From: Saprospiraceae bacterium
GTDB lineage: Bacteria; Bacteroidota; Bacteroidia; Chitinophagales; Saprospiraceae
Assembly: GCA_020631105.1 (NCBI GenBank)
Contig: JAHDHW010000005.1
Location: 26,926-90,925, forward strand
Length of the DNA stretch: 64,000 nucleotides
Direction: 5' to 3'
Positions 1-64,000 of the stretch are shown in pieces; within the stretch, counting starts at the first letter, position 1, and each line of letters opens with the position of its first letter. The position numbers and the translations under genes were made by a program. The notes under the pieces are model-generated. The model had not been told where the DNA came from. It saw only the letters and a program-made list of their open reading frames with translations, and made no database searches.

Positions 1-587
1 ATTGAGTATGGTGTACCGTTGTCTACATCAATCCGGAGCATCTTACCTAAAAGGTTTTGAGGATTTTGTGCGCGATTACCAGGGTCGCCTCCGTCGCCTC
101 CGTCACCAGAACCAATGTACAAATAACCATCAGGCCCAAAAGCTAAATCTCCTGCATTATGGTTCCAGTAAGGTTGAGCGATCTCCATAATGAGGACTTC
201 ACTATTAGGGTCTGCTACGTTAGGATCAGTGCTGCTTACCGAAAACCTGGAAACACGAGTATCGCCATTATTATCAGTGTAGTTGACAAAGAAGTAACCA
301 TTATTTGCATAATCAGGGTGGAACTCCAGACCTAATAATCCACGTTCGTTTGGACTGGCATTGACATCGCTTGTTATGTTTAGAAATAACGTTGATTGTA
401 CGTTTCCGGCACCATCAATTATTTTGATTCTCCCTGCACGCTCCACAATAAAAAGTCTTTCATCTCCTGCATTGACAATATCAACAGGATTTGAAAAACC
501 TGAAGCGAACTGCTCTAAATCGATATCCTGAGCATTTAATAGAGTGGTCAGACAGCATAGTACAAGAATAGTATACAATGATTTCAT
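1..587 (-). CDS. PQQ-dependent sugar dehydrogenase (soluble aldose/sorbosone dehydrogenase family), N-terminal ~195 codons; the 3' end lies beyond the left edge
   Basis: Absent from the ORF track because no stop lies in the window. The reverse-strand ATG at 587-585 gives MKSLYTILVLCCLTTLLNAQ (signal peptide), then FASGFSNPVDIVNAGDERLFIVERAGRIKII, ERGLLGLEFHPDYANNGYFFVNY and DLAFGPDGYLYIGSGDGGDGGDPGNRAQNPQNLLGKMLRIDVD. These are hallmark motifs of this beta-propeller family. Confidence 0.8.
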   Translation of the reverse strand, partial: MKSLYTILVLCCLTTLLNAQDIDLEQFASGFSNPVDIVNAGDERLFIVERAGRIKIIDGAGNVQSTLFLNITSDVNASPNERGLLGLEFHPDYANNGYFFVNYTDNNGDTRVSRFSVSSTDPNVADPNSEVLIMEIAQPYWNHNAGDLAFGPDGYLYIGSGDGGDGGDPGNRAQNPQNLLGKMLRIDVDNGTPYS

Positions 588-770
588 GATAATTATATTT
601 ATTTTGGATAGCTTGACAAGGCCATCAAACTGATTACGATATTAACAATTATAAATTTACGGAACTATTCCAACTTACATTGCCCAAATTCATTGAAATG
701 GTAGAAGTCTAACAAAGAAAACTACACATAGTTATCGCTTTGACTAATTTGGGGTAAAACATTAATCTGA

Positions 771-2954
<2,184 letters not shown>

Positions 2955-2974
<20 letters not shown>

Positions 2975-4103
2975 TTATGCGATTATTGGTGCTGGCTGCG
3001 CTGGCATGCATCTGGCATTAGCTATGATGGAGGATTCCTTTTTTGAGCAGCAGCAAATACTTGTTCTAGAAAAGGACAGCAAATCCATTAACGACCGAAC
3101 CTGGTGTTTTTGGGAAGAAGGATCAGGTAAATGGGATGGTCTCATTGACCATGCATGGAGCAAAGGAAAGTTTTATAGTTCCACTGCAGATGAAACACTA
3201 AGCCTAAAAGGCTATCGATACAAGAAATTAAAATCTATCGATTTTTATAATTACGCCAAAGAAAAAATAAATGCGGCTCCTAATTTCCATTGGGTTAAGG
3301 ATGATATCCAAATGGTAAATTCCAATGGTAAAACAAGTATTCTAGGACAAACGCAAAGCTATATTGTCGATCATATATTTGATAGCCGTATCCATCCTGA
3401 CTTCTACCAAAGCAAGGATAAATTCACTCGCATTTTACAACATTTCAAAGGGTGGATTATCGAGACAGAAACCGATTTCTTTGACCCGGAAGAATTCATC
3501 ATCATGGACTTCCGGCTCAAATATAAAGACAGCACCAGTTTTAGCTATGTCCTTCCAACCTCCCCTCGCAGAGCGCTGGTAGAGTTCACCTTATTCACTA
3601 AAGAACTCATTGAGGACAAAGACTATGACGAAGTCATCAAATCTTATCTATCTGACATTCTCCAACTGGAAAAATATAAAGTAGTTGAAATCGAAAAAGG
3701 AGTAATTCCTATGAGTGATTTTCCTTTTCATGCCCGACATGAAGCACACCTTACTAAGATTGGAACAGCTGGAAGTTGGGTACGGCCATCAACCGGGTAT
3801 TCCTTCAAAAACTCTGAAAAATATAGCCAAAGAATAATCAAAAACCTTAAAGCGGGACGTAAACCATCCTCAGGAATTGCCAGGAATCGATTCCGGCATT
3901 ATGACAAACTACTACTCAAAATTCTAAAGGATCGCAACGAATTGGGTGAAGAGTTGTTTACTTCAATGTTCGAGCGTAACTCAACCAGGCAAATTTTTAA
4001 ATTCCTGGATGAGGATACCAATTTATTAGAAGATGCAAGAATCATGTCTTCTTTTCGAGCGGCTCCTTTTTTGGAAGCACTTTACAAACAAGTGTTCACC
4101 TGA
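2955..4103 (+). CDS. crtY: Lycopene cyclase family protein (CrtY type; possibly a monocyclase)
   Basis: Dinucleotide-binding motif YNYAIIGAGCAGMHLALAM sits right after the ATG at 2955. The ORF-track start at 2934 adds 7 residues and is less likely. Length and the FxxMDFR / GxIPM / GTAGSWVRPSTGYSF motifs fit CrtY-type cyclases. Confidence 0.8.
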
Positions 4104-4113
4104 CTTTATAACT

Positions 4114-5079
4114 ATGGCGGATCAATCATCATTGCTCTTTAAGGACTTCACTAATGTTGTTTCTGAATGTCCCGCCTGCTCCCAAAAAGCGTTCATTGAC
4201 CTTATCGATACAAAAGTTCAGATGCACCCGTCCGAAGCCAGGTTTCGCTTTCAACAGTGTACAGGTTGCCAACTTGTCTTCCTTAATCCTAGGGTTCCAG
4301 TCCATCAACTCAAAGCTTATTACACCGACTACTATCTTCCGTATCGAGGTCCACACGCCTGGGGGAAATTTGCATCCTTCGTTGAAGGCAGTCAAAAAAA
4401 ACTGGACCTTAAAAGAGCAAAAGTCATTAATGCTGTTCATCCTCTAAACGAAAAGACTACGGTTCTGGATATCGGATGCGGTAAGCCGACATTCCTCAAA
4501 GCATGTCTACAAAAGTATAAGACTAAATCTATTGGTCTGGACTTTACAAACACGGGATGGAAAGACACCCCGGATATTTACAAAGGAATAGATTTATTCG
4601 TAGGTGAGGTCAAAGACCTTAGCGCTGATCATCGTCCCTCAGTCATTACCATGTGGCATTACCTTGAGCATGACTACGCTCCGCTCGAAACCTTAAGTAC
4701 GCTTCGCCAGCTCGCTACACCGGGCACTACCCTGGTAATTGAAGTTCCTAATTATGATTCCGAGAGCAGGCGCAAATTCGGAGCGCATTGGGCGGGTTAT
4801 CATACTCCCCGGCATACTTTTTTGTTCTCTCCGGATAACATTCGACCATTACTTCAACGTGCCGGTTGGAAGGTTCAGGAAGTTCGTTCGCAAGGTACTT
4901 TAGATCCTTATCTTTTGTACTGGATGAGTAAAATGGAAAAAGAAGGGATCGACTGGAGTACATCTATGCAGGATCGATTTTATAAATTCGTCTGGAACAA
5001 ACTCCGTTTCGAATGGCAACACCTCAACAAAAAAAACAGATCGCTCGGCATCATGCTGGCGATAGCTAAAGCTAACTAA
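4114..5079 (+). CDS. Class I SAM-dependent methyltransferase with an N-terminal CxxC...CxxC zinc-ribbon-like element
   Basis: The ATG at 4114 follows the crtY stop at 4103; the track start at 4033 overlaps crtY. CPACSQK...CTGCQLVF, then SAM motif I VLDIGCGKPTF and an acidic loop GLDF. Confidence 0.75.
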   Translation: MADQSSLLFKDFTNVVSECPACSQKAFIDLIDTKVQMHPSEARFRFQQCTGCQLVFLNPRVPVHQLKAYYTDYYLPYRGPHAWGKFASFVEGSQKKLDLKRAKVINAVHPLNEKTTVLDIGCGKPTFLKACLQKYKTKSIGLDFTNTGWKDTPDIYKGIDLFVGEVKDLSADHRPSVITMWHYLEHDYAPLETLSTLRQLATPGTTLVIEVPNYDSESRRKFGAHWAGYHTPRHTFLFSPDNIRPLLQRAGWKVQEVRSQGTLDPYLLYWMSKMEKEGIDWSTSMQDRFYKFVWNKLRFEWQHLNKKNRSLGIMLAIAKAN

Positions 5080-5758
5080 GTTCATCTGCGAATACCTGAA
5101 ACCGTGCAAATAGTTCTTCCTTATACCAATCTAGCGCCTTAGTCATTTGAATCGCTTTTGCATGCTCCTTCCCTTTGTAAGCAAAATCAAAAAGTGACTG
5201 TTTATTTTCCCAAAGGCTAAAAGTAGCCATCTGAACGATCGGCACCTCTCCCACTCCTTTCGTGTAAATCAAGCCGGGGGCATTGGCTAAGTGTTTCTGC
5301 GATGTAGGCACATAGGACCAAAACTTCCAGAGCTTTGAAAGACGAATTGTTGCTCTGGTGATTACCGCTAATTGTTTTTCCTTTCCATCTAATTCACTAC
5401 TGGAAACAAATGGATTACTTCCGGACCACGCTCCCTTTGCAATGATATTGCGCATATACAGCGTTCGCATTTTTGAAGTTCGATTACGATAGCTGATTGC
5501 AAGTTCCGCATTATCAAAAAAACGACGCGCAGCAGTTTCATTCTCCCAAACTTGCAGTAAGCAATAGGTCGACCAATCCGGCAATGGATTAAACCCAAAT
5601 CCTTTCCCACTTCCCATAAGTTTGTAAAACACTAAACCCGGAACATCTGCAAGTCCTTTATGCGCAAACTGCATCATCCCAAAAGCCCAGACTTTGTTCC
5701 AAAAGCCTTCGTAATGAAAAAATGTAATGGTAGTAATCTGTTGCGACATAAGTTTCAC
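5072..5758 (-). CDS. Spheroidene monooxygenase-like protein (CrtA family; candidate carotenoid oxygenase/hydroxylase)
   Basis: 228 aa. The N-terminus TTITFFHYEGFWNKVWAFGMMQFAH resembles the CrtA-family start as I recall it. It is adjacent to carotenoid genes and overlaps the methyltransferase 3' end by 8 nt (convergent). Confidence 0.55.
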   Translation of the reverse strand: MKLMSQQITTITFFHYEGFWNKVWAFGMMQFAHKGLADVPGLVFYKLMGSGKGFGFNPLPDWSTYCLLQVWENETAARRFFDNAELAISYRNRTSKMRTLYMRNIIAKGAWSGSNPFVSSSELDGKEKQLAVITRATIRLSKLWKFWSYVPTSQKHLANAPGLIYTKGVGEVPIVQMATFSLWENKQSLFDFAYKGKEHAKAIQMTKALDWYKEELFARFQVFADELS

Positions 5759-5813
5759 TAGTATTCATCCAGTCAACAGCAAGATGCTAAAAAAGTTATA
5801 CGATAAAAAGAAA

Positions 5814-5851
5814 AGCCTGAATCCGTCTTTAGTATTTGACGGATTCAGGCT
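5814..5851 (-). terminator. Intrinsic terminator of the 1424-aa T9SS protein gene
   Basis: Perfect 14-bp stem AGCCTGAATCCGTC / GACGGATTCAGGCT (5814-5827 / 5838-5851) with a 10-nt loop. It lies 28 nt past the stop and is followed on the minus strand by CTTTTCTTTTTAT. Confidence 0.8.
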
Positions 5852-5878
5852 ATTCAATTATTTACCAGAAAAACATTC

Positions 5879-8800
5879 TTATTCTTTTAGCAAGGTCCCT
5901 TGCCATTTACCAAGCGTATATAAATATGCGCCCGCTGCAAAAGCAGAGAGGTCTAGTTCAATTACATTTTGTCCAGCCTCAAGTTCAACAGCTTTTTGGT
6001 ATATCTCTTTACCTTGTAGGTCAAATATTTTTAATTCCATTCGCTGAGCTCGCTCCTCCCCTAAGGTCGTTGCTTCGTCTAAGAAAACGGTCAACCGCGT
6101 CTGGTCCAGGAATGGATTTGGAGCCACTTCAAGCGCACTATTGTCTTCCGCTAAATCAAATTCAAGACTTAAACGATATGCACTACCAAATTCATCATAA
6201 GAGAAGCCAGGTATGGTATTCCCCATGGATAAGCCTTTCCACCAATCCTTCGTTTGGGGTCGTAGTCTAAGGTAGAAAAAGTAATCTTCAAGGGCTCTAC
6301 CCTCTTTGGCGTACCAGGCAAAGTTAAGTACCGTATTGTTTCGAAAAGCAACATCCGGAGCAGAGTGACTTCCCGGCATTACCGCATCAATACTAAGGTA
6401 ATGCGGATCGATCCAAAAGCTTCCTTCGAATGCAGATAACTCGGCAGCTTGTCTAACATGGACACGAAGTAAGATATCATCCGAATGGCTTTCCTCTATC
6501 TCTAAGCTGAGTTGACTTTCTCCTTCTGGATTTGTCAAATTATTTGGATTTGCACTTAAGTTTACATCTCCTACTTTAATCGCAACAAAGTCTTCGTTCA
6601 ACTTATCCTCGGACACATTACTCAGGGTAATAGACTCCGGGAAGTTTTCGCTCAGCGGATCGGTAGGATCAGCGAATGAATAAAATTCCGGGATAAACCG
6701 CCAGGAGGTATTATTCGGAAAAGTATCTACATTTTGTAAAATCACCTGCCTTAAACGTATGAGGTCAAAAGTAGAAACCGTACCATTAGCATCAATATCT
6801 GCTGCAATTATTTTGTATGGAGAATCAAGGGGCTGAACAAAAAGAATGTGTTGCATGATCTGAAACTGATCAAAAGTCGACACTCCATTTGAGTAGTTAA
6901 TATCCTTTATTGGGGTAATGGTATAATCACTCAAGGGTGTCTCATCCGGATAAATATACGTTCCATTATCCTGAGTGACCTGCACGGAGTGATTCTCTTC
7001 AAGTACCTCTACTAAAGCTACCGTCTGGCCATTCTCCTTAGCTATCGTACCTCCAACATTTATATTTGCAAGTGGAATGAGTATGCTAATCAATTCGCAA
7101 GAAACATCCATTCCACATTCGTTACTTACTTCAAGACAAACGTTATAGTCTCCCGAAGCTGGAAAGGTATGTGTCGGATTTTCTAAAGCACTGGTCGTCC
7201 CATCACCAAAATCCCAATGATAAGTTTCCCCTCCAGTTGCCGCTGATGAAAAATCGACTACTGCATCAACATCCAGATAACTAAATTCTGAAACTGGAAA
7301 TACTCCTTCATTTTCAATAAAAAAGACTTCTTCGCTTATACAGCCCATCGCATCGGTTAATGACAAAAAGTATATTCCTCCTGCTATGTTATCAATGGAT
7401 GGTGAATTTGTAGGACCGTCACCAATATCAAAGGTATAAGGTGGCACACCTCCACTGGCTTCGAACAGGACAGCACCATTTGCCAAACCGCAAGTAGCCG
7501 TTAGTGTTTCCAATACTACTGCGCTTGCCGCACCGCTCTGTGTCAGGATTGCTTCGGCAATATCTTCACAGCCATTAGCATCCGTCACTGTAATGGTATA
7601 CTCTCCGGCAGGTAATCCTGAAAAAACATTATCAAAGCTTGCTCCAGATCCTATGTCATAAGTGTATGGTGCTTGCCCTCCAACTGCCGTAATAGTAAGG
7701 CTTCCATTTATTTCATTACAATTGGCATCGCTAGTCATGACGGATTCAATTTCTACAAGAGCACTATTGACTATGGTAATATCTGTTGTTGCTGTACACC
7801 CGTTGACATCGCTGACTTCTATCGAATAATCTCCTGCTGGTAGTTCATTATATTGTAATTGGCTACTGGGCCCGGTCCCTATATCAATAGTAAACGGAGC
7901 AGTACCATTCGTCAGTACTACCTCAAATCCGCCATTATGTAAGCCACAATTCGCGGTGTTTACATTTTGAACACTTACGCTCAAATCACAAATAATATCA
8001 GCCGTTACCGCTTTACAAAAACTAAAGGCTGAAGTGTTACCTGTGATATCAGTTGCTGTTGTAGTTACCTTATTAGTATCCACTAAGGTTATACCATTGA
8101 CAAAAGGTGCTTCTAACACCCAAACACTATCAGTCGTAACTGCTGCCCCCAAATATATTTTACCCTGACAAGGGCCAATCGCACAATCACCATCAGCGGC
8201 AATATAAACTTCAATGATATCAGCAGAGTCCGCTCTTCCAGAGATATAATTAGTAGATGCACTGTCAATTACCGGAGTATTTGGTATCAGATTAGCCGAA
8301 CCACTCAAGCCAATCGCAATTGAATCATTACAATAAAAACTATTCTGACTGATTGTATTATACCAGCCGCCGCTAGTAATACGAAGTCCTTGTTCGTGAT
8401 AAGCAATAACATTATTTTTCACCTGATTATGATCTCCTCCGTTAGCGATTATGATCCCACATAACTCATTACTCGCTGATATACTTTCGCTGACATTCGT
8501 CCCTAGGTAATTTCCTTCGATAACTCCATAGCTACTTCCTAATTTGTACACAATACCACAGCCATTCCAAGGTCCTGTTCCCGGTGCATCCGGAAAGAAG
8601 TCTTGTTCATAACCATTATCATAGAGTACATTACCTTTGTTGACTGCTCCAACAATCACATGGTCTGCTGCGGTCACATCGATCCCATCATCCGGAAAGT
8701 TTCTGATCTCTAATCCATAGACCTCACAATAATCTCCCCTTACCCAGACCGCATTATAAGGACCAGTCCAATCTGTCTGACTTCCGTCTAATCTAATCTT

Positions 8801-10153
8801 TGGGCTATAGTCTTCATCCTCTCCAAATCCAGCTTGGGTCGTAGCATCCAGTATGGTTCCCTCATCCGTCAGAGCAGGAAGTGCCTGATCGTTATCTTCA
8901 CCAACGAAAATAGTATGTACGCCATCACCTGGAATCGCAAATCGAATAGTATTTGCTCCTGGAGTCTCGTTAGCGCATTCTATCGCTGCTCTTAAGGATC
9001 CTTGCCCAACATCATTAGTATTAGTGACATAAATATCACCGTTTTCGTCCGTACAGGCAGATACTCCGGTGACCACCATACACTCTGCATAAGCTGAAGT
9101 ATTTTGCAAAAGATTAGTAGCTGTAGCAGTGACGATATCGCCCGAATTTAAAACTGTATTATTTACAAAAGGCCCATCTAACTGCCATGTTCCGTTTTCA
9201 ACTACAGTAGACCCGAGATAAATACTTCCCTGACACACGGCTTCCGCACAAGTTGAATTATCAGATATATAAACTTCAATTACATTACCATTGGTCCCTG
9301 TTCCCGCAACTAGATTTGTAGTTGTAGTACTAACGACAGGAGGTAGAACTCCTGCATTAGCCCCAGGTTCAAGGTAAATACCAATAGTATCATTACAAAT
9401 CAATTCGTTTTGCTGAAGTTTTATGGAGCTCGCCGTACTACCAATATATATTCCGGCAGCATTATCTCTTATGACATTAGGAACTTGTCCTCCAATAGTA
9501 TTTTGTGCTACCGTGCTTCGGACAATGATTCCGCAGTATTCATTATTTTCAATGACATTACCATCTATCTGATTATTATCACTCCCTGAGCGAATAACAA
9601 TTCCACAGCCGTTCCAGGGGCCTGTCCCTGGTGCTCCCGGGAAAAAGTCTTGTTCATAACCATTATCATGGATATAGTTTGCTCGGATGATACCATTATC
9701 AGAGCCTCTAAAGTCGATACCATCATCCGGGAAGTTCCTGATCTCTAATCCATAGATTTCACAAACATCTCCTTGTACATATAATGCGTTAATAGGATTA
9801 AACCAGGTCCCTTCACTACCATCTAGAATGATCACGGGAACCCCTTGATAACCAGCTTGTGTACGTGCATCAATACTCGTACTATCATCGATCAATATTG
9901 GTAAAGAAAAATTACTTGTAGAACCAACGTTTATTATATGTGGTCCCGCGCCAGGGATATCAAAGACGATCTCGTTTGGCCCTGAAAGTGCGTTTGCACA
10001 ATTAATAGCTTCCCTAAAGGATCCACTTCCTTCATCATTAGTATTATTTACTGTGATTGTATTACCTACTATTACACAGTTTTGGCTAAGCCCTAGCGTA
10101 AAAAAGCTAAAAAGGCATATCCAGAGGGATAAAAGGTGTTGTATTTTTTTCAT
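5879..10153 (-). CDS. Large secreted multidomain protein: 2x parallel beta-helix module, 3x SprB-type repeat, PKD domain, dockerin-like pair, T9SS type A C-terminal sorting domain
   Basis: Signal peptide MKKIQHLLSLWICLFSFFTLGLSQ. Duplicated GLEIRNFPDDGID...DNGYEQDFFP(G/D)APGTGPWNGCGIV modules. SprB-like units (C..NG...GG.PYT.DIG...GC). PKD motif YHWDFGDGTTS..NPTHTF..GDYNVCLEVSN. C-terminal VAPNPFLDQTRLTVFL...LKIFDLQGKEIY...GAYLYTL. Confidence 0.9.
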   Translation of the reverse strand: MKKIQHLLSLWICLFSFFTLGLSQNCVIVGNTITVNNTNDEGSGSFREAINCANALSGPNEIVFDIPGAGPHIINVGSTSNFSLPILIDDSTSIDARTQAGYQGVPVIILDGSEGTWFNPINALYVQGDVCEIYGLEIRNFPDDGIDFRGSDNGIIRANYIHDNGYEQDFFPGAPGTGPWNGCGIVIRSGSDNNQIDGNVIENNEYCGIIVRSTVAQNTIGGQVPNVIRDNAAGIYIGSTASSIKLQQNELICNDTIGIYLEPGANAGVLPPVVSTTTTNLVAGTGTNGNVIEVYISDNSTCAEAVCQGSIYLGSTVVENGTWQLDGPFVNNTVLNSGDIVTATATNLLQNTSAYAECMVVTGVSACTDENGDIYVTNTNDVGQGSLRAAIECANETPGANTIRFAIPGDGVHTIFVGEDNDQALPALTDEGTILDATTQAGFGEDEDYSPKIRLDGSQTDWTGPYNAVWVRGDYCEVYGLEIRNFPDDGIDVTAADHVIVGAVNKGNVLYDNGYEQDFFPDAPGTGPWNGCGIVYKLGSSYGVIEGNYLGTNVSESISASNELCGIIIANGGDHNQVKNNVIAYHEQGLRITSGGWYNTISQNSFYCNDSIAIGLSGSANLIPNTPVIDSASTNYISGRADSADIIEVYIAADGDCAIGPCQGKIYLGAAVTTDSVWVLEAPFVNGITLVDTNKVTTTATDITGNTSAFSFCKAVTADIICDLSVSVQNVNTANCGLHNGGFEVVLTNGTAPFTIDIGTGPSSQLQYNELPAGDYSIEVSDVNGCTATTDITIVNSALVEIESVMTSDANCNEINGSLTITAVGGQAPYTYDIGSGASFDNVFSGLPAGEYTITVTDANGCEDIAEAILTQSGAASAVVLETLTATCGLANGAVLFEASGGVPPYTFDIGDGPTNSPSIDNIAGGIYFLSLTDAMGCISEEVFFIENEGVFPVSEFSYLDVDAVVDFSSAATGGETYHWDFGDGTTSALENPTHTFPASGDYNVCLEVSNECGMDVSCELISILIPLANINVGGTIAKENGQTVALVEVLEENHSVQVTQDNGTYIYPDETPLSDYTITPIKDINYSNGVSTFDQFQIMQHILFVQPLDSPYKIIAADIDANGTVSTFDLIRLRQVILQNVDTFPNNTSWRFIPEFYSFADPTDPLSENFPESITLSNVSEDKLNEDFVAIKVGDVNLSANPNNLTNPEGESQLSLEIEESHSDDILLRVHVRQAAELSAFEGSFWIDPHYLSIDAVMPGSHSAPDVAFRNNTVLNFAWYAKEGRALEDYFFYLRLRPQTKDWWKGLSMGNTIPGFSYDEFGSAYRLSLEFDLAEDNSALEVAPNPFLDQTRLTVFLDEATTLGEERAQRMELKIFDLQGKEIYQKAVELEAGQNVIELDLSAFAAGAYLYTLGKWQGTLLKE
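8015..10081 (-). repeat. In-frame tandem duplication of a ~345-aa beta-helix module (aa 25-358 and 367-713 of the 1424-aa protein)
   Basis: The two copies are collinear: CANALSGPNEIVFDIPGAGPHIINVG / CANETPGANTIRFAIPGDGVHTIFVG; YGLEIRNFPDDGID in both; CQGSIYLGS / CQGKIYLGA; TATATNLLQNTSAYAEC / TTTATDITGNTSAFSFC. Confidence 0.85.
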
Positions 10154-10766
10154 TATAAATCTTTAAAACAAGAAATATCCATACATGACATGATGAACCA
10201 TATCAACTTGTATAGAGATAATTTCAATAATGTTTTAGAGTAATTGCTAAAGAGTGTGTGGATTATTCAGGCTGGAGTTGTAGATATACAACCACATGGA
10301 GTGTTCTATGTCAAAAATACGAAACATTTATTAAATCTAATCATAATATACCTTATTAGTCGCCAATCAACCGATAATTAAGGAGTCTTAAAGGTATGAT
10401 TTTCACATCGCTATGGCATAATATTTTAACAGATACGACATTTTCTATTTTTTCACTAGCCTAAAGCTGGTATTTTCCCGCCAGGCCTATCATTGATCCG
10501 CAAAAGATTGTATATTTGCGATCTAGTTATCCAACCTGATTAAAATAATGTTGAGTGCATAAAATGTTAAATTTTAGGCCTTCAATACTCCCAAAACCGA
10601 CCATTATCCCTCCATTATTTGGAAAAATTACCTCATGATTGGTATTGCCCCAGTCTATTAGCTTTTATGCTTATTTGAAGAGACTGATATGTTTTAATAT
10701 ACATATTCTTGGTTTCGTATTTGCAGGTAATAATAATGACAAAACACTAGTGAATAAATACCGTTG

Positions 10767-13700
10767 ATGAAGTCCCTGAACCTTTATTTCTTTCTACTAA
10801 TTCTTGTGATTGGAGGGTCATGCCCTTTTCAAAACAATGAGGTGTTCTCTAAGAGTTTATCTGGACACCTATTTGCCATGAGTTGTCCTAATACATGTCA
10901 GCTTACAGATTCTCTGGCATTAGTCGCCTTATATAATTCTACAAATGGTCCAACCTGGACGAATACCTGGAACCTCAGCACACCTGTATGCTCCTGGACA
11001 GGGGTTACTTTAGATAATAATGGTTTCGTCAATGTGCTCAATCTTAATGCAAATAACTTAGGAGGCACCCTACCCAACGAAGTTGGAGATTTTAGTCGTC
11101 TAGAAAGTATTCGGGTAGATAATAATAACATCGGTGGATCAATCCCTAATAGCATAGGTAACTTATCTTTACTAGAAATAGCCTTTCTCGACAACAACAA
11201 CTTTACCGGAAGTATTCCTGAGACGATGGGCAACCTTAGTAATCTAATAACTGTCTTCTTAGATAATAATGAACTTAGTGGAACGCTCCCTGCCACTTTC
11301 AACAATCTGACTGGTTTAACCGAACTCCATATTAATAGCAATAATATTGATAGTCTACCGGACTTAAGCGGTATGACTGCTCTGCAAATTCAAAATAAAC
11401 GGTTTAGGATTAAGGACAACGAATTGACTTTTGATGATATCATAGTACAAGGTCCTTCTGCCGTCAATATGCATTATGACCCTCAAGATTCTGTTTTCAC
11501 AGAAATGAATGTTACTATAGCAACTGGGACGAGCTACACTATAGATCTGGGTTTTGATAGTGGAGTAAGCACCAATATATATCAATGGTATAAAGATGGA
11601 TTACCATTTGGCGCTCCACTAACGACAAACAAACTAACCTTTGATCCAGTTGTCTTCGCACATGCTGGAGAGTATCGATGCCAGGTCACCAATACTGATT
11701 TCACTCAACTGACCTTACATACTCGTCCGGTGACCATTAATGTCATCTGTGGCACCAGTGTCCTGAATGTTGATGAAACATTATGTGAAGGGGACTTCAG
11801 AATATATAATGGTGTCACTTATGATGTTCTAAATCCAACAGGAACAGAAGACTTAACAGGTGCAGATCAATATGGCTGTGATTCAAGTATTGTGATCAAT
11901 CTTAGTTTTCAACCAGAGAACATTGTCAACATAAACGATACAGTATGTCCTGAGGATACAATTTTTGTAGGAGGCGTAGCCTATCACACTAACAATCCTT
12001 CAGGAACTGAAGTGTTCACTACGGGTGATCAATTTGGATGTGACTCAACGGTCATCATTGACCTTAGTTTTTACCCTACTCCCGCTGAAGGAATTATTAG
12101 CCAAACGATTTGCCCTGGTGATAGCTTACTGGTAAATGGTGTCTACCTGACAGCCAACAATCCTGATTCTATATTTCATTTAGATAATGCCTCCTTTAAC
12201 GGATGCGATTCTATCGTTAATGCAAGTATTAATTTTTATCCCATAGCTATGGGAAGTGAAACGATTAATCTTTGTACCGGAGGAGAAATAAATATTAATG
12301 GAATCATCTTCAACGCTAGTAATACCAATGACATAGTATTATTTGAAAACGGTTCTCAAAACGGATGCGATTCTACCTCTAATATTAGCATCAACTTTAT
12401 CCCACCGTCTACTAACAATATTAACTCAACACTTTGTACCGGACAAAGTATCTTAGTAAACGGAGTTACTTATGATGAATTAAATCCTGTAGGAACCGAA
12501 ATACTCTCTGGTCAGAATTACCTTGGCTGTGACTCTATAGTAAACATCAACTTGAGCTTCAACAGCACCGTTCAGGAAGATATTACTGAAACGTTTTGCC
12601 CGGGCTCATCTATTATCGTAAACGGAGAAACTTATGACGAATTAAACCCCGTTGGAACCGAAACGCTAATTGCCGGAAGTATAAACGGCTGTGACTCGAT
12701 TATAAATATTAATCTTTCTTTCTTCCCAGAAGCAACAGGAATTGAGAATAGTACTTTGTGCCCTGGTCAATCTATCACTGTTAACGGCGAAGTGTATAAC
12801 GAAAGTAACCCTAGTGGTACAGAAGTTATCACCAATGGAAGTTTCACAGGTTGTGACTCTACTGTGACGATTGATTTATCTTTCTCTATAAGTTTCGTAG
12901 AAACTATAGATGACTTATTATGCCCTGGTGAATTCATCACCGTCAATGGTGAAGTATATAACGAAAGTAACCCCAGCGGTACTGAAGTATTTACAAGCGG
13001 TAGTGCTACGGGTTGTGACTCAACAATAATCATTGATCTGACTTTTGCTCCACCAGCCGTCAACACCATAGATGATTTATTATGTCCTGGTGAGTTTATC
13101 ACCGTGAATAGTGAGATATATGATCAAAGCAACCCGAATGGTACAGAAGTGATTCCAAATGGCAGTTTCACAGGTTGTGATTCCACCATAATTATAAACT
13201 TAAGTTTCTACACTCCGGTAAGTTCCAGTATGACCACTGTCCTTTGCCCCGGAGAAAGTATAATAGTCAATGGGATCACATATAACGAAGACAATCCAAA
13301 CGGAACAGAGACTTTAACAAATGGTAGTATAACAGGATGCGATAGTACCGTTGTAATTGATTTAGAGTTTCACCCACCTGCTATCGAAGACTTGACACTT
13401 ACTATTTGTCCGGAAGACACGATTTATGTTGGATCAATAGCTTACCACGCAGGAATCCCTACTGGCACTACAGTGTTGCCTAATGCCTCACTTACCGGAT
13501 GTGACTCTACTGTCAATGTTGATCTTTCATTCTTTGAGCCTGCTGTCGGAGAACTTATCCAAACGCTTTGTCCCGAACAAGCAGTCTTTATCAACGGAAC
13601 AATCTATAATGAGAGTAACCCCTTCGGTATAGAAGAATTTCCAAATGCTACTGCAAATGGTTGCGATTCGGTTTTAGTTATCAACTTAACTTTTAACAAC

Positions 13701-16139
13701 ATCCCAGAATTTACCATCGATTCTATACTTTGCCCAGGAGAAAACATCACCATTAATGGCGTCATCTATGACCAGGACAATCCAACAGGAGTTCAATTCT
13801 TTGAAAACGAAGCAGCGAACGGCTGTGACTCTACGGTATTCATTAATCTAAGTTATCATAGTTCGTTTCCGACTTTAGTAGAGACCACTCTTTGCCCAGG
13901 AGACAGTATCATTGTTAATGGAACGACATACAACTTTTTTAACCCTAGTGGATTCGAAACACTGCCTGGCGCAAGTTATACCGGATGCGATTCTTTAGTC
14001 GAAATAAATGTTCTGTTTTTTGATGCACCATCTTCAACGGTTGCTACAACACTTTGCGCCGATGAAGAGATGATCATCAATGGAGTAACTTATGATATCA
14101 ACAATCCGAACGGAACCGAAATGTTCTCGGGAAGTAGTACTAATGGTTGTGACTCGGTTGTTTTAATTGACTTAACCTTTTTAACACCTCCAACTAATAA
14201 CATTATCCAGACCCTATGCCCCGGCGAGAGTCTGTTCATTAATAATACAACCTACGACCAAAGTAATCCAAGCGGAACTGAAGTCATAGAAAATGCGGCA
14301 GCTAATGGATGTGATTCCACGATTATTATTGACCTGAGTTTCTCACCTGCGGTCAATGGATCTCTAAATACTTCAATTTGCGTTGGTGATACTATATTCA
14401 TAAATGGGACGGCTTATCATGAAGGCAATTCTACGGGTTCAGAATTATTTCCTAATGCGGCTGTCAACGGATGTGATTCTACTCTCATAATAGATTTGGA
14501 TGTATTACAAATATCCTCTGGTATTTTTTCGAGTACAATCTGTCCAGGAGACACTATACTAATAAATGGTGAAGCTTTTCATGCTGGTAACTCGACGGGA
14601 ACTCAAATATTAGAGAATGCAGCCTTTAACGGATGTGATAGTATTATAGAGGTAAGCATTGATTTCTACCCTATTCCTACTGGTGATTTCAATACAACAA
14701 TTTGCTTAGGAGATACATTATTCTTCAATGGAACTGCCTATCACCAAGCGAATACGAGTGGTTCAGAAGTCCTCCCTAATTCAAGTATAAACGGATGTGA
14801 TAGTATCGTTGAAGTCAATATAGATTTTCATGCCGTTTCTACCGGAGATCTTATTACCACAATTTGTCCGGGTGATACTTTGTTCTATAATGGCACTGCT
14901 TACCATGAGAATAATTCTTCCGGTAGTGAAATACTATCTGGCACCTCAATTACTGGTTGTGATTCAACCGTTTCTGTCCAGGTCAATTTCTACCCTGCCA
15001 GCGCTTCAACTTTCGCACCATCATTATGCAATAATGAAACGGTGATGATTAATGGTAATATTTATGATCAAGATAATCCGTCAGGTACAGAGATATTACA
15101 AAGTGCTAATGGCTGCGACTCTACCATAAACATTGACATCAACTTTATAAGCGCGGTTACTTTTGATACTTCCGCAATCATTTGCCAAGGAGAAGTATTC
15201 TTACTCGCTGATCAAACCTTCTCTGAATCGGGGTCCTATGACATCACTCTGGAGAGTGCATCTGCTACAGGTTGTGATAGTATTATACAAGTTGCACTGG
15301 AAGTACAAACAGTTGCATCTTTAGGTGCTGCCCAACTAGGAGATGACATTATCCAATGCGATCAGGATATCAACTTAAATGCCAATCAACCAGAAGGGAC
15401 CACCGGAATGTGGACGAGCCTTGACGAAATGAATATTTCCAATCCACATGATAATACGCTGCAACTGTCTAATCTTGCTCCAGGGTGGAATACCTTTATT
15501 TGGACATTGAGCTCAGACCAATGTATCAATTATGACAGTGATACTATTGCTGTTTTGATTGCAGATATCCCACAGGCAAATGATGATAGCTACATCTTAA
15601 ATGTAGAAGATAATATATTAGAATTTGACCTGTTCGAAAATGATATCATTGACAATGTTGATGCATTTATTTTTGAATTAACGAGTAACCCGCAAAGAGG
15701 CCAATTAACTTTAGTAGAAGAAGGTATCTATACTTATCCTCGTCTCGACATTCGTGAAGATCAGGTTACTTTCGATTATTTACTTTGTAATGAAGACTGC
15801 CCTGACCTATGTGATTCAGCCACGGTTACTATTAATATCGCTGCACAAAGTATTGAAGATTTAGATATCCCAAATGCGATTACTCCTAATGGTGATGATG
15901 TCAATGAATTTTTCATGTTTCCTCAACTCGAATATTTCCCGGATCAATATCCTGACAAAGAATTAATTATCTTTAATCGCTGGGGAGATATTGTATACGA
16001 AGCGAAGCCTTATCTAAATGACTGGTATGGTCAGGATAAATCAGGAAAAGCTTTACCTCAGGGGACTTATTATTATGTCCTTCGACTTGACATCAATAAT
16101 GCAGTTATTTTAAAAGGAGATGTTTCTATCTTGAAGTAA
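10767..16139 (+). CDS. Giant T9SS type B (gliding-motility-associated C-terminal domain) surface protein: plant-type LRR head, Ig-like domain, 22 two-Cys repeats
   Basis: ATG at 10767 (the track uses TTG at 10764). Signal peptide, then 24-residue LRRs (LxxLxLxxNNxxGxIPxxxGNL), an Ig-like segment (YQWYKDG...AGEYRCQVTN) and 22 repeats. The C-terminus ITPNGDDVNEFF...IIFNRWGDIVYE...LPQGTYYYVL is the CHU_C/type B sorting domain. Confidence 0.9.
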   Translation: MKSLNLYFFLLILVIGGSCPFQNNEVFSKSLSGHLFAMSCPNTCQLTDSLALVALYNSTNGPTWTNTWNLSTPVCSWTGVTLDNNGFVNVLNLNANNLGGTLPNEVGDFSRLESIRVDNNNIGGSIPNSIGNLSLLEIAFLDNNNFTGSIPETMGNLSNLITVFLDNNELSGTLPATFNNLTGLTELHINSNNIDSLPDLSGMTALQIQNKRFRIKDNELTFDDIIVQGPSAVNMHYDPQDSVFTEMNVTIATGTSYTIDLGFDSGVSTNIYQWYKDGLPFGAPLTTNKLTFDPVVFAHAGEYRCQVTNTDFTQLTLHTRPVTINVICGTSVLNVDETLCEGDFRIYNGVTYDVLNPTGTEDLTGADQYGCDSSIVINLSFQPENIVNINDTVCPEDTIFVGGVAYHTNNPSGTEVFTTGDQFGCDSTVIIDLSFYPTPAEGIISQTICPGDSLLVNGVYLTANNPDSIFHLDNASFNGCDSIVNASINFYPIAMGSETINLCTGGEININGIIFNASNTNDIVLFENGSQNGCDSTSNISINFIPPSTNNINSTLCTGQSILVNGVTYDELNPVGTEILSGQNYLGCDSIVNINLSFNSTVQEDITETFCPGSSIIVNGETYDELNPVGTETLIAGSINGCDSIININLSFFPEATGIENSTLCPGQSITVNGEVYNESNPSGTEVITNGSFTGCDSTVTIDLSFSISFVETIDDLLCPGEFITVNGEVYNESNPSGTEVFTSGSATGCDSTIIIDLTFAPPAVNTIDDLLCPGEFITVNSEIYDQSNPNGTEVIPNGSFTGCDSTIIINLSFYTPVSSSMTTVLCPGESIIVNGITYNEDNPNGTETLTNGSITGCDSTVVIDLEFHPPAIEDLTLTICPEDTIYVGSIAYHAGIPTGTTVLPNASLTGCDSTVNVDLSFFEPAVGELIQTLCPEQAVFINGTIYNESNPFGIEEFPNATANGCDSVLVINLTFNNIPEFTIDSILCPGENITINGVIYDQDNPTGVQFFENEAANGCDSTVFINLSYHSSFPTLVETTLCPGDSIIVNGTTYNFFNPSGFETLPGASYTGCDSLVEINVLFFDAPSSTVATTLCADEEMIINGVTYDINNPNGTEMFSGSSTNGCDSVVLIDLTFLTPPTNNIIQTLCPGESLFINNTTYDQSNPSGTEVIENAAANGCDSTIIIDLSFSPAVNGSLNTSICVGDTIFINGTAYHEGNSTGSELFPNAAVNGCDSTLIIDLDVLQISSGIFSSTICPGDTILINGEAFHAGNSTGTQILENAAFNGCDSIIEVSIDFYPIPTGDFNTTICLGDTLFFNGTAYHQANTSGSEVLPNSSINGCDSIVEVNIDFHAVSTGDLITTICPGDTLFYNGTAYHENNSSGSEILSGTSITGCDSTVSVQVNFYPASASTFAPSLCNNETVMINGNIYDQDNPSGTEILQSANGCDSTINIDINFISAVTFDTSAIICQGEVFLLADQTFSESGSYDITLESASATGCDSIIQVALEVQTVASLGAAQLGDDIIQCDQDINLNANQPEGTTGMWTSLDEMNISNPHDNTLQLSNLAPGWNTFIWTLSSDQCINYDSDTIAVLIADIPQANDDSYILNVEDNILEFDLFENDIIDNVDAFIFELTSNPQRGQLTLVEEGIYTYPRLDIREDQVTFDYLLCNEDCPDLCDSATVTINIAAQSIEDLDIPNAITPNGDDVNEFFMFPQLEYFPDQYPDKELIIFNRWGDIVYEAKPYLNDWYGQDKSGKALPQGTYYYVLRLDINNAVILKGDVSILK
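11784..15305 (+). repeat. 22 in-frame tandem repeats, period ~54 aa (162 nt), consensus C-P-G-[DE]-x-I-x-[VI]-N-G-x-x-Y-x-x-x-N-P-S-G-T-E-x(8)-G-C-D-S-x-[VI]-x-I-[DN]-L-x-F
   Basis: Counted directly in the translation. The first Cys codons of units 7, 8 and 9 lie at 12759, 12921 and 13083, exactly 162 nt apart. The central units are the most similar at the DNA level. Confidence 0.9.
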
Positions 16140-16235
16140 TTTTGAAAGTAGTCCAAAAGACAATAGAATGACTTTGGCTTAGACATTTACATCTATCTCC
16201 CCCCTTGACTGTTTCTTTGTTTATTATTCCATACA

Positions 16236-17792
16236 ATGAAAAGAGTTCTATTTAGTTTGATGAGTATTTGCTTTTCAGCAGTAATGCTTTTGGGGCAGGA
16301 TACTTTTTTTGAGGATGCGGATATCTTTTTCAAAAAATACGTTCGGAATGGGCTAGTCGATTATAGCGCCATTCAGGCACAACCGGAATCACTAGAGCAA
16401 TTGGCGCGTTCTATCAGCGACTACGAATTAAATGAGCGATCAGCGAATTATAAAAAAGCCTTTTGGATCAACACCTACAATATTCTTACGATCCATAAAA
16501 TAATTCAATATTATCCCACTACTTCTCCATTACAAATTAAAAACTTCTTTGAAGGACCAGACCGACGTGCCAATGGAAAAGATTATAGCTTAAACCAAAT
16601 AGAGCAATTACATCTTCTCGAAGTTGAAGAAAATCCTGACCTTCACTTTGTATTGGTTTGTGCAGCTATTGACTGCCCCAAATTGCTTCGTGGAGCGTAT
16701 TTCCCTGAAACGGTTGATGAACAAATAACTGCGCAAGTAAAAGCGGTCCTCAATGACCCCAAGTTTGTAAAAATCGAACGGAGCGAAACCCTCATTCTCC
16801 TATCTGAGATATTTAGATGGTATCATGAAGATTTCAATAAAGGGGACTCGAGTATTCGGAAGTACATTAATAATTACCGCCGTGTACCATTACCCAAAGA
16901 TTACAAGATCAAATTTTATGACTATGACTGGAGCCTAAATGATGTAAAGAACACTCGAATCATTCCATTTAGGGCAAGTGCATTATTAGCTCCGGGAGTT
17001 ACAGAGGTGAAAATTTTTAATTCCTTGTATACTCAAACTACTAACGACGGATTCGATCATCCAAATAGTCGGGGATCTTTTTTCTCCTCCTTTACTCAGG
17101 TCTTATACGGCTGGAAAAACAATTTAAATATTGGATTCGACTTTGTCTATAAGTCCAATGTAACGAATGACTTTGCGGGTGCTTCTCCTTTCAAAACTTT
17201 ACAATTTCAAAAAAGCTGGACTTACCAAACCTTTGACTGCAATAGCCAGGGGGTCAACATTAGCGACTTATCAGGATGCAGGTTAGACGCTGTTCCAGAC
17301 CGCCGGGATACCTTACACCATGCAGATGGTGGTTCGATGCAAACTCATCAGGATATTGGTCTATCTCACTTTGGTCCGAAAATCAAGTTTAGCCCTATCA
17401 AAAAATGGTCAAACTTATCCCTTCAACAGACCCTGTACATTCCTATACAAAAAGCGGTAGATGGTTCTACTGTTTCTTTTACACAATTATTTTATGACAA
17501 ACCAATTGGTACCAAGTCTCAACTATTCGTTGAAGGAAGTCTCTGGATGATTGTTCAACCTGACTTTCGTCCTTTCCCCTTCATTAAAGCTTTTTACAGT
17601 TATTTCCCTACCAAAAAATGGACAGTTTACGGCATGGCCGCTAACCTCGTTGAATACGGAGCAGGCATGAAATATTTCATTCTACCTCAGTTAGAAATAG
17701 AATTATTGTATACCTACTATTTACCATGGGAAGCAGTCATGCAGGACAGAAGAGCGATGACATTCAACTTTGGGATTAGATATCAGGGATAA
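16236..17792 (+). CDS. DUF547 domain protein with a C-terminal predicted outer-membrane beta-barrel-like half
   Basis: Signal peptide MKRVLFSLMSICFSAVMLLGQ. DUF547-type motif KKAFWINTYNILTIHKII...HFVLVCAAIDCPKL. The C-terminal ~270 aa show alternating hydrophobic strands and end in FNFGIRYQG. Confidence 0.75.
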   Translation: MKRVLFSLMSICFSAVMLLGQDTFFEDADIFFKKYVRNGLVDYSAIQAQPESLEQLARSISDYELNERSANYKKAFWINTYNILTIHKIIQYYPTTSPLQIKNFFEGPDRRANGKDYSLNQIEQLHLLEVEENPDLHFVLVCAAIDCPKLLRGAYFPETVDEQITAQVKAVLNDPKFVKIERSETLILLSEIFRWYHEDFNKGDSSIRKYINNYRRVPLPKDYKIKFYDYDWSLNDVKNTRIIPFRASALLAPGVTEVKIFNSLYTQTTNDGFDHPNSRGSFFSSFTQVLYGWKNNLNIGFDFVYKSNVTNDFAGASPFKTLQFQKSWTYQTFDCNSQGVNISDLSGCRLDAVPDRRDTLHHADGGSMQTHQDIGLSHFGPKIKFSPIKKWSNLSLQQTLYIPIQKAVDGSTVSFTQLFYDKPIGTKSQLFVEGSLWMIVQPDFRPFPFIKAFYSYFPTKKWTVYGMAANLVEYGAGMKYFILPQLEIELLYTYYLPWEAVMQDRRAMTFNFGIRYQG

Positions 17793-17943
17793 AAAAATCC
17801 CTCCTGCTTTTGCAGAAGGGATGTACATTCCTGAATAATCTATGAGAATCTCTAAACTTACGAATCTGTGGGCCTTTCGGCCAATTTCAAACTACACTTA
17901 TCAATCATCACTATTTATATTTAGACGCTAAAAAGCGTAAAAA

Positions 17944-18252
17944 TCAAATAGTAACAGTGGGGGCACTTTTGGGATATGCACCTGACGAACCTTCCGTTCC
18001 TGCCAAGAGGTCTGAGAAGGGTTTCTCCATTGGAGAATAAACAGCTTCGTAAAAATTCTTACATGCTGTCATGGGATTGAGTTGTTGATATTTGGACCAG
18101 CAACAACGATCGGTAACGTCTTCCACTGTTACACAAAAAGGGACTAAATCAGAGAAATAATACTCTTTCTCCGATACATCGGTATTAATATAAGAATGCT
18201 GATTCTTAGACGTGGTACAATCAAAAAAAGTCTGTTGTACGTTTTTATTCAT
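17944..18252 (-). CDS. Hypothetical Cys-containing 102-aa protein (orphan ORF in a 0.93-kb gap)
   Basis: It is the only ORF of at least 60 aa in the 17793-18721 gap. No signal peptide and no recognisable motif; six Cys residues. Coding status is uncertain. Confidence 0.35.
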   Translation of the reverse strand: MNKNVQQTFFDCTTSKNQHSYINTDVSEKEYYFSDLVPFCVTVEDVTDRCCWSKYQQLNPMTACKNFYEAVYSPMEKPFSDLLAGTEGSSGAYPKSAPTVTI

Positions 18253-18500
18253 GGGATTACAATCAGTCGTTATATAATTAAAACCGAAACAAATCGGACT
18301 AAAATCAACGAGTGTTCATAGGTGTATCGCAGTAAATATAAAAATACTACTGAACTACCTTAACCAGACTTTTCTAAAGGAAAAATGGGTTGGGCAAACG
18401 GAATTTGCCGGGAGGGTTAAAGTATTCATGGGATGTAAAATTTTCGGTTACTGGGAAATAATGTTCACGGTTCAAAGATACAGTCAAATTCAAATCTCCA

Positions 18501-18524
18501 AATACCCTAAATAGGGTATTTTTT
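18501..18524 (+). terminator. Orphan terminator-like hairpin
   Basis: AATACCCT-AAAT-AGGGTATT (8-bp stem) followed by TTTT. No annotated plus-strand gene ends upstream of it. Confidence 0.3.
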
Positions 18525-18721
18525 ATATTTGCTAAAAAATAATAACCAATTTATCCTACACAACAAACTGAATAACAATCATTTACCAGTGATTTCTCAA
18601 TCGCATTTATTTTCGAAAAATATTGTATTTAAAGGCAATATTTTTTTAAAAGTGTAGTCTTTTTTGCAAAAAATGGTTTATTTGAGCATTTTTCATCTTA
18701 GTCCCAATCAAGAAAATTCAT

Positions 18722-19678
18722 CTAATATTCGAAGGTATAAACTACATTAAACTCATGTGTACTTCCTACATCCGGGCCAAAAGAACTGAAGCTATAATCG
18801 TAGCCATATCCAATTTTTAAGTTGCTATCCTCAGAGAGAAAATCTGCGGCGATATATCCAAACTCCAGGTGAAAATTTCCTGCCGTAGAAAGACCGGTCC
18901 CCAACCAAAAATTAGTTTGCATTTGGTAGCGTAAATTAAAATCAACATTCACAGGGACGTTAGGTGCATACTTAATCCAGACTGAGGGTTCTAAGAAACT
19001 ATCTCCTTCCAGATATACAAACATCCCCATTTGTCCATAAAAATGTTGTACCCTTTCGGTAGAAAAGGCCCCGGTATCATCCTTAAACTCTAAGTCTAAT
19101 CCAAAAACCTGAGGAATAGATAAACCAAAGTATACATGGTTCCCATCCAAAAAGCCACCATCAAGTTGTCGATAAAAATATGCCCCCAGTGCCACATCCG
19201 GGTATAATCGAGCCTGATTATCCATCGTAAGAATATCATTATGCTCTCTCAGCTTTATTTCATTTACATCTACACGATATTGTACTGCGCCGACACTAAG
19301 CCCAAAAGATAATCCTCCATAGTATGGATCATCGGTAATAATTCCGGCCAAACGACCGTAAGCTCCGGTAAATCCGACTGGTCCTGTTTGGTCATTCATC
19401 AAATAACCTCCGGCAATCCAACCAAAACTTCCTCTTTGCGCATGCATATATTGGCCTTGTACGACCTGAGTGGTTGGAGCAGATTCAATTCCTACCCATT
19501 GACGGCGATACGATCCACTAAAGGCAACATTATATTCATTGGTAAAATAGTCGCTGTGCACTGCTGCAGGATTTAGGATACCTGCCTGTTCACGATACTG
19601 TGTAAATAAAGGAAGATGCTGAGCACCCAGCCATTCCGTGCAGCTTAAGAGTATTAAAAAGAGTAGATATTTTTTCAT
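18722..19678 (-). CDS. PorP/SprF family type IX secretion system outer-membrane protein
   Basis: 318 aa. Signal peptide, then the family-typical N-terminus QHLPLFTQYREQAGILNPAAV. The sequence is beta-strand rich throughout. It is located among type B CTD cargo genes. Confidence 0.8.
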   Translation of the reverse strand: MKKYLLFLILLSCTEWLGAQHLPLFTQYREQAGILNPAAVHSDYFTNEYNVAFSGSYRRQWVGIESAPTTQVVQGQYMHAQRGSFGWIAGGYLMNDQTGPVGFTGAYGRLAGIITDDPYYGGLSFGLSVGAVQYRVDVNEIKLREHNDILTMDNQARLYPDVALGAYFYRQLDGGFLDGNHVYFGLSIPQVFGLDLEFKDDTGAFSTERVQHFYGQMGMFVYLEGDSFLEPSVWIKYAPNVPVNVDFNLRYQMQTNFWLGTGLSTAGNFHLEFGYIAADFLSEDSNLKIGYGYDYSFSSFGPDVGSTHEFNVVYTFEY

Positions 19679-19931
19679 CTAGGTGTTGTTCATGGAATTC
19701 CAAAGCACTATAAGCTTACACTATTACCATATAGCAATAATAATGCGCTTTTTGATCGCTTAAATAAAACATCAATAATTCAAGAAGGAATCGCAATGAG
19801 GGAAGGCGAACTCCAATGTTGGTGCAATCAGGAGTTGATGACGAATGTCATCTATAAAACGGTGATCGGGAATACAAAGATAGGTATTTGTGAGAAGACA
19901 TGCCAGTAATCATTAGATTCCTGCTATAAAT

Positions 19932-19961
19932 AAAAAATCTCTCCTTGCAAGCAAGGAGAGA
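19932..19961 (-). terminator. Orphan canonical intrinsic terminator (minus strand) upstream of the PorP/SprF promoter region
   Basis: 10-bp stem TCTCTCCTTG/CAAGGAGAGA (19938-19947 / 19952-19961) with a 4-nt loop. On the minus strand it is followed by TTTTTTATTTAT. No ORF of at least 60 aa lies upstream of it on that strand. Confidence 0.6.
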
Positions 19962-20428
19962 AGGGCAACAAAAACTGTTTTGAGTTATTCTGTTTACAGT
20001 CTCTGTCAATTTACCATTGTAAACAGTGGTAAACCTGCAGGGGGGGTGAATCCATTCTTTACGAACAGACCAGGACCCAAGCTGGGCAGAAACATTTAAT
20101 CGGCCGTCTAAAAAGACGATTCTAAAACAGATCGAGATTGTGTAATCTTTTCGGTTGATGAGATTGCGATATGCAATACTTAGGGAAAGGCTTTTTTAGT
20201 AACCATTTCTTTCACCACAATACATTCTAGGGATAAATCTTTTTGGTGAAAGTGTGGCTGTGCTATGTCTCAAAGGTACAATATTATAGTTGTTTCTTTT
20301 ATACCCCGAACAGGGTAATTATCATATTAATTCATCTGTTATAAAATCAATTGTGTAATTCTTGTCAAAGATTCCTTCTTATATTAAATCACAACAAATA
20401 TTTAACATCATTTATAGTTAATAAAACG

Positions 20429-20436
20429 TATTTTTG
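20429..20436 (+). promoter_or_regulatory. Candidate Bacteroidota -7 promoter box (TAnnTTTG) for typA
   Basis: TATTTTTG lies 42 nt upstream of the typA ATG. No clear -33 TTTG element was seen. Confidence 0.3.
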
Positions 20437-20477
20437 CGCCTTGAAATTTTGAACGCATAAATACAAGTATATCTTTC

Positions 20478-22295
20478 ATGCAGAATTTAAGAAATATCGC
20501 CATCATTGCGCACGTAGATCACGGTAAAACTACCCTGGTAGACAAAATGCTTTACCATTGTAGCATCTTCAGAGAAAATGAAGAAAAAAAGGATCTTATC
20601 CTGGATAATAATGATCAGGAACGTGAGCGGGGAATAACCATCCTCTCTAAAAATGTTGCTGTTGATTATAAGGGTACTAAGATTAACATCATTGATACTC
20701 CTGGTCACGCCGATTTTGGTGGTGAAGTAGAGCGAGTACTCAATATGGCAGATGGTGTATTACTTTTAGTCGATGCTTTTGAAGGTCCAATGCCACAGAC
20801 TCGCTATGTACTGAGTAAGGCTATCGCGCTAGGATTAAAGCCTCTGGTAGTTATCAACAAAGTAGATAAGGAAAACTGTCGTCCTGAAGAAGTACAGGAA
20901 ATGGTCTTTGACCTGATGTTTAATCTCGATGCAACAGAAGATCAATTAGATTTTGCTACTGTATATGGTTCGGCGAAAAACGGCTGGATGGGACCTGACT
21001 GGAGTCAACCGCAGGAAGATATTTCATACCTTTTGGATCAAATCATCGAACACATCCCTGTCCCTAAAAAAGTGGAAGGTACACTACAAGTACAAATCAC
21101 CTCAATTGATTATTCAAACTATATAGGTCGGATCGCGATTGGTAGAGTTAGTCGAGGTACGATTAAAGGTACTCAACCAGCAAACTTAGTCAAGCGTGAT
21201 GGTAAAGTTGTCCGAACGAATATCAAAGAACTATACTCTTTCAATGGACTAGGTAAAGAAAAAGTGGATGCTGTTTACTGTGGTGACATCTGTGCAATCA
21301 GTGGCATTGACAACTTTGACATTGGAGACACCGTAGCAGATTTCGAAAATCCGGAAGGATTGCCTCCTATTACGATTGATGAGCCTACCATGAGTATGCT
21401 CTTCACTGTTAATAATTCTCCTTTCTTTGGTAAAGAAGGAGATTATGTAACAAGTCGCCACTTAAGAGATCGATTGTTCAAAGAATTAGAAAAGAACCTC
21501 GCTCTAAGAGTTGAAGAAACTGGTTCACCTGATTCTTATAATGTCTTTGGCCGAGGGGTTATGCACCTTTCCGTTTTGATTGAGACCATGCGCCGGGAGG
21601 GATATGAATTACAAGTTGGTAAACCAAAAGTTATCATTAAGGAAATAGATGGGGTCAAATCAGAGCCTATCGAGCTTTTATCTATCGACCTGCCAGAAAA
21701 TGTATCGGGCAAAGTTATTGAACTCACTACACAGCGTAAGGGAGAAATGACGGTGATGGAACCTAAAGGTGATCTTATGCACCTGGAGTTTGAAATTCCG
21801 TCAAGAGGGATTATTGGTCTGCGAAACTCTGTTCTTACCTTGACAGCAGGTGAAGCAACAATGTCTCACCGTTTTCTGAAGTATGATGCCTGGAAAGGAG
21901 AAGTTCCTTCTCGTAATAAAGGAGTACTCATTGTACACGAAACAGGTACTACGATTCCATTCGCCTTAAATAAACTACAAGACCGTGGTCGTTTCTTTAC
22001 GCCTCCAGGTGTAGATGTTTATGAAGGCCAGATTGTAGGGGAGCATAATCGTGAAAATGATCTGATGGTCAACGTAATCAGAACTAAGAAGTTGACTAAC
22101 ATGCGTTCTGCTGGTGCGGATGACAAAGTAAAAATTGCGCCTCCTATTATCTTCTCACTAGAGCAGGCAATGGAATACATCGATGAGGACGAGTACGTAG
22201 AAATCACACCAAAGGCAATTCGTCTACGTAAGATTTTGCTTAAAGAGCATGAACGTAAACGCGCAAACAACGGCAAGTTACCCGTTAATGTGTAA
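20478..22295 (+). CDS. typA: Translational GTPase TypA/BipA
   Basis: 605 aa. G1 [10 protein letters not shown]3 [15 protein letters not shown]4 NKVD. Collinear with TypA over its full length, with the typical C-terminal ...[10 protein letters not shown]. Confidence 0.97.
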
Positions 22296-22296
22296 A

Positions 22297-22397
22297 CATA
22301 AGTCATGAGTCATCTTTTCATAAGTCATAGGTCATGGAGGTACATCCCATCATGCCCCATGACTTATGACTCATGACTTATGCCCCATGACTCATGA
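22297..22397. repeat. Palindromic ATGACT[CT]ATG micro-repeat cluster; probable bidirectional terminator between convergent genes
   Basis: CATAAGTCATGAGTCAT (22297-22313) is the exact reverse complement of ATGACTCATGACTTATG (22366-22382). More copies of (C)CCCATGACT(T/C)ATG and AAGTCATAGGTCATGG lie between and after them, followed by an A8 run. Confidence 0.7.
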
Positions 22398-22459
22398 AAA
22401 AAAAGAGCCACACCTTTCGATGCAACTCTCACTTAGTGTCTCATAATATGTAGTGTGTT

Positions 22460-25042
22460 TTATCTGTGCAGTAGCAAATAGCCCGAGGCTATACTACCTT
22501 CTCCATTATCAAAGTAGTAGAAATAAGTGCCGTTAGGCAGATCCGTCCCTTCCCAGGTTCCATCCCAATTATTCTGATAGCCAATAGCATTAAAGATTTG
22601 ATTCCCCCAGCGATTAAATACACTTAGGGTATTATTAGGATATGCATAAACCCCTTGTATGACGAAGTAGTCATTAACTCCATCTCCATTAGGTGAAAAT
22701 CCATTATTAATTTCGAAAGACTCACAGGATACCTCAACGGTTACTTCCGCAGTATCACAACCAACCGAATTACAAATGAAATATTCAAAAGTATCCAGGT
22801 CAATGCTGCTACAGAATCCATTATCAGGTATATAAAGAATCTGATCATCGACCACTAATACTAATCCATTATCCGGCTCCGAAGCTATACCAATAGTGTC
22901 AAGGATTCCATTGATGGTATCATTCCCAAGTATATTGATTGTAACGTCAATGTCTTCTACTGTAAACACAAATTCATCATTCGCAATCGGTAGCGTATCA
23001 CCTGGTGGTTCTACAACCAACATGGTAACCGCAACATTAATATAAGTCGTATCACAAAATCCTAAATCATCACAAACTTCTATACAGGCTGATTCCGTTC
23101 CTTCTTCGATTCCTTCATAAATCACACAGACGTTGGCAGTATCCAATGAATATATTACTAATTCGCCGGCGTCTCCTTCACAGAAATTTACCATGCTCGC
23201 TACGTTCCCTGGCAATACGCTGGTATCCAAACAAACCGTATCTGTCTCTCCAGCAGTAATAGAAAGGTTGAGGGTATTAGGACTTAGACATTCTATTAGC
23301 CCTGAAATCGAATCCCTACATCCAGTAGCTAAGTGAACAAAAACCAAATCGTGATTGCCCACCGCTAAACTGAGGCCTGTTGAGTTATCACAATCCGTAA
23401 TGCTTCCGGTGTAAAGCGTAGCATTATCAAAAATTTCATAATCTCCTTGCGCTGAAAATGGTAGATCAACGCAAACCTCTGTTAATGCACTACAAGAAGT
23501 AGCAAGGTTCGAAAAAGTTTCAGCAGCAATAAAATCAGTGCATATAATAGGTGTACAATCAATAACTACATCTGTGGTATCACTACACATAGTAGTCATA
23601 TTAAATAGCACTAATTCATAACTTCCGGTATCTAATGTAATTTGAGTATTTGTAACCATACAGGCATCTACTATCCCACCGTAGGCATTATCATTAACAA
23701 TGATACTCCAGCTTAACAGCTCCGCAAAAGGTAAGCCCAGACAGATTGGAGTGATGGAATCACAATGATCAGCGGTCGCAAGAATCGGCGAATCATTAAA
23801 ATACTCCGGACAGGCTATACAATTGATTTCAAAATCAAAGCTTGCTTCACATTGATTACTATTATTAAGAAAAACGATATCATGAAATCCAGTATCAAGA
23901 CTTAGCTCAACACTAGTAATCGATGCCATTCCCTGAACCATTGCAGTCCCCGTCGCACCACCTACGATTTGTAGCAATTCAATATTACCATAGGTATTTC
24001 CGACCAGTCCACCACTAATCGTTTTATCACTAACATCTATCGTCCAATCTCCAGTTGGATCCCAAACATTCATGGAATCAACGAGTGTAATTACATCCGC
24101 AAATCCACCTAAAAAGACAGAACCATTGACACTCCAACTTTGCAACTGGTAAGGTCCGGCAGTCCCTCCTCCGGGAAGTGTAGAATAATCATAAACATAA
24201 AAACTATCGGTACTACAAGAAGGTAATGAACCTGAGTAAACTAATCCATTATCAGTGATTGTGTATTGAGAGAGTTCATCTGAAGTCAAATCCACACAGA
24301 TAACCTGTTGGTCATTACAATTATCTACTTCAAATACCTTAGGTCCGGAATAGACTTCAGGGCAAGCGATGCAATTGACCTGTACATCAACGGTATCTAA
24401 GCATCCATCATTAGGATCTAGAAAAATAATTTGATGAAACCCTGTATCGATGCTCATACTTGCACCTTTGGGATTAAGAGTCGTATTAAGGTTAATTGTT
24501 GCTGCTGTACCCGAGGCTATTTCTGTAAGTTCGATATTAGAATATAGCGAACTGGATATTCCGCCACGTATAGTAGTCGTTGCAACATCCAGCATCCAGC
24601 CCCCGCCAGGGTCCCAAAGGTTCATAGAGTCCGTAAGGGCGGCCATATCATTTACCAATCCCTGAAAATTCATACCATTTACACTCCAGCTATCAATTTG
24701 ATAAGGGCCGGTTCCAGCTCCTGGAATACTACTATAGGTATATGCAAAAGAAGTATCAAAATCACAGGGACTTATGGAGCCTGAGTAAGGCATTCCATTA
24801 TCTGTTATCGTATAACTAAGCATGTCGGCGATAGCTGCTTCTATACAGATGGTAGCTGAATTATTACAATTCACTATTGTAGTCTCGACATATGCCGTAT
24901 CTATAAAACTCATACACATTCCAGGCCGTTCCGCTTTGAGAGTGGATGCAAAAATTGCAAACCCTACAAGCAGCAAAAACGGTTGGAGGCGAATAATTAC
25001 CTCGAATAGATTTCGATTAGGGGGTCTATTCATGTAATACAA
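22460..25042 (-). CDS. T9SS type B (gliding-motility-associated C-terminal domain) surface protein with nested Cys-bounded modules
   Basis: C-terminus FSPNGDGVNDYF...SVFNRWGNQIFN...LPNGTYFYYF. It has two ~171-aa modules (each ending NCIACPE) and two short ~70-aa versions. The N-terminal hydrophobic segment is LQPFLLLVGFAIFAS. Confidence 0.9.
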   Translation of the reverse strand: MYYMNRPPNRNLFEVIIRLQPFLLLVGFAIFASTLKAERPGMCMSFIDTAYVETTIVNCNNSATICIEAAIADMLSYTITDNGMPYSGSISPCDFDTSFAYTYSSIPGAGTGPYQIDSWSVNGMNFQGLVNDMAALTDSMNLWDPGGGWMLDVATTTIRGGISSSLYSNIELTEIASGTAATINLNTTLNPKGASMSIDTGFHQIIFLDPNDGCLDTVDVQVNCIACPEVYSGPKVFEVDNCNDQQVICVDLTSDELSQYTITDNGLVYSGSLPSCSTDSFYVYDYSTLPGGGTAGPYQLQSWSVNGSVFLGGFADVITLVDSMNVWDPTGDWTIDVSDKTISGGLVGNTYGNIELLQIVGGATGTAMVQGMASITSVELSLDTGFHDIVFLNNSNQCEASFDFEINCIACPEYFNDSPILATADHCDSITPICLGLPFAELLSWSIIVNDNAYGGIVDACMVTNTQITLDTGSYELVLFNMTTMCSDTTDVVIDCTPIICTDFIAAETFSNLATSCSALTEVCVDLPFSAQGDYEIFDNATLYTGSITDCDNSTGLSLAVGNHDLVFVHLATGCRDSISGLIECLSPNTLNLSITAGETDTVCLDTSVLPGNVASMVNFCEGDAGELVIYSLDTANVCVIYEGIEEGTESACIEVCDDLGFCDTTYINVAVTMLVVEPPGDTLPIANDEFVFTVEDIDVTINILGNDTINGILDTIGIASEPDNGLVLVVDDQILYIPDNGFCSSIDLDTFEYFICNSVGCDTAEVTVEVSCESFEINNGFSPNGDGVNDYFVIQGVYAYPNNTLSVFNRWGNQIFNAIGYQNNWDGTWEGTDLPNGTYFYYFDNGEGSIASGYLLLHR

Positions 25043-25825
25043 GTAATAATTTATGGAGTGATGAATGGAAAGGTCATGTTATCATATTATATTTTTTCAA
25101 AATTCGTACCAAAGAATGTTAGCAGTCCTAAAGGCTTTGACTAAGTCTTTGATCAGGGTATTTATAACGTTCAATGAAAAAGTAATCAGTTATCGATATT
25201 CAATAAAAGGGTACATAAAAGAAAATGGCTCCTTGAAAATCAAGGAAGCCATCTTTTGTAGTAGTAGTTGTGTGTGTATTGGGTGAATAATGCTTTGGGA
25301 AAATGAAAACCAATAATTATTTTTTAAAAAAGCTTTGTTACATTATTCTTTCCGCAGTGAAAATTTGTTTGGATTGAGACCCATAGGTCCCACCATTATG
25401 TTGGGTTAATATTAAATTTAATTTGTGTAGTTGGTAAATCGAGACAATTGTACCCTGTAGTAATTAATCACTACTTCTAAGTATTTAGTACAAAAGTTAT
25501 GAGAAGCAACTCAATAGTATGTGAGCGAAATAGAGTAAAAATTTTAAAGTTGCATTGCGGAGTTGTATCGGCGAATTTTTATGAGAGCATTATTCGTTAG
25601 ATACATTCACTCTGGAGCAAAGACTATTCCATGAAGGGGCCAATTCGTATACATTTACCCTAGTTGTTGTGACACAGAACAAGTAACATATTTGTATAAA
25701 AAATATGTTTTATCACCAATATTTATTCATTTATCCCCGATAAATCATATATTAAAGAAAAAATCTATACTAGTAAATAAAACGGAAAGGATTGATAAGT
25801 GACATTTCCACGGAAGAAGAAAAAT

Positions 25826-25852
25826 AAAAAAAGGGGCACGTATGCCCCTTTT
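25826..25852. terminator. Orphan symmetric (bidirectional-type) hairpin in a 1.2-kb non-coding gap
   Basis: AAAAGGGGCA-CGTA-TGCCCCTTTT, about 10 bp including the A/T extensions. It lies 400 nt beyond the CotH-like stop and 780 nt upstream of the type B protein start. Confidence 0.45.
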
Positions 25853-26251
25853 ATAAGCGAAGGTTGAATTATATAACAGTTGCTTTTTTAAAGTTGGTAT
25901 TCCTAAGTAATGATGCGTGTGCGTTTTTATCTTCGAAAAAATAAAAACATGAGAGCCTTGGCTTGCTGCAACTGTTTATGCCAAATACAAATATTGTTAC
26001 AATCTATTGATTGTTATTATCGTGAAATTAGCTTTGGAGGGAGCTATACAAGTATAGCTTTAATTAGCGTTAAACCAGAGTCATAAAACTCTAGCGGGGG
26101 TGCTTTGATTTCTTGGGAAAAGTAATTGAGATTTGAATGGGTATTAAGTTAAGTTCAAGTATTATGCCAAGGTGCGTAACTACTTATATATTAAGAATTA
26201 AACTTAACCCTATTTAAACCTTACAACTGAGCGCGTATACTGATTTGTGCT

Positions 26252-27877
26252 TTATTTGTTACATAAAACAATGCCTGATTTTATTTTTTCTTCATTAAAG
26301 TAGAAAACATACATAAGTCCATTATTCAAACCAGGAGGAGTATTCCAGATTATTCTATTCATTCCATTTGGATGTTCTGTATCTTCCAGCGTGCTTATAT
26401 AGCGGCCCATCATATCATAAAGCATGATTTTTACCTTCTCACTTTCCCGAACATAATATTCAAATGTTATTGGACCATCACTGGGATTAGGATATACAAT
26501 AGGATCAAAATAATCAGATGCTTCGTAAGGAATCTCGCGAAAATTTTCGAACTCCCCATCTAGCCATGCAAGCCTGTCCCATAGCCATTCTTCCATATAA
26601 TTCAAATCTGCCTCATAACTCCCGCCAATAAAAGCATTGGGCCAAACGTACTCTTCTAGTATTGGCCATCGGGTAAAATTTCTTTCTTGTGCTGCACCAA
26701 TCTCATTAACAAGTGAATCAATACAAGCCTGTAGACTTTCATTCGAAAAAATATCACTTCTTAAATACTCCCAGCGATCCTGCGCTTTTCCTCTAAAAGT
26801 AGTATCCTGTAATAATGGTGTCCACCAAAACGGGCGGAGCCAAAAATCATTGGGACAATAATCTTCATAATCTAAAACCCACCCTTGAGGACTTGGTCCC
26901 ATACAAAAGTCAACATTCCCAAATCCCAGATTAAAATCCCACACAGGGCCCATCTTTAATCTGCCATCAATGCTATCTCTGTCTTTGTACAAATAAGTAC
27001 TGATTCGATAGGCATCCACGTTTTTTGCAATTTCATTGATAATCATGTAATCAATAAAAGTATTTACATCTATGTATTTGCTGTAGCCATTTATGGGATC
27101 ATTAAATTGAGCACTCGACATGACTTCTTCAAATTCATCCATAAATCCCTGAATGTACTCAACCTGAGGAGTAGAGATGTCTCCAGGCTTTGGATAATGA
27201 AATTGGTAAAAGATCGTTTGCATACCGGTAGTACTTGGACGTTTCTTTGACACAAATCCATCATAGGTCCCCGCATTCGATTTATCAATTTTGAGAATAT
27301 AACCTCCGGTTAAATCATCACCTTCGTTTTCATCTGGGTTAAGGCGAGCAATGTCTACTCGGTCATTATCCCGTTTTATCTTTTCAAGCAGTAGGTAAAG
27401 CCCTCTATAATTTCCATTAATAACTACCTCACAGAATTTATAGCGAGGGGCATAATCCATTATTTTACCTGCAAGTTTATAGGCGAGCGCATTTCTAATG
27501 AGAGATTTATCTCCGAAAGGCGCATGAAGTATCCAATCATTTTCTACCGGTAAGCCTAACAAGGAAACGTTCGCATTTTCACCAAACTCATCTCTTGTCT
27601 CCAATGCGTATTGCTTCTTTGGATAAAGAAACTGAGAAGTAGAACCCCGGAGTTCTATTCCGATCTTACCATTATAATTATTGAATGAATCCGTCAATCT
27701 ATTCAACTGCCCCGGCCCATTATCAATAATTCCCATATCCGCTGTAATCTTGGGTTCATCCTGAATAATGAGCGAATTTGTATTGATTACTACAATCGGC
27801 AGGAATGAGCTATCCAGTTGCGCCCAAAGGAGCAATGGAAAAAATAATAACAAAAAAAGTGTATTAGCTTTTTTCAT
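26252..27877 (-). CDS. CotH kinase family protein with T9SS type A C-terminal sorting domain
   Basis: Signal peptide MKKANTLFLLLFFPLLLWAQ. Motifs LPIVVINTN...EPKITADMGII...GKIGIELRGSTSQ..PKKQYALETRD...NDWILHAPFGDKSLIRNALAYKL...CEVVINGNYRGLYLLLEKIKRD match CotH-family proteins as I recall them. C-terminus VYPNPSDGPITFEYY...IMLYDMMGRYI. Confidence 0.75.
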   Translation of the reverse strand: MKKANTLFLLLFFPLLLWAQLDSSFLPIVVINTNSLIIQDEPKITADMGIIDNGPGQLNRLTDSFNNYNGKIGIELRGSTSQFLYPKKQYALETRDEFGENANVSLLGLPVENDWILHAPFGDKSLIRNALAYKLAGKIMDYAPRYKFCEVVINGNYRGLYLLLEKIKRDNDRVDIARLNPDENEGDDLTGGYILKIDKSNAGTYDGFVSKKRPSTTGMQTIFYQFHYPKPGDISTPQVEYIQGFMDEFEEVMSSAQFNDPINGYSKYIDVNTFIDYMIINEIAKNVDAYRISTYLYKDRDSIDGRLKMGPVWDFNLGFGNVDFCMGPSPQGWVLDYEDYCPNDFWLRPFWWTPLLQDTTFRGKAQDRWEYLRSDIFSNESLQACIDSLVNEIGAAQERNFTRWPILEEYVWPNAFIGGSYEADLNYMEEWLWDRLAWLDGEFENFREIPYEASDYFDPIVYPNPSDGPITFEYYVRESEKVKIMLYDMMGRYISTLEDTEHPNGMNRIIWNTPPGLNNGLMYVFYFNEEKIKSGIVLCNK

Positions 27878-27924
27878 GCTTTATAATCAAATGGGAATAT
27901 TTAAAATAGAACTACCTAAGCTTT

Positions 27925-28974
27925 TTAGTAGGACAAGGTCTCATCTAAAAATACTTGCCCTTCCGTCCCTCTAACGCTAATCTGTAATTTAGGAAGCTCT
28001 GAAGACCAGTCAATTTCTAATAGCCCAAAGTTTCTTTTAATCACTAAGGAGCCTATCCGGTGTTGATTAGCTTCCTCCCCCGGACTACTCCAGGTGTGGG
28101 TAAGTCCGCTTGAGGTCAATTCGTAAATTGGATAATCTAAGCCATCGGGTTGAAATTTTGACAACTCCGCTATATGCCGATCTCCACTAAGAATTAATGG
28201 AAGGGCAGGCTTTGTTTTTTCTATCAGATCAAAAAATCGTTTTCGGGCTTTCGGAAAGTTCGCCCATTTCTCCCAGTAATGCTCTGCTGAAATCAATTGA
28301 ATACTGGAAGCAATAATATGAACCTGAGCTTTGCTGTCTGTTAACTCTTTCTCCAACCACTTCCACTGTTTTTCCCCTAGAACATCGCCGTCGACATTGG
28401 GTTTATACCGTTGTTTAGATAATAGGTCCGACTCAAGTGGATCTCGAAAATATCTGGTATCCAACAGGATAAATTTCACTTGCTTTCCGGGTTCACCAAT
28501 GGTATAGGATTGATAAGTTCCTTTTCGTTTGCGTACCGGAGCATTTTCAGGTACACCCAAAAAGTCAAGCATTAGTTTTTGGCTCTCTTCTTTTTTACGA
28601 TATTCTTTTCCGCCGTCATTTACGCCGTAGTCATGATCATCCCAGATACCAATAATTGGACTATGGTCCAACAGGCGCTGATACTCCGGGTGCCTTAATT
28701 GTTGATCATATTTAGCCGCCAGGACCGACATATCATAGGAATCCCCGTAGATATTATCCCCAAGCCAAACCCAGAGATTTGGATCAGTATCAACGATTGC
28801 AGACCAAATATCCTGCTCCTTTCCTTCATTATTGCAGGAGCCGAAGGCGATCCGGTTCAGCGTCACGTTAGTATCAATGAATACATCACGTTTCAATTGG
28901 ATTTTACCCTCAGGTGTTTTACATGCGCCTAAAAACAAGAGGCCTAAAAACATTAACAGTTTCTGCATAATCAA
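27925..28974 (-). CDS. PhoD-like (alkaline phosphatase D family) metallophosphatase, lipoprotein
   Basis: Lipobox LFLGAC. Motifs RIAFGSCNN...WVWLGDNIYGD...GIWDDHDYGVNDGGKEY...ILSGDRHIAE are typical PhoD/metallophosphoesterase motifs. Confidence 0.8.
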   Translation of the reverse strand: MIMQKLLMFLGLLFLGACKTPEGKIQLKRDVFIDTNVTLNRIAFGSCNNEGKEQDIWSAIVDTDPNLWVWLGDNIYGDSYDMSVLAAKYDQQLRHPEYQRLLDHSPIIGIWDDHDYGVNDGGKEYRKKEESQKLMLDFLGVPENAPVRKRKGTYQSYTIGEPGKQVKFILLDTRYFRDPLESDLLSKQRYKPNVDGDVLGEKQWKWLEKELTDSKAQVHIIASSIQLISAEHYWEKWANFPKARKRFFDLIEKTKPALPLILSGDRHIAELSKFQPDGLDYPIYELTSSGLTHTWSSPGEEANQHRIGSLVIKRNFGLLEIDWSSELPKLQISVRGTEGQVFLDETLSY

Positions 28975-29065
28975 TATAAGGTTGGAGTGAATATTTTAAA
29001 TTAAAATCAGAAATGATTAATTCCTTATGGAGCAGAAGCAAATCTCAGGATAATTAAAAGAAAAA

Positions 29066-30103
29066 CTAGTTGAGCGAAAAATTAGAATCTGACTTCTTTG
29101 GGTTTAGTTGATTATTCTTATCCTGATCCGGATACTGAATCCCTGCAATCATTCTGATTTCATCTAATAGTTCGATGAGGTCCAAACTAAAATTATGACT
29201 CATCAAGTTACTCATTAGTTGATTAGCAGCTAAGCAGCGTTGTACTTCTTCTGCTTCATAACGATATCCATTGCTGTCAAAATCAAAAAAGAAATCCTTA
29301 GGCTCCTTTCCCTCTTGCAGCAAGGTAATACTGGTAGGCTCATGCCATCGGGTATTTATCCTAATCGTCCCCATTGAGCCGTAGATAAAAGCCTCCGTCG
29401 CTGTTTTGTTGACCACTGAGGAATGAAGAATGGCCATTTTGTTGTGAGGGTATTTCATCAACATTCCACAGCTTTCATCAACATTTGATTTTCCGATACT
29501 TGCAATTGCTTTTACTGTAGAAGGCTTGCCTAGAATAAGAAGCGATAAGAATACCGGATAAATTCCAACATCCAATAACGAACCTCCACCAAGGCTTTGA
29601 TCGAACAGGCGGCTTTTGGAATCAAACGTAGCTTTAAATCCAAAATCTGCTTTTACGGTTTGAACCTCACCAATTGCACCGGATTCGATCAGTTCAAGCA
29701 CTTTTAAGGTAGTCGGCAAAAACCGGGTCCAGAGTGCTTCCATCAAAAAAGTTTTATTTGTGCTCGCTGCGGAGATCATTTTTCGTACCTCAGCTGCATT
29801 TATTGCGAAGGGTTTTTCGCAAAGTACCGGTATTTTATTTTTCAAACAGAGGATCGTATGCTCACAATGATATACATGAGGAGTCGCAATATAAACTACA
29901 TCCAAATCCGGGCAATCCATCAGGGCTTCATAAGATCCAAAACAATGCGGTGCATTATACTGAGCACCAAACTCTTTTGCTTTGGCCATAGAACGGGATG
30001 CTACTGCATGAATTCGTGCATTTTTAATCACTTGAATATCCTGCGCAAACTTGTGTGCAATCTTACCTAATCCAATGATTCCCCAATTGTAAATCTTTGC
30101 CAT
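29066..30103 (-). CDS. Gfo/Idh/MocA family oxidoreductase
   Basis: NWGIIGLGKIAHKF...HAVASRS..KAKEF...VYIATPHVYHCEHTILCLKNKIPVLCEKPFA. Confidence 0.9.
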   Translation of the reverse strand: MAKIYNWGIIGLGKIAHKFAQDIQVIKNARIHAVASRSMAKAKEFGAQYNAPHCFGSYEALMDCPDLDVVYIATPHVYHCEHTILCLKNKIPVLCEKPFAINAAEVRKMISAASTNKTFLMEALWTRFLPTTLKVLELIESGAIGEVQTVKADFGFKATFDSKSRLFDQSLGGGSLLDVGIYPVFLSLLILGKPSTVKAIASIGKSNVDESCGMLMKYPHNKMAILHSSVVNKTATEAFIYGSMGTIRINTRWHEPTSITLLQEGKEPKDFFFDFDSNGYRYEAEEVQRCLAANQLMSNLMSHNFSLDLIELLDEIRMIAGIQYPDQDKNNQLNPKKSDSNFSLN

Positions 30104-30245
30104 ATCGAGTATTCTGCTACATTAAGAAATATTATATTATACGAAGTTAAAAAAAATCTATGTCCTAACATTCATTACTTCCTTCATCAAGGACAAATTC
30201 GAAAATAATATGCAAATCCTTTGAAAATATCTATTTTGAGTGCTT

Positions 30246-31163
30246 ATGGAAACCATCGATGCAGTACGAATTAATTTTAATCCGGAGCAATTAACACTTT
30301 TGAACATTTGCTTGGCCTTCCTCATGTTTGGGGTTGCGCTGGATATTAAAGTTTCTGATTTTCGTTACATCGTGCGGCATCCCAAAATGGCCCTGGTCGG
30401 ACTTTCATCACAACTACTACTCCTACCTATCCTTACAATTTTGCTCGCTCGGTTCTTTGATCCTCCGGCTAGTATAGCCTTGGGCATGGTCCTGATTGCT
30501 TCTTGCCCCGGAGGGAATGTATCTAACTTTATGGTACACCTATCCAAAGCTAATGCAGCCTTGTCCGTTATGCTAACTTCAATTACAACGATTAGTGCTG
30601 TGGTGCTAACGCCGCTTGCCTTTAGTTTTTGGTCCGGATTTATACCCGGCACTGCTGCATTGAGAGAGCGAATTTATGTAGATCCTTTTGATATGGTTTT
30701 GACGATTATTCAGTTAATCTTTCTGCCCCTAATTGCGGGAATGTTTATTAATCATCGATTTGAGCAGATTGCGAGTAAAATCCGGAAACCGATAAAAATA
30801 TTCAGCATTTTAATTTTTCTGAGCTTTGTCGTTTTTGCGATGATTGGAAACTATCAAAACATCATCGACCATGTGGGCAAAGTTTTTATGATTGTACTCG
30901 TGCATAACAGCCTGGGCTTTCTTCTTGGTTATTCATGGGCCAAACTTTTTAAGCTAAGATCGAATGATGCCAGAGCTATTTCAATAGAAACGGGTATTCA
31001 AAATTCGGGACTCGGATTAATTTTGATCTTCAACTTCTTTGATGGAATCGGTGGCATGGCGATGATTACGGCCTGGTGGGGTATCTGGCATTTAATTAGT
31101 GGCTTCCTATTAGCCATGTGGTGGAGCCGAAAAGCAACTTCCGTATCAGAACAAACTAACTAA
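30246..31163 (+). CDS. Bile acid:sodium symporter (BASS) family transporter
   Basis: Polytopic, with CPGGNVSNFMVHLSKANAALSVMLTS and ISIETGIQNSGLGL signatures. The ATG at 30246 is preferred over the GTG at 30240. Confidence 0.85.
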   Translation: METIDAVRINFNPEQLTLLNICLAFLMFGVALDIKVSDFRYIVRHPKMALVGLSSQLLLLPILTILLARFFDPPASIALGMVLIASCPGGNVSNFMVHLSKANAALSVMLTSITTISAVVLTPLAFSFWSGFIPGTAALRERIYVDPFDMVLTIIQLIFLPLIAGMFINHRFEQIASKIRKPIKIFSILIFLSFVVFAMIGNYQNIIDHVGKVFMIVLVHNSLGFLLGYSWAKLFKLRSNDARAISIETGIQNSGLGLILIFNFFDGIGGMAMITAWWGIWHLISGFLLAMWWSRKATSVSEQTN

Positions 31164-33022
31164 CGCATCAAAGTGATACTTCCTGAGTATTGTCTAATCA
31201 CTCCGTCAAGAAAAAGAACTTCTACAACATACACATAAACTCCATTATCTAAAGCTTCTCCTTTGAAGGTACCGTCCCAACCACTTAATTCATCATTAGG
31301 TAAAATAGAACTTGCTTCATAAACTACGCCTCCCCAGCGATTAAATACTTGTAATCGTTCGATCGCAGTAACGTTAGGTACTCCAACCTGAGGGAAAAAA
31401 TAATCATTAGTCCCATCACCATTGGGTGAAAAAAGATTAGGTACAAAAACCTGTCGTAAATCTTCTACCTGAATAAAGAGAGAATCTACTGCTAAACATC
31501 CAAATTCTGAGAAAGCAGACAAGACATATGTATTCGACATCGTCGGAACAAAGTTGAAACTCAAGCAATCATTTGTCGGGCAGTCTGCCACCTCGGGGCT
31601 CCAGCTAAAGTTATCAATAGGCAGGTTAGATACAGGGTCAATACTCACTGCCTGACCTAAGGGAACACTCTGATCAGGGCCAACATCCACTGTAAATTCA
31701 ATAGGATCAGTGATGACCACCGGAGCTTCGAAGAAACAACCGTATTGATCAACGATCGTCAGCACATAAGAATCCGCATTATAACCTTCTGAAGGAATGC
31801 CTTCGGAGATCATCATTTCGTTGATAAATATCTCATAAGGATCGTATGTATTATTTACATTAGAAACTGTAATTATTCCTGTAGGGACTCCTGCGCAAAC
31901 GGGGTTTTCAACTTCAACTAATGCGGTAATACCCTGATCAGGAAGAAAGGTCAGATCCAGAGTAACAATGCTATCGCATCCTAAAGAAGAGATCAAACTA
32001 TCGACGTATATTCCAGTCTGTGTATAACTATCGTTTCCGGAAACGTAAGTTAAGCCACTACATAATGTATCACTTAAAAACCAAAACTTTGGAACGACCT
32101 CCACTATTTTGACATTTGAAATAACCCGGCATTTTGAATTAGACAAATTTGCTGATCCATTCGCTAGCAAATAGCGGTAATAATAAAATCCGCTACTTAA
32201 AATATTATGGGTGTAGGTCAAATCATTTGCTCCGGGTATATCCATCCAGGTGGCTCCTTCATCCAAACTGATTTGCCATTGGATAGCAGGATTGTCATAT
32301 TGCCCTCCAGAAACGGTTGCATTCAAATTAATGGGGTTCCCATCTTCACAAATACTCTCAATCGTCTGAGGAAGGATTTGAGCTAAGGGACCACAAGGTC
32401 GAAAAGTAATATTATCCAATGCAAGATCATTCCCGATTCCACCAGGAGCATTATTTTGTAAAGACAGCACTACAGAAGTCTGTCCAGGGCCGGTAGTAAA
32501 GGTAAAGCCGTAAGTATTCCAGGTTTCATTTTGAGGAATATCTCCTGAAGAGTACTGTACCACATTATCGATCAGAAAAGATACATTGGGTTTGATATGA
32601 TCCGTTACACCAGATTGAATGAGGTTAATCACGTCCGCTGAGAATTCGTACAATGTGTTTTCGCAGAGGTCATTTACTTCTTGCTCATAAAAAAGGCCAG
32701 GTTCAAAACTTGCGTTGACGACCATCATATATCCATTCGGATCATTACTATTATCCGGAATGGCTAACCAGGTACCATACAAATTACTCCAAAGACTGGT
32801 ATTAGTCGTCATCGTATAAAAGCCATCCACCGGAGGAGGAGAGATTTCATACAAATATCCGGGGGCTATCCCTGGGTTCGTAAGTAATACATTCGCACTC
32901 CCTGTTCCAAAATCACCTTCTGTAAAAATATTATCTCCCAGATTACCATCACAAACTTGTGAGTATGCTGTAAAATAAGCACCACTAACCAAGGCTAGCA
33001 ACATCATAAATCGCTTTAACAT
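31160..33022 (-). CDS. T9SS type B (gliding-motility-associated C-terminal domain) surface protein with N-terminal CBM-like beta-sandwich
   Basis: C-terminus FSPNGDGTNDYF...QVFNRWGGVVYE...LDNGVYVYVV. The start is moved to the ATG at 33022 (MLKRFMMLLALVSGAYFTAYSQ is a signal peptide). The track start at 33139 adds 39 non-signal residues. Confidence 0.88.
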   Translation of the reverse strand: MLKRFMMLLALVSGAYFTAYSQVCDGNLGDNIFTEGDFGTGSANVLLTNPGIAPGYLYEISPPPVDGFYTMTTNTSLWSNLYGTWLAIPDNSNDPNGYMMVVNASFEPGLFYEQEVNDLCENTLYEFSADVINLIQSGVTDHIKPNVSFLIDNVVQYSSGDIPQNETWNTYGFTFTTGPGQTSVVLSLQNNAPGGIGNDLALDNITFRPCGPLAQILPQTIESICEDGNPINLNATVSGGQYDNPAIQWQISLDEGATWMDIPGANDLTYTHNILSSGFYYYRYLLANGSANLSNSKCRVISNVKIVEVVPKFWFLSDTLCSGLTYVSGNDSYTQTGIYVDSLISSLGCDSIVTLDLTFLPDQGITALVEVENPVCAGVPTGIITVSNVNNTYDPYEIFINEMMISEGIPSEGYNADSYVLTIVDQYGCFFEAPVVITDPIEFTVDVGPDQSVPLGQAVSIDPVSNLPIDNFSWSPEVADCPTNDCLSFNFVPTMSNTYVLSAFSEFGCLAVDSLFIQVEDLRQVFVPNLFSPNGDGTNDYFFPQVGVPNVTAIERLQVFNRWGGVVYEASSILPNDELSGWDGTFKGEALDNGVYVYVVEVLFLDGVIRQYSGSITLMR

Positions 33023-33409
33023 AGAGAATTGTTTACATCTTCTTGTGGTTAGGGCTTGGGATTTCTTGAATCCCAAGATACATTCCTCATCAAATAAATA
33101 AGGAATTACAATCAATTTATTCAAGGTTAAATCGGACAATTACTGTTAAAAATCACCCTATTCTAACCGATAGGGTATTAAACTGGTTCGAAATGTTAAA
33201 AATTTTAACACTTTTTTGGTCAGGTTCCAAAGAATGCCTATTTTCACCGCATATTGCACATCTTACTTCTACTTTACTAAAAGAAGTTACTTTCTTCCTG
33301 TAACCAAGTCTACATTATTAGAAACCCCATTAGATAGAATAAGAATTTCATTCTTTTAACTAAACATATTCTCTTAAGAGAGAACTTTTTAATCACAAAA
33401 CAAACGATT

Positions 33410-34699
33410 ATGAATTTAATGAAAATGCTTCAGGATCAACTCAGCGGTGAGTTAATGGAGCAAGCTAGTAGTTTTCTTGGCGAAAGTACCGCCAATACTT
33501 CATCAGCAATGGGTGCTGCATTACCATCAATCCTTGGTAGTTTAATATCAAAAGGATCTACCCAATCCGGAGCTAGCGGAATCATGGATATGATCACTAA
33601 AGGTGGTTTTGATGGAAGTATGTTATCTAACATCGGAAGTATGTTAGGTGGCGGAGATGCTACCAGCGGACTTATCAATAGTGGAAGTGGTATTCTTAGC
33701 AGTTTAATGGGTAACAAATTAGGAGGCGTAGTTGATCTAATCGCTTCTGTTAGCGGCATGAAGAAAAGTAGTTCTTCTAGCCTGCTTAGCATGGCTGCTC
33801 CAATGCTTATGAGCCTTATCGGTAAGCAAGTAATGGGTAAAGGTGTAAGTGGATTAATGGATTTATTATCCTCACAAAAGGAACACGTATCCAGCGCAAT
33901 GCCTGCTGGTATGGGTAGCCTTCTTGGTTTAGGAAACCTTGGCGATAATGTAAGCGAAACCGTTAGTGCTGCTGCAGATACTGCAAAAAGCTCTGGAGGT
34001 GGATTACTTAAATGGTTACTGATTGGTTTAGCTGCTTTAGCTGCTTTATGGTATTTCGGTCTGCGTACCGGATGTGATGCAGTAGATGGTGCAGCTGATA
34101 AAGTTGGTGAGACGACTTCTGGCCTGGTAGAAGGTGCTACTGATGTAGCTGGCAAAGCAGGTGAGATGGTAAAAGATGGTGCTGAAGCTGCAGGCGATAT
34201 GGTAAAAGACGGAGCGGAAGCAGTAGGTGATGCTGCAGGTGCTGTTGTTGACGGTGCTGCTGATCTTGCGAATAAAGCTTTAGAAGGAATCACTTTCGCA
34301 GCGGGTTCAGTTGGAGCAAAAATGAAAGACCTTTTCGCTAGTGGCGAAGACATCGTAGGTCAGTCAATTGCATTCAGCAATATGAAATTCCCAACTGGAA
34401 GTGCTGCAATTGATGCGGGTTCAATGGATGAAGTCAATAACTTGGCTGCATTGCTTAAAGCGTACCCTAAGTATAATGTAGAAGTTGGTGGTCACACAGA
34501 CAACACTGGTCAAGCAGATGCTAATATGGCCCTTTCAAAAGCACGTGCTGAATCTGTAAAAACGGCTTTAGTTGCTGCTGGTGTAAGTGCTGATCGAATC
34601 TCTGCTAAAGGATATGGTAGCACTATGCCTACTGCATCTAATGACACTAAAGAAGGTCAAGCGGCTAACCGTCGAATTGAAGTGACGATTACTAAGTAA
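33410..34699 (+). CDS. DUF937 - transmembrane - OmpA-like (peptidoglycan-binding) domain protein
   Basis: The N-terminus MLQDQLSGELMEQASSFLGES...AMGAALPSILGSL is DUF937-like. TM segment LLKWLLIGLAALAALWYF. C-terminus VEVGGHTDNTGQADANMALSKARAESV...GYGSTMP...NRRIEVTI is the OmpA_C motif. Confidence 0.9.
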   Translation: MNLMKMLQDQLSGELMEQASSFLGESTANTSSAMGAALPSILGSLISKGSTQSGASGIMDMITKGGFDGSMLSNIGSMLGGGDATSGLINSGSGILSSLMGNKLGGVVDLIASVSGMKKSSSSSLLSMAAPMLMSLIGKQVMGKGVSGLMDLLSSQKEHVSSAMPAGMGSLLGLGNLGDNVSETVSAAADTAKSSGGGLLKWLLIGLAALAALWYFGLRTGCDAVDGAADKVGETTSGLVEGATDVAGKAGEMVKDGAEAAGDMVKDGAEAVGDAAGAVVDGAADLANKALEGITFAAGSVGAKMKDLFASGEDIVGQSIAFSNMKFPTGSAAIDAGSMDEVNNLAALLKAYPKYNVEVGGHTDNTGQADANMALSKARAESVKTALVAAGVSADRISAKGYGSTMPTASNDTKEGQAANRRIEVTITK

Positions 34700-34761
34700 G
34701 CCAAATTGCGATTCATCGCAACTTAAATTAAATACTTAAAATCTTTAGGTTAAAAATATTA

Positions 34762-34797
34762 AGGAGCAAGTCTTAATTGACTTTGCTCCTTTTTTTG
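34762..34797 (+). terminator. Intrinsic terminator after the OmpA-family gene (probably shared with the convergent GH13 gene)
   Basis: AGGAGCAA (34762-34769) pairs with TTGCTCCT (34783-34790), followed by T7. Confidence 0.75.
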
Positions 34798-34814
34798 TCT
34801 TGCACTAAATCAAA

Positions 34815-36452
34815 TCACTTCTTTTTATAAATACAGGCTTCCCAAGCCTTTAGAATCCCATCATGGTTAGAATAATTGGATACTTCTAATTCATAATTCC
34901 TGGCGTCGCTAATATATCGGGAAATCGGTATGGACGATTCGCTAAAATTAAGCAGAACAATAAACTCTGCGGCTTCATCCATCCGTCTGTAAGCAAACAC
35001 CTGTTCATCCTTAGCCGCCAAATCTTTATACTCGCCATATACAAGTGTCGTATTCGCTTTTCTGTACGCCAGCATTTTTTTGTAGTAGAAGAAAATGGAA
35101 TCCGGATTTTCTAAGGCTTGTTCCACATTAATATCCTTATAGTTTGGATTTATTTTTATCCACGGAGCTGCGTCTGAGAATCCTCCGTTAGGTGCATCCG
35201 ACCATTGGATTGGGGTCCGTACATTATCGCGACCATTTACATAAACTGCTTGCAAGAATTCACTTTCATCTCCCCCATTCGCCATATGCTCTTTATAGAA
35301 ATTCATAATCTCCACATCCCGATAATCTTCAATACTCGGAAATTGAACATTGGTCATTCCAATCTCCGAACCTTGAAAAATACAAGGTGTCCCACGCATC
35401 GTCAATAAAAGTGTTGCCAAGAGCTTGGCAGATTCGGTTCGATATTTTCCATCATCTCCCCAGCGGGATACCATCCTTGGAAAATCGTGGTTGTCTAAGA
35501 AAATATTGATCCATCCACCTTCCTGAATCACTTTATCCCAATCCGTAAACACTTTTTTAAACTCCATAAAATCATCTTCCACTACATCAAATCTTCCGCC
35601 TTCTCCTTGCCCCATAAACATATGACCAAAATGAAAGATCATATTTAATTCTCCCCGATCTTCGCCGACATAAAGATTGGCCAGTTCTCTGGTAATCCCG
35701 GGGCCTTCTCCTACCGTCATGATGTCGTAATGTTTTAATACTTTTTCGTACATTTCATTAATGTACTCATGTACACGGGGCCCATTGGAATAACGTTCTT
35801 CAATAAGCTTATTGAAATCACTGATATCCCCATCCGGATAAGCATCCCTTTTACTAATTAAAGGGATCACATCCATTCGGAATCCATCTACTCCTTTGTC
35901 TAACCAAAACCGCATGAGGCTGTAGACTTCCTCTCTTACTTTTGGGTTTTCCCAGTTAAGATCAGGTTGCTTTTTAGCAAACAGGTGTAGATAATATTCT
36001 TCTGTCTGTTCGTCATAAGTCCAGGCATCTCCTGCAAAAAAAGATTTCCAATTATTCTTTTGTGCTTGCCAGTGGTAATAGTCGCGATATGGGTTATCCT
36101 TTGATTTACGAGATTCCTGAAACCATCGATGTTCGTCAGACGAATGATTAACAACCAGGTCCATCAATATTTTCATTCCTCGTTGATGCACTCCTTCCAA
36201 TAACTCATCGAAATCGTCCATATTCCCAAATTCGTCCATGATATCTTCATAATCGCTGATATCATAGCCATTATCATCATTGGGCGATTTAAATACAGGA
36301 CTTAACCAAAGGATATCAACTCCAAGGTTTTTGAGGTAATCTAATTGCTCGATAATACCTCTCAGATCGCCAATTCCGTCAGCATTACTGTCCTTAAAAC
36401 TGCGGGGGTAAATTTGGTATATAACACTCTCTTTCCACCAGATTTTTTTCAT
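34815..36452 (-). CDS. GH13 alpha-glucosidase (oligo-1,6-glucosidase / trehalose-6-phosphate hydrolase-like), cytoplasmic
   Basis: WWKESVIYQIYPRSFKDSNADGIGDLRGIIEQLDYLKNLGVDILWLSPVFKSPNDDNGYDISDY, DLVVNHSSDEH, GFRMDVI, and EGPG/FLDNHD regions. No signal peptide. Confidence 0.93.
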   Translation of the reverse strand: MKKIWWKESVIYQIYPRSFKDSNADGIGDLRGIIEQLDYLKNLGVDILWLSPVFKSPNDDNGYDISDYEDIMDEFGNMDDFDELLEGVHQRGMKILMDLVVNHSSDEHRWFQESRKSKDNPYRDYYHWQAQKNNWKSFFAGDAWTYDEQTEEYYLHLFAKKQPDLNWENPKVREEVYSLMRFWLDKGVDGFRMDVIPLISKRDAYPDGDISDFNKLIEERYSNGPRVHEYINEMYEKVLKHYDIMTVGEGPGITRELANLYVGEDRGELNMIFHFGHMFMGQGEGGRFDVVEDDFMEFKKVFTDWDKVIQEGGWINIFLDNHDFPRMVSRWGDDGKYRTESAKLLATLLLTMRGTPCIFQGSEIGMTNVQFPSIEDYRDVEIMNFYKEHMANGGDESEFLQAVYVNGRDNVRTPIQWSDAPNGGFSDAAPWIKINPNYKDINVEQALENPDSIFFYYKKMLAYRKANTTLVYGEYKDLAAKDEQVFAYRRMDEAAEFIVLLNFSESSIPISRYISDARNYELEVSNYSNHDGILKAWEACIYKKK

Positions 36453-36844
36453 ATTATATTATAGCTTAGGCTTTAACTTAGTTGACACTCATCAACTAAT
36501 TCCAACAAGAATTAAAAAAAAACTTAGAAGCTGTTTCAGGAGGAAAGGTAGAAAGCGAAAGTTACGGAATATATTTTATTTTAAAGATTGAGGGCTTATT
36601 TACTATTGTAAGAATTTCAGTCTAAGCATCTTCCTTAGTAGCATTTTGGAATGCAAGAGTCTGTTCTAAGTTTAGGCCAGGCTAAGTAAGACCGTAATTC
36701 GGAACAGGCTGATAGTGAGAAGTTTGAACACCTAAAAAATGGCTTGAGAATCGAATGAGAAACATAAATACTTTATACTTTGTTGGGTGCTTCGTTGTTC
36801 CTCTTCAATACATAGTTTGTCACTCAAGTATATTTATTGCTGCA

Positions 36845-37594
36845 TTAATGGGTTGTCGAAAGTCCTATAATCTTGTCAATAGTCCCTTTCATCATTTCTA
36901 ATTCTGTTATTTCATCCCCAGGAGATACTATCCTTTGGAGGTTTAATTTTCGCCTAATGACTAAATTTTCAAATTCGATAGTGCTTAAAAAATTTAGATT
37001 TACTCTAGTATCGTAAATGGTTTCAATCTTAGGATGATCATGTAATCGTTGTAATAATTTCTTATCCATATATGGGTCCCAAAAATTGACCAAATGATAG
37101 TCTGCAATAGCTTCATCTTCTAAATAATCAGCAACCAAATCTTTCCATTGAATTAATAATGCCCGTAATTGCTCATTAGATATAATATCAAAGGAGGCAG
37201 AAGAAACCAATGTATTAATAGCTCCATTCGCAGGATTGAAAGTGCTTCTATTTGAGATAGTTTTTAAGTATAATGATAAATTATCTAAGTTCACCTCTTT
37301 CAAATCAATAGGAAACATTTCAATAATTTTATTACAATTCTCAAGATTTCTTAATCGACGTGAGGTGACCTTTTCAAACCTAATTTTGTTTTGTTGAAAA
37401 TCAGCATGTACTTGTTTCAATATTTTTTCTTCCAATTGCCGGTTCATCTCGTTCGTGTTCCAATTATTAATTTGAAGAGCCAATAATATCCCTATCATTA
37501 CAAGTAGGATTTCTCCTATTGCATAAATAAAGTACCTTTTCAGTTTTCCTTCATTTAATAATTTCTGCCTTATTCTTCGAAAGAATTTTATCAT
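36845..37594 (-). CDS. Hypothetical membrane-anchored protein (DUF6090-like)
   Basis: The N-terminus MIKFFRRIRQKLLNEGKLKRYFIYAIGEILLVMIGILLALQINNWN matches the conserved start of this Bacteroidota family as I recall it. Confidence 0.7.
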   Translation of the reverse strand: MIKFFRRIRQKLLNEGKLKRYFIYAIGEILLVMIGILLALQINNWNTNEMNRQLEEKILKQVHADFQQNKIRFEKVTSRRLRNLENCNKIIEMFPIDLKEVNLDNLSLYLKTISNRSTFNPANGAINTLVSSASFDIISNEQLRALLIQWKDLVADYLEDEAIADYHLVNFWDPYMDKKLLQRLHDHPKIETIYDTRVNLNFLSTIEFENLVIRRKLNLQRIVSPGDEITELEMMKGTIDKIIGLSTTH

Positions 37595-37656
37595 TTATCT
37601 TTTTTCTCAACGTCCTACAATATTTCAATTTCAGCCAGATAGTCATTGTACACTAT

Positions 37657-38988
37657 CTATGGTAAGATCTCTTCCTTTTCTTTTCGTTTTTTAAATACAA
37701 AATATACTGGAAAGCCAATCAATAAAATGATCATCCCCCACCATGCCGGTCGAGGGACTTGAAGGAGCGTTACAACTACAAATATGCTGGAAAGAACGAT
37801 ATAGATTAAAGGCACAATAGGATAAAGCGGTACCCGTACTGGTCGTTCGCTATTTGTCCGTGTTCTTCTAAACACAAATATGCTAATCGCCGCCAAAGTC
37901 ATGGTCAGGATATCCATAAAAGTGACAAAGGCCATTAATTCATACAAATGCTCAAAAGCCAATATCAAAATGATGGAAATAACTGCCTGCAAAACCATTG
38001 CATTGACCGGTGTTTTGTACTTGGGATGCAACTGCGCTAACTGCTTAAAGAAAAGTTTGTCTTTCGCCATTGCAAAATAAACACGAGGTGCAGAAACCGT
38101 AAATATCCCAATAGCACCAAAGACGGAAACAGCAACTAATAATGAAATAAGTTGGCTCCCCCACTCCGGGAAAATAACACTAAAAGCATCCCCTGCTACA
38201 GTATGTGTAGCCGAAATTTCTGGCAATGGTAACAACAGCATATACACCCAGTTAATCAACAAATACATTACCGTTACGATGAGTACTCCCAACACCATGG
38301 CCCGGGGAACCGTTTGTTTTGGCTTTATAGCTTCACCAGCTACATAAGTCGCCTGATGCCAGCCTCCAATCGAAAAGAATACTCCTACCAATCCCAGGAA
38401 TATAGCCTTCCAGGGGTTTTCAGGAGCATTTGACAGGGTAAAAGAAAAAGTCTCCACATCATTGGTATTAACATACCAGATGCCACATACCACAATAAGT
38501 ATAATCGTTAAGAGCTTGATACCAGAAAAAATATTAGCAAACACCTGCAAAATATTAATCCCAAAAATATTCAATCCGGTCAGGAAGACGATTACCATAA
38601 CAGCCATCAACTCTTTATTCACTCCATCCAAAAATGCAAAAGCCGACATGTATTCTGCAAACAGCTCCGCTAAAAATGCTACCGCTCCACTTGTTATAAT
38701 CAACAAAATCACCCAACCATACAGGAAGCTCACCAAATCCCCGTAAGCTTCTCTTAAGTATACATACACTCCGCCAGCCTTTGGAAACAATCCACTTAGT
38801 TCTGAAAAGGTTAGGGCACCACACAAGGCGACCAATCCTCCTAATGCCCAGATTAACAAAACAAAAGCCTGACTCTCAATGCCTTCAGAAATTTGTCCAG
38901 GTGCGGTAAATATTCCGGCTCCGATACAACTTCCAACCACAATCATCGTCAAACCGTATAGGTTGAGTTTTTGCTTTAATTCTGACAT
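37657..38988 (-). CDS. APC superfamily amino acid/polyamine/organocation permease
   Basis: 443 aa with ~12 hydrophobic helices. The N-terminal LNLYGLTMIVVGSCIGAGIF signature is present. The start lies 2 nt after the SGNH stop. Confidence 0.88.
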   Translation of the reverse strand: MSELKQKLNLYGLTMIVVGSCIGAGIFTAPGQISEGIESQAFVLLIWALGGLVALCGALTFSELSGLFPKAGGVYVYLREAYGDLVSFLYGWVILLIITSGAVAFLAELFAEYMSAFAFLDGVNKELMAVMVIVFLTGLNIFGINILQVFANIFSGIKLLTIILIVVCGIWYVNTNDVETFSFTLSNAPENPWKAIFLGLVGVFFSIGGWHQATYVAGEAIKPKQTVPRAMVLGVLIVTVMYLLINWVYMLLLPLPEISATHTVAGDAFSVIFPEWGSQLISLLVAVSVFGAIGIFTVSAPRVYFAMAKDKLFFKQLAQLHPKYKTPVNAMVLQAVISIILILAFEHLYELMAFVTFMDILTMTLAAISIFVFRRTRTNSERPVRVPLYPIVPLIYIVLSSIFVVVTLLQVPRPAWWGMIILLIGFPVYFVFKKRKEKEEILP

Positions 38989-38990
38989 AT

Positions 38991-39737
38991 CTATTTGCTT
39001 ATGGAGTTTAATACTACTGGCTCAATCAATGCTTCCCAGCCATCATATCCTTTGGCATTCATGTGCAGCATATCTTCGATAAAGATAGAGGAATCCGCCT
39101 CCCCTGAAGGAAGCAACATCGCTGGGCTACAGTCTACGAAATGACGCTTCGCTTTACCTTCCAGGTAAGCACTAATCATACGATCGCCTTCCTGATACTG
39201 TGGCCAAAGGGCCCATCTCGCAGGGGAAGGTTTCATGGCAATATAGATTAAGGTCGTATTAGGTAAGCGCTCCTCGATCATGCGATCGAGTTTTTGGAAA
39301 GATTCAAAAACTTGATTTGCATTCGCCCCTTCAGCGATATCATTTTCACCACAATAAAGGACAATAGTCTCCGGAGCATAAGCAAAAATAATGCGCTCCG
39401 CATAATGGATGACCTCAGGAAGAGTAGATCCTCCAAAGCCACGATTAAGTACTGGGACGGGGGCAAAATCTTCGGCCAGACTGGACCACATTCGAATACT
39501 GGAACTTCCGGTAAACAGTACCGTACCTTCTGCTTTGGCACGTGTAGCATCAGCCGTTTCGAAAGCAATAATATCTTTCTCGAAATGATTTAAAGCCTTA
39601 CCGGTATATGAGGTATCTACCGCAATAATTTCTGCAGGAGCAGGTTCCACAAGTACGGTATTAGTATCAGATTGCTCTGATGTACCGCAGGAAGTAGCAA
39701 AACATAAAGTGATTGCTAGCCAAAGAAGGTTTTTCAT
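38991..39737 (-). CDS. SGNH/GDSL-type hydrolase (esterase), lipoprotein
   Basis: Lipobox FATSC. Block I VLFTGSSSIRMW, block II NRGFGGSTL, block III LYCGENDI, and a C-terminal D..H (EDMLHMN). Confidence 0.75.
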   Translation of the reverse strand: MKNLLWLAITLCFATSCGTSEQSDTNTVLVEPAPAEIIAVDTSYTGKALNHFEKDIIAFETADATRAKAEGTVLFTGSSSIRMWSSLAEDFAPVPVLNRGFGGSTLPEVIHYAERIIFAYAPETIVLYCGENDIAEGANANQVFESFQKLDRMIEERLPNTTLIYIAMKPSPARWALWPQYQEGDRMISAYLEGKAKRHFVDCSPAMLLPSGEADSSIFIEDMLHMNAKGYDGWEALIEPVVLNSISK

Positions 39738-39802
39738 TTTTCGTTTGTTTATCCCCTAAGATAAACATAAGCTCAAAAAAAACGATGATTACTTCTTATT
39801 CC

Positions 39803-41194
39803 TTATTCACTTTTACCAAGTTGATTCGGAGAAGTTTTTACGCGATCTACGATCATCTCTCCAATCTTTTGTCCTTGTTCAACCCCAAGATCAATTGCTG
39901 GCCGATAATGAATACCGCCATATAATCGGCTAACTGCTGCCTCGGCGCTTGCCTCTAAAAATGAATTGAACTCGCGCGGTGGTAAACCATATTCTACTTC
40001 AGTGCTGTCAACAAACTGGAACTCCGCACCAAATAAATTCGTCAGCGCTACCGCCGAAGCTGTAGAAATCACAGAGTGGCCAGAGGTGTACTCCGGAAAC
40101 GGAGGCGTCTGTAAAGTTGGTAACCAGTCTTCATCAACATAGGCATTAATTACTGTTTCGGGACGAATAAGGTTACTTCGATATTTTTCATCCCAGCAAC
40201 TGATAAAAGCATCAAACAAGGATATCGAAACTAAGGTATAAGCTTCCAAAGTTTTCATCATATCTGCTTTCGCTTGTTGTGTCGCAATATTGGTAATCCC
40301 CATCCAGTGTCCACCAGGCGTAATTTTTTTGGTAGCATACATAACGTGTCCGGTATGATGCGAAACATAAGGATTACAATCCCAGAATTTTGCAATAGCA
40401 ATTTGTTCTTCATCCAGGTTTTTCACTACATCGTACACCTCCATCATCTCCTTGTAAAACTGACTATTCTTATCCTCACTAAATGGTGTGGGAGGCGGCG
40501 GTGTAAACTGTTGAGCAGAATCAATCACCAGCGTACGAATCTCTCGCCAGTGTGGCTCAATTCCATCCATGTAATCCGGAGGTGTTGGTTTCCACATCGC
40601 AGGATCTTCCGGTATCGTATACTTAGGAAAGGTCCGTGTTTCATTATACATATCCGTACTCACCCATTTTAAAACGTGGTCACTTACCAACTGTCCATAA
40701 GCGATAGAATTATCATACACCTCCTTTGGCATTCCAAGGTCTTTGAACTCCTGATAAATTTCCTTCTGAAACATTTCCATTTTTTCTTCAGAGAAAATCA
40801 AAAACTTACCCGTCTTTAAAAAAGCATGGATGCTTGCCAATGGAAAACAGATTTCCTGATCAGCAGCAGGCTGAGGTACATTTTGTAATTCATTTAACTG
40901 TCCCTGCAAGGATTGATACTCCGGATATTCATGTCGTAGCACTTCATATGCTGCAACACTTGGATAAACATAGATTCGACTAGCCTGTGGTGGAGAGAAG
41001 ATATCATGCACTATGATGTCCGTTAAGCGCTTCATTGACCGGTGGAAGTAGGCCGGATTCTTTGCCTCTTCATTATAATTTGGATTCACCTCAGCCGTAA
41101 AGCTAGGATCAGTGTTTGATCCGGGACGGCAGCTCCAGGTAGTCATAAAAATACTACCCAGCAATACGAAAGCGATGATTTTACCTATGTGCAT
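39803..41194 (-). CDS. PAP2-superfamily / vanadium-dependent haloperoxidase-like lipoprotein (paralog 1)
   Basis: Lipobox-like TTWSC. Motifs KYRSNLIRP (Kx6RP), TSGHS (SGH) and SRLYGGIHYRPAID (SRx5H). Collinear with the 43429-44760 product. Confidence 0.8.
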   Translation of the reverse strand: MHIGKIIAFVLLGSIFMTTWSCRPGSNTDPSFTAEVNPNYNEEAKNPAYFHRSMKRLTDIIVHDIFSPPQASRIYVYPSVAAYEVLRHEYPEYQSLQGQLNELQNVPQPAADQEICFPLASIHAFLKTGKFLIFSEEKMEMFQKEIYQEFKDLGMPKEVYDNSIAYGQLVSDHVLKWVSTDMYNETRTFPKYTIPEDPAMWKPTPPDYMDGIEPHWREIRTLVIDSAQQFTPPPPTPFSEDKNSQFYKEMMEVYDVVKNLDEEQIAIAKFWDCNPYVSHHTGHVMYATKKITPGGHWMGITNIATQQAKADMMKTLEAYTLVSISLFDAFISCWDEKYRSNLIRPETVINAYVDEDWLPTLQTPPFPEYTSGHSVISTASAVALTNLFGAEFQFVDSTEVEYGLPPREFNSFLEASAEAAVSRLYGGIHYRPAIDLGVEQGQKIGEMIVDRVKTSPNQLGKSE

Positions 41195-41401
41195 AAGAAT
41201 ATAATTTTCTGATCAAAGGACTGCAAAATTACGAAAGATATCATAAACCCGTGCAGCCTGACGCATGACAAATATCAATGGCTGCAGACATTAGATTCTG
41301 ATATTGCCTTAGGTTATTAACGTTTATTCGCTGGTATTAGCCGCCTCTGATCGACTCCAAGGTATTTTAAGCTTAGAGAAACCCTGCCGTAGGAACTATC
41401 C

Positions 41402-43432
41402 CTACTCGACTTTATAAGTTTTCTTATCCAGACCGATTCCCTTTAAGGTTAAGGATTTAATTTCCTTTGGAAGCTTTTGTTTGAACTGCGTAATGCCTTC
41501 GTCAGAGATATCCAAGCCACCCAAACCATTAAGCACAGCTTGTAACATTCCTCCGGCACCCGTAGCAAAATAAGGGTTCGTTCCACCAGCTGTTTCTGCG
41601 AGCACCCCGAAAGGAGGCACTTTATTAGGCTCATAGCTTTTGATGAACAATTCGTATGCTTTTTCATGTTCCCCCAGGCGAGCATAGAGCGCAGCGAGCA
41701 CTGAATTCCCCATTGCTGGTCCACCGGGAGACATCCGAGGTTCGTAGTATCGAAGGTCTTTAAGGATCTCTTCTTTATCCGTGATGATCTTCATGGGGTA
41801 AGCTAAAAGATTCGCATCACCTTGTTTGATAATTGCACCATTATAGGTTGCGTTTTCCCGGGTCACTCCATCAGGGAATTTGAGGATTGGAATATTATCC
41901 GCCACATGGTTCCAGTCCGGATCAGGAGTCACGCCTAATTCTTGAGCAGCTTGCGTAGCGTAGCGAAGTACGGTAATCGCCATTCCGTTGGTGTAGGCAT
42001 TATTATCAATATTTTCTTCAAACTCATTTGCCCCAATTACATTATTAATGTCATATTTCCCTGGGCCATTTCGCTCTACCCTGCTCGTCCAGAAATCCGC
42101 CACTTCTTTAAGCATTGGATAACCACGTTCGCGCAACCATTCTTTATCTTTTGTCACTTGATAATATTTCCAGAATGCCCAGCCGATATCACCGGTGATG
42201 TGGTGTTGAAATGGTCCGGTCAAAGCCCAGACTGGTGTATCTTCTGTCCCTTCTGCACTTGATTCCCAAGGGAACATTGCTCCATCATAGCCATGAGAAA
42301 AAGCGTTTAGCCTGGCTGCTTCCAGTCTTTCCCAACGATACTCTAGTAGGGACTTGGCAATCTCTGGTTGTAACATCAAAAGAGGCGGATACATCCAGAT
42401 CTCAGTATCCCAGAATACATGACCATTATAGCCCAGGCCTGACAAGCCCATCGGCGAAAGGCTGTAAGCCGTACCGGCACGAGCAAATGAATACAAATGG
42501 TAAATCGCAGAGCGAACATCTCGTTGCACCTGAATATCTCCATCAATGATGATATCGCTTTCCCATAATTTATCCCAGGCTGCATCGTGACGACGAAGTA
42601 ATCGTTCTGTTCCTTCCAAGGCCGCAAATATCGTCAACCGCTCTGCTTCGTTATGGCAATCTTCAAAATGCTCTGTAGAAGTTGCAGATGCGACTACACT
42701 GAATCGGTAGGTCTCCCCTGCTTTTAGCTGCTTATTAAATTTTGCATAGTGCATATTATAATCCCAGTCCTCATGAATAACATCAGGCTCGGAACCATGC
42801 TTCTCTTTAAAAATAAAACTATTCGAAACGGCTACCTTATGTTTTCCGGAAGGGCTCTCCGCAACAGAAGTCAATAAAGGAATTGTCACATGGGGTCGAT
42901 CAATCTCGCTGTATAAATTACGCACATCGTTCAGGTGATTCGGCGCTTCAATTACGGACATTGGTGTAATACGGCAGGCTTCCTTTGCGGTGACTTCTAC
43001 CATCACCATTGATGTAAATGGTAGGTGACGCAAGGCCATCATCGTATGTTTTACACTTACTTTTCCTCCAACATCAAAGCTTGTGGTAAGTGCAGCTTTT
43101 TTCATATTGAGCACTTGCCGATAGTTAGAGATATTATTTCGATTAACACGGACACCATCAACCTCCAGATTCATATTGACATGATTGAAAGTTTTGAGGA
43201 TGTTAGATACCCGGCCGCGCTGATAGTAGTCGTAGACTCCGTTAAGGACAACGTCCTGTACCCGCATGGGTTCGGGCGAGGATACGAGTCCGATCATGCC
43301 GTTAGCACAAGTGATACCAAAATAATTATTAGGGTCAAAGTCCTGAGCAGTAATTGTCCAGGCATCATTATTAGATTGCGCAGTTGCAAATTGCAGTAAG
43401 CCCAATAAGCCTAGGAAAAGTAAAGTTCTCAT
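41402..43432 (-). CDS. Glycoside hydrolase family 65 protein, secreted
   Basis: Signal peptide MRTLLFLGLLGLLQFATAQ. GYNGHVFWDTEIWMYPPLL and GAMFPWESSAEGTEDTP are GH65-type motifs. The ATG overlaps the upstream stop (ATGA at 43429-43432). Confidence 0.75.
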   Translation of the reverse strand: MRTLLFLGLLGLLQFATAQSNNDAWTITAQDFDPNNYFGITCANGMIGLVSSPEPMRVQDVVLNGVYDYYQRGRVSNILKTFNHVNMNLEVDGVRVNRNNISNYRQVLNMKKAALTTSFDVGGKVSVKHTMMALRHLPFTSMVMVEVTAKEACRITPMSVIEAPNHLNDVRNLYSEIDRPHVTIPLLTSVAESPSGKHKVAVSNSFIFKEKHGSEPDVIHEDWDYNMHYAKFNKQLKAGETYRFSVVASATSTEHFEDCHNEAERLTIFAALEGTERLLRRHDAAWDKLWESDIIIDGDIQVQRDVRSAIYHLYSFARAGTAYSLSPMGLSGLGYNGHVFWDTEIWMYPPLLMLQPEIAKSLLEYRWERLEAARLNAFSHGYDGAMFPWESSAEGTEDTPVWALTGPFQHHITGDIGWAFWKYYQVTKDKEWLRERGYPMLKEVADFWTSRVERNGPGKYDINNVIGANEFEENIDNNAYTNGMAITVLRYATQAAQELGVTPDPDWNHVADNIPILKFPDGVTRENATYNGAIIKQGDANLLAYPMKIITDKEEILKDLRYYEPRMSPGGPAMGNSVLAALYARLGEHEKAYELFIKSYEPNKVPPFGVLAETAGGTNPYFATGAGGMLQAVLNGLGGLDISDEGITQFKQKLPKEIKSLTLKGIGLDKKTYKVE

Positions 43433-44760
43433 TTTTTTAATTTTATATTTTCGGTAATATATTGGCCAACTTTTTTACCCTGGTCAACGCCGTATTCAAT
43501 GGCTGGACGAAAATGAATCCCACCGTATAAGCGACTAATCGCAGCCTCATCCGCTGCATCATAAAAGGAGTCAAAGGTTCTGGCAGGTAAGCCATACTCT
43601 ACCTCTGTACTATCTACAAATGCGAAGTTATCCCCAAACAAATTAGTCAGCGCAACCGAGGATGCCGCTGAGATTACACTGTGCCCACTGGTATGCTCCG
43701 GAAACGGAGGCGTCTGTAATAAAGGCAACCAATCCTGGTTTACATATTGATTGATAACCGTTTCAGGGCGTGTCAGATTACTTCGATATTTTTCGTCCCA
43801 GCAACTGATAAATGCATCGAATAAAGAAATCGCCACAAGCGTATATGCCGCAGTGGTTTCCATAAAATCAGCATTGGCTTTTTTGGTAGCAATTTGTGTA
43901 ATGCCCATCCAATGTCCTCCGGGAGAAATCTTTTTGGTCGCAAACATGATGTGACCCTCTACATGAGATACAAAGGGATTACAATCCCAAAATTTCGCAA
44001 TCTCAACATGTTCCGGTTCTGCCTCTGATACCGCATTATATACTTCCATGGTCTCCTGATAAAACCGGCTGTCTTTTTCAAGACTAAAGGCTGTAGGAGG
44101 TAAAGGGACGAATTGTCTGGCTGAATCCAGCACCAGCGTTCTGATCGTATTCCAATGAGGTTCAATACCATCCATGTAATCGGGCGGTGTTGGTGTCCAG
44201 CGTTCTGGATCTTCCCTTACATCATACTTTGGAAAAGAGCGGGTTTCTTTATAATTATCCGTACTCGACCATTTAACAATTGCTTCGCTCATCGCTTCGC
44301 CGTAGGCCAGCGAACGGTCAAAGACCTCCTGCGGGATACCAATTTCTTTAAACGCTTCCAAAAGCTCATCCTGGAAAGCGATCAGTTTTTGTTCAGAAAA
44401 AATGAAATTTTTGGATGTTTGCAAAAAGGCATGAACACTAGCCAAGCCATAACAATAGGCTTTATCTTTTTCAGGCTTTGGTAAGCCTGCTAAGCCATCT
44501 AACTGTCCTTCGAGTGATTGGTAATTCGGATACTGGTGAATGAGCACCTGATAGGCCGCTACACTAGGATAAACATAATTTCGGCTTGCTACCGGAGGGG
44601 AGAAGATATCATGGACGATTACATCCGTCAGACTTTTCATAGACCGATGGATGTACTCCGGCTGAAGCGCATCTTCCTGGTAATTTGGGTTGACTTTTTC
44701 TGTTTTACAGCCGAATAGGCTAACTAGCAAAAGCGTAAAGATGATTACTTTATTCTTCAT
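43429..44760 (-). CDS. PAP2-superfamily / vanadium-dependent haloperoxidase-like lipoprotein (paralog 2)
   Basis: Lipobox SLFGC. Motifs KYRSNLTRP, TSGHS and SRLYGGIHFRPAIE. Long collinear identity with paralog 1 (for example DIIVHDIFSPP, FWDCNPFVSH, ISLFDAFISCWDEKYRSNL). Confidence 0.8.
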   Translation of the reverse strand: MKNKVIIFTLLLVSLFGCKTEKVNPNYQEDALQPEYIHRSMKSLTDVIVHDIFSPPVASRNYVYPSVAAYQVLIHQYPNYQSLEGQLDGLAGLPKPEKDKAYCYGLASVHAFLQTSKNFIFSEQKLIAFQDELLEAFKEIGIPQEVFDRSLAYGEAMSEAIVKWSSTDNYKETRSFPKYDVREDPERWTPTPPDYMDGIEPHWNTIRTLVLDSARQFVPLPPTAFSLEKDSRFYQETMEVYNAVSEAEPEHVEIAKFWDCNPFVSHVEGHIMFATKKISPGGHWMGITQIATKKANADFMETTAAYTLVAISLFDAFISCWDEKYRSNLTRPETVINQYVNQDWLPLLQTPPFPEHTSGHSVISAASSVALTNLFGDNFAFVDSTEVEYGLPARTFDSFYDAADEAAISRLYGGIHFRPAIEYGVDQGKKVGQYITENIKLKK

Positions 44761-44824
44761 TATTCAAATCACTTTGAGTAGTTAGAGAACATTTAACTCC
44801 TGTTTGGGCTGATGTCTTTTCGTT

Positions 44825-47800
44825 TTACTTCGGCATTCTCAAAATATATTGAGTATCGTTATTTACACTGATTAAATACTCGTCCTTTCCCATTGGCAGA
44901 ATGCCACGAGTATTAAGATTTGCAGGAAGAGGTAGTTGTTGATAATTTTCAAAGGTACCCGTTGCGGCATTGAAATCTTTATACATTCCTCCACTATTCG
45001 CAGTATTCTTCCCAAGCTCGGTAAGATAGTCGTGGTAATTCCCGACGAATAATAAGTTACCTTCATCATTGATACTAAATTCCTGAATAGTACTCAGCTG
45101 CGCATTAAAGGGTAAGGGTTTGCCTTCGTATTTTCCATTCTCAGACAGATAGACCATGGAACGCAATTCCTTTATTTGTTTACGCTCTACAATACTCTCA
45201 GCTTTAATTTGTTGAAAGTCTTTGATATCCTGAACACTAGAAAAGGCATCATAAGTAACGAACTGCTTGCGCACCGAAGGTACTTGTGAGACCAGCTCAT
45301 CCATTGAAGTAAATGGTAAGTAAGTCGAAAAGTAAGGATAGAAAATCAAAGGCTCTGTTTGCCCGTTTTCATCCATATCCATGACGTAAAGTTTGACTGG
45401 TTTTTCAGGGGATGCTTTCCATTTAAAGTTAGCTCCTGCATTACCGGCAATAATATCGAGTTGTCCATCCTGATTAAGATCTTCGAGGTAGATGGTATTC
45501 CAAAGGCCTGCACTTTGTCCAAGGCCCAGCTCGTCTGATTGAAGTTGAAAAGTTCCGTCCCCCTGATTTACGAGTACTCCAATATTCATCCAATCGCCAC
45601 AGAAAACCAAGTCAATATCCTGATCACCATCAATGTCTGCCCACTTACTATCTGTTAATAATCCAAGTCGTTCTTTCAAGGCAATATCAACACCAAAGCC
45701 TCCTTTATTTTTTAGCAGGAAGCTATAAGGAGACAGTCCATAAGAACTGGGGATAGACCGTGCGCCAATAAATATATCTTCGAAGCCATCGCCATCAAAA
45801 TCCGCAACCGCAATTGAGCTTCCGTTCGTATGCGGAAGCGAGAGCGGTAGTCTTTTTAAATTACCCTTTCCATCATTGAGATAGATCCGATCTTCTAGTT
45901 GTTTGTTTAATTCTTTTTCATCATTCCCACCACTAACAACATAAAGATCAAGATCACCATCTTTATCGAAGTCTATTACCGCAGCATCTACATCTTCATA
46001 TTTTGCGTCTTTCTTGAAATCGAGATTCCCTTTTTGCTCAACGAATTCCCCAGCTTTCCGAAGGAACAAACGTGGCTCCTGGTATCTCGCACCTCCAAAA
46101 AACAAATCCTTTTGTCCGTCTTGATCAAAGTCTTCGTACACGACCGCCGGGCCTTCTCTGGATAACAGTTCCGGTATTAATTTGTCTGCATTATAATCAT
46201 CAAACTTATTTTCGATATGCCGAATTTGCAGTTGCTCTAAACTTCCCGCTACTGCCTGCTGCGGGGAGAACACATATGGTTTGGTATCTGCTCCCTTTTT
46301 AATTTCATGTAACTGATTAAGTGCAAGACCTTTAAATACCTCCTTAGTTCGGTCCGGCCAGATCACAACTACTGAATCTATCGTTGTCATATCGCCTAAA
46401 CCAAAATGCAAATTGTGGCTACTGGAGGACTGATAGCCTCGTGTTGTAACATACTGTTGTGTTTTTATTAATTCGCCGGTGTACACTTTGACGATAGCAT
46501 CCTTGGAAGTTTGAGCAGTATTAGCATTGATTAGACTAATGGATACATAATTATTCCCCTTAGTTGAATTTGCTAATAGAGTGGCTTCGGCATTAATATT
46601 ATTGACAATTAAATCAAGATCTCCGTCTTTGTCAAAATCTGCATATGCAGCTCCATTCGAGAAAGTGGGTGAACCGATTGTAGAATTTGTCAATTCCGAA
46701 AAACTAAGATCATCATCTTGAGTAAAGAGGATATTTTTTAATTTTTGTGCAGGCATTTTACTAAGAAAAGCATCCAATTGCGCTTGAGTCAAACGCTCAT
46801 TTGCACCAGCGTTTTGGGTATTGACAAACTTAATGTAATCCAAATCATTAGGCCGCTTTACAATCCCGTTAGTAATAAAGATATCGTTGCGGGTATCATT
46901 ATCAAAGTCTTGCAACAGGACGGACCAACTCCAGTCGGTCGCATAAGTATTCGTCATCAAAGCAATATCCGAAAACTGATGATCAGGCATTTGCAATTGC
47001 AAATGGTTACGAGCGTATTGATCTTCAAATCCAAACGTTGACCTTATCTTAAAAACCTGATCGGTATCTTCTCCTCCTGATTTGAGGGCAACGACTTCAT
47101 CATAAGGGAGCATATCTGTTGTAAAGATATCTTGCAGACCATCATTATTCATATCTGTGATGTCAACCCCCATGGTAAATTTTGAACAATGATTGAGTAC
47201 GCCTGGCATTGATTCCTTAAACGACTGACCTTGATTATTGAGGTATACATAATCGTTTTCATGGAAGTCATTACCCACATAGATATCCGTCCAGCCATCA
47301 TTATTGATATCTGCGGTTATCACACATAAACCATAGCCCAATGCACTGCTGTAGATGCCTGCTTCCGCACTTACATCGACAAACTTCGCTTCCGCTTCGT
47401 TTAATCGATTTTCGTAAAGTCGATCTCCTGAAAGTTCGTCTAATTCATTTCGTTTGGAAATTTTACCGTAGCTTCTCACAGAATGAACAGAATGGTTGAG
47501 CAGGTACATATCCAAATCACCATCCCGGTCATAATCAAAAAAGGAAGCCTGGGTTGAATAACCGGAGAAGTCTAATCCATACTGCCCGGCGGATTCCGTG
47601 AAAGTCGCATCTCCATTATTGATGTATAATTCATTATGTGTTGCCTCACCAGAGATAGGCGCAACCTTACAAACGTAGATATCCAGTAAACCGTCACCAT
47701 TTACATCGTCCATTGATACTCCGCTGGACCAATCAGAATTGGTCTTGATGCCACTTTGGTTTGTAATGTCTGTAAACTTTAAATCCCCTTGATTTAAAAA

Positions 47801-48076
47801 AAGTTTGTCCTGACCTTGGTTAGCCGTCAGCATAACATCTTCTAAGCCATCGCTATTAATGTCGCCAACGGCGACTCCTCCTCCATTATAATAATAGAGG
47901 TATTCCAAGATATTTAGTTCGCTAGTTGGATTAAGGTTATTCGAAAAAGAAAGTCCACTTGCCGTACTATTCTTTTCTGTAAAAAGAGCTGCGGTCGTTG
48001 CCGATTCTATTTGTGGTTCAGTATTACAGGCCAGTGTAAGCAACAAAAAAAGGAAGACTATATACTTGTTATGCAT
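44825..48076 (-). CDS. FG-GAP/VCBS repeat + ASPIC/UnbV domain lipoprotein (CRTAC1-like), paralog a
   Basis: Lipobox LTLAC. Repeated DxDxDGxxD loops (GDINSDGLEDV, DDVNGDGLLDIYV, FDYDRDGDLDMYL, ADFDKDGDLDLIV...). Central ASPIC/UnbV-type segment ...TTRGYQSSSSHNLHFGLGDMTTIDSVVVIWPD. A second propeller half follows. Confidence 0.88.
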   Translation of the reverse strand: MHNKYIVFLFLLLTLACNTEPQIESATTAALFTEKNSTASGLSFSNNLNPTSELNILEYLYYYNGGGVAVGDINSDGLEDVMLTANQGQDKLFLNQGDLKFTDITNQSGIKTNSDWSSGVSMDDVNGDGLLDIYVCKVAPISGEATHNELYINNGDATFTESAGQYGLDFSGYSTQASFFDYDRDGDLDMYLLNHSVHSVRSYGKISKRNELDELSGDRLYENRLNEAEAKFVDVSAEAGIYSSALGYGLCVITADINNDGWTDIYVGNDFHENDYVYLNNQGQSFKESMPGVLNHCSKFTMGVDITDMNNDGLQDIFTTDMLPYDEVVALKSGGEDTDQVFKIRSTFGFEDQYARNHLQLQMPDHQFSDIALMTNTYATDWSWSVLLQDFDNDTRNDIFITNGIVKRPNDLDYIKFVNTQNAGANERLTQAQLDAFLSKMPAQKLKNILFTQDDDLSFSELTNSTIGSPTFSNGAAYADFDKDGDLDLIVNNINAEATLLANSTKGNNYVSISLINANTAQTSKDAIVKVYTGELIKTQQYVTTRGYQSSSSHNLHFGLGDMTTIDSVVVIWPDRTKEVFKGLALNQLHEIKKGADTKPYVFSPQQAVAGSLEQLQIRHIENKFDDYNADKLIPELLSREGPAVVYEDFDQDGQKDLFFGGARYQEPRLFLRKAGEFVEQKGNLDFKKDAKYEDVDAAVIDFDKDGDLDLYVVSGGNDEKELNKQLEDRIYLNDGKGNLKRLPLSLPHTNGSSIAVADFDGDGFEDIFIGARSIPSSYGLSPYSFLLKNKGGFGVDIALKERLGLLTDSKWADIDGDQDIDLVFCGDWMNIGVLVNQGDGTFQLQSDELGLGQSAGLWNTIYLEDLNQDGQLDIIAGNAGANFKWKASPEKPVKLYVMDMDENGQTEPLIFYPYFSTYLPFTSMDELVSQVPSVRKQFVTYDAFSSVQDIKDFQQIKAESIVERKQIKELRSMVYLSENGKYEGKPLPFNAQLSTIQEFSINDEGNLLFVGNYHDYLTELGKNTANSGGMYKDFNAATGTFENYQQLPLPANLNTRGILPMGKDEYLISVNNDTQYILRMPK

Positions 48077-48174
48077 GGTTATATTTTTGGTGCCTGATGA
48101 GGGATAAAACCATCAAAGCACTGAAGTTGTTTTTATCTTTAAAAAGAATCAATGCTCCCGTTTCAGCGGGTGAG

Positions 48175-48205
48175 TCCTGATAATTCGTGTAAACGAATAT
48201 CAGGA
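48175..48205 (-). terminator. Hairpin between CRTAC1-like paralogs b and a (possible attenuator or processing site)
   Basis: TCCTGATAATTCGT-GTAA-ACGAATATCAGGA (13 bp with one bulge), 33 nt past the paralog b stop. The T-tract is weak. Confidence 0.35.
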
Positions 48206-48237
48206 TGAAGGATCAGCGAATGAAAAAAATACAATTG

Positions 48238-51200
48238 CTAGTATCGGAACGTTACCAAAGAATCCCGGCTAACATTCGCCATCAGTAATTTATCCAAAAG
48301 GATAAAATCTCTTATCTCTCCTTTGACCTGGAAGCCGCTTCCTTCTTTTTTCAAAGCAAATTTATTCCCTCCAAGGTTTTCAAGATACTGCCCATAACTT
48401 CCATCATAAATTCCCATCTCTGGAAGCACATAATACAGATTACCTCCCAAAAGAATGTCCTCATCTCCATCCTGATCAAAATCAGCAGTCTCTATTGCAT
48501 ACACGGGACTAAACTGTACCTCTGGTGGCAGCGGCGCTGCTTCAAATTTAAAGTCGCCCTGATTAATCAGTAATACCGTCTTCAGCTGATTAGTCTCCAA
48601 AACCTTAGCCTGGGTCAATTCTTCTGGTGTAAATATCGTTTGAATATCCGCATTCTTAAAAGATTCAAAATCCGGAAATCTTTTCTTGATTACTTTCATC
48701 TGGTCGATCAGATTATGTCGAAGAGCATAGGGATATTCTTTACCGTCTTCAGCTTCAAAAGTCATGATCCCTTCGGGCATTCCATTCGAATCAAAGTCAG
48801 AAAAATAAAGCTTGATTGGTTTATCGACAGAAGCTTTGAAACGGCTATTTTCTCCGAGGTTACCTGCAAGGATATCAAGATCTCCGTCATTATCTGCATC
48901 AAAGAGATGTATTCTGTTCCACCAGCCTTTAAGTCCAATATTCGCATTGATTTTTGCTGGTGCAAACTTTCCCTGATCTCCGGCAAATACTTTTAACTCC
49001 ATAAACTCTCCGAGTACCACAAGGTCAAGTTGCCCATCTTGATTAATATCTGCAAAGGAGGCATCCGTGACCATCCCGATATTATTCAGGGCAGGGCAAA
49101 GGCTTTCGGTGGCATTAGCAAAGTTGCCTTTACCGTCATTTACCAGCAGATAAGACGAGCATGCCGCACCGAACTGTCCTACTTTGACTCGCTCCCCAAC
49201 AAATAAATCTTCATCTCCATCTCCGTCAAAATCTGCATGTGCCACAGCGATACTACTTATTTTATTTTTGCTATCCGGTAGTTTCTGATCACTAAGGCTA
49301 AAATTCCCTTTGCCATCATTCATCAATAAATGGTCAAAGAAGAACTCAGAATATTCTGACAATTCCACTCCGCCGCTGGTCAGGTACATATCAAGGTCGC
49401 CGTCCTGATCCACATCAACTAACAAACATTGTGTATGCTCGGCTTCTTTAATTTTCATGAGGTCATCCGTTGGCGCTTGCAAAGCAAATTGTTGATTTCC
49501 TTTATTCAAAAATATTTCTGTTAGTTGTCCTTTCGCTCCCGGAAAAACTAAATCAACATTTCCATCACCATTGACATCTCCTTTAGCAACTCTCCCTCCT
49601 TCATTGCTCCGCATATGATAAATCAATCGCTCCCGGTTGAAGTCAACATATTTATTTTCGTTTTTCACGTATTGCAGGGGACTTGAAATTTGTTGGAAGT
49701 CTTGCGACGCAGATGTAGTTGCACTCGTTCCTTCTTGCGCATTTTGTTCCTTAACCGTAATCATCTGATTGGTTTCAACCTGCGAGACAATACTCTTTTT
49801 CCCAGTCGGCCAGACCACTTCAACATCTACTTTGGCGGCGGCGGCCAAGCCAATGTTCGGTCTGAAATCCATACTGGATTGAAAACCTCTGGTCGGGACA
49901 TTTTCGTAAAAGTAACTTTGGTTACCATCTTTCACCGTAATCTTAGCCCCAATTCCAAAAACGTTAGGCGCTTGCCCTTCCAGTTGAATTTTGATATAAT
50001 TGGCCTTTGCTGGATTCAGTGTATTTTCATAAATAAAGCAAGGCATATTTACATTATTCACGACGAGGTCAAGGTCTCCATCGTTATCTAAATCTCCGTA
50101 GGCGGCGCCATTTGAAAAACTCGGGGTCAACAAACCACTTTCTGTGTACTCTTCAAAATGTAATCCGTCCAGGTTTTTAAAAGCATGATTCGTCACCTTA
50201 TTAGAAGGAATGATATCAACGAGTTCTTTGTAGTTTACGCCTTCTTCATTGATCACTGACTTCATCACCGCTTCATTCGAAATATATTGTAGATAGTCCT
50301 GGTTTGTCAAATCTTTGTAGATACCATTGGCCACAAATAAATCTTTGAAACCATCATTATCCATATCAAAAAACAGTGCTCCCCAGCTCCAGTCCGTAGC
50401 ATCTACACCAGCGAGTCGAGATACTTCGCTAAAGGTGTTATCCCCGTTGTTACGTTGCAGTACGTTTCTGGTAAATTGATGGTGGTAACCATTTGCCACA
50501 TTATACTGATATTTGTTCCAGTTTTCGAAAGTAGTTACGGTCTTGAGCCTTTCGTATTCTGCGGGCAGCATCTCTGTAACAAACAAATCCGCATTACCAT
50601 CATTATTGATGTCTGCTGCATCCGCCCCCATTGAAGCGCCACTAATAGAATGCATCTGGTTAACAAGATCTTCCTGAAAGGTTCCGTCCTGTTGATTGAG
50701 ATAAAGATAGTCTCGCTCGAAAAAGTCATTAGAGATAAAGATATCCAGCCAGGAATCATTATTAAAATCACTTACGGTTACTCCCAGACCAAAGCCAATA
50801 ACACTTCCATAGACCCCGGCGATTTCACTAACATCATAGTATTTTCCGTCCCGGTTTTCCATTAGCTTATCTCCTCCGAGTTCGTCCCGTTTTGGGCGTT
50901 CATTCTTCCGTAGATTAAAACTACCAATTGCCTGATAGGAGTTATTCAGGATATAGGCATCCAGATCTCCATCCTTATCATAATCAAAGAAAACGGTATG
51001 GGTAGAGTAGCCTTTATCATTGAGGTTGTATTCTGCTGCGGCTTCTTCAAACTGAAGGTTTCCTTTATTAATGAAGAGTTCGTTTTCTTTATTATCTCCT
51101 TTAATATCTCCGGAATTACAAACGTAAATATCAAGTAGCCCATCTCCATTAATATCAACAAAAGTAACTCCTGTGGACCAGGACTTTTCGCCTTTCACTC

Positions 51201-51519
51201 CTGCCTGCTCCGTGATATCTTCAAAAGTAAAATTTCCTTTATTGAGGTATAGTTTATTTTCTGACTGATTAGAAACCAGGTACATATCCACCAGGCCATC
51301 ATTATTGACATCTCCTAAAGCAACTCCTCCTCCATTATAGAAATTACGATATTTATAAACATTGAACTCTGGTGTAGAGGTAAGGTTATTCGAAAAATCG
51401 ATGCCTATTTTCTCATTATCCATCAATTCGAATAATGGTCCAGAATCCTGCTCCTTACTACAAGAGGTGAAAGCAAGTATACCAAGAAGCAGACCTGTTA
51501 AACGCGTAGTAATTTTCAT
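48238..51519 (-). CDS. FG-GAP/VCBS repeat + ASPIC/UnbV domain lipoprotein (CRTAC1-like), paralog b
   Basis: Lipobox AFTSC followed by SKEQD. GDVNNDGLVDMY, VDINGDGLLDIYV, FDYDKDGDLDAYI, GDLDNDGDLDLVV. ASPIC/UnbV segment PTRGFQSSMDFRPNIGL...VEVVWPTG. Confidence 0.88.
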   Translation of the reverse strand: MKITTRLTGLLLGILAFTSCSKEQDSGPLFELMDNEKIGIDFSNNLTSTPEFNVYKYRNFYNGGGVALGDVNNDGLVDMYLVSNQSENKLYLNKGNFTFEDITEQAGVKGEKSWSTGVTFVDINGDGLLDIYVCNSGDIKGDNKENELFINKGNLQFEEAAAEYNLNDKGYSTHTVFFDYDKDGDLDAYILNNSYQAIGSFNLRKNERPKRDELGGDKLMENRDGKYYDVSEIAGVYGSVIGFGLGVTVSDFNNDSWLDIFISNDFFERDYLYLNQQDGTFQEDLVNQMHSISGASMGADAADINNDGNADLFVTEMLPAEYERLKTVTTFENWNKYQYNVANGYHHQFTRNVLQRNNGDNTFSEVSRLAGVDATDWSWGALFFDMDNDGFKDLFVANGIYKDLTNQDYLQYISNEAVMKSVINEEGVNYKELVDIIPSNKVTNHAFKNLDGLHFEEYTESGLLTPSFSNGAAYGDLDNDGDLDLVVNNVNMPCFIYENTLNPAKANYIKIQLEGQAPNVFGIGAKITVKDGNQSYFYENVPTRGFQSSMDFRPNIGLAAAAKVDVEVVWPTGKKSIVSQVETNQMITVKEQNAQEGTSATTSASQDFQQISSPLQYVKNENKYVDFNRERLIYHMRSNEGGRVAKGDVNGDGNVDLVFPGAKGQLTEIFLNKGNQQFALQAPTDDLMKIKEAEHTQCLLVDVDQDGDLDMYLTSGGVELSEYSEFFFDHLLMNDGKGNFSLSDQKLPDSKNKISSIAVAHADFDGDGDEDLFVGERVKVGQFGAACSSYLLVNDGKGNFANATESLCPALNNIGMVTDASFADINQDGQLDLVVLGEFMELKVFAGDQGKFAPAKINANIGLKGWWNRIHLFDADNDGDLDILAGNLGENSRFKASVDKPIKLYFSDFDSNGMPEGIMTFEAEDGKEYPYALRHNLIDQMKVIKKRFPDFESFKNADIQTIFTPEELTQAKVLETNQLKTVLLINQGDFKFEAAPLPPEVQFSPVYAIETADFDQDGDEDILLGGNLYYVLPEMGIYDGSYGQYLENLGGNKFALKKEGSGFQVKGEIRDFILLDKLLMANVSRDSLVTFRY

Positions 51520-51566
51520 TCAAGTATTAATTTTAAAGTCTTAGAAATTAAATCGCTAAGTACGTT

Positions 51567-52142
51567 TTACATAGAAAGGGAATGCTCTTTTCGTAAATCC
51601 TGAATTTTGACCGTAACATCTTTATTAGAAAGTGGATACATAAGGATTTGACGATTCCCGTCAACTTTGGCGTAGGCTTTCTTCTCCTCATCCAGTTTGA
51701 TTTCTATAAATGGATTACCAGAGTACTCCTTCATATATTTTTCCCGGAGTTTTTCCATTAGCGCCTCAGACTGATAAGTTTCATTCCACGGAGACCACTT
51801 CATATAACTCATCTTCATATGCATGCCGTGCATAACCTTTTGCTTATCAAAGATCCCATAAAAAAGCATTTCAACTTTGTCAGAATCAGCAATGGTAGAA
51901 TCCATGACCATTATGTGTTTGGCAAACTGATTACCCGGTCCTTGTGCGACTAATTTTTGTTTATTCAAATTCCAGCAAATATCAAAGAACTCTTTCCGGG
52001 TTTGGCCCATCTTCATTCCAAAAATCAGATCTTCATGAATTTCTCCGGATTTCAATTCTGCTTTTACCACTTTAGAATACTCTGATTCACAAGCAGTGAA
52101 GAGTATTCCCAAAATCAAAAAGAAAAGTAATTTTTTCAACAC
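51567..52142 (-). CDS. Hypothetical lipoprotein (191 aa) embedded between CRTAC1-like paralogs
   Basis: Lipobox LFTAC followed by ESEYS. No recognisable domain. Tightly spaced (20 and 47 nt) within the operon. Confidence 0.7.
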   Translation of the reverse strand: MLKKLLFFLILGILFTACESEYSKVVKAELKSGEIHEDLIFGMKMGQTRKEFFDICWNLNKQKLVAQGPGNQFAKHIMVMDSTIADSDKVEMLFYGIFDKQKVMHGMHMKMSYMKWSPWNETYQSEALMEKLREKYMKEYSGNPFIEIKLDEEKKAYAKVDGNRQILMYPLSNKDVTVKIQDLRKEHSLSM

Positions 52143-52162
52143 GACTTTATTATTTAATTGTC

Positions 52163-55100
52163 CTAATATTTATAAATCTTAACCTGCTGATTATTTACGC
52201 CAATTAAAACTTCATTTTCCGACAGGTTTTCGAATGCTCTAATCTCTCCGCTAATATTTAGAGGGAAGACCTTTGCATACCTTATTTCGTTCCCGCTTTT
52301 TGCTCCCTTTAACAACCATCCTTTTGAAGCATCATCTCTTCCAAATTGTGGTTTGGTTAAGTAATGATTCCCACCTATCAAAAAATCCAGGGTTCCATCC
52401 TGATCCACATCACTTGTAGTCACTGCATGGATAGAAGAGAATTGGACTTCAGCTGGTAGCGGCTGTTCTTCAAAACGATTGTCTTTTAAAAGATACAGTT
52501 TACTTTCCAGGGTATTCAGCGAAAGCTTTATACTTTGTTCTAATTGTTCTTCAGAAAACAAATCGCCCATGGTCGCTCCTGCATAATCTTTATAGTAAAC
52601 GTATTTGCGTTTCAACACAGGTAATTGAGACATTAATTCATCCATATCCAGTGAAGGATAAACCTTATTATTGACCTGCTCCGCTAGGATTTGTTCCTGG
52701 CTACCATTTGCATCAAAATCATTAATGTACAATAGGTGTTGTGAGGTGACTGCGCTATTCTCTCCGACATTACCTACAAATAAATCCGGGGTCCCGTCCT
52801 GATTAAAATCATCAACCAGCACCGTATTCCAAAGACCTTTAGTATTTGCAAGTCCGAATGATTCATTTGCCAGCTTAAACTGCCCCTCGTTATTAACGAA
52901 TATACTGATGTCCATCCATTCCCCGACAACAACAAGATCCAGTAAACCATCAGCATTGAAGTCTGCCCATTTTGCATCGGTAATTATTCCCAGGTTTTCG
53001 AATGCAGGTGTATTAACTAGTTCGAAATTATTCGCTCCGATATTTTTGAATAGATACCCTGAGCCTGGCAAACCGTAAACATTATTACTATTCTGATCTC
53101 CCACAAATAAATCAGGTAAACCATCATTATTATAATCACCAATAGTAACAACTCCGGTAGCGATTGGGTTCGAGAATGGAATTGCATTTTTGCTTTCCTC
53201 AAAGCGCCCGTTTCCTTCGTTGATATAGAGCACATCATGATACTCATTTGCCTTTGGTGAAAATGCGGTACCACCGTGAGCAATATAAAGATCTTGATCT
53301 CCATCCTGATCGCTATCAAAAAATACGGCATCAACGACTTCGGACCGTTTCTTATTCGCAAAAGGTGCAGTAACTTCTTTAAGCTCCTCTTCATTAAAGA
53401 TAAACAAGCTGGAAGTTTGCTCTTTTCCGCCTCCTGTAAAAATCATTTTTGAATTTCCATCTTCATTCACTGCAATTGCGGGCCCAGCGGAAGTGTTCAT
53501 CTTAAAAAGTAATCGCTCCCGATTAAATTGATTGAATTTTAGTTGACGATGTACAAAACTTAAGGTATCCACCAAAGTGAGTATATTCTGATTACTCGCT
53601 GATAATACCGCTGACATTTCTTGTGTATTATCGCTGCTCTCTTCAAACTCGTAACTAGTGTTAATCTTAACATCTCTTTTCGTAATGGATTGTCCATTTG
53701 GCCAAATAATCTTTAGGCTATCTATACCTTGGCATTGTCCAAGTCCGATGGATAAATGATTAGAGACACTAGACTGAAAGCCCCTTGATGGATATTGTTC
53801 GGTCATAAAGGTTTGCCCGCAAGCATAAGCAATAGTTTTTGCGCCGACAGCACGGGTATTTTTACCTTTTCCTTTTAAAGAAATGCTGATAAAATTGTGG
53901 TTTAAGCGTTCGCTTTTGTTCTCATAAACAAAGGACGGTGCGTTTACATTATTAAACACCAGGTCAAGATCTCCATCATTATCTAAATCTCCATAGGCGC
54001 AACCATTGCTAAAGCTCTTTGCTCCAAGACCCCATTCATCAGAGTAATTCTCAAAGTTAAAATCTCCCATATTCTTAAATGCAAAATTAGATACTGCCTC
54101 CGATGGCATTGCATCAATGAGCTTGGTAATCGCATTATTTCCTCCTTCATCTATGGAGTTTTTGACCTTGGAGTCATTGGCCATAAAGGCTAAATAATCC
54201 CGATCTAACAAATCTTTATAAATGCCATTTGCTACTACAATATCTTTTAAACCATCATTATCAAAGTCTTGCATCAGGCAGGACCAACTCCAGTTTGTCG
54301 CCTCTACCCCGGCCTTTCGACCAATTTCCAAAAAACCTGCAGCGCCCATATTGCGCTGAAGCATATTTCTTGGAAATTGATGAGCGTAGCCTTTGGATAC
54401 TGCTAAGGAGTATTTTTTCCAGGAGTCATAAATGGCTTTCGTTTTCTTTCTACCCGATGTACTTGGCAACATCTCCGTAATCATCAGGTCCGGTAAGAGG
54501 TCATTATCAAGGTCCGCAACGTCAGCGCCCATTGACCCCAGAGGAAAACATTCAAAAAAGGACTCCCCAGATTCTACAAAAGATTTTCCTTCCTGATTGA
54601 GATATAAATAGTCTTTTTCAAAAAAATCATTGGACACATAAATATCGGTCCATCCATCCAGGTTAAAATCACTTAGGGTAATCCCTAATCCAAACCCTAT
54701 TTCACTACTAAAAATGCCAAGTTCCTGAGATACATCAACGAAGCGACCGTCTCTGTTTTCGAAGAACTTATTCCCGTTCTCACTATATTCTTTTCTTCTG
54801 TCTTTTACCAGGTCAAAACCTCCGATGGATCTTAGAGAGTTATTGAGCAGGTAGCAGTCCAAATCTCCATCTCTATCATAATCAAAAAAAGCAGCCTGGA
54901 TTGAAAGGCCAGTAACATCCAGTCCGTAAGCTGCGGACTGTTCCTCAAACTCGAGATTTCCTTTGTTGATAAACAACTCATTATATCTATGTTCGCCACC
55001 AGGTTTCCCTGCCTTACATACATAAAGATCGAGTAAGCCATCACCATTAATGTCTACAAAACAAGCGCCGGAAGACCATACATCCGAACAGGCCAAACCT

Positions 55101-55411
55101 GTTTTTTTCGTTACATCCTCAAACTCCCAGTTTCCTTTATTGAGGAACATTTTATTATCTACTACATTCCCGGTAAAGTATACATCAATAAGACCATCGT
55201 TATTAATATCTCCCAAAGCCACACCACCACCATTGTAAAAATTACGGTACGTGTAAGGATTAAATTCTTCTGTATAATGGAGTTCGTTAGTGAAAGGAAT
55301 AGTATCATCACTCTTAAGGGTAAAGAGTCGATCATCATCATTACTACACGCTTGCAAAAAGATTAGAAAGAGGGCAGCACCGTAAAGTAGCAAACGATTT
55401 TGGGCTAGCAT
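52163..55411 (-). CDS. FG-GAP/VCBS repeat + ASPIC/UnbV domain lipoprotein (CRTAC1-like), paralog c
   Basis: Lipobox FLQAC followed by SNDDD. GDINNDGLIDVY, VDINGDGLLDLYV, FDYDRDGDLDCYL, GDLDNDGDLDLVF. ASPIC/UnbV segment PSRGFQSSVSNHLSIGLG...LKIIWPNG. Confidence 0.88.
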   Translation of the reverse strand: MLAQNRLLLYGAALFLIFLQACSNDDDRLFTLKSDDTIPFTNELHYTEEFNPYTYRNFYNGGGVALGDINNDGLIDVYFTGNVVDNKMFLNKGNWEFEDVTKKTGLACSDVWSSGACFVDINGDGLLDLYVCKAGKPGGEHRYNELFINKGNLEFEEQSAAYGLDVTGLSIQAAFFDYDRDGDLDCYLLNNSLRSIGGFDLVKDRRKEYSENGNKFFENRDGRFVDVSQELGIFSSEIGFGLGITLSDFNLDGWTDIYVSNDFFEKDYLYLNQEGKSFVESGESFFECFPLGSMGADVADLDNDLLPDLMITEMLPSTSGRKKTKAIYDSWKKYSLAVSKGYAHQFPRNMLQRNMGAAGFLEIGRKAGVEATNWSWSCLMQDFDNDGLKDIVVANGIYKDLLDRDYLAFMANDSKVKNSIDEGGNNAITKLIDAMPSEAVSNFAFKNMGDFNFENYSDEWGLGAKSFSNGCAYGDLDNDGDLDLVFNNVNAPSFVYENKSERLNHNFISISLKGKGKNTRAVGAKTIAYACGQTFMTEQYPSRGFQSSVSNHLSIGLGQCQGIDSLKIIWPNGQSITKRDVKINTSYEFEESSDNTQEMSAVLSASNQNILTLVDTLSFVHRQLKFNQFNRERLLFKMNTSAGPAIAVNEDGNSKMIFTGGGKEQTSSLFIFNEEELKEVTAPFANKKRSEVVDAVFFDSDQDGDQDLYIAHGGTAFSPKANEYHDVLYINEGNGRFEESKNAIPFSNPIATGVVTIGDYNNDGLPDLFVGDQNSNNVYGLPGSGYLFKNIGANNFELVNTPAFENLGIITDAKWADFNADGLLDLVVVGEWMDISIFVNNEGQFKLANESFGLANTKGLWNTVLVDDFNQDGTPDLFVGNVGENSAVTSQHLLYINDFDANGSQEQILAEQVNNKVYPSLDMDELMSQLPVLKRKYVYYKDYAGATMGDLFSEEQLEQSIKLSLNTLESKLYLLKDNRFEEQPLPAEVQFSSIHAVTTSDVDQDGTLDFLIGGNHYLTKPQFGRDDASKGWLLKGAKSGNEIRYAKVFPLNISGEIRAFENLSENEVLIGVNNQQVKIYKY

Positions 55412-55454
55412 TTTTTGTATAGTCTTCTAAATAAAACCTAAAATTAATGAAAAA

Positions 55455-55478
55455 GGGTTACCTCCGAAGAGGTAACCC
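55455..55478 (-). terminator. Hairpin/terminator immediately after the susD-like gene (likely partial terminator)
   Basis: GGGTTACCTC-CGAA-GAGGTAACCC is a perfect 10-bp stem. On the minus strand it is followed by TTTTTCATT. It lies 26 nt past the SusD-like stop and 44 nt before the next ATG. Confidence 0.65.
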
Positions 55479-55503
55479 CTAAATTTAATATCTTAAATTC
55501 ATA

Positions 55504-57105
55504 TTAGTACCCAGGGTTCTGCGAAAGCGTTCCACCTGAAGCTTGAATTTGATCGAATGGAATTGGGAATAAGTTTACGTGATCCGAAGGATCCGCAGGG
55601 TGTTCCCACCAAGCATCATTGTATTTTCCGAAACGGATCAAGTCCGTTCTACGGCTTGTTTCCTGGAACATCTCACGACCTCTTTCTGCAAGGAAACCAT
55701 CCGCGTCAATACTACTTAAAGCAGATACACGAGCTCTTTCTCTTACAACGTTTACGTCAGGAAGTGCCATACTCCAGTCTCCAGCATCTCTAGCCATAGC
55801 CTCTGCACGCATTAAGTAAACATCTCCAAGTCGAAGAACCGGGAAGTCATTACTCATGTCAGGACGACCAAATTGCTTAAAGCTGAATTTACCAGGACGA
55901 GCACCAGCCTCACGAAGAGAGTTAGGTGTTAACTCATTGATTGATGGAGTGTAGCTTAATACAAGATTTCCATCATCAGATGCATAATCAAGTACTGCAG
56001 AACCACCAAAATCTAACTGGTCACCAACGATGAAACTAGCTTGCTTACGAGCATCTCCATCTTCGAAAGAATTATAGAATTCTTCCAAAGTTGCGTACCC
56101 ATTCCAAGGCTGAGCATCAAAGTTCCAAGTAAACTGACTTGAGTAGTGAAGATTCATTTGAGAGAAGTTCATACCTCCTGCACTCGCTTCATCATAGAAT
56201 ACAGCGAAAATGTGCTCAGGATTACCTTCATTATTCGCAGCAAATACTGCAGCGAATCCTTCCAGCTCATCTGGGTCAGCTTCTACACCTGCACGTTTAC
56301 CTAAGTTGGCAACTGTACAACCTTCACCACAAAGACGGTAAACACCACTATCAATGATGTAACCAGCAGCTGCTGCTGCTTCCGCCCATCTTGCAGTTCC
56401 TGTGTATACTTCAGCGTTTAGGTATAACTTAGCTAAGAAACCTAAAGCTGCAAATTGATTAATCTGGTATGCACTTGCATCAGTACCCAATGGGCTATTT
56501 GTTAGATCCATAGTACTAGATACTTCAGAAATATCTAAAGCAGCTAATAACTCTGACTCTACAAAATTAAATACATCAGAACGACTTGATTGAGCAACAT
56601 CAACACCTGGCTCAACAATCAACTTAACGTTTCCGAATAAGTCTAATAGTCTCCAGTAGAAATATGCTCTCAAAGCACGTGCTTGAGAAGTTTGATTAGC
56701 ATCTAAAGTACCACCAGCTAATAATTCGTTTACCGTGTTAATAGCACCATAAGTTTGGTTCCATGTTCCGTTAACGAATGCGTGAGTAGGACCATAAGTG
56801 TGCTGGTGTAACTCAATTAAGATACCACCATCAAACCAGTCACCACCTTTAGCACAGATTACCATCTCATCAGATGGAATTTCCTGTACAGAGTAATATC
56901 CACCGTGGTTAGCTGTACCTGCGTTCCTTAATTCCGCATAAGCAGCAGACAAAGGAGTACTCTCTTGTCCTCCAGAACCACCAGATACACCTTCCACCGT
57001 GATATTAGTTGTTACATCTCCTACCAACTCTTCTTCAAGATCGGTACAAGACTGTATTGCGAATAATACCGCAACAGCAAATAATATTTTCAAAAATTTA
57101 TTCAT
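55504..57105 (-). CDS. RagB/SusD family nutrient-uptake outer-membrane lipoprotein
   Basis: Lipobox AIQSC. C-terminal ...LIRFGKYN...NLFPIPFDQIQASGGTLSQNPGY is typical of SusD-like proteins. It starts 18 nt downstream of the SusC-like gene. Confidence 0.92.
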   Translation of the reverse strand: MNKFLKILFAVAVLFAIQSCTDLEEELVGDVTTNITVEGVSGGSGGQESTPLSAAYAELRNAGTANHGGYYSVQEIPSDEMVICAKGGDWFDGGILIELHQHTYGPTHAFVNGTWNQTYGAINTVNELLAGGTLDANQTSQARALRAYFYWRLLDLFGNVKLIVEPGVDVAQSSRSDVFNFVESELLAALDISEVSSTMDLTNSPLGTDASAYQINQFAALGFLAKLYLNAEVYTGTARWAEAAAAAGYIIDSGVYRLCGEGCTVANLGKRAGVEADPDELEGFAAVFAANNEGNPEHIFAVFYDEASAGGMNFSQMNLHYSSQFTWNFDAQPWNGYATLEEFYNSFEDGDARKQASFIVGDQLDFGGSAVLDYASDDGNLVLSYTPSINELTPNSLREAGARPGKFSFKQFGRPDMSNDFPVLRLGDVYLMRAEAMARDAGDWSMALPDVNVVRERARVSALSSIDADGFLAERGREMFQETSRRTDLIRFGKYNDAWWEHPADPSDHVNLFPIPFDQIQASGGTLSQNPGY

Positions 57106-57123
57106 AACTAAAATCTTTTAGAT

Positions 57124-60072
57124 TTAGAAATTTAAGTTAACACCTAAGATAAACGATCTAGATGAGAAGTAGTTGTTTCTTCTTTCTATACCAGGAGACA
57201 AAACGTCAGATCCTTGATCAACAAGGTTTGGCTCTGGATCGATACCTGTATAGTTAGTGATTACAAATGGATTCTGGAAAATTAAAGATACATTCATACC
57301 TGTAAAAGCAGAATTCTCAAGTGCAATTCTTCTAGAAATCGTTAAGTTATCTAATTTGAAGAAATCAGCTTTCTCAACATATAAAGAACTAAATCGAGCA
57401 GTTGTTAAACCATCAACTGCCTTATCAGTGTTAACAAAGTTATACGAAGACTGAGTTGATAATCTTGGCTCATAGAAAGCACGGAATGTGTTTACTAAGC
57501 TGTGACCAAAAGCTCCTCGGAAGAAAGCATTGATCGACCAATCACCAATAGTAACTTGGTTAGTCCATCCTAATTCTAAATCAGGTAAACCATTACCAAG
57601 CACTTCAAAATCCACATCTGGATCTAATGCTCTATCCTGAGCAGTGATTAGTTGACCATCACCGTTCACGTCAGCAAATACAGGGTTACCTTCTTCTACA
57701 CCAGTGAAAACAGGTCCCCAGATATTTCCAATCTCTTCACCAACCTTTACTAATAACATGTTCGTACCATTCTGACCAGGAGAACCTAAGTTTGCTCTGG
57801 TTTCTGCATCCAATACATATTCTTCAAGAACTGTTTTGTATGTAGATAATACGATACCTGTGTTATAGTTTACATTAGAATTACGAACAACATCATAATT
57901 CAAAGCTAATTCAAGACCTTGAGTATTTAATTTACCAGCGTTCTCAAAACGTCTGTCTACACCAAATACAGCAACATCAACTGTTCTTTCTAGGATGAAG
58001 TCAGAGATATCACGGTTATAAAGATCTAATGTTGCAGATAATTTACCAGCAGTAATTTCAACACCTAAGTTGATCTCTGCTTTCTCTTCCCACTGTAGAT
58101 CCGGGTTAGCAGCTCTTGCCAACTCTGTAGAAACAGCACCAGTAGCACCATCGTTTACGATGTTTCTTACTTCTTGTGCCAAACCACTCTGACCAGGAAG
58201 TGCACCAGTAACCCCATAACCTAAACGTACTTTGAATAAATCAACACCTCCAATATCAAGGTATCTGTTTAAGTCAACACCAACACCAAATGCTGGGAAT
58301 AATCCCCATTTGTTGTCCACTCCGAGTTTAGTTGAACCTTCACGACGAAGAGAAGCATTAACGAAAATTGCATTATCAAATGTAAAGTTCGCACGACCGA
58401 AGAATGCAATAATTTTATTTGTAGGAGAAGCATTACTACCTGCACCAATAAAACCTGCATTATTCAAATCCTGAGAAGCCTCAATCAACTTACTGAAATC
58501 CAAATCATTATTTGGGAAGTCACCAATGCTGAAGAACTTATCAAAGAAATCGTCCTCCTGGTAAGAGTAACCTGCTGTAACTCTAAGGTCAGATTGACCA
58601 AAAGATGTTAGGTAAGTTGCAAAACCTTCATATAAGTTGAAAGTAAAATCAGACTCATAGAATTCTGCTAAACCTTTACGAGTTGGGCTAGTTGCATTAC
58701 CACGGAAATTAGCCGTAGTTGGTGCATATTGATTATTGTTAATATCTGTTCTTTGCTGTGCAACACGGAAATTAACTGTCAAGCTAGGCATTAAGTCATA
58801 TGCCAAGTTTACGTTATAATTAAACTCTCTTCGCTCCGTTAAGTTTCTATTCTGCTCTGCAATAGACACAGGATTAAAACTATCAAATAGACCTAATGTC
58901 TCGAAGTATCCTCCAAACTGATCACTGTTGAATGGGAAAGGAGAATTTACACCTAGAACAGGAGCCGTAGGGTTGTACAATACAGCATAACGAAGTGCTT
59001 CAGTATAACCATTTTCTTGATCTCTGTGCGTGTAAGAGGTATTAAAATCAATCTTCAATTTGTCATTGAATGCTCTTGAAGAGAAATTCAAACGAGTGTT
59101 GAATTGATCATAACCGGTATTAATCAAAATACCATTCTTTTCACGAATGTTTGCAGAAATACGGAAAGAAGAATTAGATCCGATTCCACCAGAAGCAGAT
59201 AGCCCGTGATTGTGGCTAAATGGATTCTCGGTAACTTCGTCAATCCAATCTGTTTGGCTTCCTAGATCCGTACCACCAGCAGCAACAAACTCAGTAGGGC
59301 TCAAACGCTGAGTTGCATTAACTGCAGACTCTGTTGAAAACTGAGCATTGTAGGACCATTTTACATCCTGAGATGCAGTTCCTTTCTTGGTTGTTACGAT
59401 GATTACACCACTAGAACCTCGAGAACCATAGATCGCAGCAGCAGATCCATCTTTTAACACACTAATGCTTTCGATATCATTAGGGTCAACATTTTGCAAT
59501 GATGCACCGATAACTCCATCGATAACAACTAATGGCTGAACGTTTGCTCCAACAGTAGAAAGACCTCTCAAGCGAATAACTGCTTGTTGATTCGGATCTC
59601 CTCCTCTGTTGTAAACTTGCAAACCAGCAACCTTACCTTGAAGTAATTGAGCTGGATCAGCTATCACCCCTTGGTTGAAATCTTTAGCAGATACTTCTAC
59701 AACTGAAGAAGTAATCTCTTTCTCTTTTTGAGTACCATAACCAGTAACTACGATCTCGTCCAAAAGCGTACCAGCAGATAATTCAACGTCCATGACATTG
59801 GAAGCTCCAATATCCTGAATCATTGTAGAATAACCAGTATAAGTAATTTGGATTTGAGTAGCACCCTCAGGTACTTCAACTGAATACTTACCGTCGAAGT
59901 CGGTGATCGCCCCCGTTCCGGTACCCACTACGGCAACCGAAGCCCCGATAAGAGGCTCTTTGGTTTCTGCATCAGTCACCGTACCTGTCACTGTACGTTG
60001 AGCCATTGCAAAAGTCCCCATTGCTACGAAAAGCAATAGCAATGCATACTTTAAGTTGAAATTAAGTTTCAT
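57124..60072 (-). CDS. SusC/RagA family TonB-linked outer-membrane transporter
   Basis: Signal peptide, then a carboxypeptidase-regulatory-like domain (TVTGTVTDAETKEPLIGASVAV..TDFDGKYS) and a plug (IVVTGYGTQKEKEITSSV...VLKDGSAAAIYGSRGSSGVIIVTTK). Terminal ...ILGVNLNF. No N-terminal STN/anti-sigma signalling extension. Confidence 0.95.
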   Translation of the reverse strand: MKLNFNLKYALLLLFVAMGTFAMAQRTVTGTVTDAETKEPLIGASVAVVGTGTGAITDFDGKYSVEVPEGATQIQITYTGYSTMIQDIGASNVMDVELSAGTLLDEIVVTGYGTQKEKEITSSVVEVSAKDFNQGVIADPAQLLQGKVAGLQVYNRGGDPNQQAVIRLRGLSTVGANVQPLVVIDGVIGASLQNVDPNDIESISVLKDGSAAAIYGSRGSSGVIIVTTKKGTASQDVKWSYNAQFSTESAVNATQRLSPTEFVAAGGTDLGSQTDWIDEVTENPFSHNHGLSASGGIGSNSSFRISANIREKNGILINTGYDQFNTRLNFSSRAFNDKLKIDFNTSYTHRDQENGYTEALRYAVLYNPTAPVLGVNSPFPFNSDQFGGYFETLGLFDSFNPVSIAEQNRNLTERREFNYNVNLAYDLMPSLTVNFRVAQQRTDINNNQYAPTTANFRGNATSPTRKGLAEFYESDFTFNLYEGFATYLTSFGQSDLRVTAGYSYQEDDFFDKFFSIGDFPNNDLDFSKLIEASQDLNNAGFIGAGSNASPTNKIIAFFGRANFTFDNAIFVNASLRREGSTKLGVDNKWGLFPAFGVGVDLNRYLDIGGVDLFKVRLGYGVTGALPGQSGLAQEVRNIVNDGATGAVSTELARAANPDLQWEEKAEINLGVEITAGKLSATLDLYNRDISDFILERTVDVAVFGVDRRFENAGKLNTQGLELALNYDVVRNSNVNYNTGIVLSTYKTVLEEYVLDAETRANLGSPGQNGTNMLLVKVGEEIGNIWGPVFTGVEEGNPVFADVNGDGQLITAQDRALDPDVDFEVLGNGLPDLELGWTNQVTIGDWSINAFFRGAFGHSLVNTFRAFYEPRLSTQSSYNFVNTDKAVDGLTTARFSSLYVEKADFFKLDNLTISRRIALENSAFTGMNVSLIFQNPFVITNYTGIDPEPNLVDQGSDVLSPGIERRNNYFSSRSFILGVNLNF

Positions 60073-60509
60073 ACACTATTAGGGTTTTGTTAATAATAAA
60101 TACCTATTTCCAATTAATATAATGACTATTTGACCCGATTTTCAAAATGATATAAATCAAAAACAAGGGGCCAAATATGCAAAACATTCAAAATAAAAGC
60201 TCAGGAAAATGAGGGACACAACAAAAAACAAGTTAAAGTGTCTGTATTATTACGTGTGATACTTATCGAAAAGTATCGGTTAATTTGGTTACTAAGAATT
60301 CTTAGAAACTTAGAAAAAACAAAATAATGTTAGGATTTCAGATTGGTAGTACGAGCAAGAAATAAGGCCAAAGATATAAATTATTTAAACATTTAGTTAA
60401 ATTAATATGATAAAATGTTAAAGGATTCTAGCTTATTAACGTAAATAATCTACCTTTCGCTTCTCCTTATTCCTGAGATGTGCCTGCTGCAATAATAGTA
60501 CCGAAGAGT

Positions 60510-61727
60510 ATGAGACTTTTATATTTAATCTTGGTGTTTTTGCTAGCGATTATCAAACCGATTGACGCTCAAAGAATTACTGGTGGTGGTAAACGACTAG
60601 ATATTCCCTTTGAGTTAGAAAATGATTTCATAGTCGTTGATGTAAAAATCAATCGAATCCTTTATCTAAAGTTCATTTTTGATACAGGTGCTGAGTATAC
60701 CATCATGACTAAAAGGGAGTACGCGGACCTTATGGGCATACGTTACGAAAGAGAATTCCGAATTCTTGGATCTGATATGACTACCGAATTAGTCGCTTAT
60801 TTGGCAAGAGGAATTACCTTTAGCATGGGTGAGATTGAAGCTGCAAGACAAGATATCCTGGTCATGGGAGATGATTATTATAAATTCGAAGCCATAACAG
60901 GTGTAGACGTTCATGGTATCATCGGAGCTAACTTTTTTAATCGCTACATTGTAAGAATTGACTATGATCGCCAGGTCATTAGCCTTTTTGATCCAAATAA
61001 ATTTACACCATCCAAGAAATTCACACCAATCCCGGTTGATATATACAAAAATAAAATATACTTGACCGCAGCATCCAAACTACTCCCACAAGATAGTTCC
61101 GTCCAGCTAAAATACTTGCTGGATACCGGCGCCAGTTTATCTTTGATGGTATTCACAGACACGGATGATGCACTCAAACTCCCGGAGAATGTGATCCGAG
61201 GCAATATCGGTAGAGGCCTTGGCGGTGAGATCGAAGGATTTATGGGTAGATTTTCGGAGTTAAGCATCGGGCCTCACAAACTCAACAACCTCGTTGGAAA
61301 CTTCCAGGAGATTTATCCTTTTATGAATACTTCAGAGCGAAACGGTCGTAATGGCCTCATAGGTAATTCTGTCCTCAAACGTTTTGAGATTATTATTGAT
61401 TACTACAAACAAATCATCTATCTGCGCCCTAATCGTAGTTTCAAACGTAAATTTAAATTTGATCGGAGTGGAATTGTTTTCGTCGCAAGTGGTGATAACC
61501 TGGATCAATATGTCGTCAATTTCGTTATTCCAGGATCCCCCGCAGAGGATGCAGATATCCGAAAAGGGGATATTATTCGGAAAGTAAATTGGCTCCCTAG
61601 TACATTTCTTACCATGAAAAATATCTATAATAGATTCTATGGCAAAATAGGGAAGCGAATCAAATTGAAGATTGAAAGAGACGGTGAAAAAATGCAGAAG
61701 ATTTTTTACCTGAGAGAAATTCTATAG
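60510..61727 (+). CDS. Secreted retropepsin-like aspartyl protease (two DTG lobes) with C-terminal PDZ domain
   Basis: The ATG at 60510 gives signal peptide MRLLYLILVFLLAIIKPIDAQ; the track start GTG at 60480 is less likely. FIFDTGAEYTIM and LLDTGASLSLMVF motifs. PDZ-like VVNFVIPGSPAEDADIRKGDIIRKVN. Confidence 0.8.
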   Translation: MRLLYLILVFLLAIIKPIDAQRITGGGKRLDIPFELENDFIVVDVKINRILYLKFIFDTGAEYTIMTKREYADLMGIRYEREFRILGSDMTTELVAYLARGITFSMGEIEAARQDILVMGDDYYKFEAITGVDVHGIIGANFFNRYIVRIDYDRQVISLFDPNKFTPSKKFTPIPVDIYKNKIYLTAASKLLPQDSSVQLKYLLDTGASLSLMVFTDTDDALKLPENVIRGNIGRGLGGEIEGFMGRFSELSIGPHKLNNLVGNFQEIYPFMNTSERNGRNGLIGNSVLKRFEIIIDYYKQIIYLRPNRSFKRKFKFDRSGIVFVASGDNLDQYVVNFVIPGSPAEDADIRKGDIIRKVNWLPSTFLTMKNIYNRFYGKIGKRIKLKIERDGEKMQKIFYLREIL

Positions 61728-61773
61728 AAGACCACATCAGGTCTCTCCTCTAATTCAAGTTTTCATTTCTATT

Positions 61774-62415
61774 CTATGGCGCTAAACGTTCTCTGATCCA
61801 TTGGCCATCCCGCAGTCGGTAACGGATGCGATCATGTAATCGACTACTCCTTCCCTGCCAGAACTCTATTGCTTCTGGTCGGACCAAATAGCCCCCCCAA
61901 AACTCCGGAATAGGCAATACCTCTTCCCCCTCAAAACGCTCTTTAACCTCCGCTACACGTTCATCAAGCATCTTCCGGTCTTCTATGACTTTACTTTGAG
62001 GGGACACCCATGCGCCAACCTGACTTCCTCTCGGCCGGCTTTGAAAATAGGCCTCTGAGGCCATTTTTGATTGTTTCTCAACCTTTCCTTCAATCCTTAT
62101 CTGTCGCTGTAGATCCAACCAATTGAAGACTAAAGCTACCTGTGGATTGGATTCCATCTCCTGAGCTTTATGGCTCTCATAATTTGTATAAAATACAAAG
62201 CCTTCTTCCTGAATCCCTTTCAATAACACAACTCTCGCAGAAGGCTTACCGTCTGCTGTTGCCGTTGCCAAAGTCATTGCATTAGGCTCCCGTATTTCAC
62301 TCGCTACCGCTTCGTTCATCCAACTTTGAAATTGTTGAATCGGATCCTCATTAACATCTGAAATATCCAATGATCGAAGACGATAGTCTTCTCGCATTTC
62401 TGCTAATTTTTTCAT
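61774..62415 (-). CDS. pdxH: Pyridoxamine 5'-phosphate oxidase
   Basis: 213 aa. PNAMTLATA..DGKPSARVVLLKG...GFVFYTNYES.K...NP.VALVF.W..L.RQIRIEG...FWQGR..RLHDR..Y...WIRERLAP. Confidence 0.95.
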   Translation of the reverse strand: MKKLAEMREDYRLRSLDISDVNEDPIQQFQSWMNEAVASEIREPNAMTLATATADGKPSARVVLLKGIQEEGFVFYTNYESHKAQEMESNPQVALVFNWLDLQRQIRIEGKVEKQSKMASEAYFQSRPRGSQVGAWVSPQSKVIEDRKMLDERVAEVKERFEGEEVLPIPEFWGGYLVRPEAIEFWQGRSSRLHDRIRYRLRDGQWIRERLAP

Positions 62416-62685
62416 AATACAAAAGTATTAAAAATGATACTGCAATGTCGCAATATTGTCGATCTTTACATTCAAATTACTAATCAGAAAAAACCTAGTT
62501 AAGCGGAAGTATTTACGCGTTTTCTTCAGCGTTGATCAGCGGTAATTTGACCAGCGAGTAATAATAAAACTACTGGAATCAACAAATGTTAAGGTTTTCG
62601 CCAACATTAATCCAAAATCTATCGTTTTAAGAAGGATAATTTAAACCATTAGCTAAAAACTACGTCTAAAAAGAAAAAACATACA

Positions 62686-63372
62686 ATGAAGTATTTATTG
62701 TCACTAATATTATTGAGCACTTTTGGGTTCGTCAATGCACAGGACATCCCTGAGCAACTTTTACACGAGGACAAAAATGACCCCGAAGCAAAGGCCATTC
62801 TTGATAAGACCAAAATGTTATATGAGTCTTATAAAACAATGGAAGCCAATTTTACCATGGAAATTGAAATCCCAGAAGAAGATACGGAAGTGCAAAAGGG
62901 AAAATTAATTCAGGATGGGAAGAAATTCCAGCTAAGTCTCCCTGATATTCAAATCTATAATGACGGTTCAACTGTTTGGACCTATATGAACCGTAATAAG
63001 CAAGTTCAAATCAGTGACGCAGAGGACATTGAGGATTCGGAAGATTTTTTGACGCCTAATGATATCCTCAAAATGTACGATCGCGGAGACTTTTACTATG
63101 TCCTAATGAATGTGGCGACAGAAGGTAATACTCCGATTCAACAGATTGAATTTAAGCCTAAAGACAGTGACTCCGAGTATTCAAAAATGAGGCTCACTAT
63201 CAACAGAAAAAATGCCCAGATCAAACGTATCAAAATTTTTAGCAAAGACGGTTCTCGTTTTACATTGAAAATCAATGAACTAAAAACGAATAAGACTTAT
63301 GCTGATAACGCATTTAAACTAGATACCAAATCTTTACCTAAAGATGTATCTGTAGAGGATTTAAGAATATAA
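62686..63372 (+). CDS. LolA-like outer-membrane lipoprotein carrier family protein
   Basis: Signal peptide MKYLLSLILLSTFGFVNAQ. AKAILDKTKMLYESYKTMEANFTMEIE..., plus size and layout typical of Bacteroidota LolA-like proteins. Confidence 0.6.
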   Translation: MKYLLSLILLSTFGFVNAQDIPEQLLHEDKNDPEAKAILDKTKMLYESYKTMEANFTMEIEIPEEDTEVQKGKLIQDGKKFQLSLPDIQIYNDGSTVWTYMNRNKQVQISDAEDIEDSEDFLTPNDILKMYDRGDFYYVLMNVATEGNTPIQQIEFKPKDSDSEYSKMRLTINRKNAQIKRIKIFSKDGSRFTLKINELKTNKTYADNAFKLDTKSLPKDVSVEDLRI

Positions 63373-63395
63373 ACCTCCTCCACAATACATAAAAA

Positions 63396-63434
63396 AGTGT
63401 CAAGCTGGCTTAAACCCCACTTGGCACTTTTTTA
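63396..63434 (+). terminator. Intrinsic terminator after the LolA-like gene
   Basis: AGTGTCAAG (63396-63404) pairs with CTTGGCACT (63420-63428), with one G-U pair, followed by TTTTTTATTT. Confidence 0.7.
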
Positions 63435-63506
63435 TTTCTATTCGTAATTGCATTTCAATTGCCATTTTTTATTCCCATTCGCATTCTGATTTCCATTCAA
63501 TTCCTC

Positions 63507-63514
63507 TATTTTTG
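63507..63514 (+). promoter_or_regulatory. Candidate Bacteroidota -7 promoter box (TAnnTTTG) for the GH3-family gene
   Basis: TATTTTTG lies 19 nt upstream of the ATG at 63533. Confidence 0.3.
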
Positions 63515-63532
63515 CCTACTCAAAATTCACCT

Positions 63533-64000
63533 ATGGGCTTTAAATCCTTTATTGTTAAACCTTTAGCTACCAAAATTGCCAAAGACATTGATCGTTGGTC
63601 TGCCAATGCTGTTGCTGCGCAGGAAAAAGTTTTCAAAAATTTAATCAAAAAAGCGGCAGATACCAATTTTGGAAAAGATCATAGGTTCTCAGAAATCAAA
63701 AGTTATTCTGATTTCGCTGAGCGTGTTCCAATCCGGGATTATGAAGCCCTTCGCCCTTATGTCGATAAAATAATTGCTGGCGAAAAAGATATCTTATGGC
63801 CTGGCAAACCAAAATACTTTGCAAAGACATCTGGAACTACCTCAGGAGTGAAATATATTCCGCTGACCAAGGACAGTATCCCAAATCACTTCGGTACTGC
63901 CCGAAATGCACTTTTCAATTATTATGCTCGTACCGGTAAAGGAGAATTTCTGGATGGAAAAATGATCTTCCTCTCTGGCAGTCCGGAGCTAACCGAAACG
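63533..64000 (+). CDS. GH3 (auxin-responsive-promoter family) adenylate-forming enzyme homolog, N-terminal 156 codons; continues beyond the right edge
   Basis: Absent from the ORF track because no stop lies in the window. MGFKSFIVKPLATKIAKDIDRWSANAVAAQEKVFKNLIKKAADTNFGKDH...RVPIRDYEALRPYVDKI..GEKDILWPGKPKYFAKTSGTTSGVKYIPLTKDS matches the bacterial GH3-family N-terminus. Confidence 0.8.
   Translation, partial: MGFKSFIVKPLATKIAKDIDRWSANAVAAQEKVFKNLIKKAADTNFGKDHRFSEIKSYSDFAERVPIRDYEALRPYVDKIIAGEKDILWPGKPKYFAKTSGTTSGVKYIPLTKDSIPNHFGTARNALFNYYARTGKGEFLDGKMIFLSGSPELTET

Follow-up and report, generated by a model that had tools for sequence, protein, structure and literature searches.

What is imported by a SusC/SusD pair whose neighbouring genes encode propeller lipoproteins, haloperoxidase relatives, a GH65 glycosidase, an esterase and an amino-acid-type permease, and do these genes form one system at all? 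The question is posed by eleven consecutive minus-strand genes (positions 37657 to 60072) in a 64,000-nucleotide stretch of a Saprospiraceae bacterium contig, which we refer to as the window. An initial annotation had read them as a single 22-kb operon with cargo that falls outside polysaccharide-utilisation logic, serving a non-classical substrate, possibly a phosphorylated, halogenated or phenolic compound or an α-glucosylated small molecule.

Gene order and flanking sequences

Recomputed from the sequence, the ORF coordinates, strand and lengths of all eleven genes match that description exactly. Spacers calculated from the ORF coordinates measure 18, 92, 20, 47, 161 and 64 nt, followed by a 4-nt overlap (ATGA) of the stop codon of the second haloperoxidase gene (VHPO2) with the start codon of the GH65 gene, and then by 207, 65 and 2 nt. 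Eight products carry lipoboxes (SusD, the three propellers, a 191-aa protein, both VHPOs and the SGNH esterase) with the residues after the cysteine as previously quoted, and SPI-type signal peptides are found on SusC and GH65. The family labels given before (SusC, SusD, three FG-GAP/ASPIC-UnbV proteins, GH65, SGNH and APC) were upheld by Pfam and NCBIfam searches and, as had been claimed, no regulator gene was found in the 64-kb window, either among ORFs of at least 120 aa or among smaller ORFs in the gaps.

The presumed promoter region 5' of susC is an AT-rich leader (27% GC) of 407 nt on the minus strand (60073 to 60479) with no match to an Rfam family. Beyond it, a divergent plus-strand gene (60480 to 61727) encodes a protein that Pfam resolves into two retropepsin-like aspartyl protease domains and a PDZ domain; this family adjoins a VHPO or GH65 gene in 6-7 other loci, and the gene is possibly associated with the locus.

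Conservation of the cassette

Across 162 related loci, which are phylogenetically non-independent, the core order SusC-SusD-propeller c-190-aa lipoprotein-propeller b-propeller a is essentially invariant. In all 35 loci with enough upstream sequence, SusCD immediately precedes the propeller-lipoprotein-propeller-propeller array, and a Flavobacteriaceae isolate, Lewinella and a JGI metagenome contig share the identical core order. A VHPO gene follows the core immediately in 27 of 42 loci (64% of informative loci) and lies within 10 kb of it in 30 of the 42. The synteny across Bacteroidota on which the earlier proposal had been made to depend is therefore present, and in the library that we searched, no paper joins SusC/SusD with ASPIC, UnbV, VCBS, FG-GAP or haloperoxidase. 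Together, these two results bear out the suggestion of a conserved SusCD-led system that is apparently undescribed so far.

When loci were instead anchored on the VHPO (79 genomes), its commonest neighbours were ASPIC (22 loci), GH65 (16), APC (15), SusD (13), M20 (12) and DASS (11). At least one of the tracked window or partner families was present in 47 of the 79 loci; the other 32 (about 40%) had none, and the VHPO is therefore not exclusive to the cassette system. In other loci, VHPO or the propellers are again joined by GH65, APC, SGNH and GH13, in shuffled orders.

The single 22-kb operon, by contrast, is not established. On the minus strand, a terminator- or attenuator-like hairpin (55454 to 55479; 11-bp stem, UUCG loop, U-run) separates susD from the first propeller gene. 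The 92-nt spacer folds at -26.5 kcal/mol (z = -4.5), and 36 of 45 related cassettes have a similar hairpin with a T-run at this position. Moreover, GH65-VHPO1-SGNH-APC forms a separate module in other genomes, and the window locus looks like a fusion of two elsewhere-separate modules, the core with VHPO2 and GH65-VHPO1-SGNH-APC(-GH13). Taken further, the locus might be a mosaic of functionally independent neighbours with no common substrate: the SusCD-propeller core together with VHPO2, GH65 paired with VHPO1, and SGNH-APC(-GH13) as an uptake unit. Such a mosaic would account for the conserved hairpin 3' of susD, for the hairpins in both the 161-nt and 207-nt spacers and for a TAnnTTTG motif in the latter, 37 nt 5' of the VHPO1 start. 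It would also fit the GH65-VHPO-APC-M20 arrays without a core in Lewinellaceae and Phaeodactylibacter, most metagenome loci, where the core and VHPO have neither GH65 nor APC beside them, and the different gene set after VHPO2 in the nearest relative (L003). We nevertheless consider it unlikely, because the same families re-associate in many orders and lineages: L018, L035, L039 and L071 have propeller-propeller-GH65-VHPO, L027 has three propellers and then VHPO-APC-GH13, and L147, L152 and L163 have GH65 behind divergent cassettes. In the window itself, all genes share one strand, the spacers are mostly short, and the ATGA overlap links the two halves. The eleven genes represent one form of an outer-membrane uptake cassette that is widespread in Bacteroidota, not a chance grouping.

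SusC, SusD and the accessory lipoproteins

The SusC-like TonB-dependent transporter (57124 to 60072, minus strand; 982 aa; TIGR04056, 584 bits) has CarbopepD_reg_2, Plug and barrel domains, and the profile search returned no STN domain, in agreement with the earlier reading. Its nearest solved structure is the dextran utilisome SusC (8AA4, 250 bits). For the SusD-like lipoprotein (55504 to 57105, minus strand; 533 aa; SusD_RagB; lipobox Cys20 followed by TDLEEE), the nearest PDB entry is 3JYS and the second the starch SusD 3CK7. These likenesses to α-glucan systems may be a weak pointer to an α-glucan substrate. The acidic surface-export signal proposed for the lipoproteins is strongly kept across SusD orthologs; it is equivocal for the propellers and the VHPO, for which ortholog comparison found no conserved signal supporting surface exposure.

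The three propeller lipoproteins, all encoded on the minus strand, combine FG-GAP_3 repeats with a UnbV_ASPIC domain and carry 10-12 Ca2+ motifs each. Paralog c, at cassette position 1 (52163 to 55411; 1082 aa), has eight FG-GAP_3 stretches and 11 Dx[DN]xDG motifs, and paralog b, at position 2 (48238 to 51519; 1093 aa), has 12 such motifs; paralog a occupies position 3 (44825 to 48076; 1083 aa). Each has its own position-specific ortholog in relatives (41 of 44 loci for c and 46 of 46 for both b and a). The AF2 model of paralog a (pLDDT 88, pTM 0.87) is a tandem of two CRTAC1-like units and best matches murine CRTAC1 (9ETN, TM 0.70 on target), none of the 50 matches listed being an enzyme fold. 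Since CRTAC1 is itself non-enzymatic, the propellers may be non-catalytic binding proteins, but they could still hold a cryptic catalytic function. The 191-aa lipoprotein (51567 to 52142, minus strand; lipobox Cys18 followed by ESEYS) belongs to an uncurated family with 456 representatives in an exhaustive search, and its gene invariably lies between propellers 1 and 2 in relatives. No Pfam or NCBIfam family scored above threshold, and its AF2 model (pLDDT 93) had no convincing PDB match.

Enzymes and transporter

The GH65 protein (41402 to 43432, minus strand; 676 aa) scores 1135 bits against the NCBIfam kojibiose hydrolase equivalog NF053734, for which the cut-off is 800, and is 54% identical to FjGH65A (7FE3; E = 3e-243). 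The catalytic and -1/+1 subsite residues of FjGH65A are kept (E472, E616, W343, D344, K538, Q539, W391, E392, T407, P575, A576 and F625), W473 to F being the sole change listed among the residues compared. Judged by sequence, this is a kojibiose-hydrolase-type α-1,2-glucosidase, predicted to be periplasmic because of its SPI signal and the Q after the cleavage site. Retention of the glucose-specific +1 subsite argues for a Glc-α1,2-Glc linkage over a glucosylated aglycone.

The label "PAP2/vHPO-like" given to the two proteins flanking GH65 is correct as far as Pfam PAP2 matches go and can be sharpened. VHPO2 (43429 to 44760, minus strand; 443 aa; E = 3e-157, 55% identity) and VHPO1 (39803 to 41194, minus strand; 463 aa; E = 6e-153, 54% identity) both match the crystallised Zobellia iodoperoxidase Zg-VIPO1 (4CIT) with all vanadate-binding residues kept (in VHPO2: K, R, S-G-H, R and H). 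The two are 64% identical to each other, and precomputed Pfam annotation assigns VCPO_2nd and PAP2 domains to VHPO2. By these similarities, both are bona fide members of the VHPO family. A halide-dependent role is uncertain, because record titles place the family in abundance in non-marine Bacteroidota, and many carriers thus live where iodide is scarce.

VHPOs and PAP2 enzymes have a common fold and active-site residues, and some lipoteichoic acids bear kojibiose and ester groups. Conceivably, then, the VHPO lipoproteins act in vivo as PAP2-type acid phosphatases on a phosphorylated glucose-containing polymer, for example a teichoic-acid-like polymer or phosphoglycan with kojibiose and ester substituents, which would give both GH65 and SGNH a role. 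The scarcity of iodide for many carriers, the absence of an encoded H2O2 source from the locus and the DASS anion symporter that follows VHPO in 11 loci would all be compatible with this. We regard it as very improbable given the 54-55% identity to a protein whose iodoperoxidase activity is demonstrated, the VCPO_2nd domain, which is typical of haloperoxidases, and the absence of a phosphodiesterase gene from the locus.

The SGNH/GDSL esterase lipoprotein (38991 to 39737, minus strand; 248 aa; Lipase_GDSL_2) has the GSSS, GG, GEND and DxxH blocks, and in 4-5 loci its gene is again accompanied by VHPO and APC. The APC-superfamily inner-membrane permease (37657 to 38988, minus strand; 443 aa; AA_permease_2, 216 bits) accompanies VHPO in 14-15 of 79 loci. 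Its best NCBIfam models, LAT, FrlA and BcaP, all score below cut-off, and the resemblance to LAT and FrlA would suit amino-acid-type solutes better than sugars. A DUF6090 membrane-anchored protein (Pfam; 249 aa) is encoded 62 nt 3' of the APC gene on the same minus strand (36845 to 37594), its membership of the locus being uncertain. GH65 and the esterase are present as described, but they are not the only CAZyme-like enzymes: farther along the same minus strand (34815 to 36452) lies a gene for a TreC/oligo-1,6-glucosidase-type GH13 α-glucosidase (545 aa; Alpha-amylase family, 555 bits; NF008183, 589 bits, cut-off 535), presumably cytoplasmic, with no predicted signal peptide. A hairpin and T-run come 3' of the gene, which is a probable distal member of the locus. 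Roughly ten of the 162 related loci have it as well, and it accompanies VHPO, APC or the cassette in L007, L027, L035, L092 and L100.

Substrate and proposed mechanism

In relatives, the genes after the core and VHPO vary, and their theme is carbohydrate: GH65, GH97, GH13, GH77 (also as GH77 with CBM20), 3-ketoglycoside-pathway enzymes, a BT_2158-like glycoside-3-dehydrogenase-like GFO enzyme, GMC oxidoreductase, 3-keto-disaccharide hydrolase, FGGY-type sugar kinase, and MFS or SSS transporters. An MFS_2/GPH-like or YidK-type SSS gene follows VHPO in 21 of 35 non-edge cases. This slot is thus usually filled by a sugar-type transporter, and the APC permease, although present here where the window encodes no sugar transporter, is a lineage-specific substitution and not a defining trait. 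Dominated by glucoside functions, the relatives' cargo speaks against a departure from polysaccharide-utilisation logic.

A case for a non-glycan or otherwise non-classical substrate, be it phenolic, halogenated or iodinated organic matter, an organophosphate or an amino-acid conjugate, would make VHPO the key enzyme, let APC, DASS or M20 handle the product and leave the α-glucosidases peripheral. No partner accompanies the core more constantly than VHPO, glycosidase-free VHPO-APC-M20 and VHPO-DASS pairs recur, the propellers and small lipoprotein are unlike any known glycan-binding protein, the locus has no endo-acting glycanase, and the APC is closest to LAT and fructoselysine (FrlA) transporters. 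We doubt this reading, since the cassettes of other lineages carry overwhelmingly sugar-type cargo, the closest characterised SusC and SusD come from α-glucan systems, and GH65, with its glucose-specific subsite, is translationally coupled to VHPO2. We favour, with a probability of roughly 45%, a PUL-like system directed at a glycan or glycoconjugate that contains glucose in α-glucosidic linkage.

For this PUL-like system, we infer both the substrate and the haloperoxidase role. Together with the small lipoprotein, the three CRTAC1-like Ca2+ double propellers, none redundant with another, would act as non-catalytic binders or scaffolds that join SusCD in a utilisome-like assembly for substrate capture, and oligomers would be imported through SusCD. 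Periplasmic GH65 would then remove α-1,2-linked glucose and the SGNH esterase acyl groups, while the two VHPO lipoproteins, using H2O2 and halide at the cell envelope, may condition the substrate oxidatively or consume peroxide. Small products would cross the inner membrane through APC here, and through GPH-like MFS or YidK-like SSS transporters in other lineages, with final breakdown falling to the cytoplasmic GH13 α-glucosidase. The accessory lipoproteins with which the cassette would accomplish this, the propellers and their small partner, are unprecedented.

Composition of the locus

In our reading the locus is a PUL-like system whose substrate is a glucose-containing glycan or glycoconjugate with α-glucosidic linkages, and we put the probability of this reading, together with the mechanism proposed for it in the Discussion, at about 0.45. 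Its eleven minus-strand open reading frames (37657-60072) have exactly the coordinates that the initial annotation gave them, and the spacers recomputed from these coordinates are the same as well (18, 92, 20, 47, 161 and 64 nt, a 4-nt overlap, then 207, 65 and 2 nt). Where the genes for VHPO2 (43429-44760) and GH65 (41402-43432) overlap, the sequence was read directly as ATGA. Searches with Pfam and NCBIfam also upheld the family assignments. The first product is a SusC/RagA transporter (TIGR04056, 584 bits) with CarbopepD_reg, Plug and barrel domains, on which Pfam found no STN domain. A gene of the SusD_RagB family follows after 18 nt, which makes this the adjacent susC-like/susD-like pair of a PUL, and co-localised CAZymes are present in the form of the GH65 inside the locus and a GH13 downstream (34815-36452). 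Pfam further identified three proteins of ~1085 aa, each with FG-GAP_3 and UnbV_ASPIC domains (propellers c, b and a, in gene order), two PAP2 proteins (VHPO2 and, at 39803-41194, VHPO1), one GH65, one GDSL/SGNH hydrolase (38991-39737) and one AA_permease_2 permease (APC, 37657-38988). For the 191-aa protein between propellers c and b, neither Pfam nor NCBIfam gave anything above threshold.

The GH65 and the esterase had been described as the only CAZyme-like genes, which is true inside the locus but not beyond it: two more genes follow on the same strand, a DUF6090 gene and the GH13, which lacks a signal peptide and is of the TreC/oligo-1,6-glucosidase type. Family scans found no endo-acting CAZyme in the locus. 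SusE/F-type surface glycan-binding proteins (SGBPs) were not found in it either, and their positions are held by the FG-GAP/UnbV_ASPIC propellers and the family-less 191-aa lipoprotein. The SGNH hydrolase (Lipase_GDSL_2, 44 bits) has blocks I, II, III and V as GSSS, GG, GEND and D222-x-x-H225. The permease has an AA_permease fold (216 bits), and its best NCBIfam subfamily models, LAT (220 bits), FrlA (168) and BcaP (163), each score far under their cut-offs. Inspection of the N-termini bore out the lipoboxes of eight products and the residues reported after their cysteines; SusC and GH65 carry SPI-type signals. The acidic residues had been likened to a surface-export signal, and comparison of orthologs shows this feature to be clearly conserved for SusD but equivocal for the propellers and VHPO proteins.

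In agreement with the initial annotation, no regulator domain occurs in window ORFs of at least 120 aa or in the small ORFs of the gaps, and thus the 64-kb window holds no HTCS, SusR, ECF sigma/anti-sigma or SusC STN extension. Nor do the related loci share a conserved regulator: an ECF sigma factor is nearby in 5-9 of them and an AraC-type protein in 3. An Rfam search of 34000-61000 at E <= 1 was negative, and the missing regulator is therefore not explained by a known riboswitch or leader. Divergent from susC, the gene at 60480-61727 (+) encodes a protein that combines two retropepsin-like aspartyl protease domains with a PDZ domain; its family adjoins VHPO or GH65 in 6-7 other loci (L005, L013, L015, L036, L059, L066 and L086 among the related loci compared), and the protein might serve the system as a protease for regulation or processing.

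Elsewhere in the window, genes for carotenoid biosynthesis are clustered at 846-5079 (+); their products are a flavoprotein of the amine-oxidase/phytoene-desaturase type, a Caroten_synth protein, a lycopene cyclase and a methyltransferase. Four very large secreted proteins, with a PorP/SprF gene among them, are encoded at 5879-10153 (-), 10764-16139 (+), 22460-25042 (-), 31160-33139 (-) and 18722-19678 (-); the four have type IX sorting domains (CHU_C or Por_Secre_tail) with β-helix, PKD, SprB, LRR or Big_9 domains. At 26252-28974 (-), a CotH-family kinase bearing a C-terminal T9SS sorting domain adjoins a PhoD-like phosphatase, an unusual secreted pair. Both window ends cut an ORF: that at 1-587 (-) looks by eye like a soluble PQQ-type sugar dehydrogenase propeller, and that at 63512-64000 (+) like a GH3 auxin-responsive-promoter-family protein.

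Conservation of the cassette and its partners

The gene combination is syntenic in related genomes, as had been suggested for checking: the core cassette is conserved, and VHPO, GH65, APC, SGNH and GH13 recur around it in shuffled orders. Two samples were compared, one of 79 reference-genome loci around VHPO2 (±10 kb, de novo ORF clustering) and one anchored on propeller a, with three long contigs and 80 metagenome loci. In the latter, the order SusC-SusD-propeller-190-aa lipoprotein-propeller-propeller is essentially invariant, and SusC-SusD lie directly upstream of the propellers in all 35 loci with enough upstream sequence. The propeller paralogs are only 35-36% identical to one another, yet each keeps its place, with c-type proteins at position 1 in 41/44 loci, b-type at position 2 in 46/46 and a-type at position 3 in 46/46. 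Low mutual identity and fixed positions together indicate that the triplication is ancient and that the roles of the paralogs are not redundant. Of 42 informative loci, 27 have VHPO immediately after the core and 30 have it within 10 kb. Homologs number more than 8,000 each for the propellers and for VHPO, and the cassette is present in several Bacteroidota families as well as on contigs from TARA and other marine metagenomes. Two cultured strains, Lewinella sp. LCG006 and Flavobacteriaceae TP-CH-4, carry this core together with VHPO. Some cassettes that lack VHPO (L084, L118, L127 and L152) have a second TonB-dependent receptor of non-SusC type (~790-820 aa) right after propeller 3; genes labelled 'SusC' also follow propeller 3 in L138-L140, L153, L154 and L162.

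The VHPO-anchored loci come mostly from Saprospiraceae, the closest relatives, and also from Lewinellaceae, Phaeodactylibacter, Cyclobacteriaceae, Flammeovirgaceae, Roseivirgaceae and Cytophagales. The commonest neighbour families in these 79 loci are the window's own or recurrent partners of them: ASPIC propellers (22 loci), GH65 (16), APC (15), SusD (13), M20 amidohydrolase (12), DASS anion symporter (11), SusC (9), the 191-aa lipoprotein and the divergent Asp-protease/PDZ gene (7 each), and SGNH and GH13 (5 each). Their orders include GH65-VHPO-APC-M20, VHPO-SusC-SusD-propeller-lipoprotein, propeller-propeller-GH97/GH65-VHPO, three propellers followed by VHPO-APC-GH13, and VHPO-DASS-SGNH-APC-GH13. 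Content that is kept while order shuffles is the pattern expected of functional linkage.

The same comparison bears on the possibility that the locus is a mosaic of mutually independent units. At least one tracked family occurs in 47 of the 79 VHPO-anchored loci; the other 32 (~40%) have none, which counts against the PUL-like model. The window locus itself looks like a fusion of two modules, the core with VHPO2 and GH65-VHPO1-SGNH-APC(-GH13), both of which are also found apart in other genomes. Set beside the invariant core and the recurrence of the same partners, these observations leave a mosaic unlikely in our estimation. Transcription speaks to the same point. The single 22-kb operon that had been assumed is joined across its halves by the ATGA overlap, but it remains unproven: a hairpin lies after susD, and the modules occur separately. 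This hairpin, with a U-run directly after susD at 55454-55479 (-), is strong and terminator-like (z = −4.5), and a comparable one, not conserved in sequence, occupies the SusD-propeller junction in 36 of 45 related cassettes (L038-L158). Its recurrence suggests a conserved attenuator that would set SusCD expression above that of the downstream lipoproteins. A TAnnTTTG motif lies in the 207-nt spacer, 37 nt upstream of VHPO1 (~0.12 expected by chance), and a hairpin with a T-run follows GH13. Scans for sigma-70 promoters (46 vs 51.8 in shuffles, with a model that does not cover Bacteroidota promoters) and for intrinsic terminators (16 vs 16.1 in shuffles) were uninformative on operon structure.

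Cargo and substrate

The GH65 gives the clearest view of a substrate. It scores 1135 bits against the NCBIfam kojibiose hydrolase equivalog NF053734 (cut-off 800) and shares 54% identity with FjGH65A (7FE3) along its whole length. Read with the functional residues described for that enzyme (PMC8626586), the alignment keeps the general acid Glu472 and general base Glu616, subsite -1 (W343, D344, K538 and Q539) and the glucose-specific subsite +1 (W391, E392 and T407), and places Pro575-Ala576 where a phosphate-binding Ser-Ser would be; the sole change among the listed residues is W473 of subsite +2, which is Phe. On the strength of the equivalog score, the identity to FjGH65A and these conserved sites, the protein very probably works in the periplasm as an α-1,2-glucosidase on Glc-α1,2-Glc. 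The second-best PDB match is PGGHG, which together with the amino-acid-type permease gave rise to the idea of a collagen-type Glc-Gal-hydroxylysine glycopeptide as substrate. Conservation of the glucose-specific +1 subsite of FjGH65A speaks against that candidate.

The initial annotation held that the cargo departs from polysaccharide-utilisation logic and listed the APC permease among the unusual features. Comparison with the relatives does not support the first view: their cargo follows sugar logic, with glucose and α-glucosides recurring. The APC is a lineage-specific alternative rather than a defining feature, most relatives having an MFS or SSS transporter after VHPO. A GPH/sucrose-like MFS transporter follows the core and VHPO in 12 related loci, a YidK-type SSS symporter (NF007790, 774 bits) is present in ~12, and one or the other adjoins VHPO in 21 of 35 non-edge cases. 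Related loci also carry GH97, GH77+CBM20, GH13 and GH65 glycosidases, a 3-keto-disaccharide hydrolase, a GMC oxidoreductase with its small subunit, an FGGY sugar kinase and a GFO/IDH/MocA enzyme nearest to the BT_2158 glycoside 3-dehydrogenase. The closest solved SusC is that of the B. thetaiotaomicron dextran utilisome (8AA4) and the second-closest SusD is the starch SusD, which is weak evidence on substrate although consistent with the rest. Taken together, the sugar transporters, glycosidases, 3-ketoglycoside genes and nearest SusC/SusD indicate that the system follows sugar logic. An amino-acid-type APC counts against a glycan and would sit more comfortably with a non-glycan substrate for which VHPO is the key enzyme, but given the cargo of the relatives we think such a substrate unlikely.

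In divergent cassettes (~40% identity; L147, L152 and L157, also L103, L110 and L125), GMC with its small subunit and 3-keto-disaccharide hydrolase stand between the propeller genes, and GH65 comes after; the insertion points to oxidative handling of glucosides. The slot after VHPO is filled, by lineage, from four inner-membrane transporter families (APC, DASS, SSS and MFS). The DASS (Na+-coupled anion) symporter takes it in 11 of 79 loci (L006, L007, L019, L022, L026, L029, L044, L045, L068, L081 and others), and in Lewinellaceae and Phaeodactylibacter, VHPO, APC and an M20 amidohydrolase recur as a triad.

The haloperoxidase-family lipoproteins

The "PAP2-like" label first given to VHPO1 and VHPO2 is correct as to domains (a precomputed PF22778 VCPO_2nd and PF01569 PAP2 pair) and can be sharpened, since both are close relatives of the crystallised vanadium iodoperoxidase of Zobellia galactanivorans, Zg-VIPO1. 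VHPO2 matches 4CIT with E = 3e-157 and 55% identity, VHPO1 with E = 6e-153 and 54% identity, and the two are 64% identical to each other. In the alignment to 4CIT, both keep the Lys, the Arg, the Ser-Gly-His, the second Arg and the axial His, which are reportedly the vanadate-binding residues of Zg-VIPO1 (Fournier et al. 2014). The likeness to Zg-VIPO1 (PDB 4CIT/4USZ) thus extends over the full length, at 54-55% identity with the vanadate residues kept, and includes a lipoprotein-type N-terminus and an origin in marine or aquatic Bacteroidota. Zg-VIPO1 was reportedly studied as an isolated enzyme in the setting of algal iodine and defence, and we know of no description of such an enzyme tied to a SusCD cassette.

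PAP2 domains could also suggest that these proteins act as phosphatases on a phosphorylated glycan. Given the 54-55% identity to an enzyme with demonstrated iodoperoxidase activity and the VCPO_2nd domain, we consider this improbable. Vanadate-site conservation is general among such enzymes, which convert H2O2 and halide to HOX (PMC11871015). The locus encodes no source of H2O2, and VHPO carriers include iodide-poor habitats; both facts count against the PUL-like model as it involves VHPO. For Flavobacteriaceae strain C-21, iodine uptake via a glucose oxidase and a haloperoxidase has been proposed (summarised in PMC5064120); the window locus encodes no oxidase.

The propellers and the small lipoprotein

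The AlphaFold2 model of propeller a (pLDDT 88, pTM 0.87) is a tandem of two propeller and β-sandwich units. Its best PDB fold match is murine CRTAC1 (9ETN, TM 0.70 on target), and the next ones are multi-propellers of a generic DDB1 type; the 50 PDB matches listed include neither a lyase nor another enzyme fold. A role for the propellers as PL11-like polysaccharide lyases is rejected on this evidence. The proteins belong to the CRTAC1/ASPIC-UnbV family, having an FG-GAP propeller followed by UnbV_ASPIC and Ca2+-binding loops, with 10-12 Dx[DN]xDG motifs per paralog. With CRTAC1/ASPIC (9ETN) and the UnbV of enediyne clusters they share the FG-GAP β-propeller, the Dx[DN]xDG Ca2+ sites and the UnbV_ASPIC β-sandwich that follows, but they differ in being lipoproteins, in their two tandem units and in forming three fixed paralogs beside SusCD. 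To our knowledge, no member of the CRTAC1/UnbV family has a transferable function, and these are accessory-protein families without a known bacterial one.

The 191-aa lipoprotein (51567-52142 (-)) is modelled with pLDDT 93. A SusE/F-like or other known binding fold was sought for it, and no PDB match reached E <= 1e-3; the best TM values were 0.33-0.40, to a DUF4309 protein. Clustered at 50% identity, its family has 456 representatives, each a stand-alone protein of ~190 aa, and lacks a Pfam model; it would merit a family definition of its own. The C-[EKQ]-S-[ED]-Y start of its members is highly conserved, and the motifs Cys56-Trp57 and D161-G-N-R are invariant. Because the propellers have a CRTAC1-like fold with no enzyme among the 50 matches listed and the small lipoprotein has no convincing PDB match, we infer that these four lipoproteins may be non-catalytic binding or scaffold parts of a utilisome-like complex.

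Discussion

In oceans and soils as well as in sludge and guts, Bacteroidota acquire complex organic matter mainly through SusCD systems, and the substrate of such a system is usually inferred from the CAZymes beside it. For the locus described here, we propose that the propellers and small lipoprotein would capture an α-glucosidic substrate and that SusCD would import it. In the periplasm, GH65 would remove α-1,2-linked glucose and the SGNH hydrolase would de-esterify, with import across the inner membrane after this processing and cytoplasmic GH13 finishing the breakdown. VHPO may carry out peroxide and halide chemistry at the envelope, either to condition the substrate or to remove peroxide. 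The lack of an endo-enzyme in the locus counts against this PUL-like model.

A bolder version would make the haloperoxidase an oxidative, non-hydrolytic 'depolymerase' feeding SusCD. The three propellers would hold a recalcitrant glucose-bearing polymer at the envelope while the VHPO lipoprotein makes hypohalous acid beside it, a halogen counterpart of LPMO or Fenton attack; SusCD would then import oxidised (keto) glucosides, to be finished by GH65, GH97, GH13 or, in other lineages, 3-ketoglycoside enzymes. Families of the 3-ketoglycoside pathway (BT_2158-type glycoside 3-dehydrogenase and 3-keto-disaccharide hydrolase) do replace or accompany VHPO, either behind related cassettes or within them, which suggests that oxidative glucoside handling may be a theme of these cassettes, but such genes are absent from the window locus and the relatives' matches fall below curated NCBIfam cut-offs. 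We regard peroxide/halide-assisted harvesting as distinctly improbable; if true, glycan utilisation driven by a haloperoxidase would be seen here for the first time, and bacterial CRTAC1-like proteins would gain a first function.

Like classical PULs and utilisomes (B. thetaiotaomicron Sus, levan and dextran; White et al. 2023, PMC7618045), the locus has adjacent susC and susD, and behind them come genes for lipoproteins, for an exo-glycosidase of the periplasm and for a cytoplasmic enzyme to finish the breakdown. Unlike them, it has no SusE/F-type SGBP or surface endo-glycanase, three ~1085-aa CRTAC1-like double propellers and a 190-aa lipoprotein being present instead; the commonest accessory gene of its cassette encodes a haloperoxidase-family enzyme, and no HTCS, SusR or ECF regulator is nearby in the window. 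The Flavobacterium johnsoniae dextran locus FjDexUL (Fjoh_4428-4435) shares an ortholog-type GH65 kojibiose hydrolase (54% identity, same active site) and a GH97 of the kind present in relatives of the window locus. There, GH65 belongs to a classical dextran PUL with SusR, SusE/F, GH66 and GH31 (endo-dextranases) and GH97 (PMC10316084, PMC8626586). FjDexUL lacks propellers and VHPO, whereas the window locus lacks its endo-enzymes and regulators, and scans of these families found no GH66/GH31 endo-dextranase with SusR and SusE/F in the window or the 162 related loci.

The transport core is an ordinary SusCD pair, and GH65 and VHPO come from characterised enzyme families. What appears to be new is a widespread SusCD cassette with unprecedented fixed accessory lipoproteins and a haloperoxidase-family partner. 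The literature, in which our coverage of subscription papers is thin so that absence is not proof, yielded no link of SusC/SusD with ASPIC, UnbV, VCBS, FG-GAP or haloperoxidase, and two large marine PUL surveys make no mention of these terms; the initial annotation's impression that loci pairing SusCD with CRTAC1-like and VHPO genes lack a defined substrate stands within that coverage. Solving the cassette would provide a substrate for a common 'unknown' PUL class, a physiological role for bacterial vanadium haloperoxidases beyond defence against algae, and a first function for the CRTAC1/UnbV propeller family.
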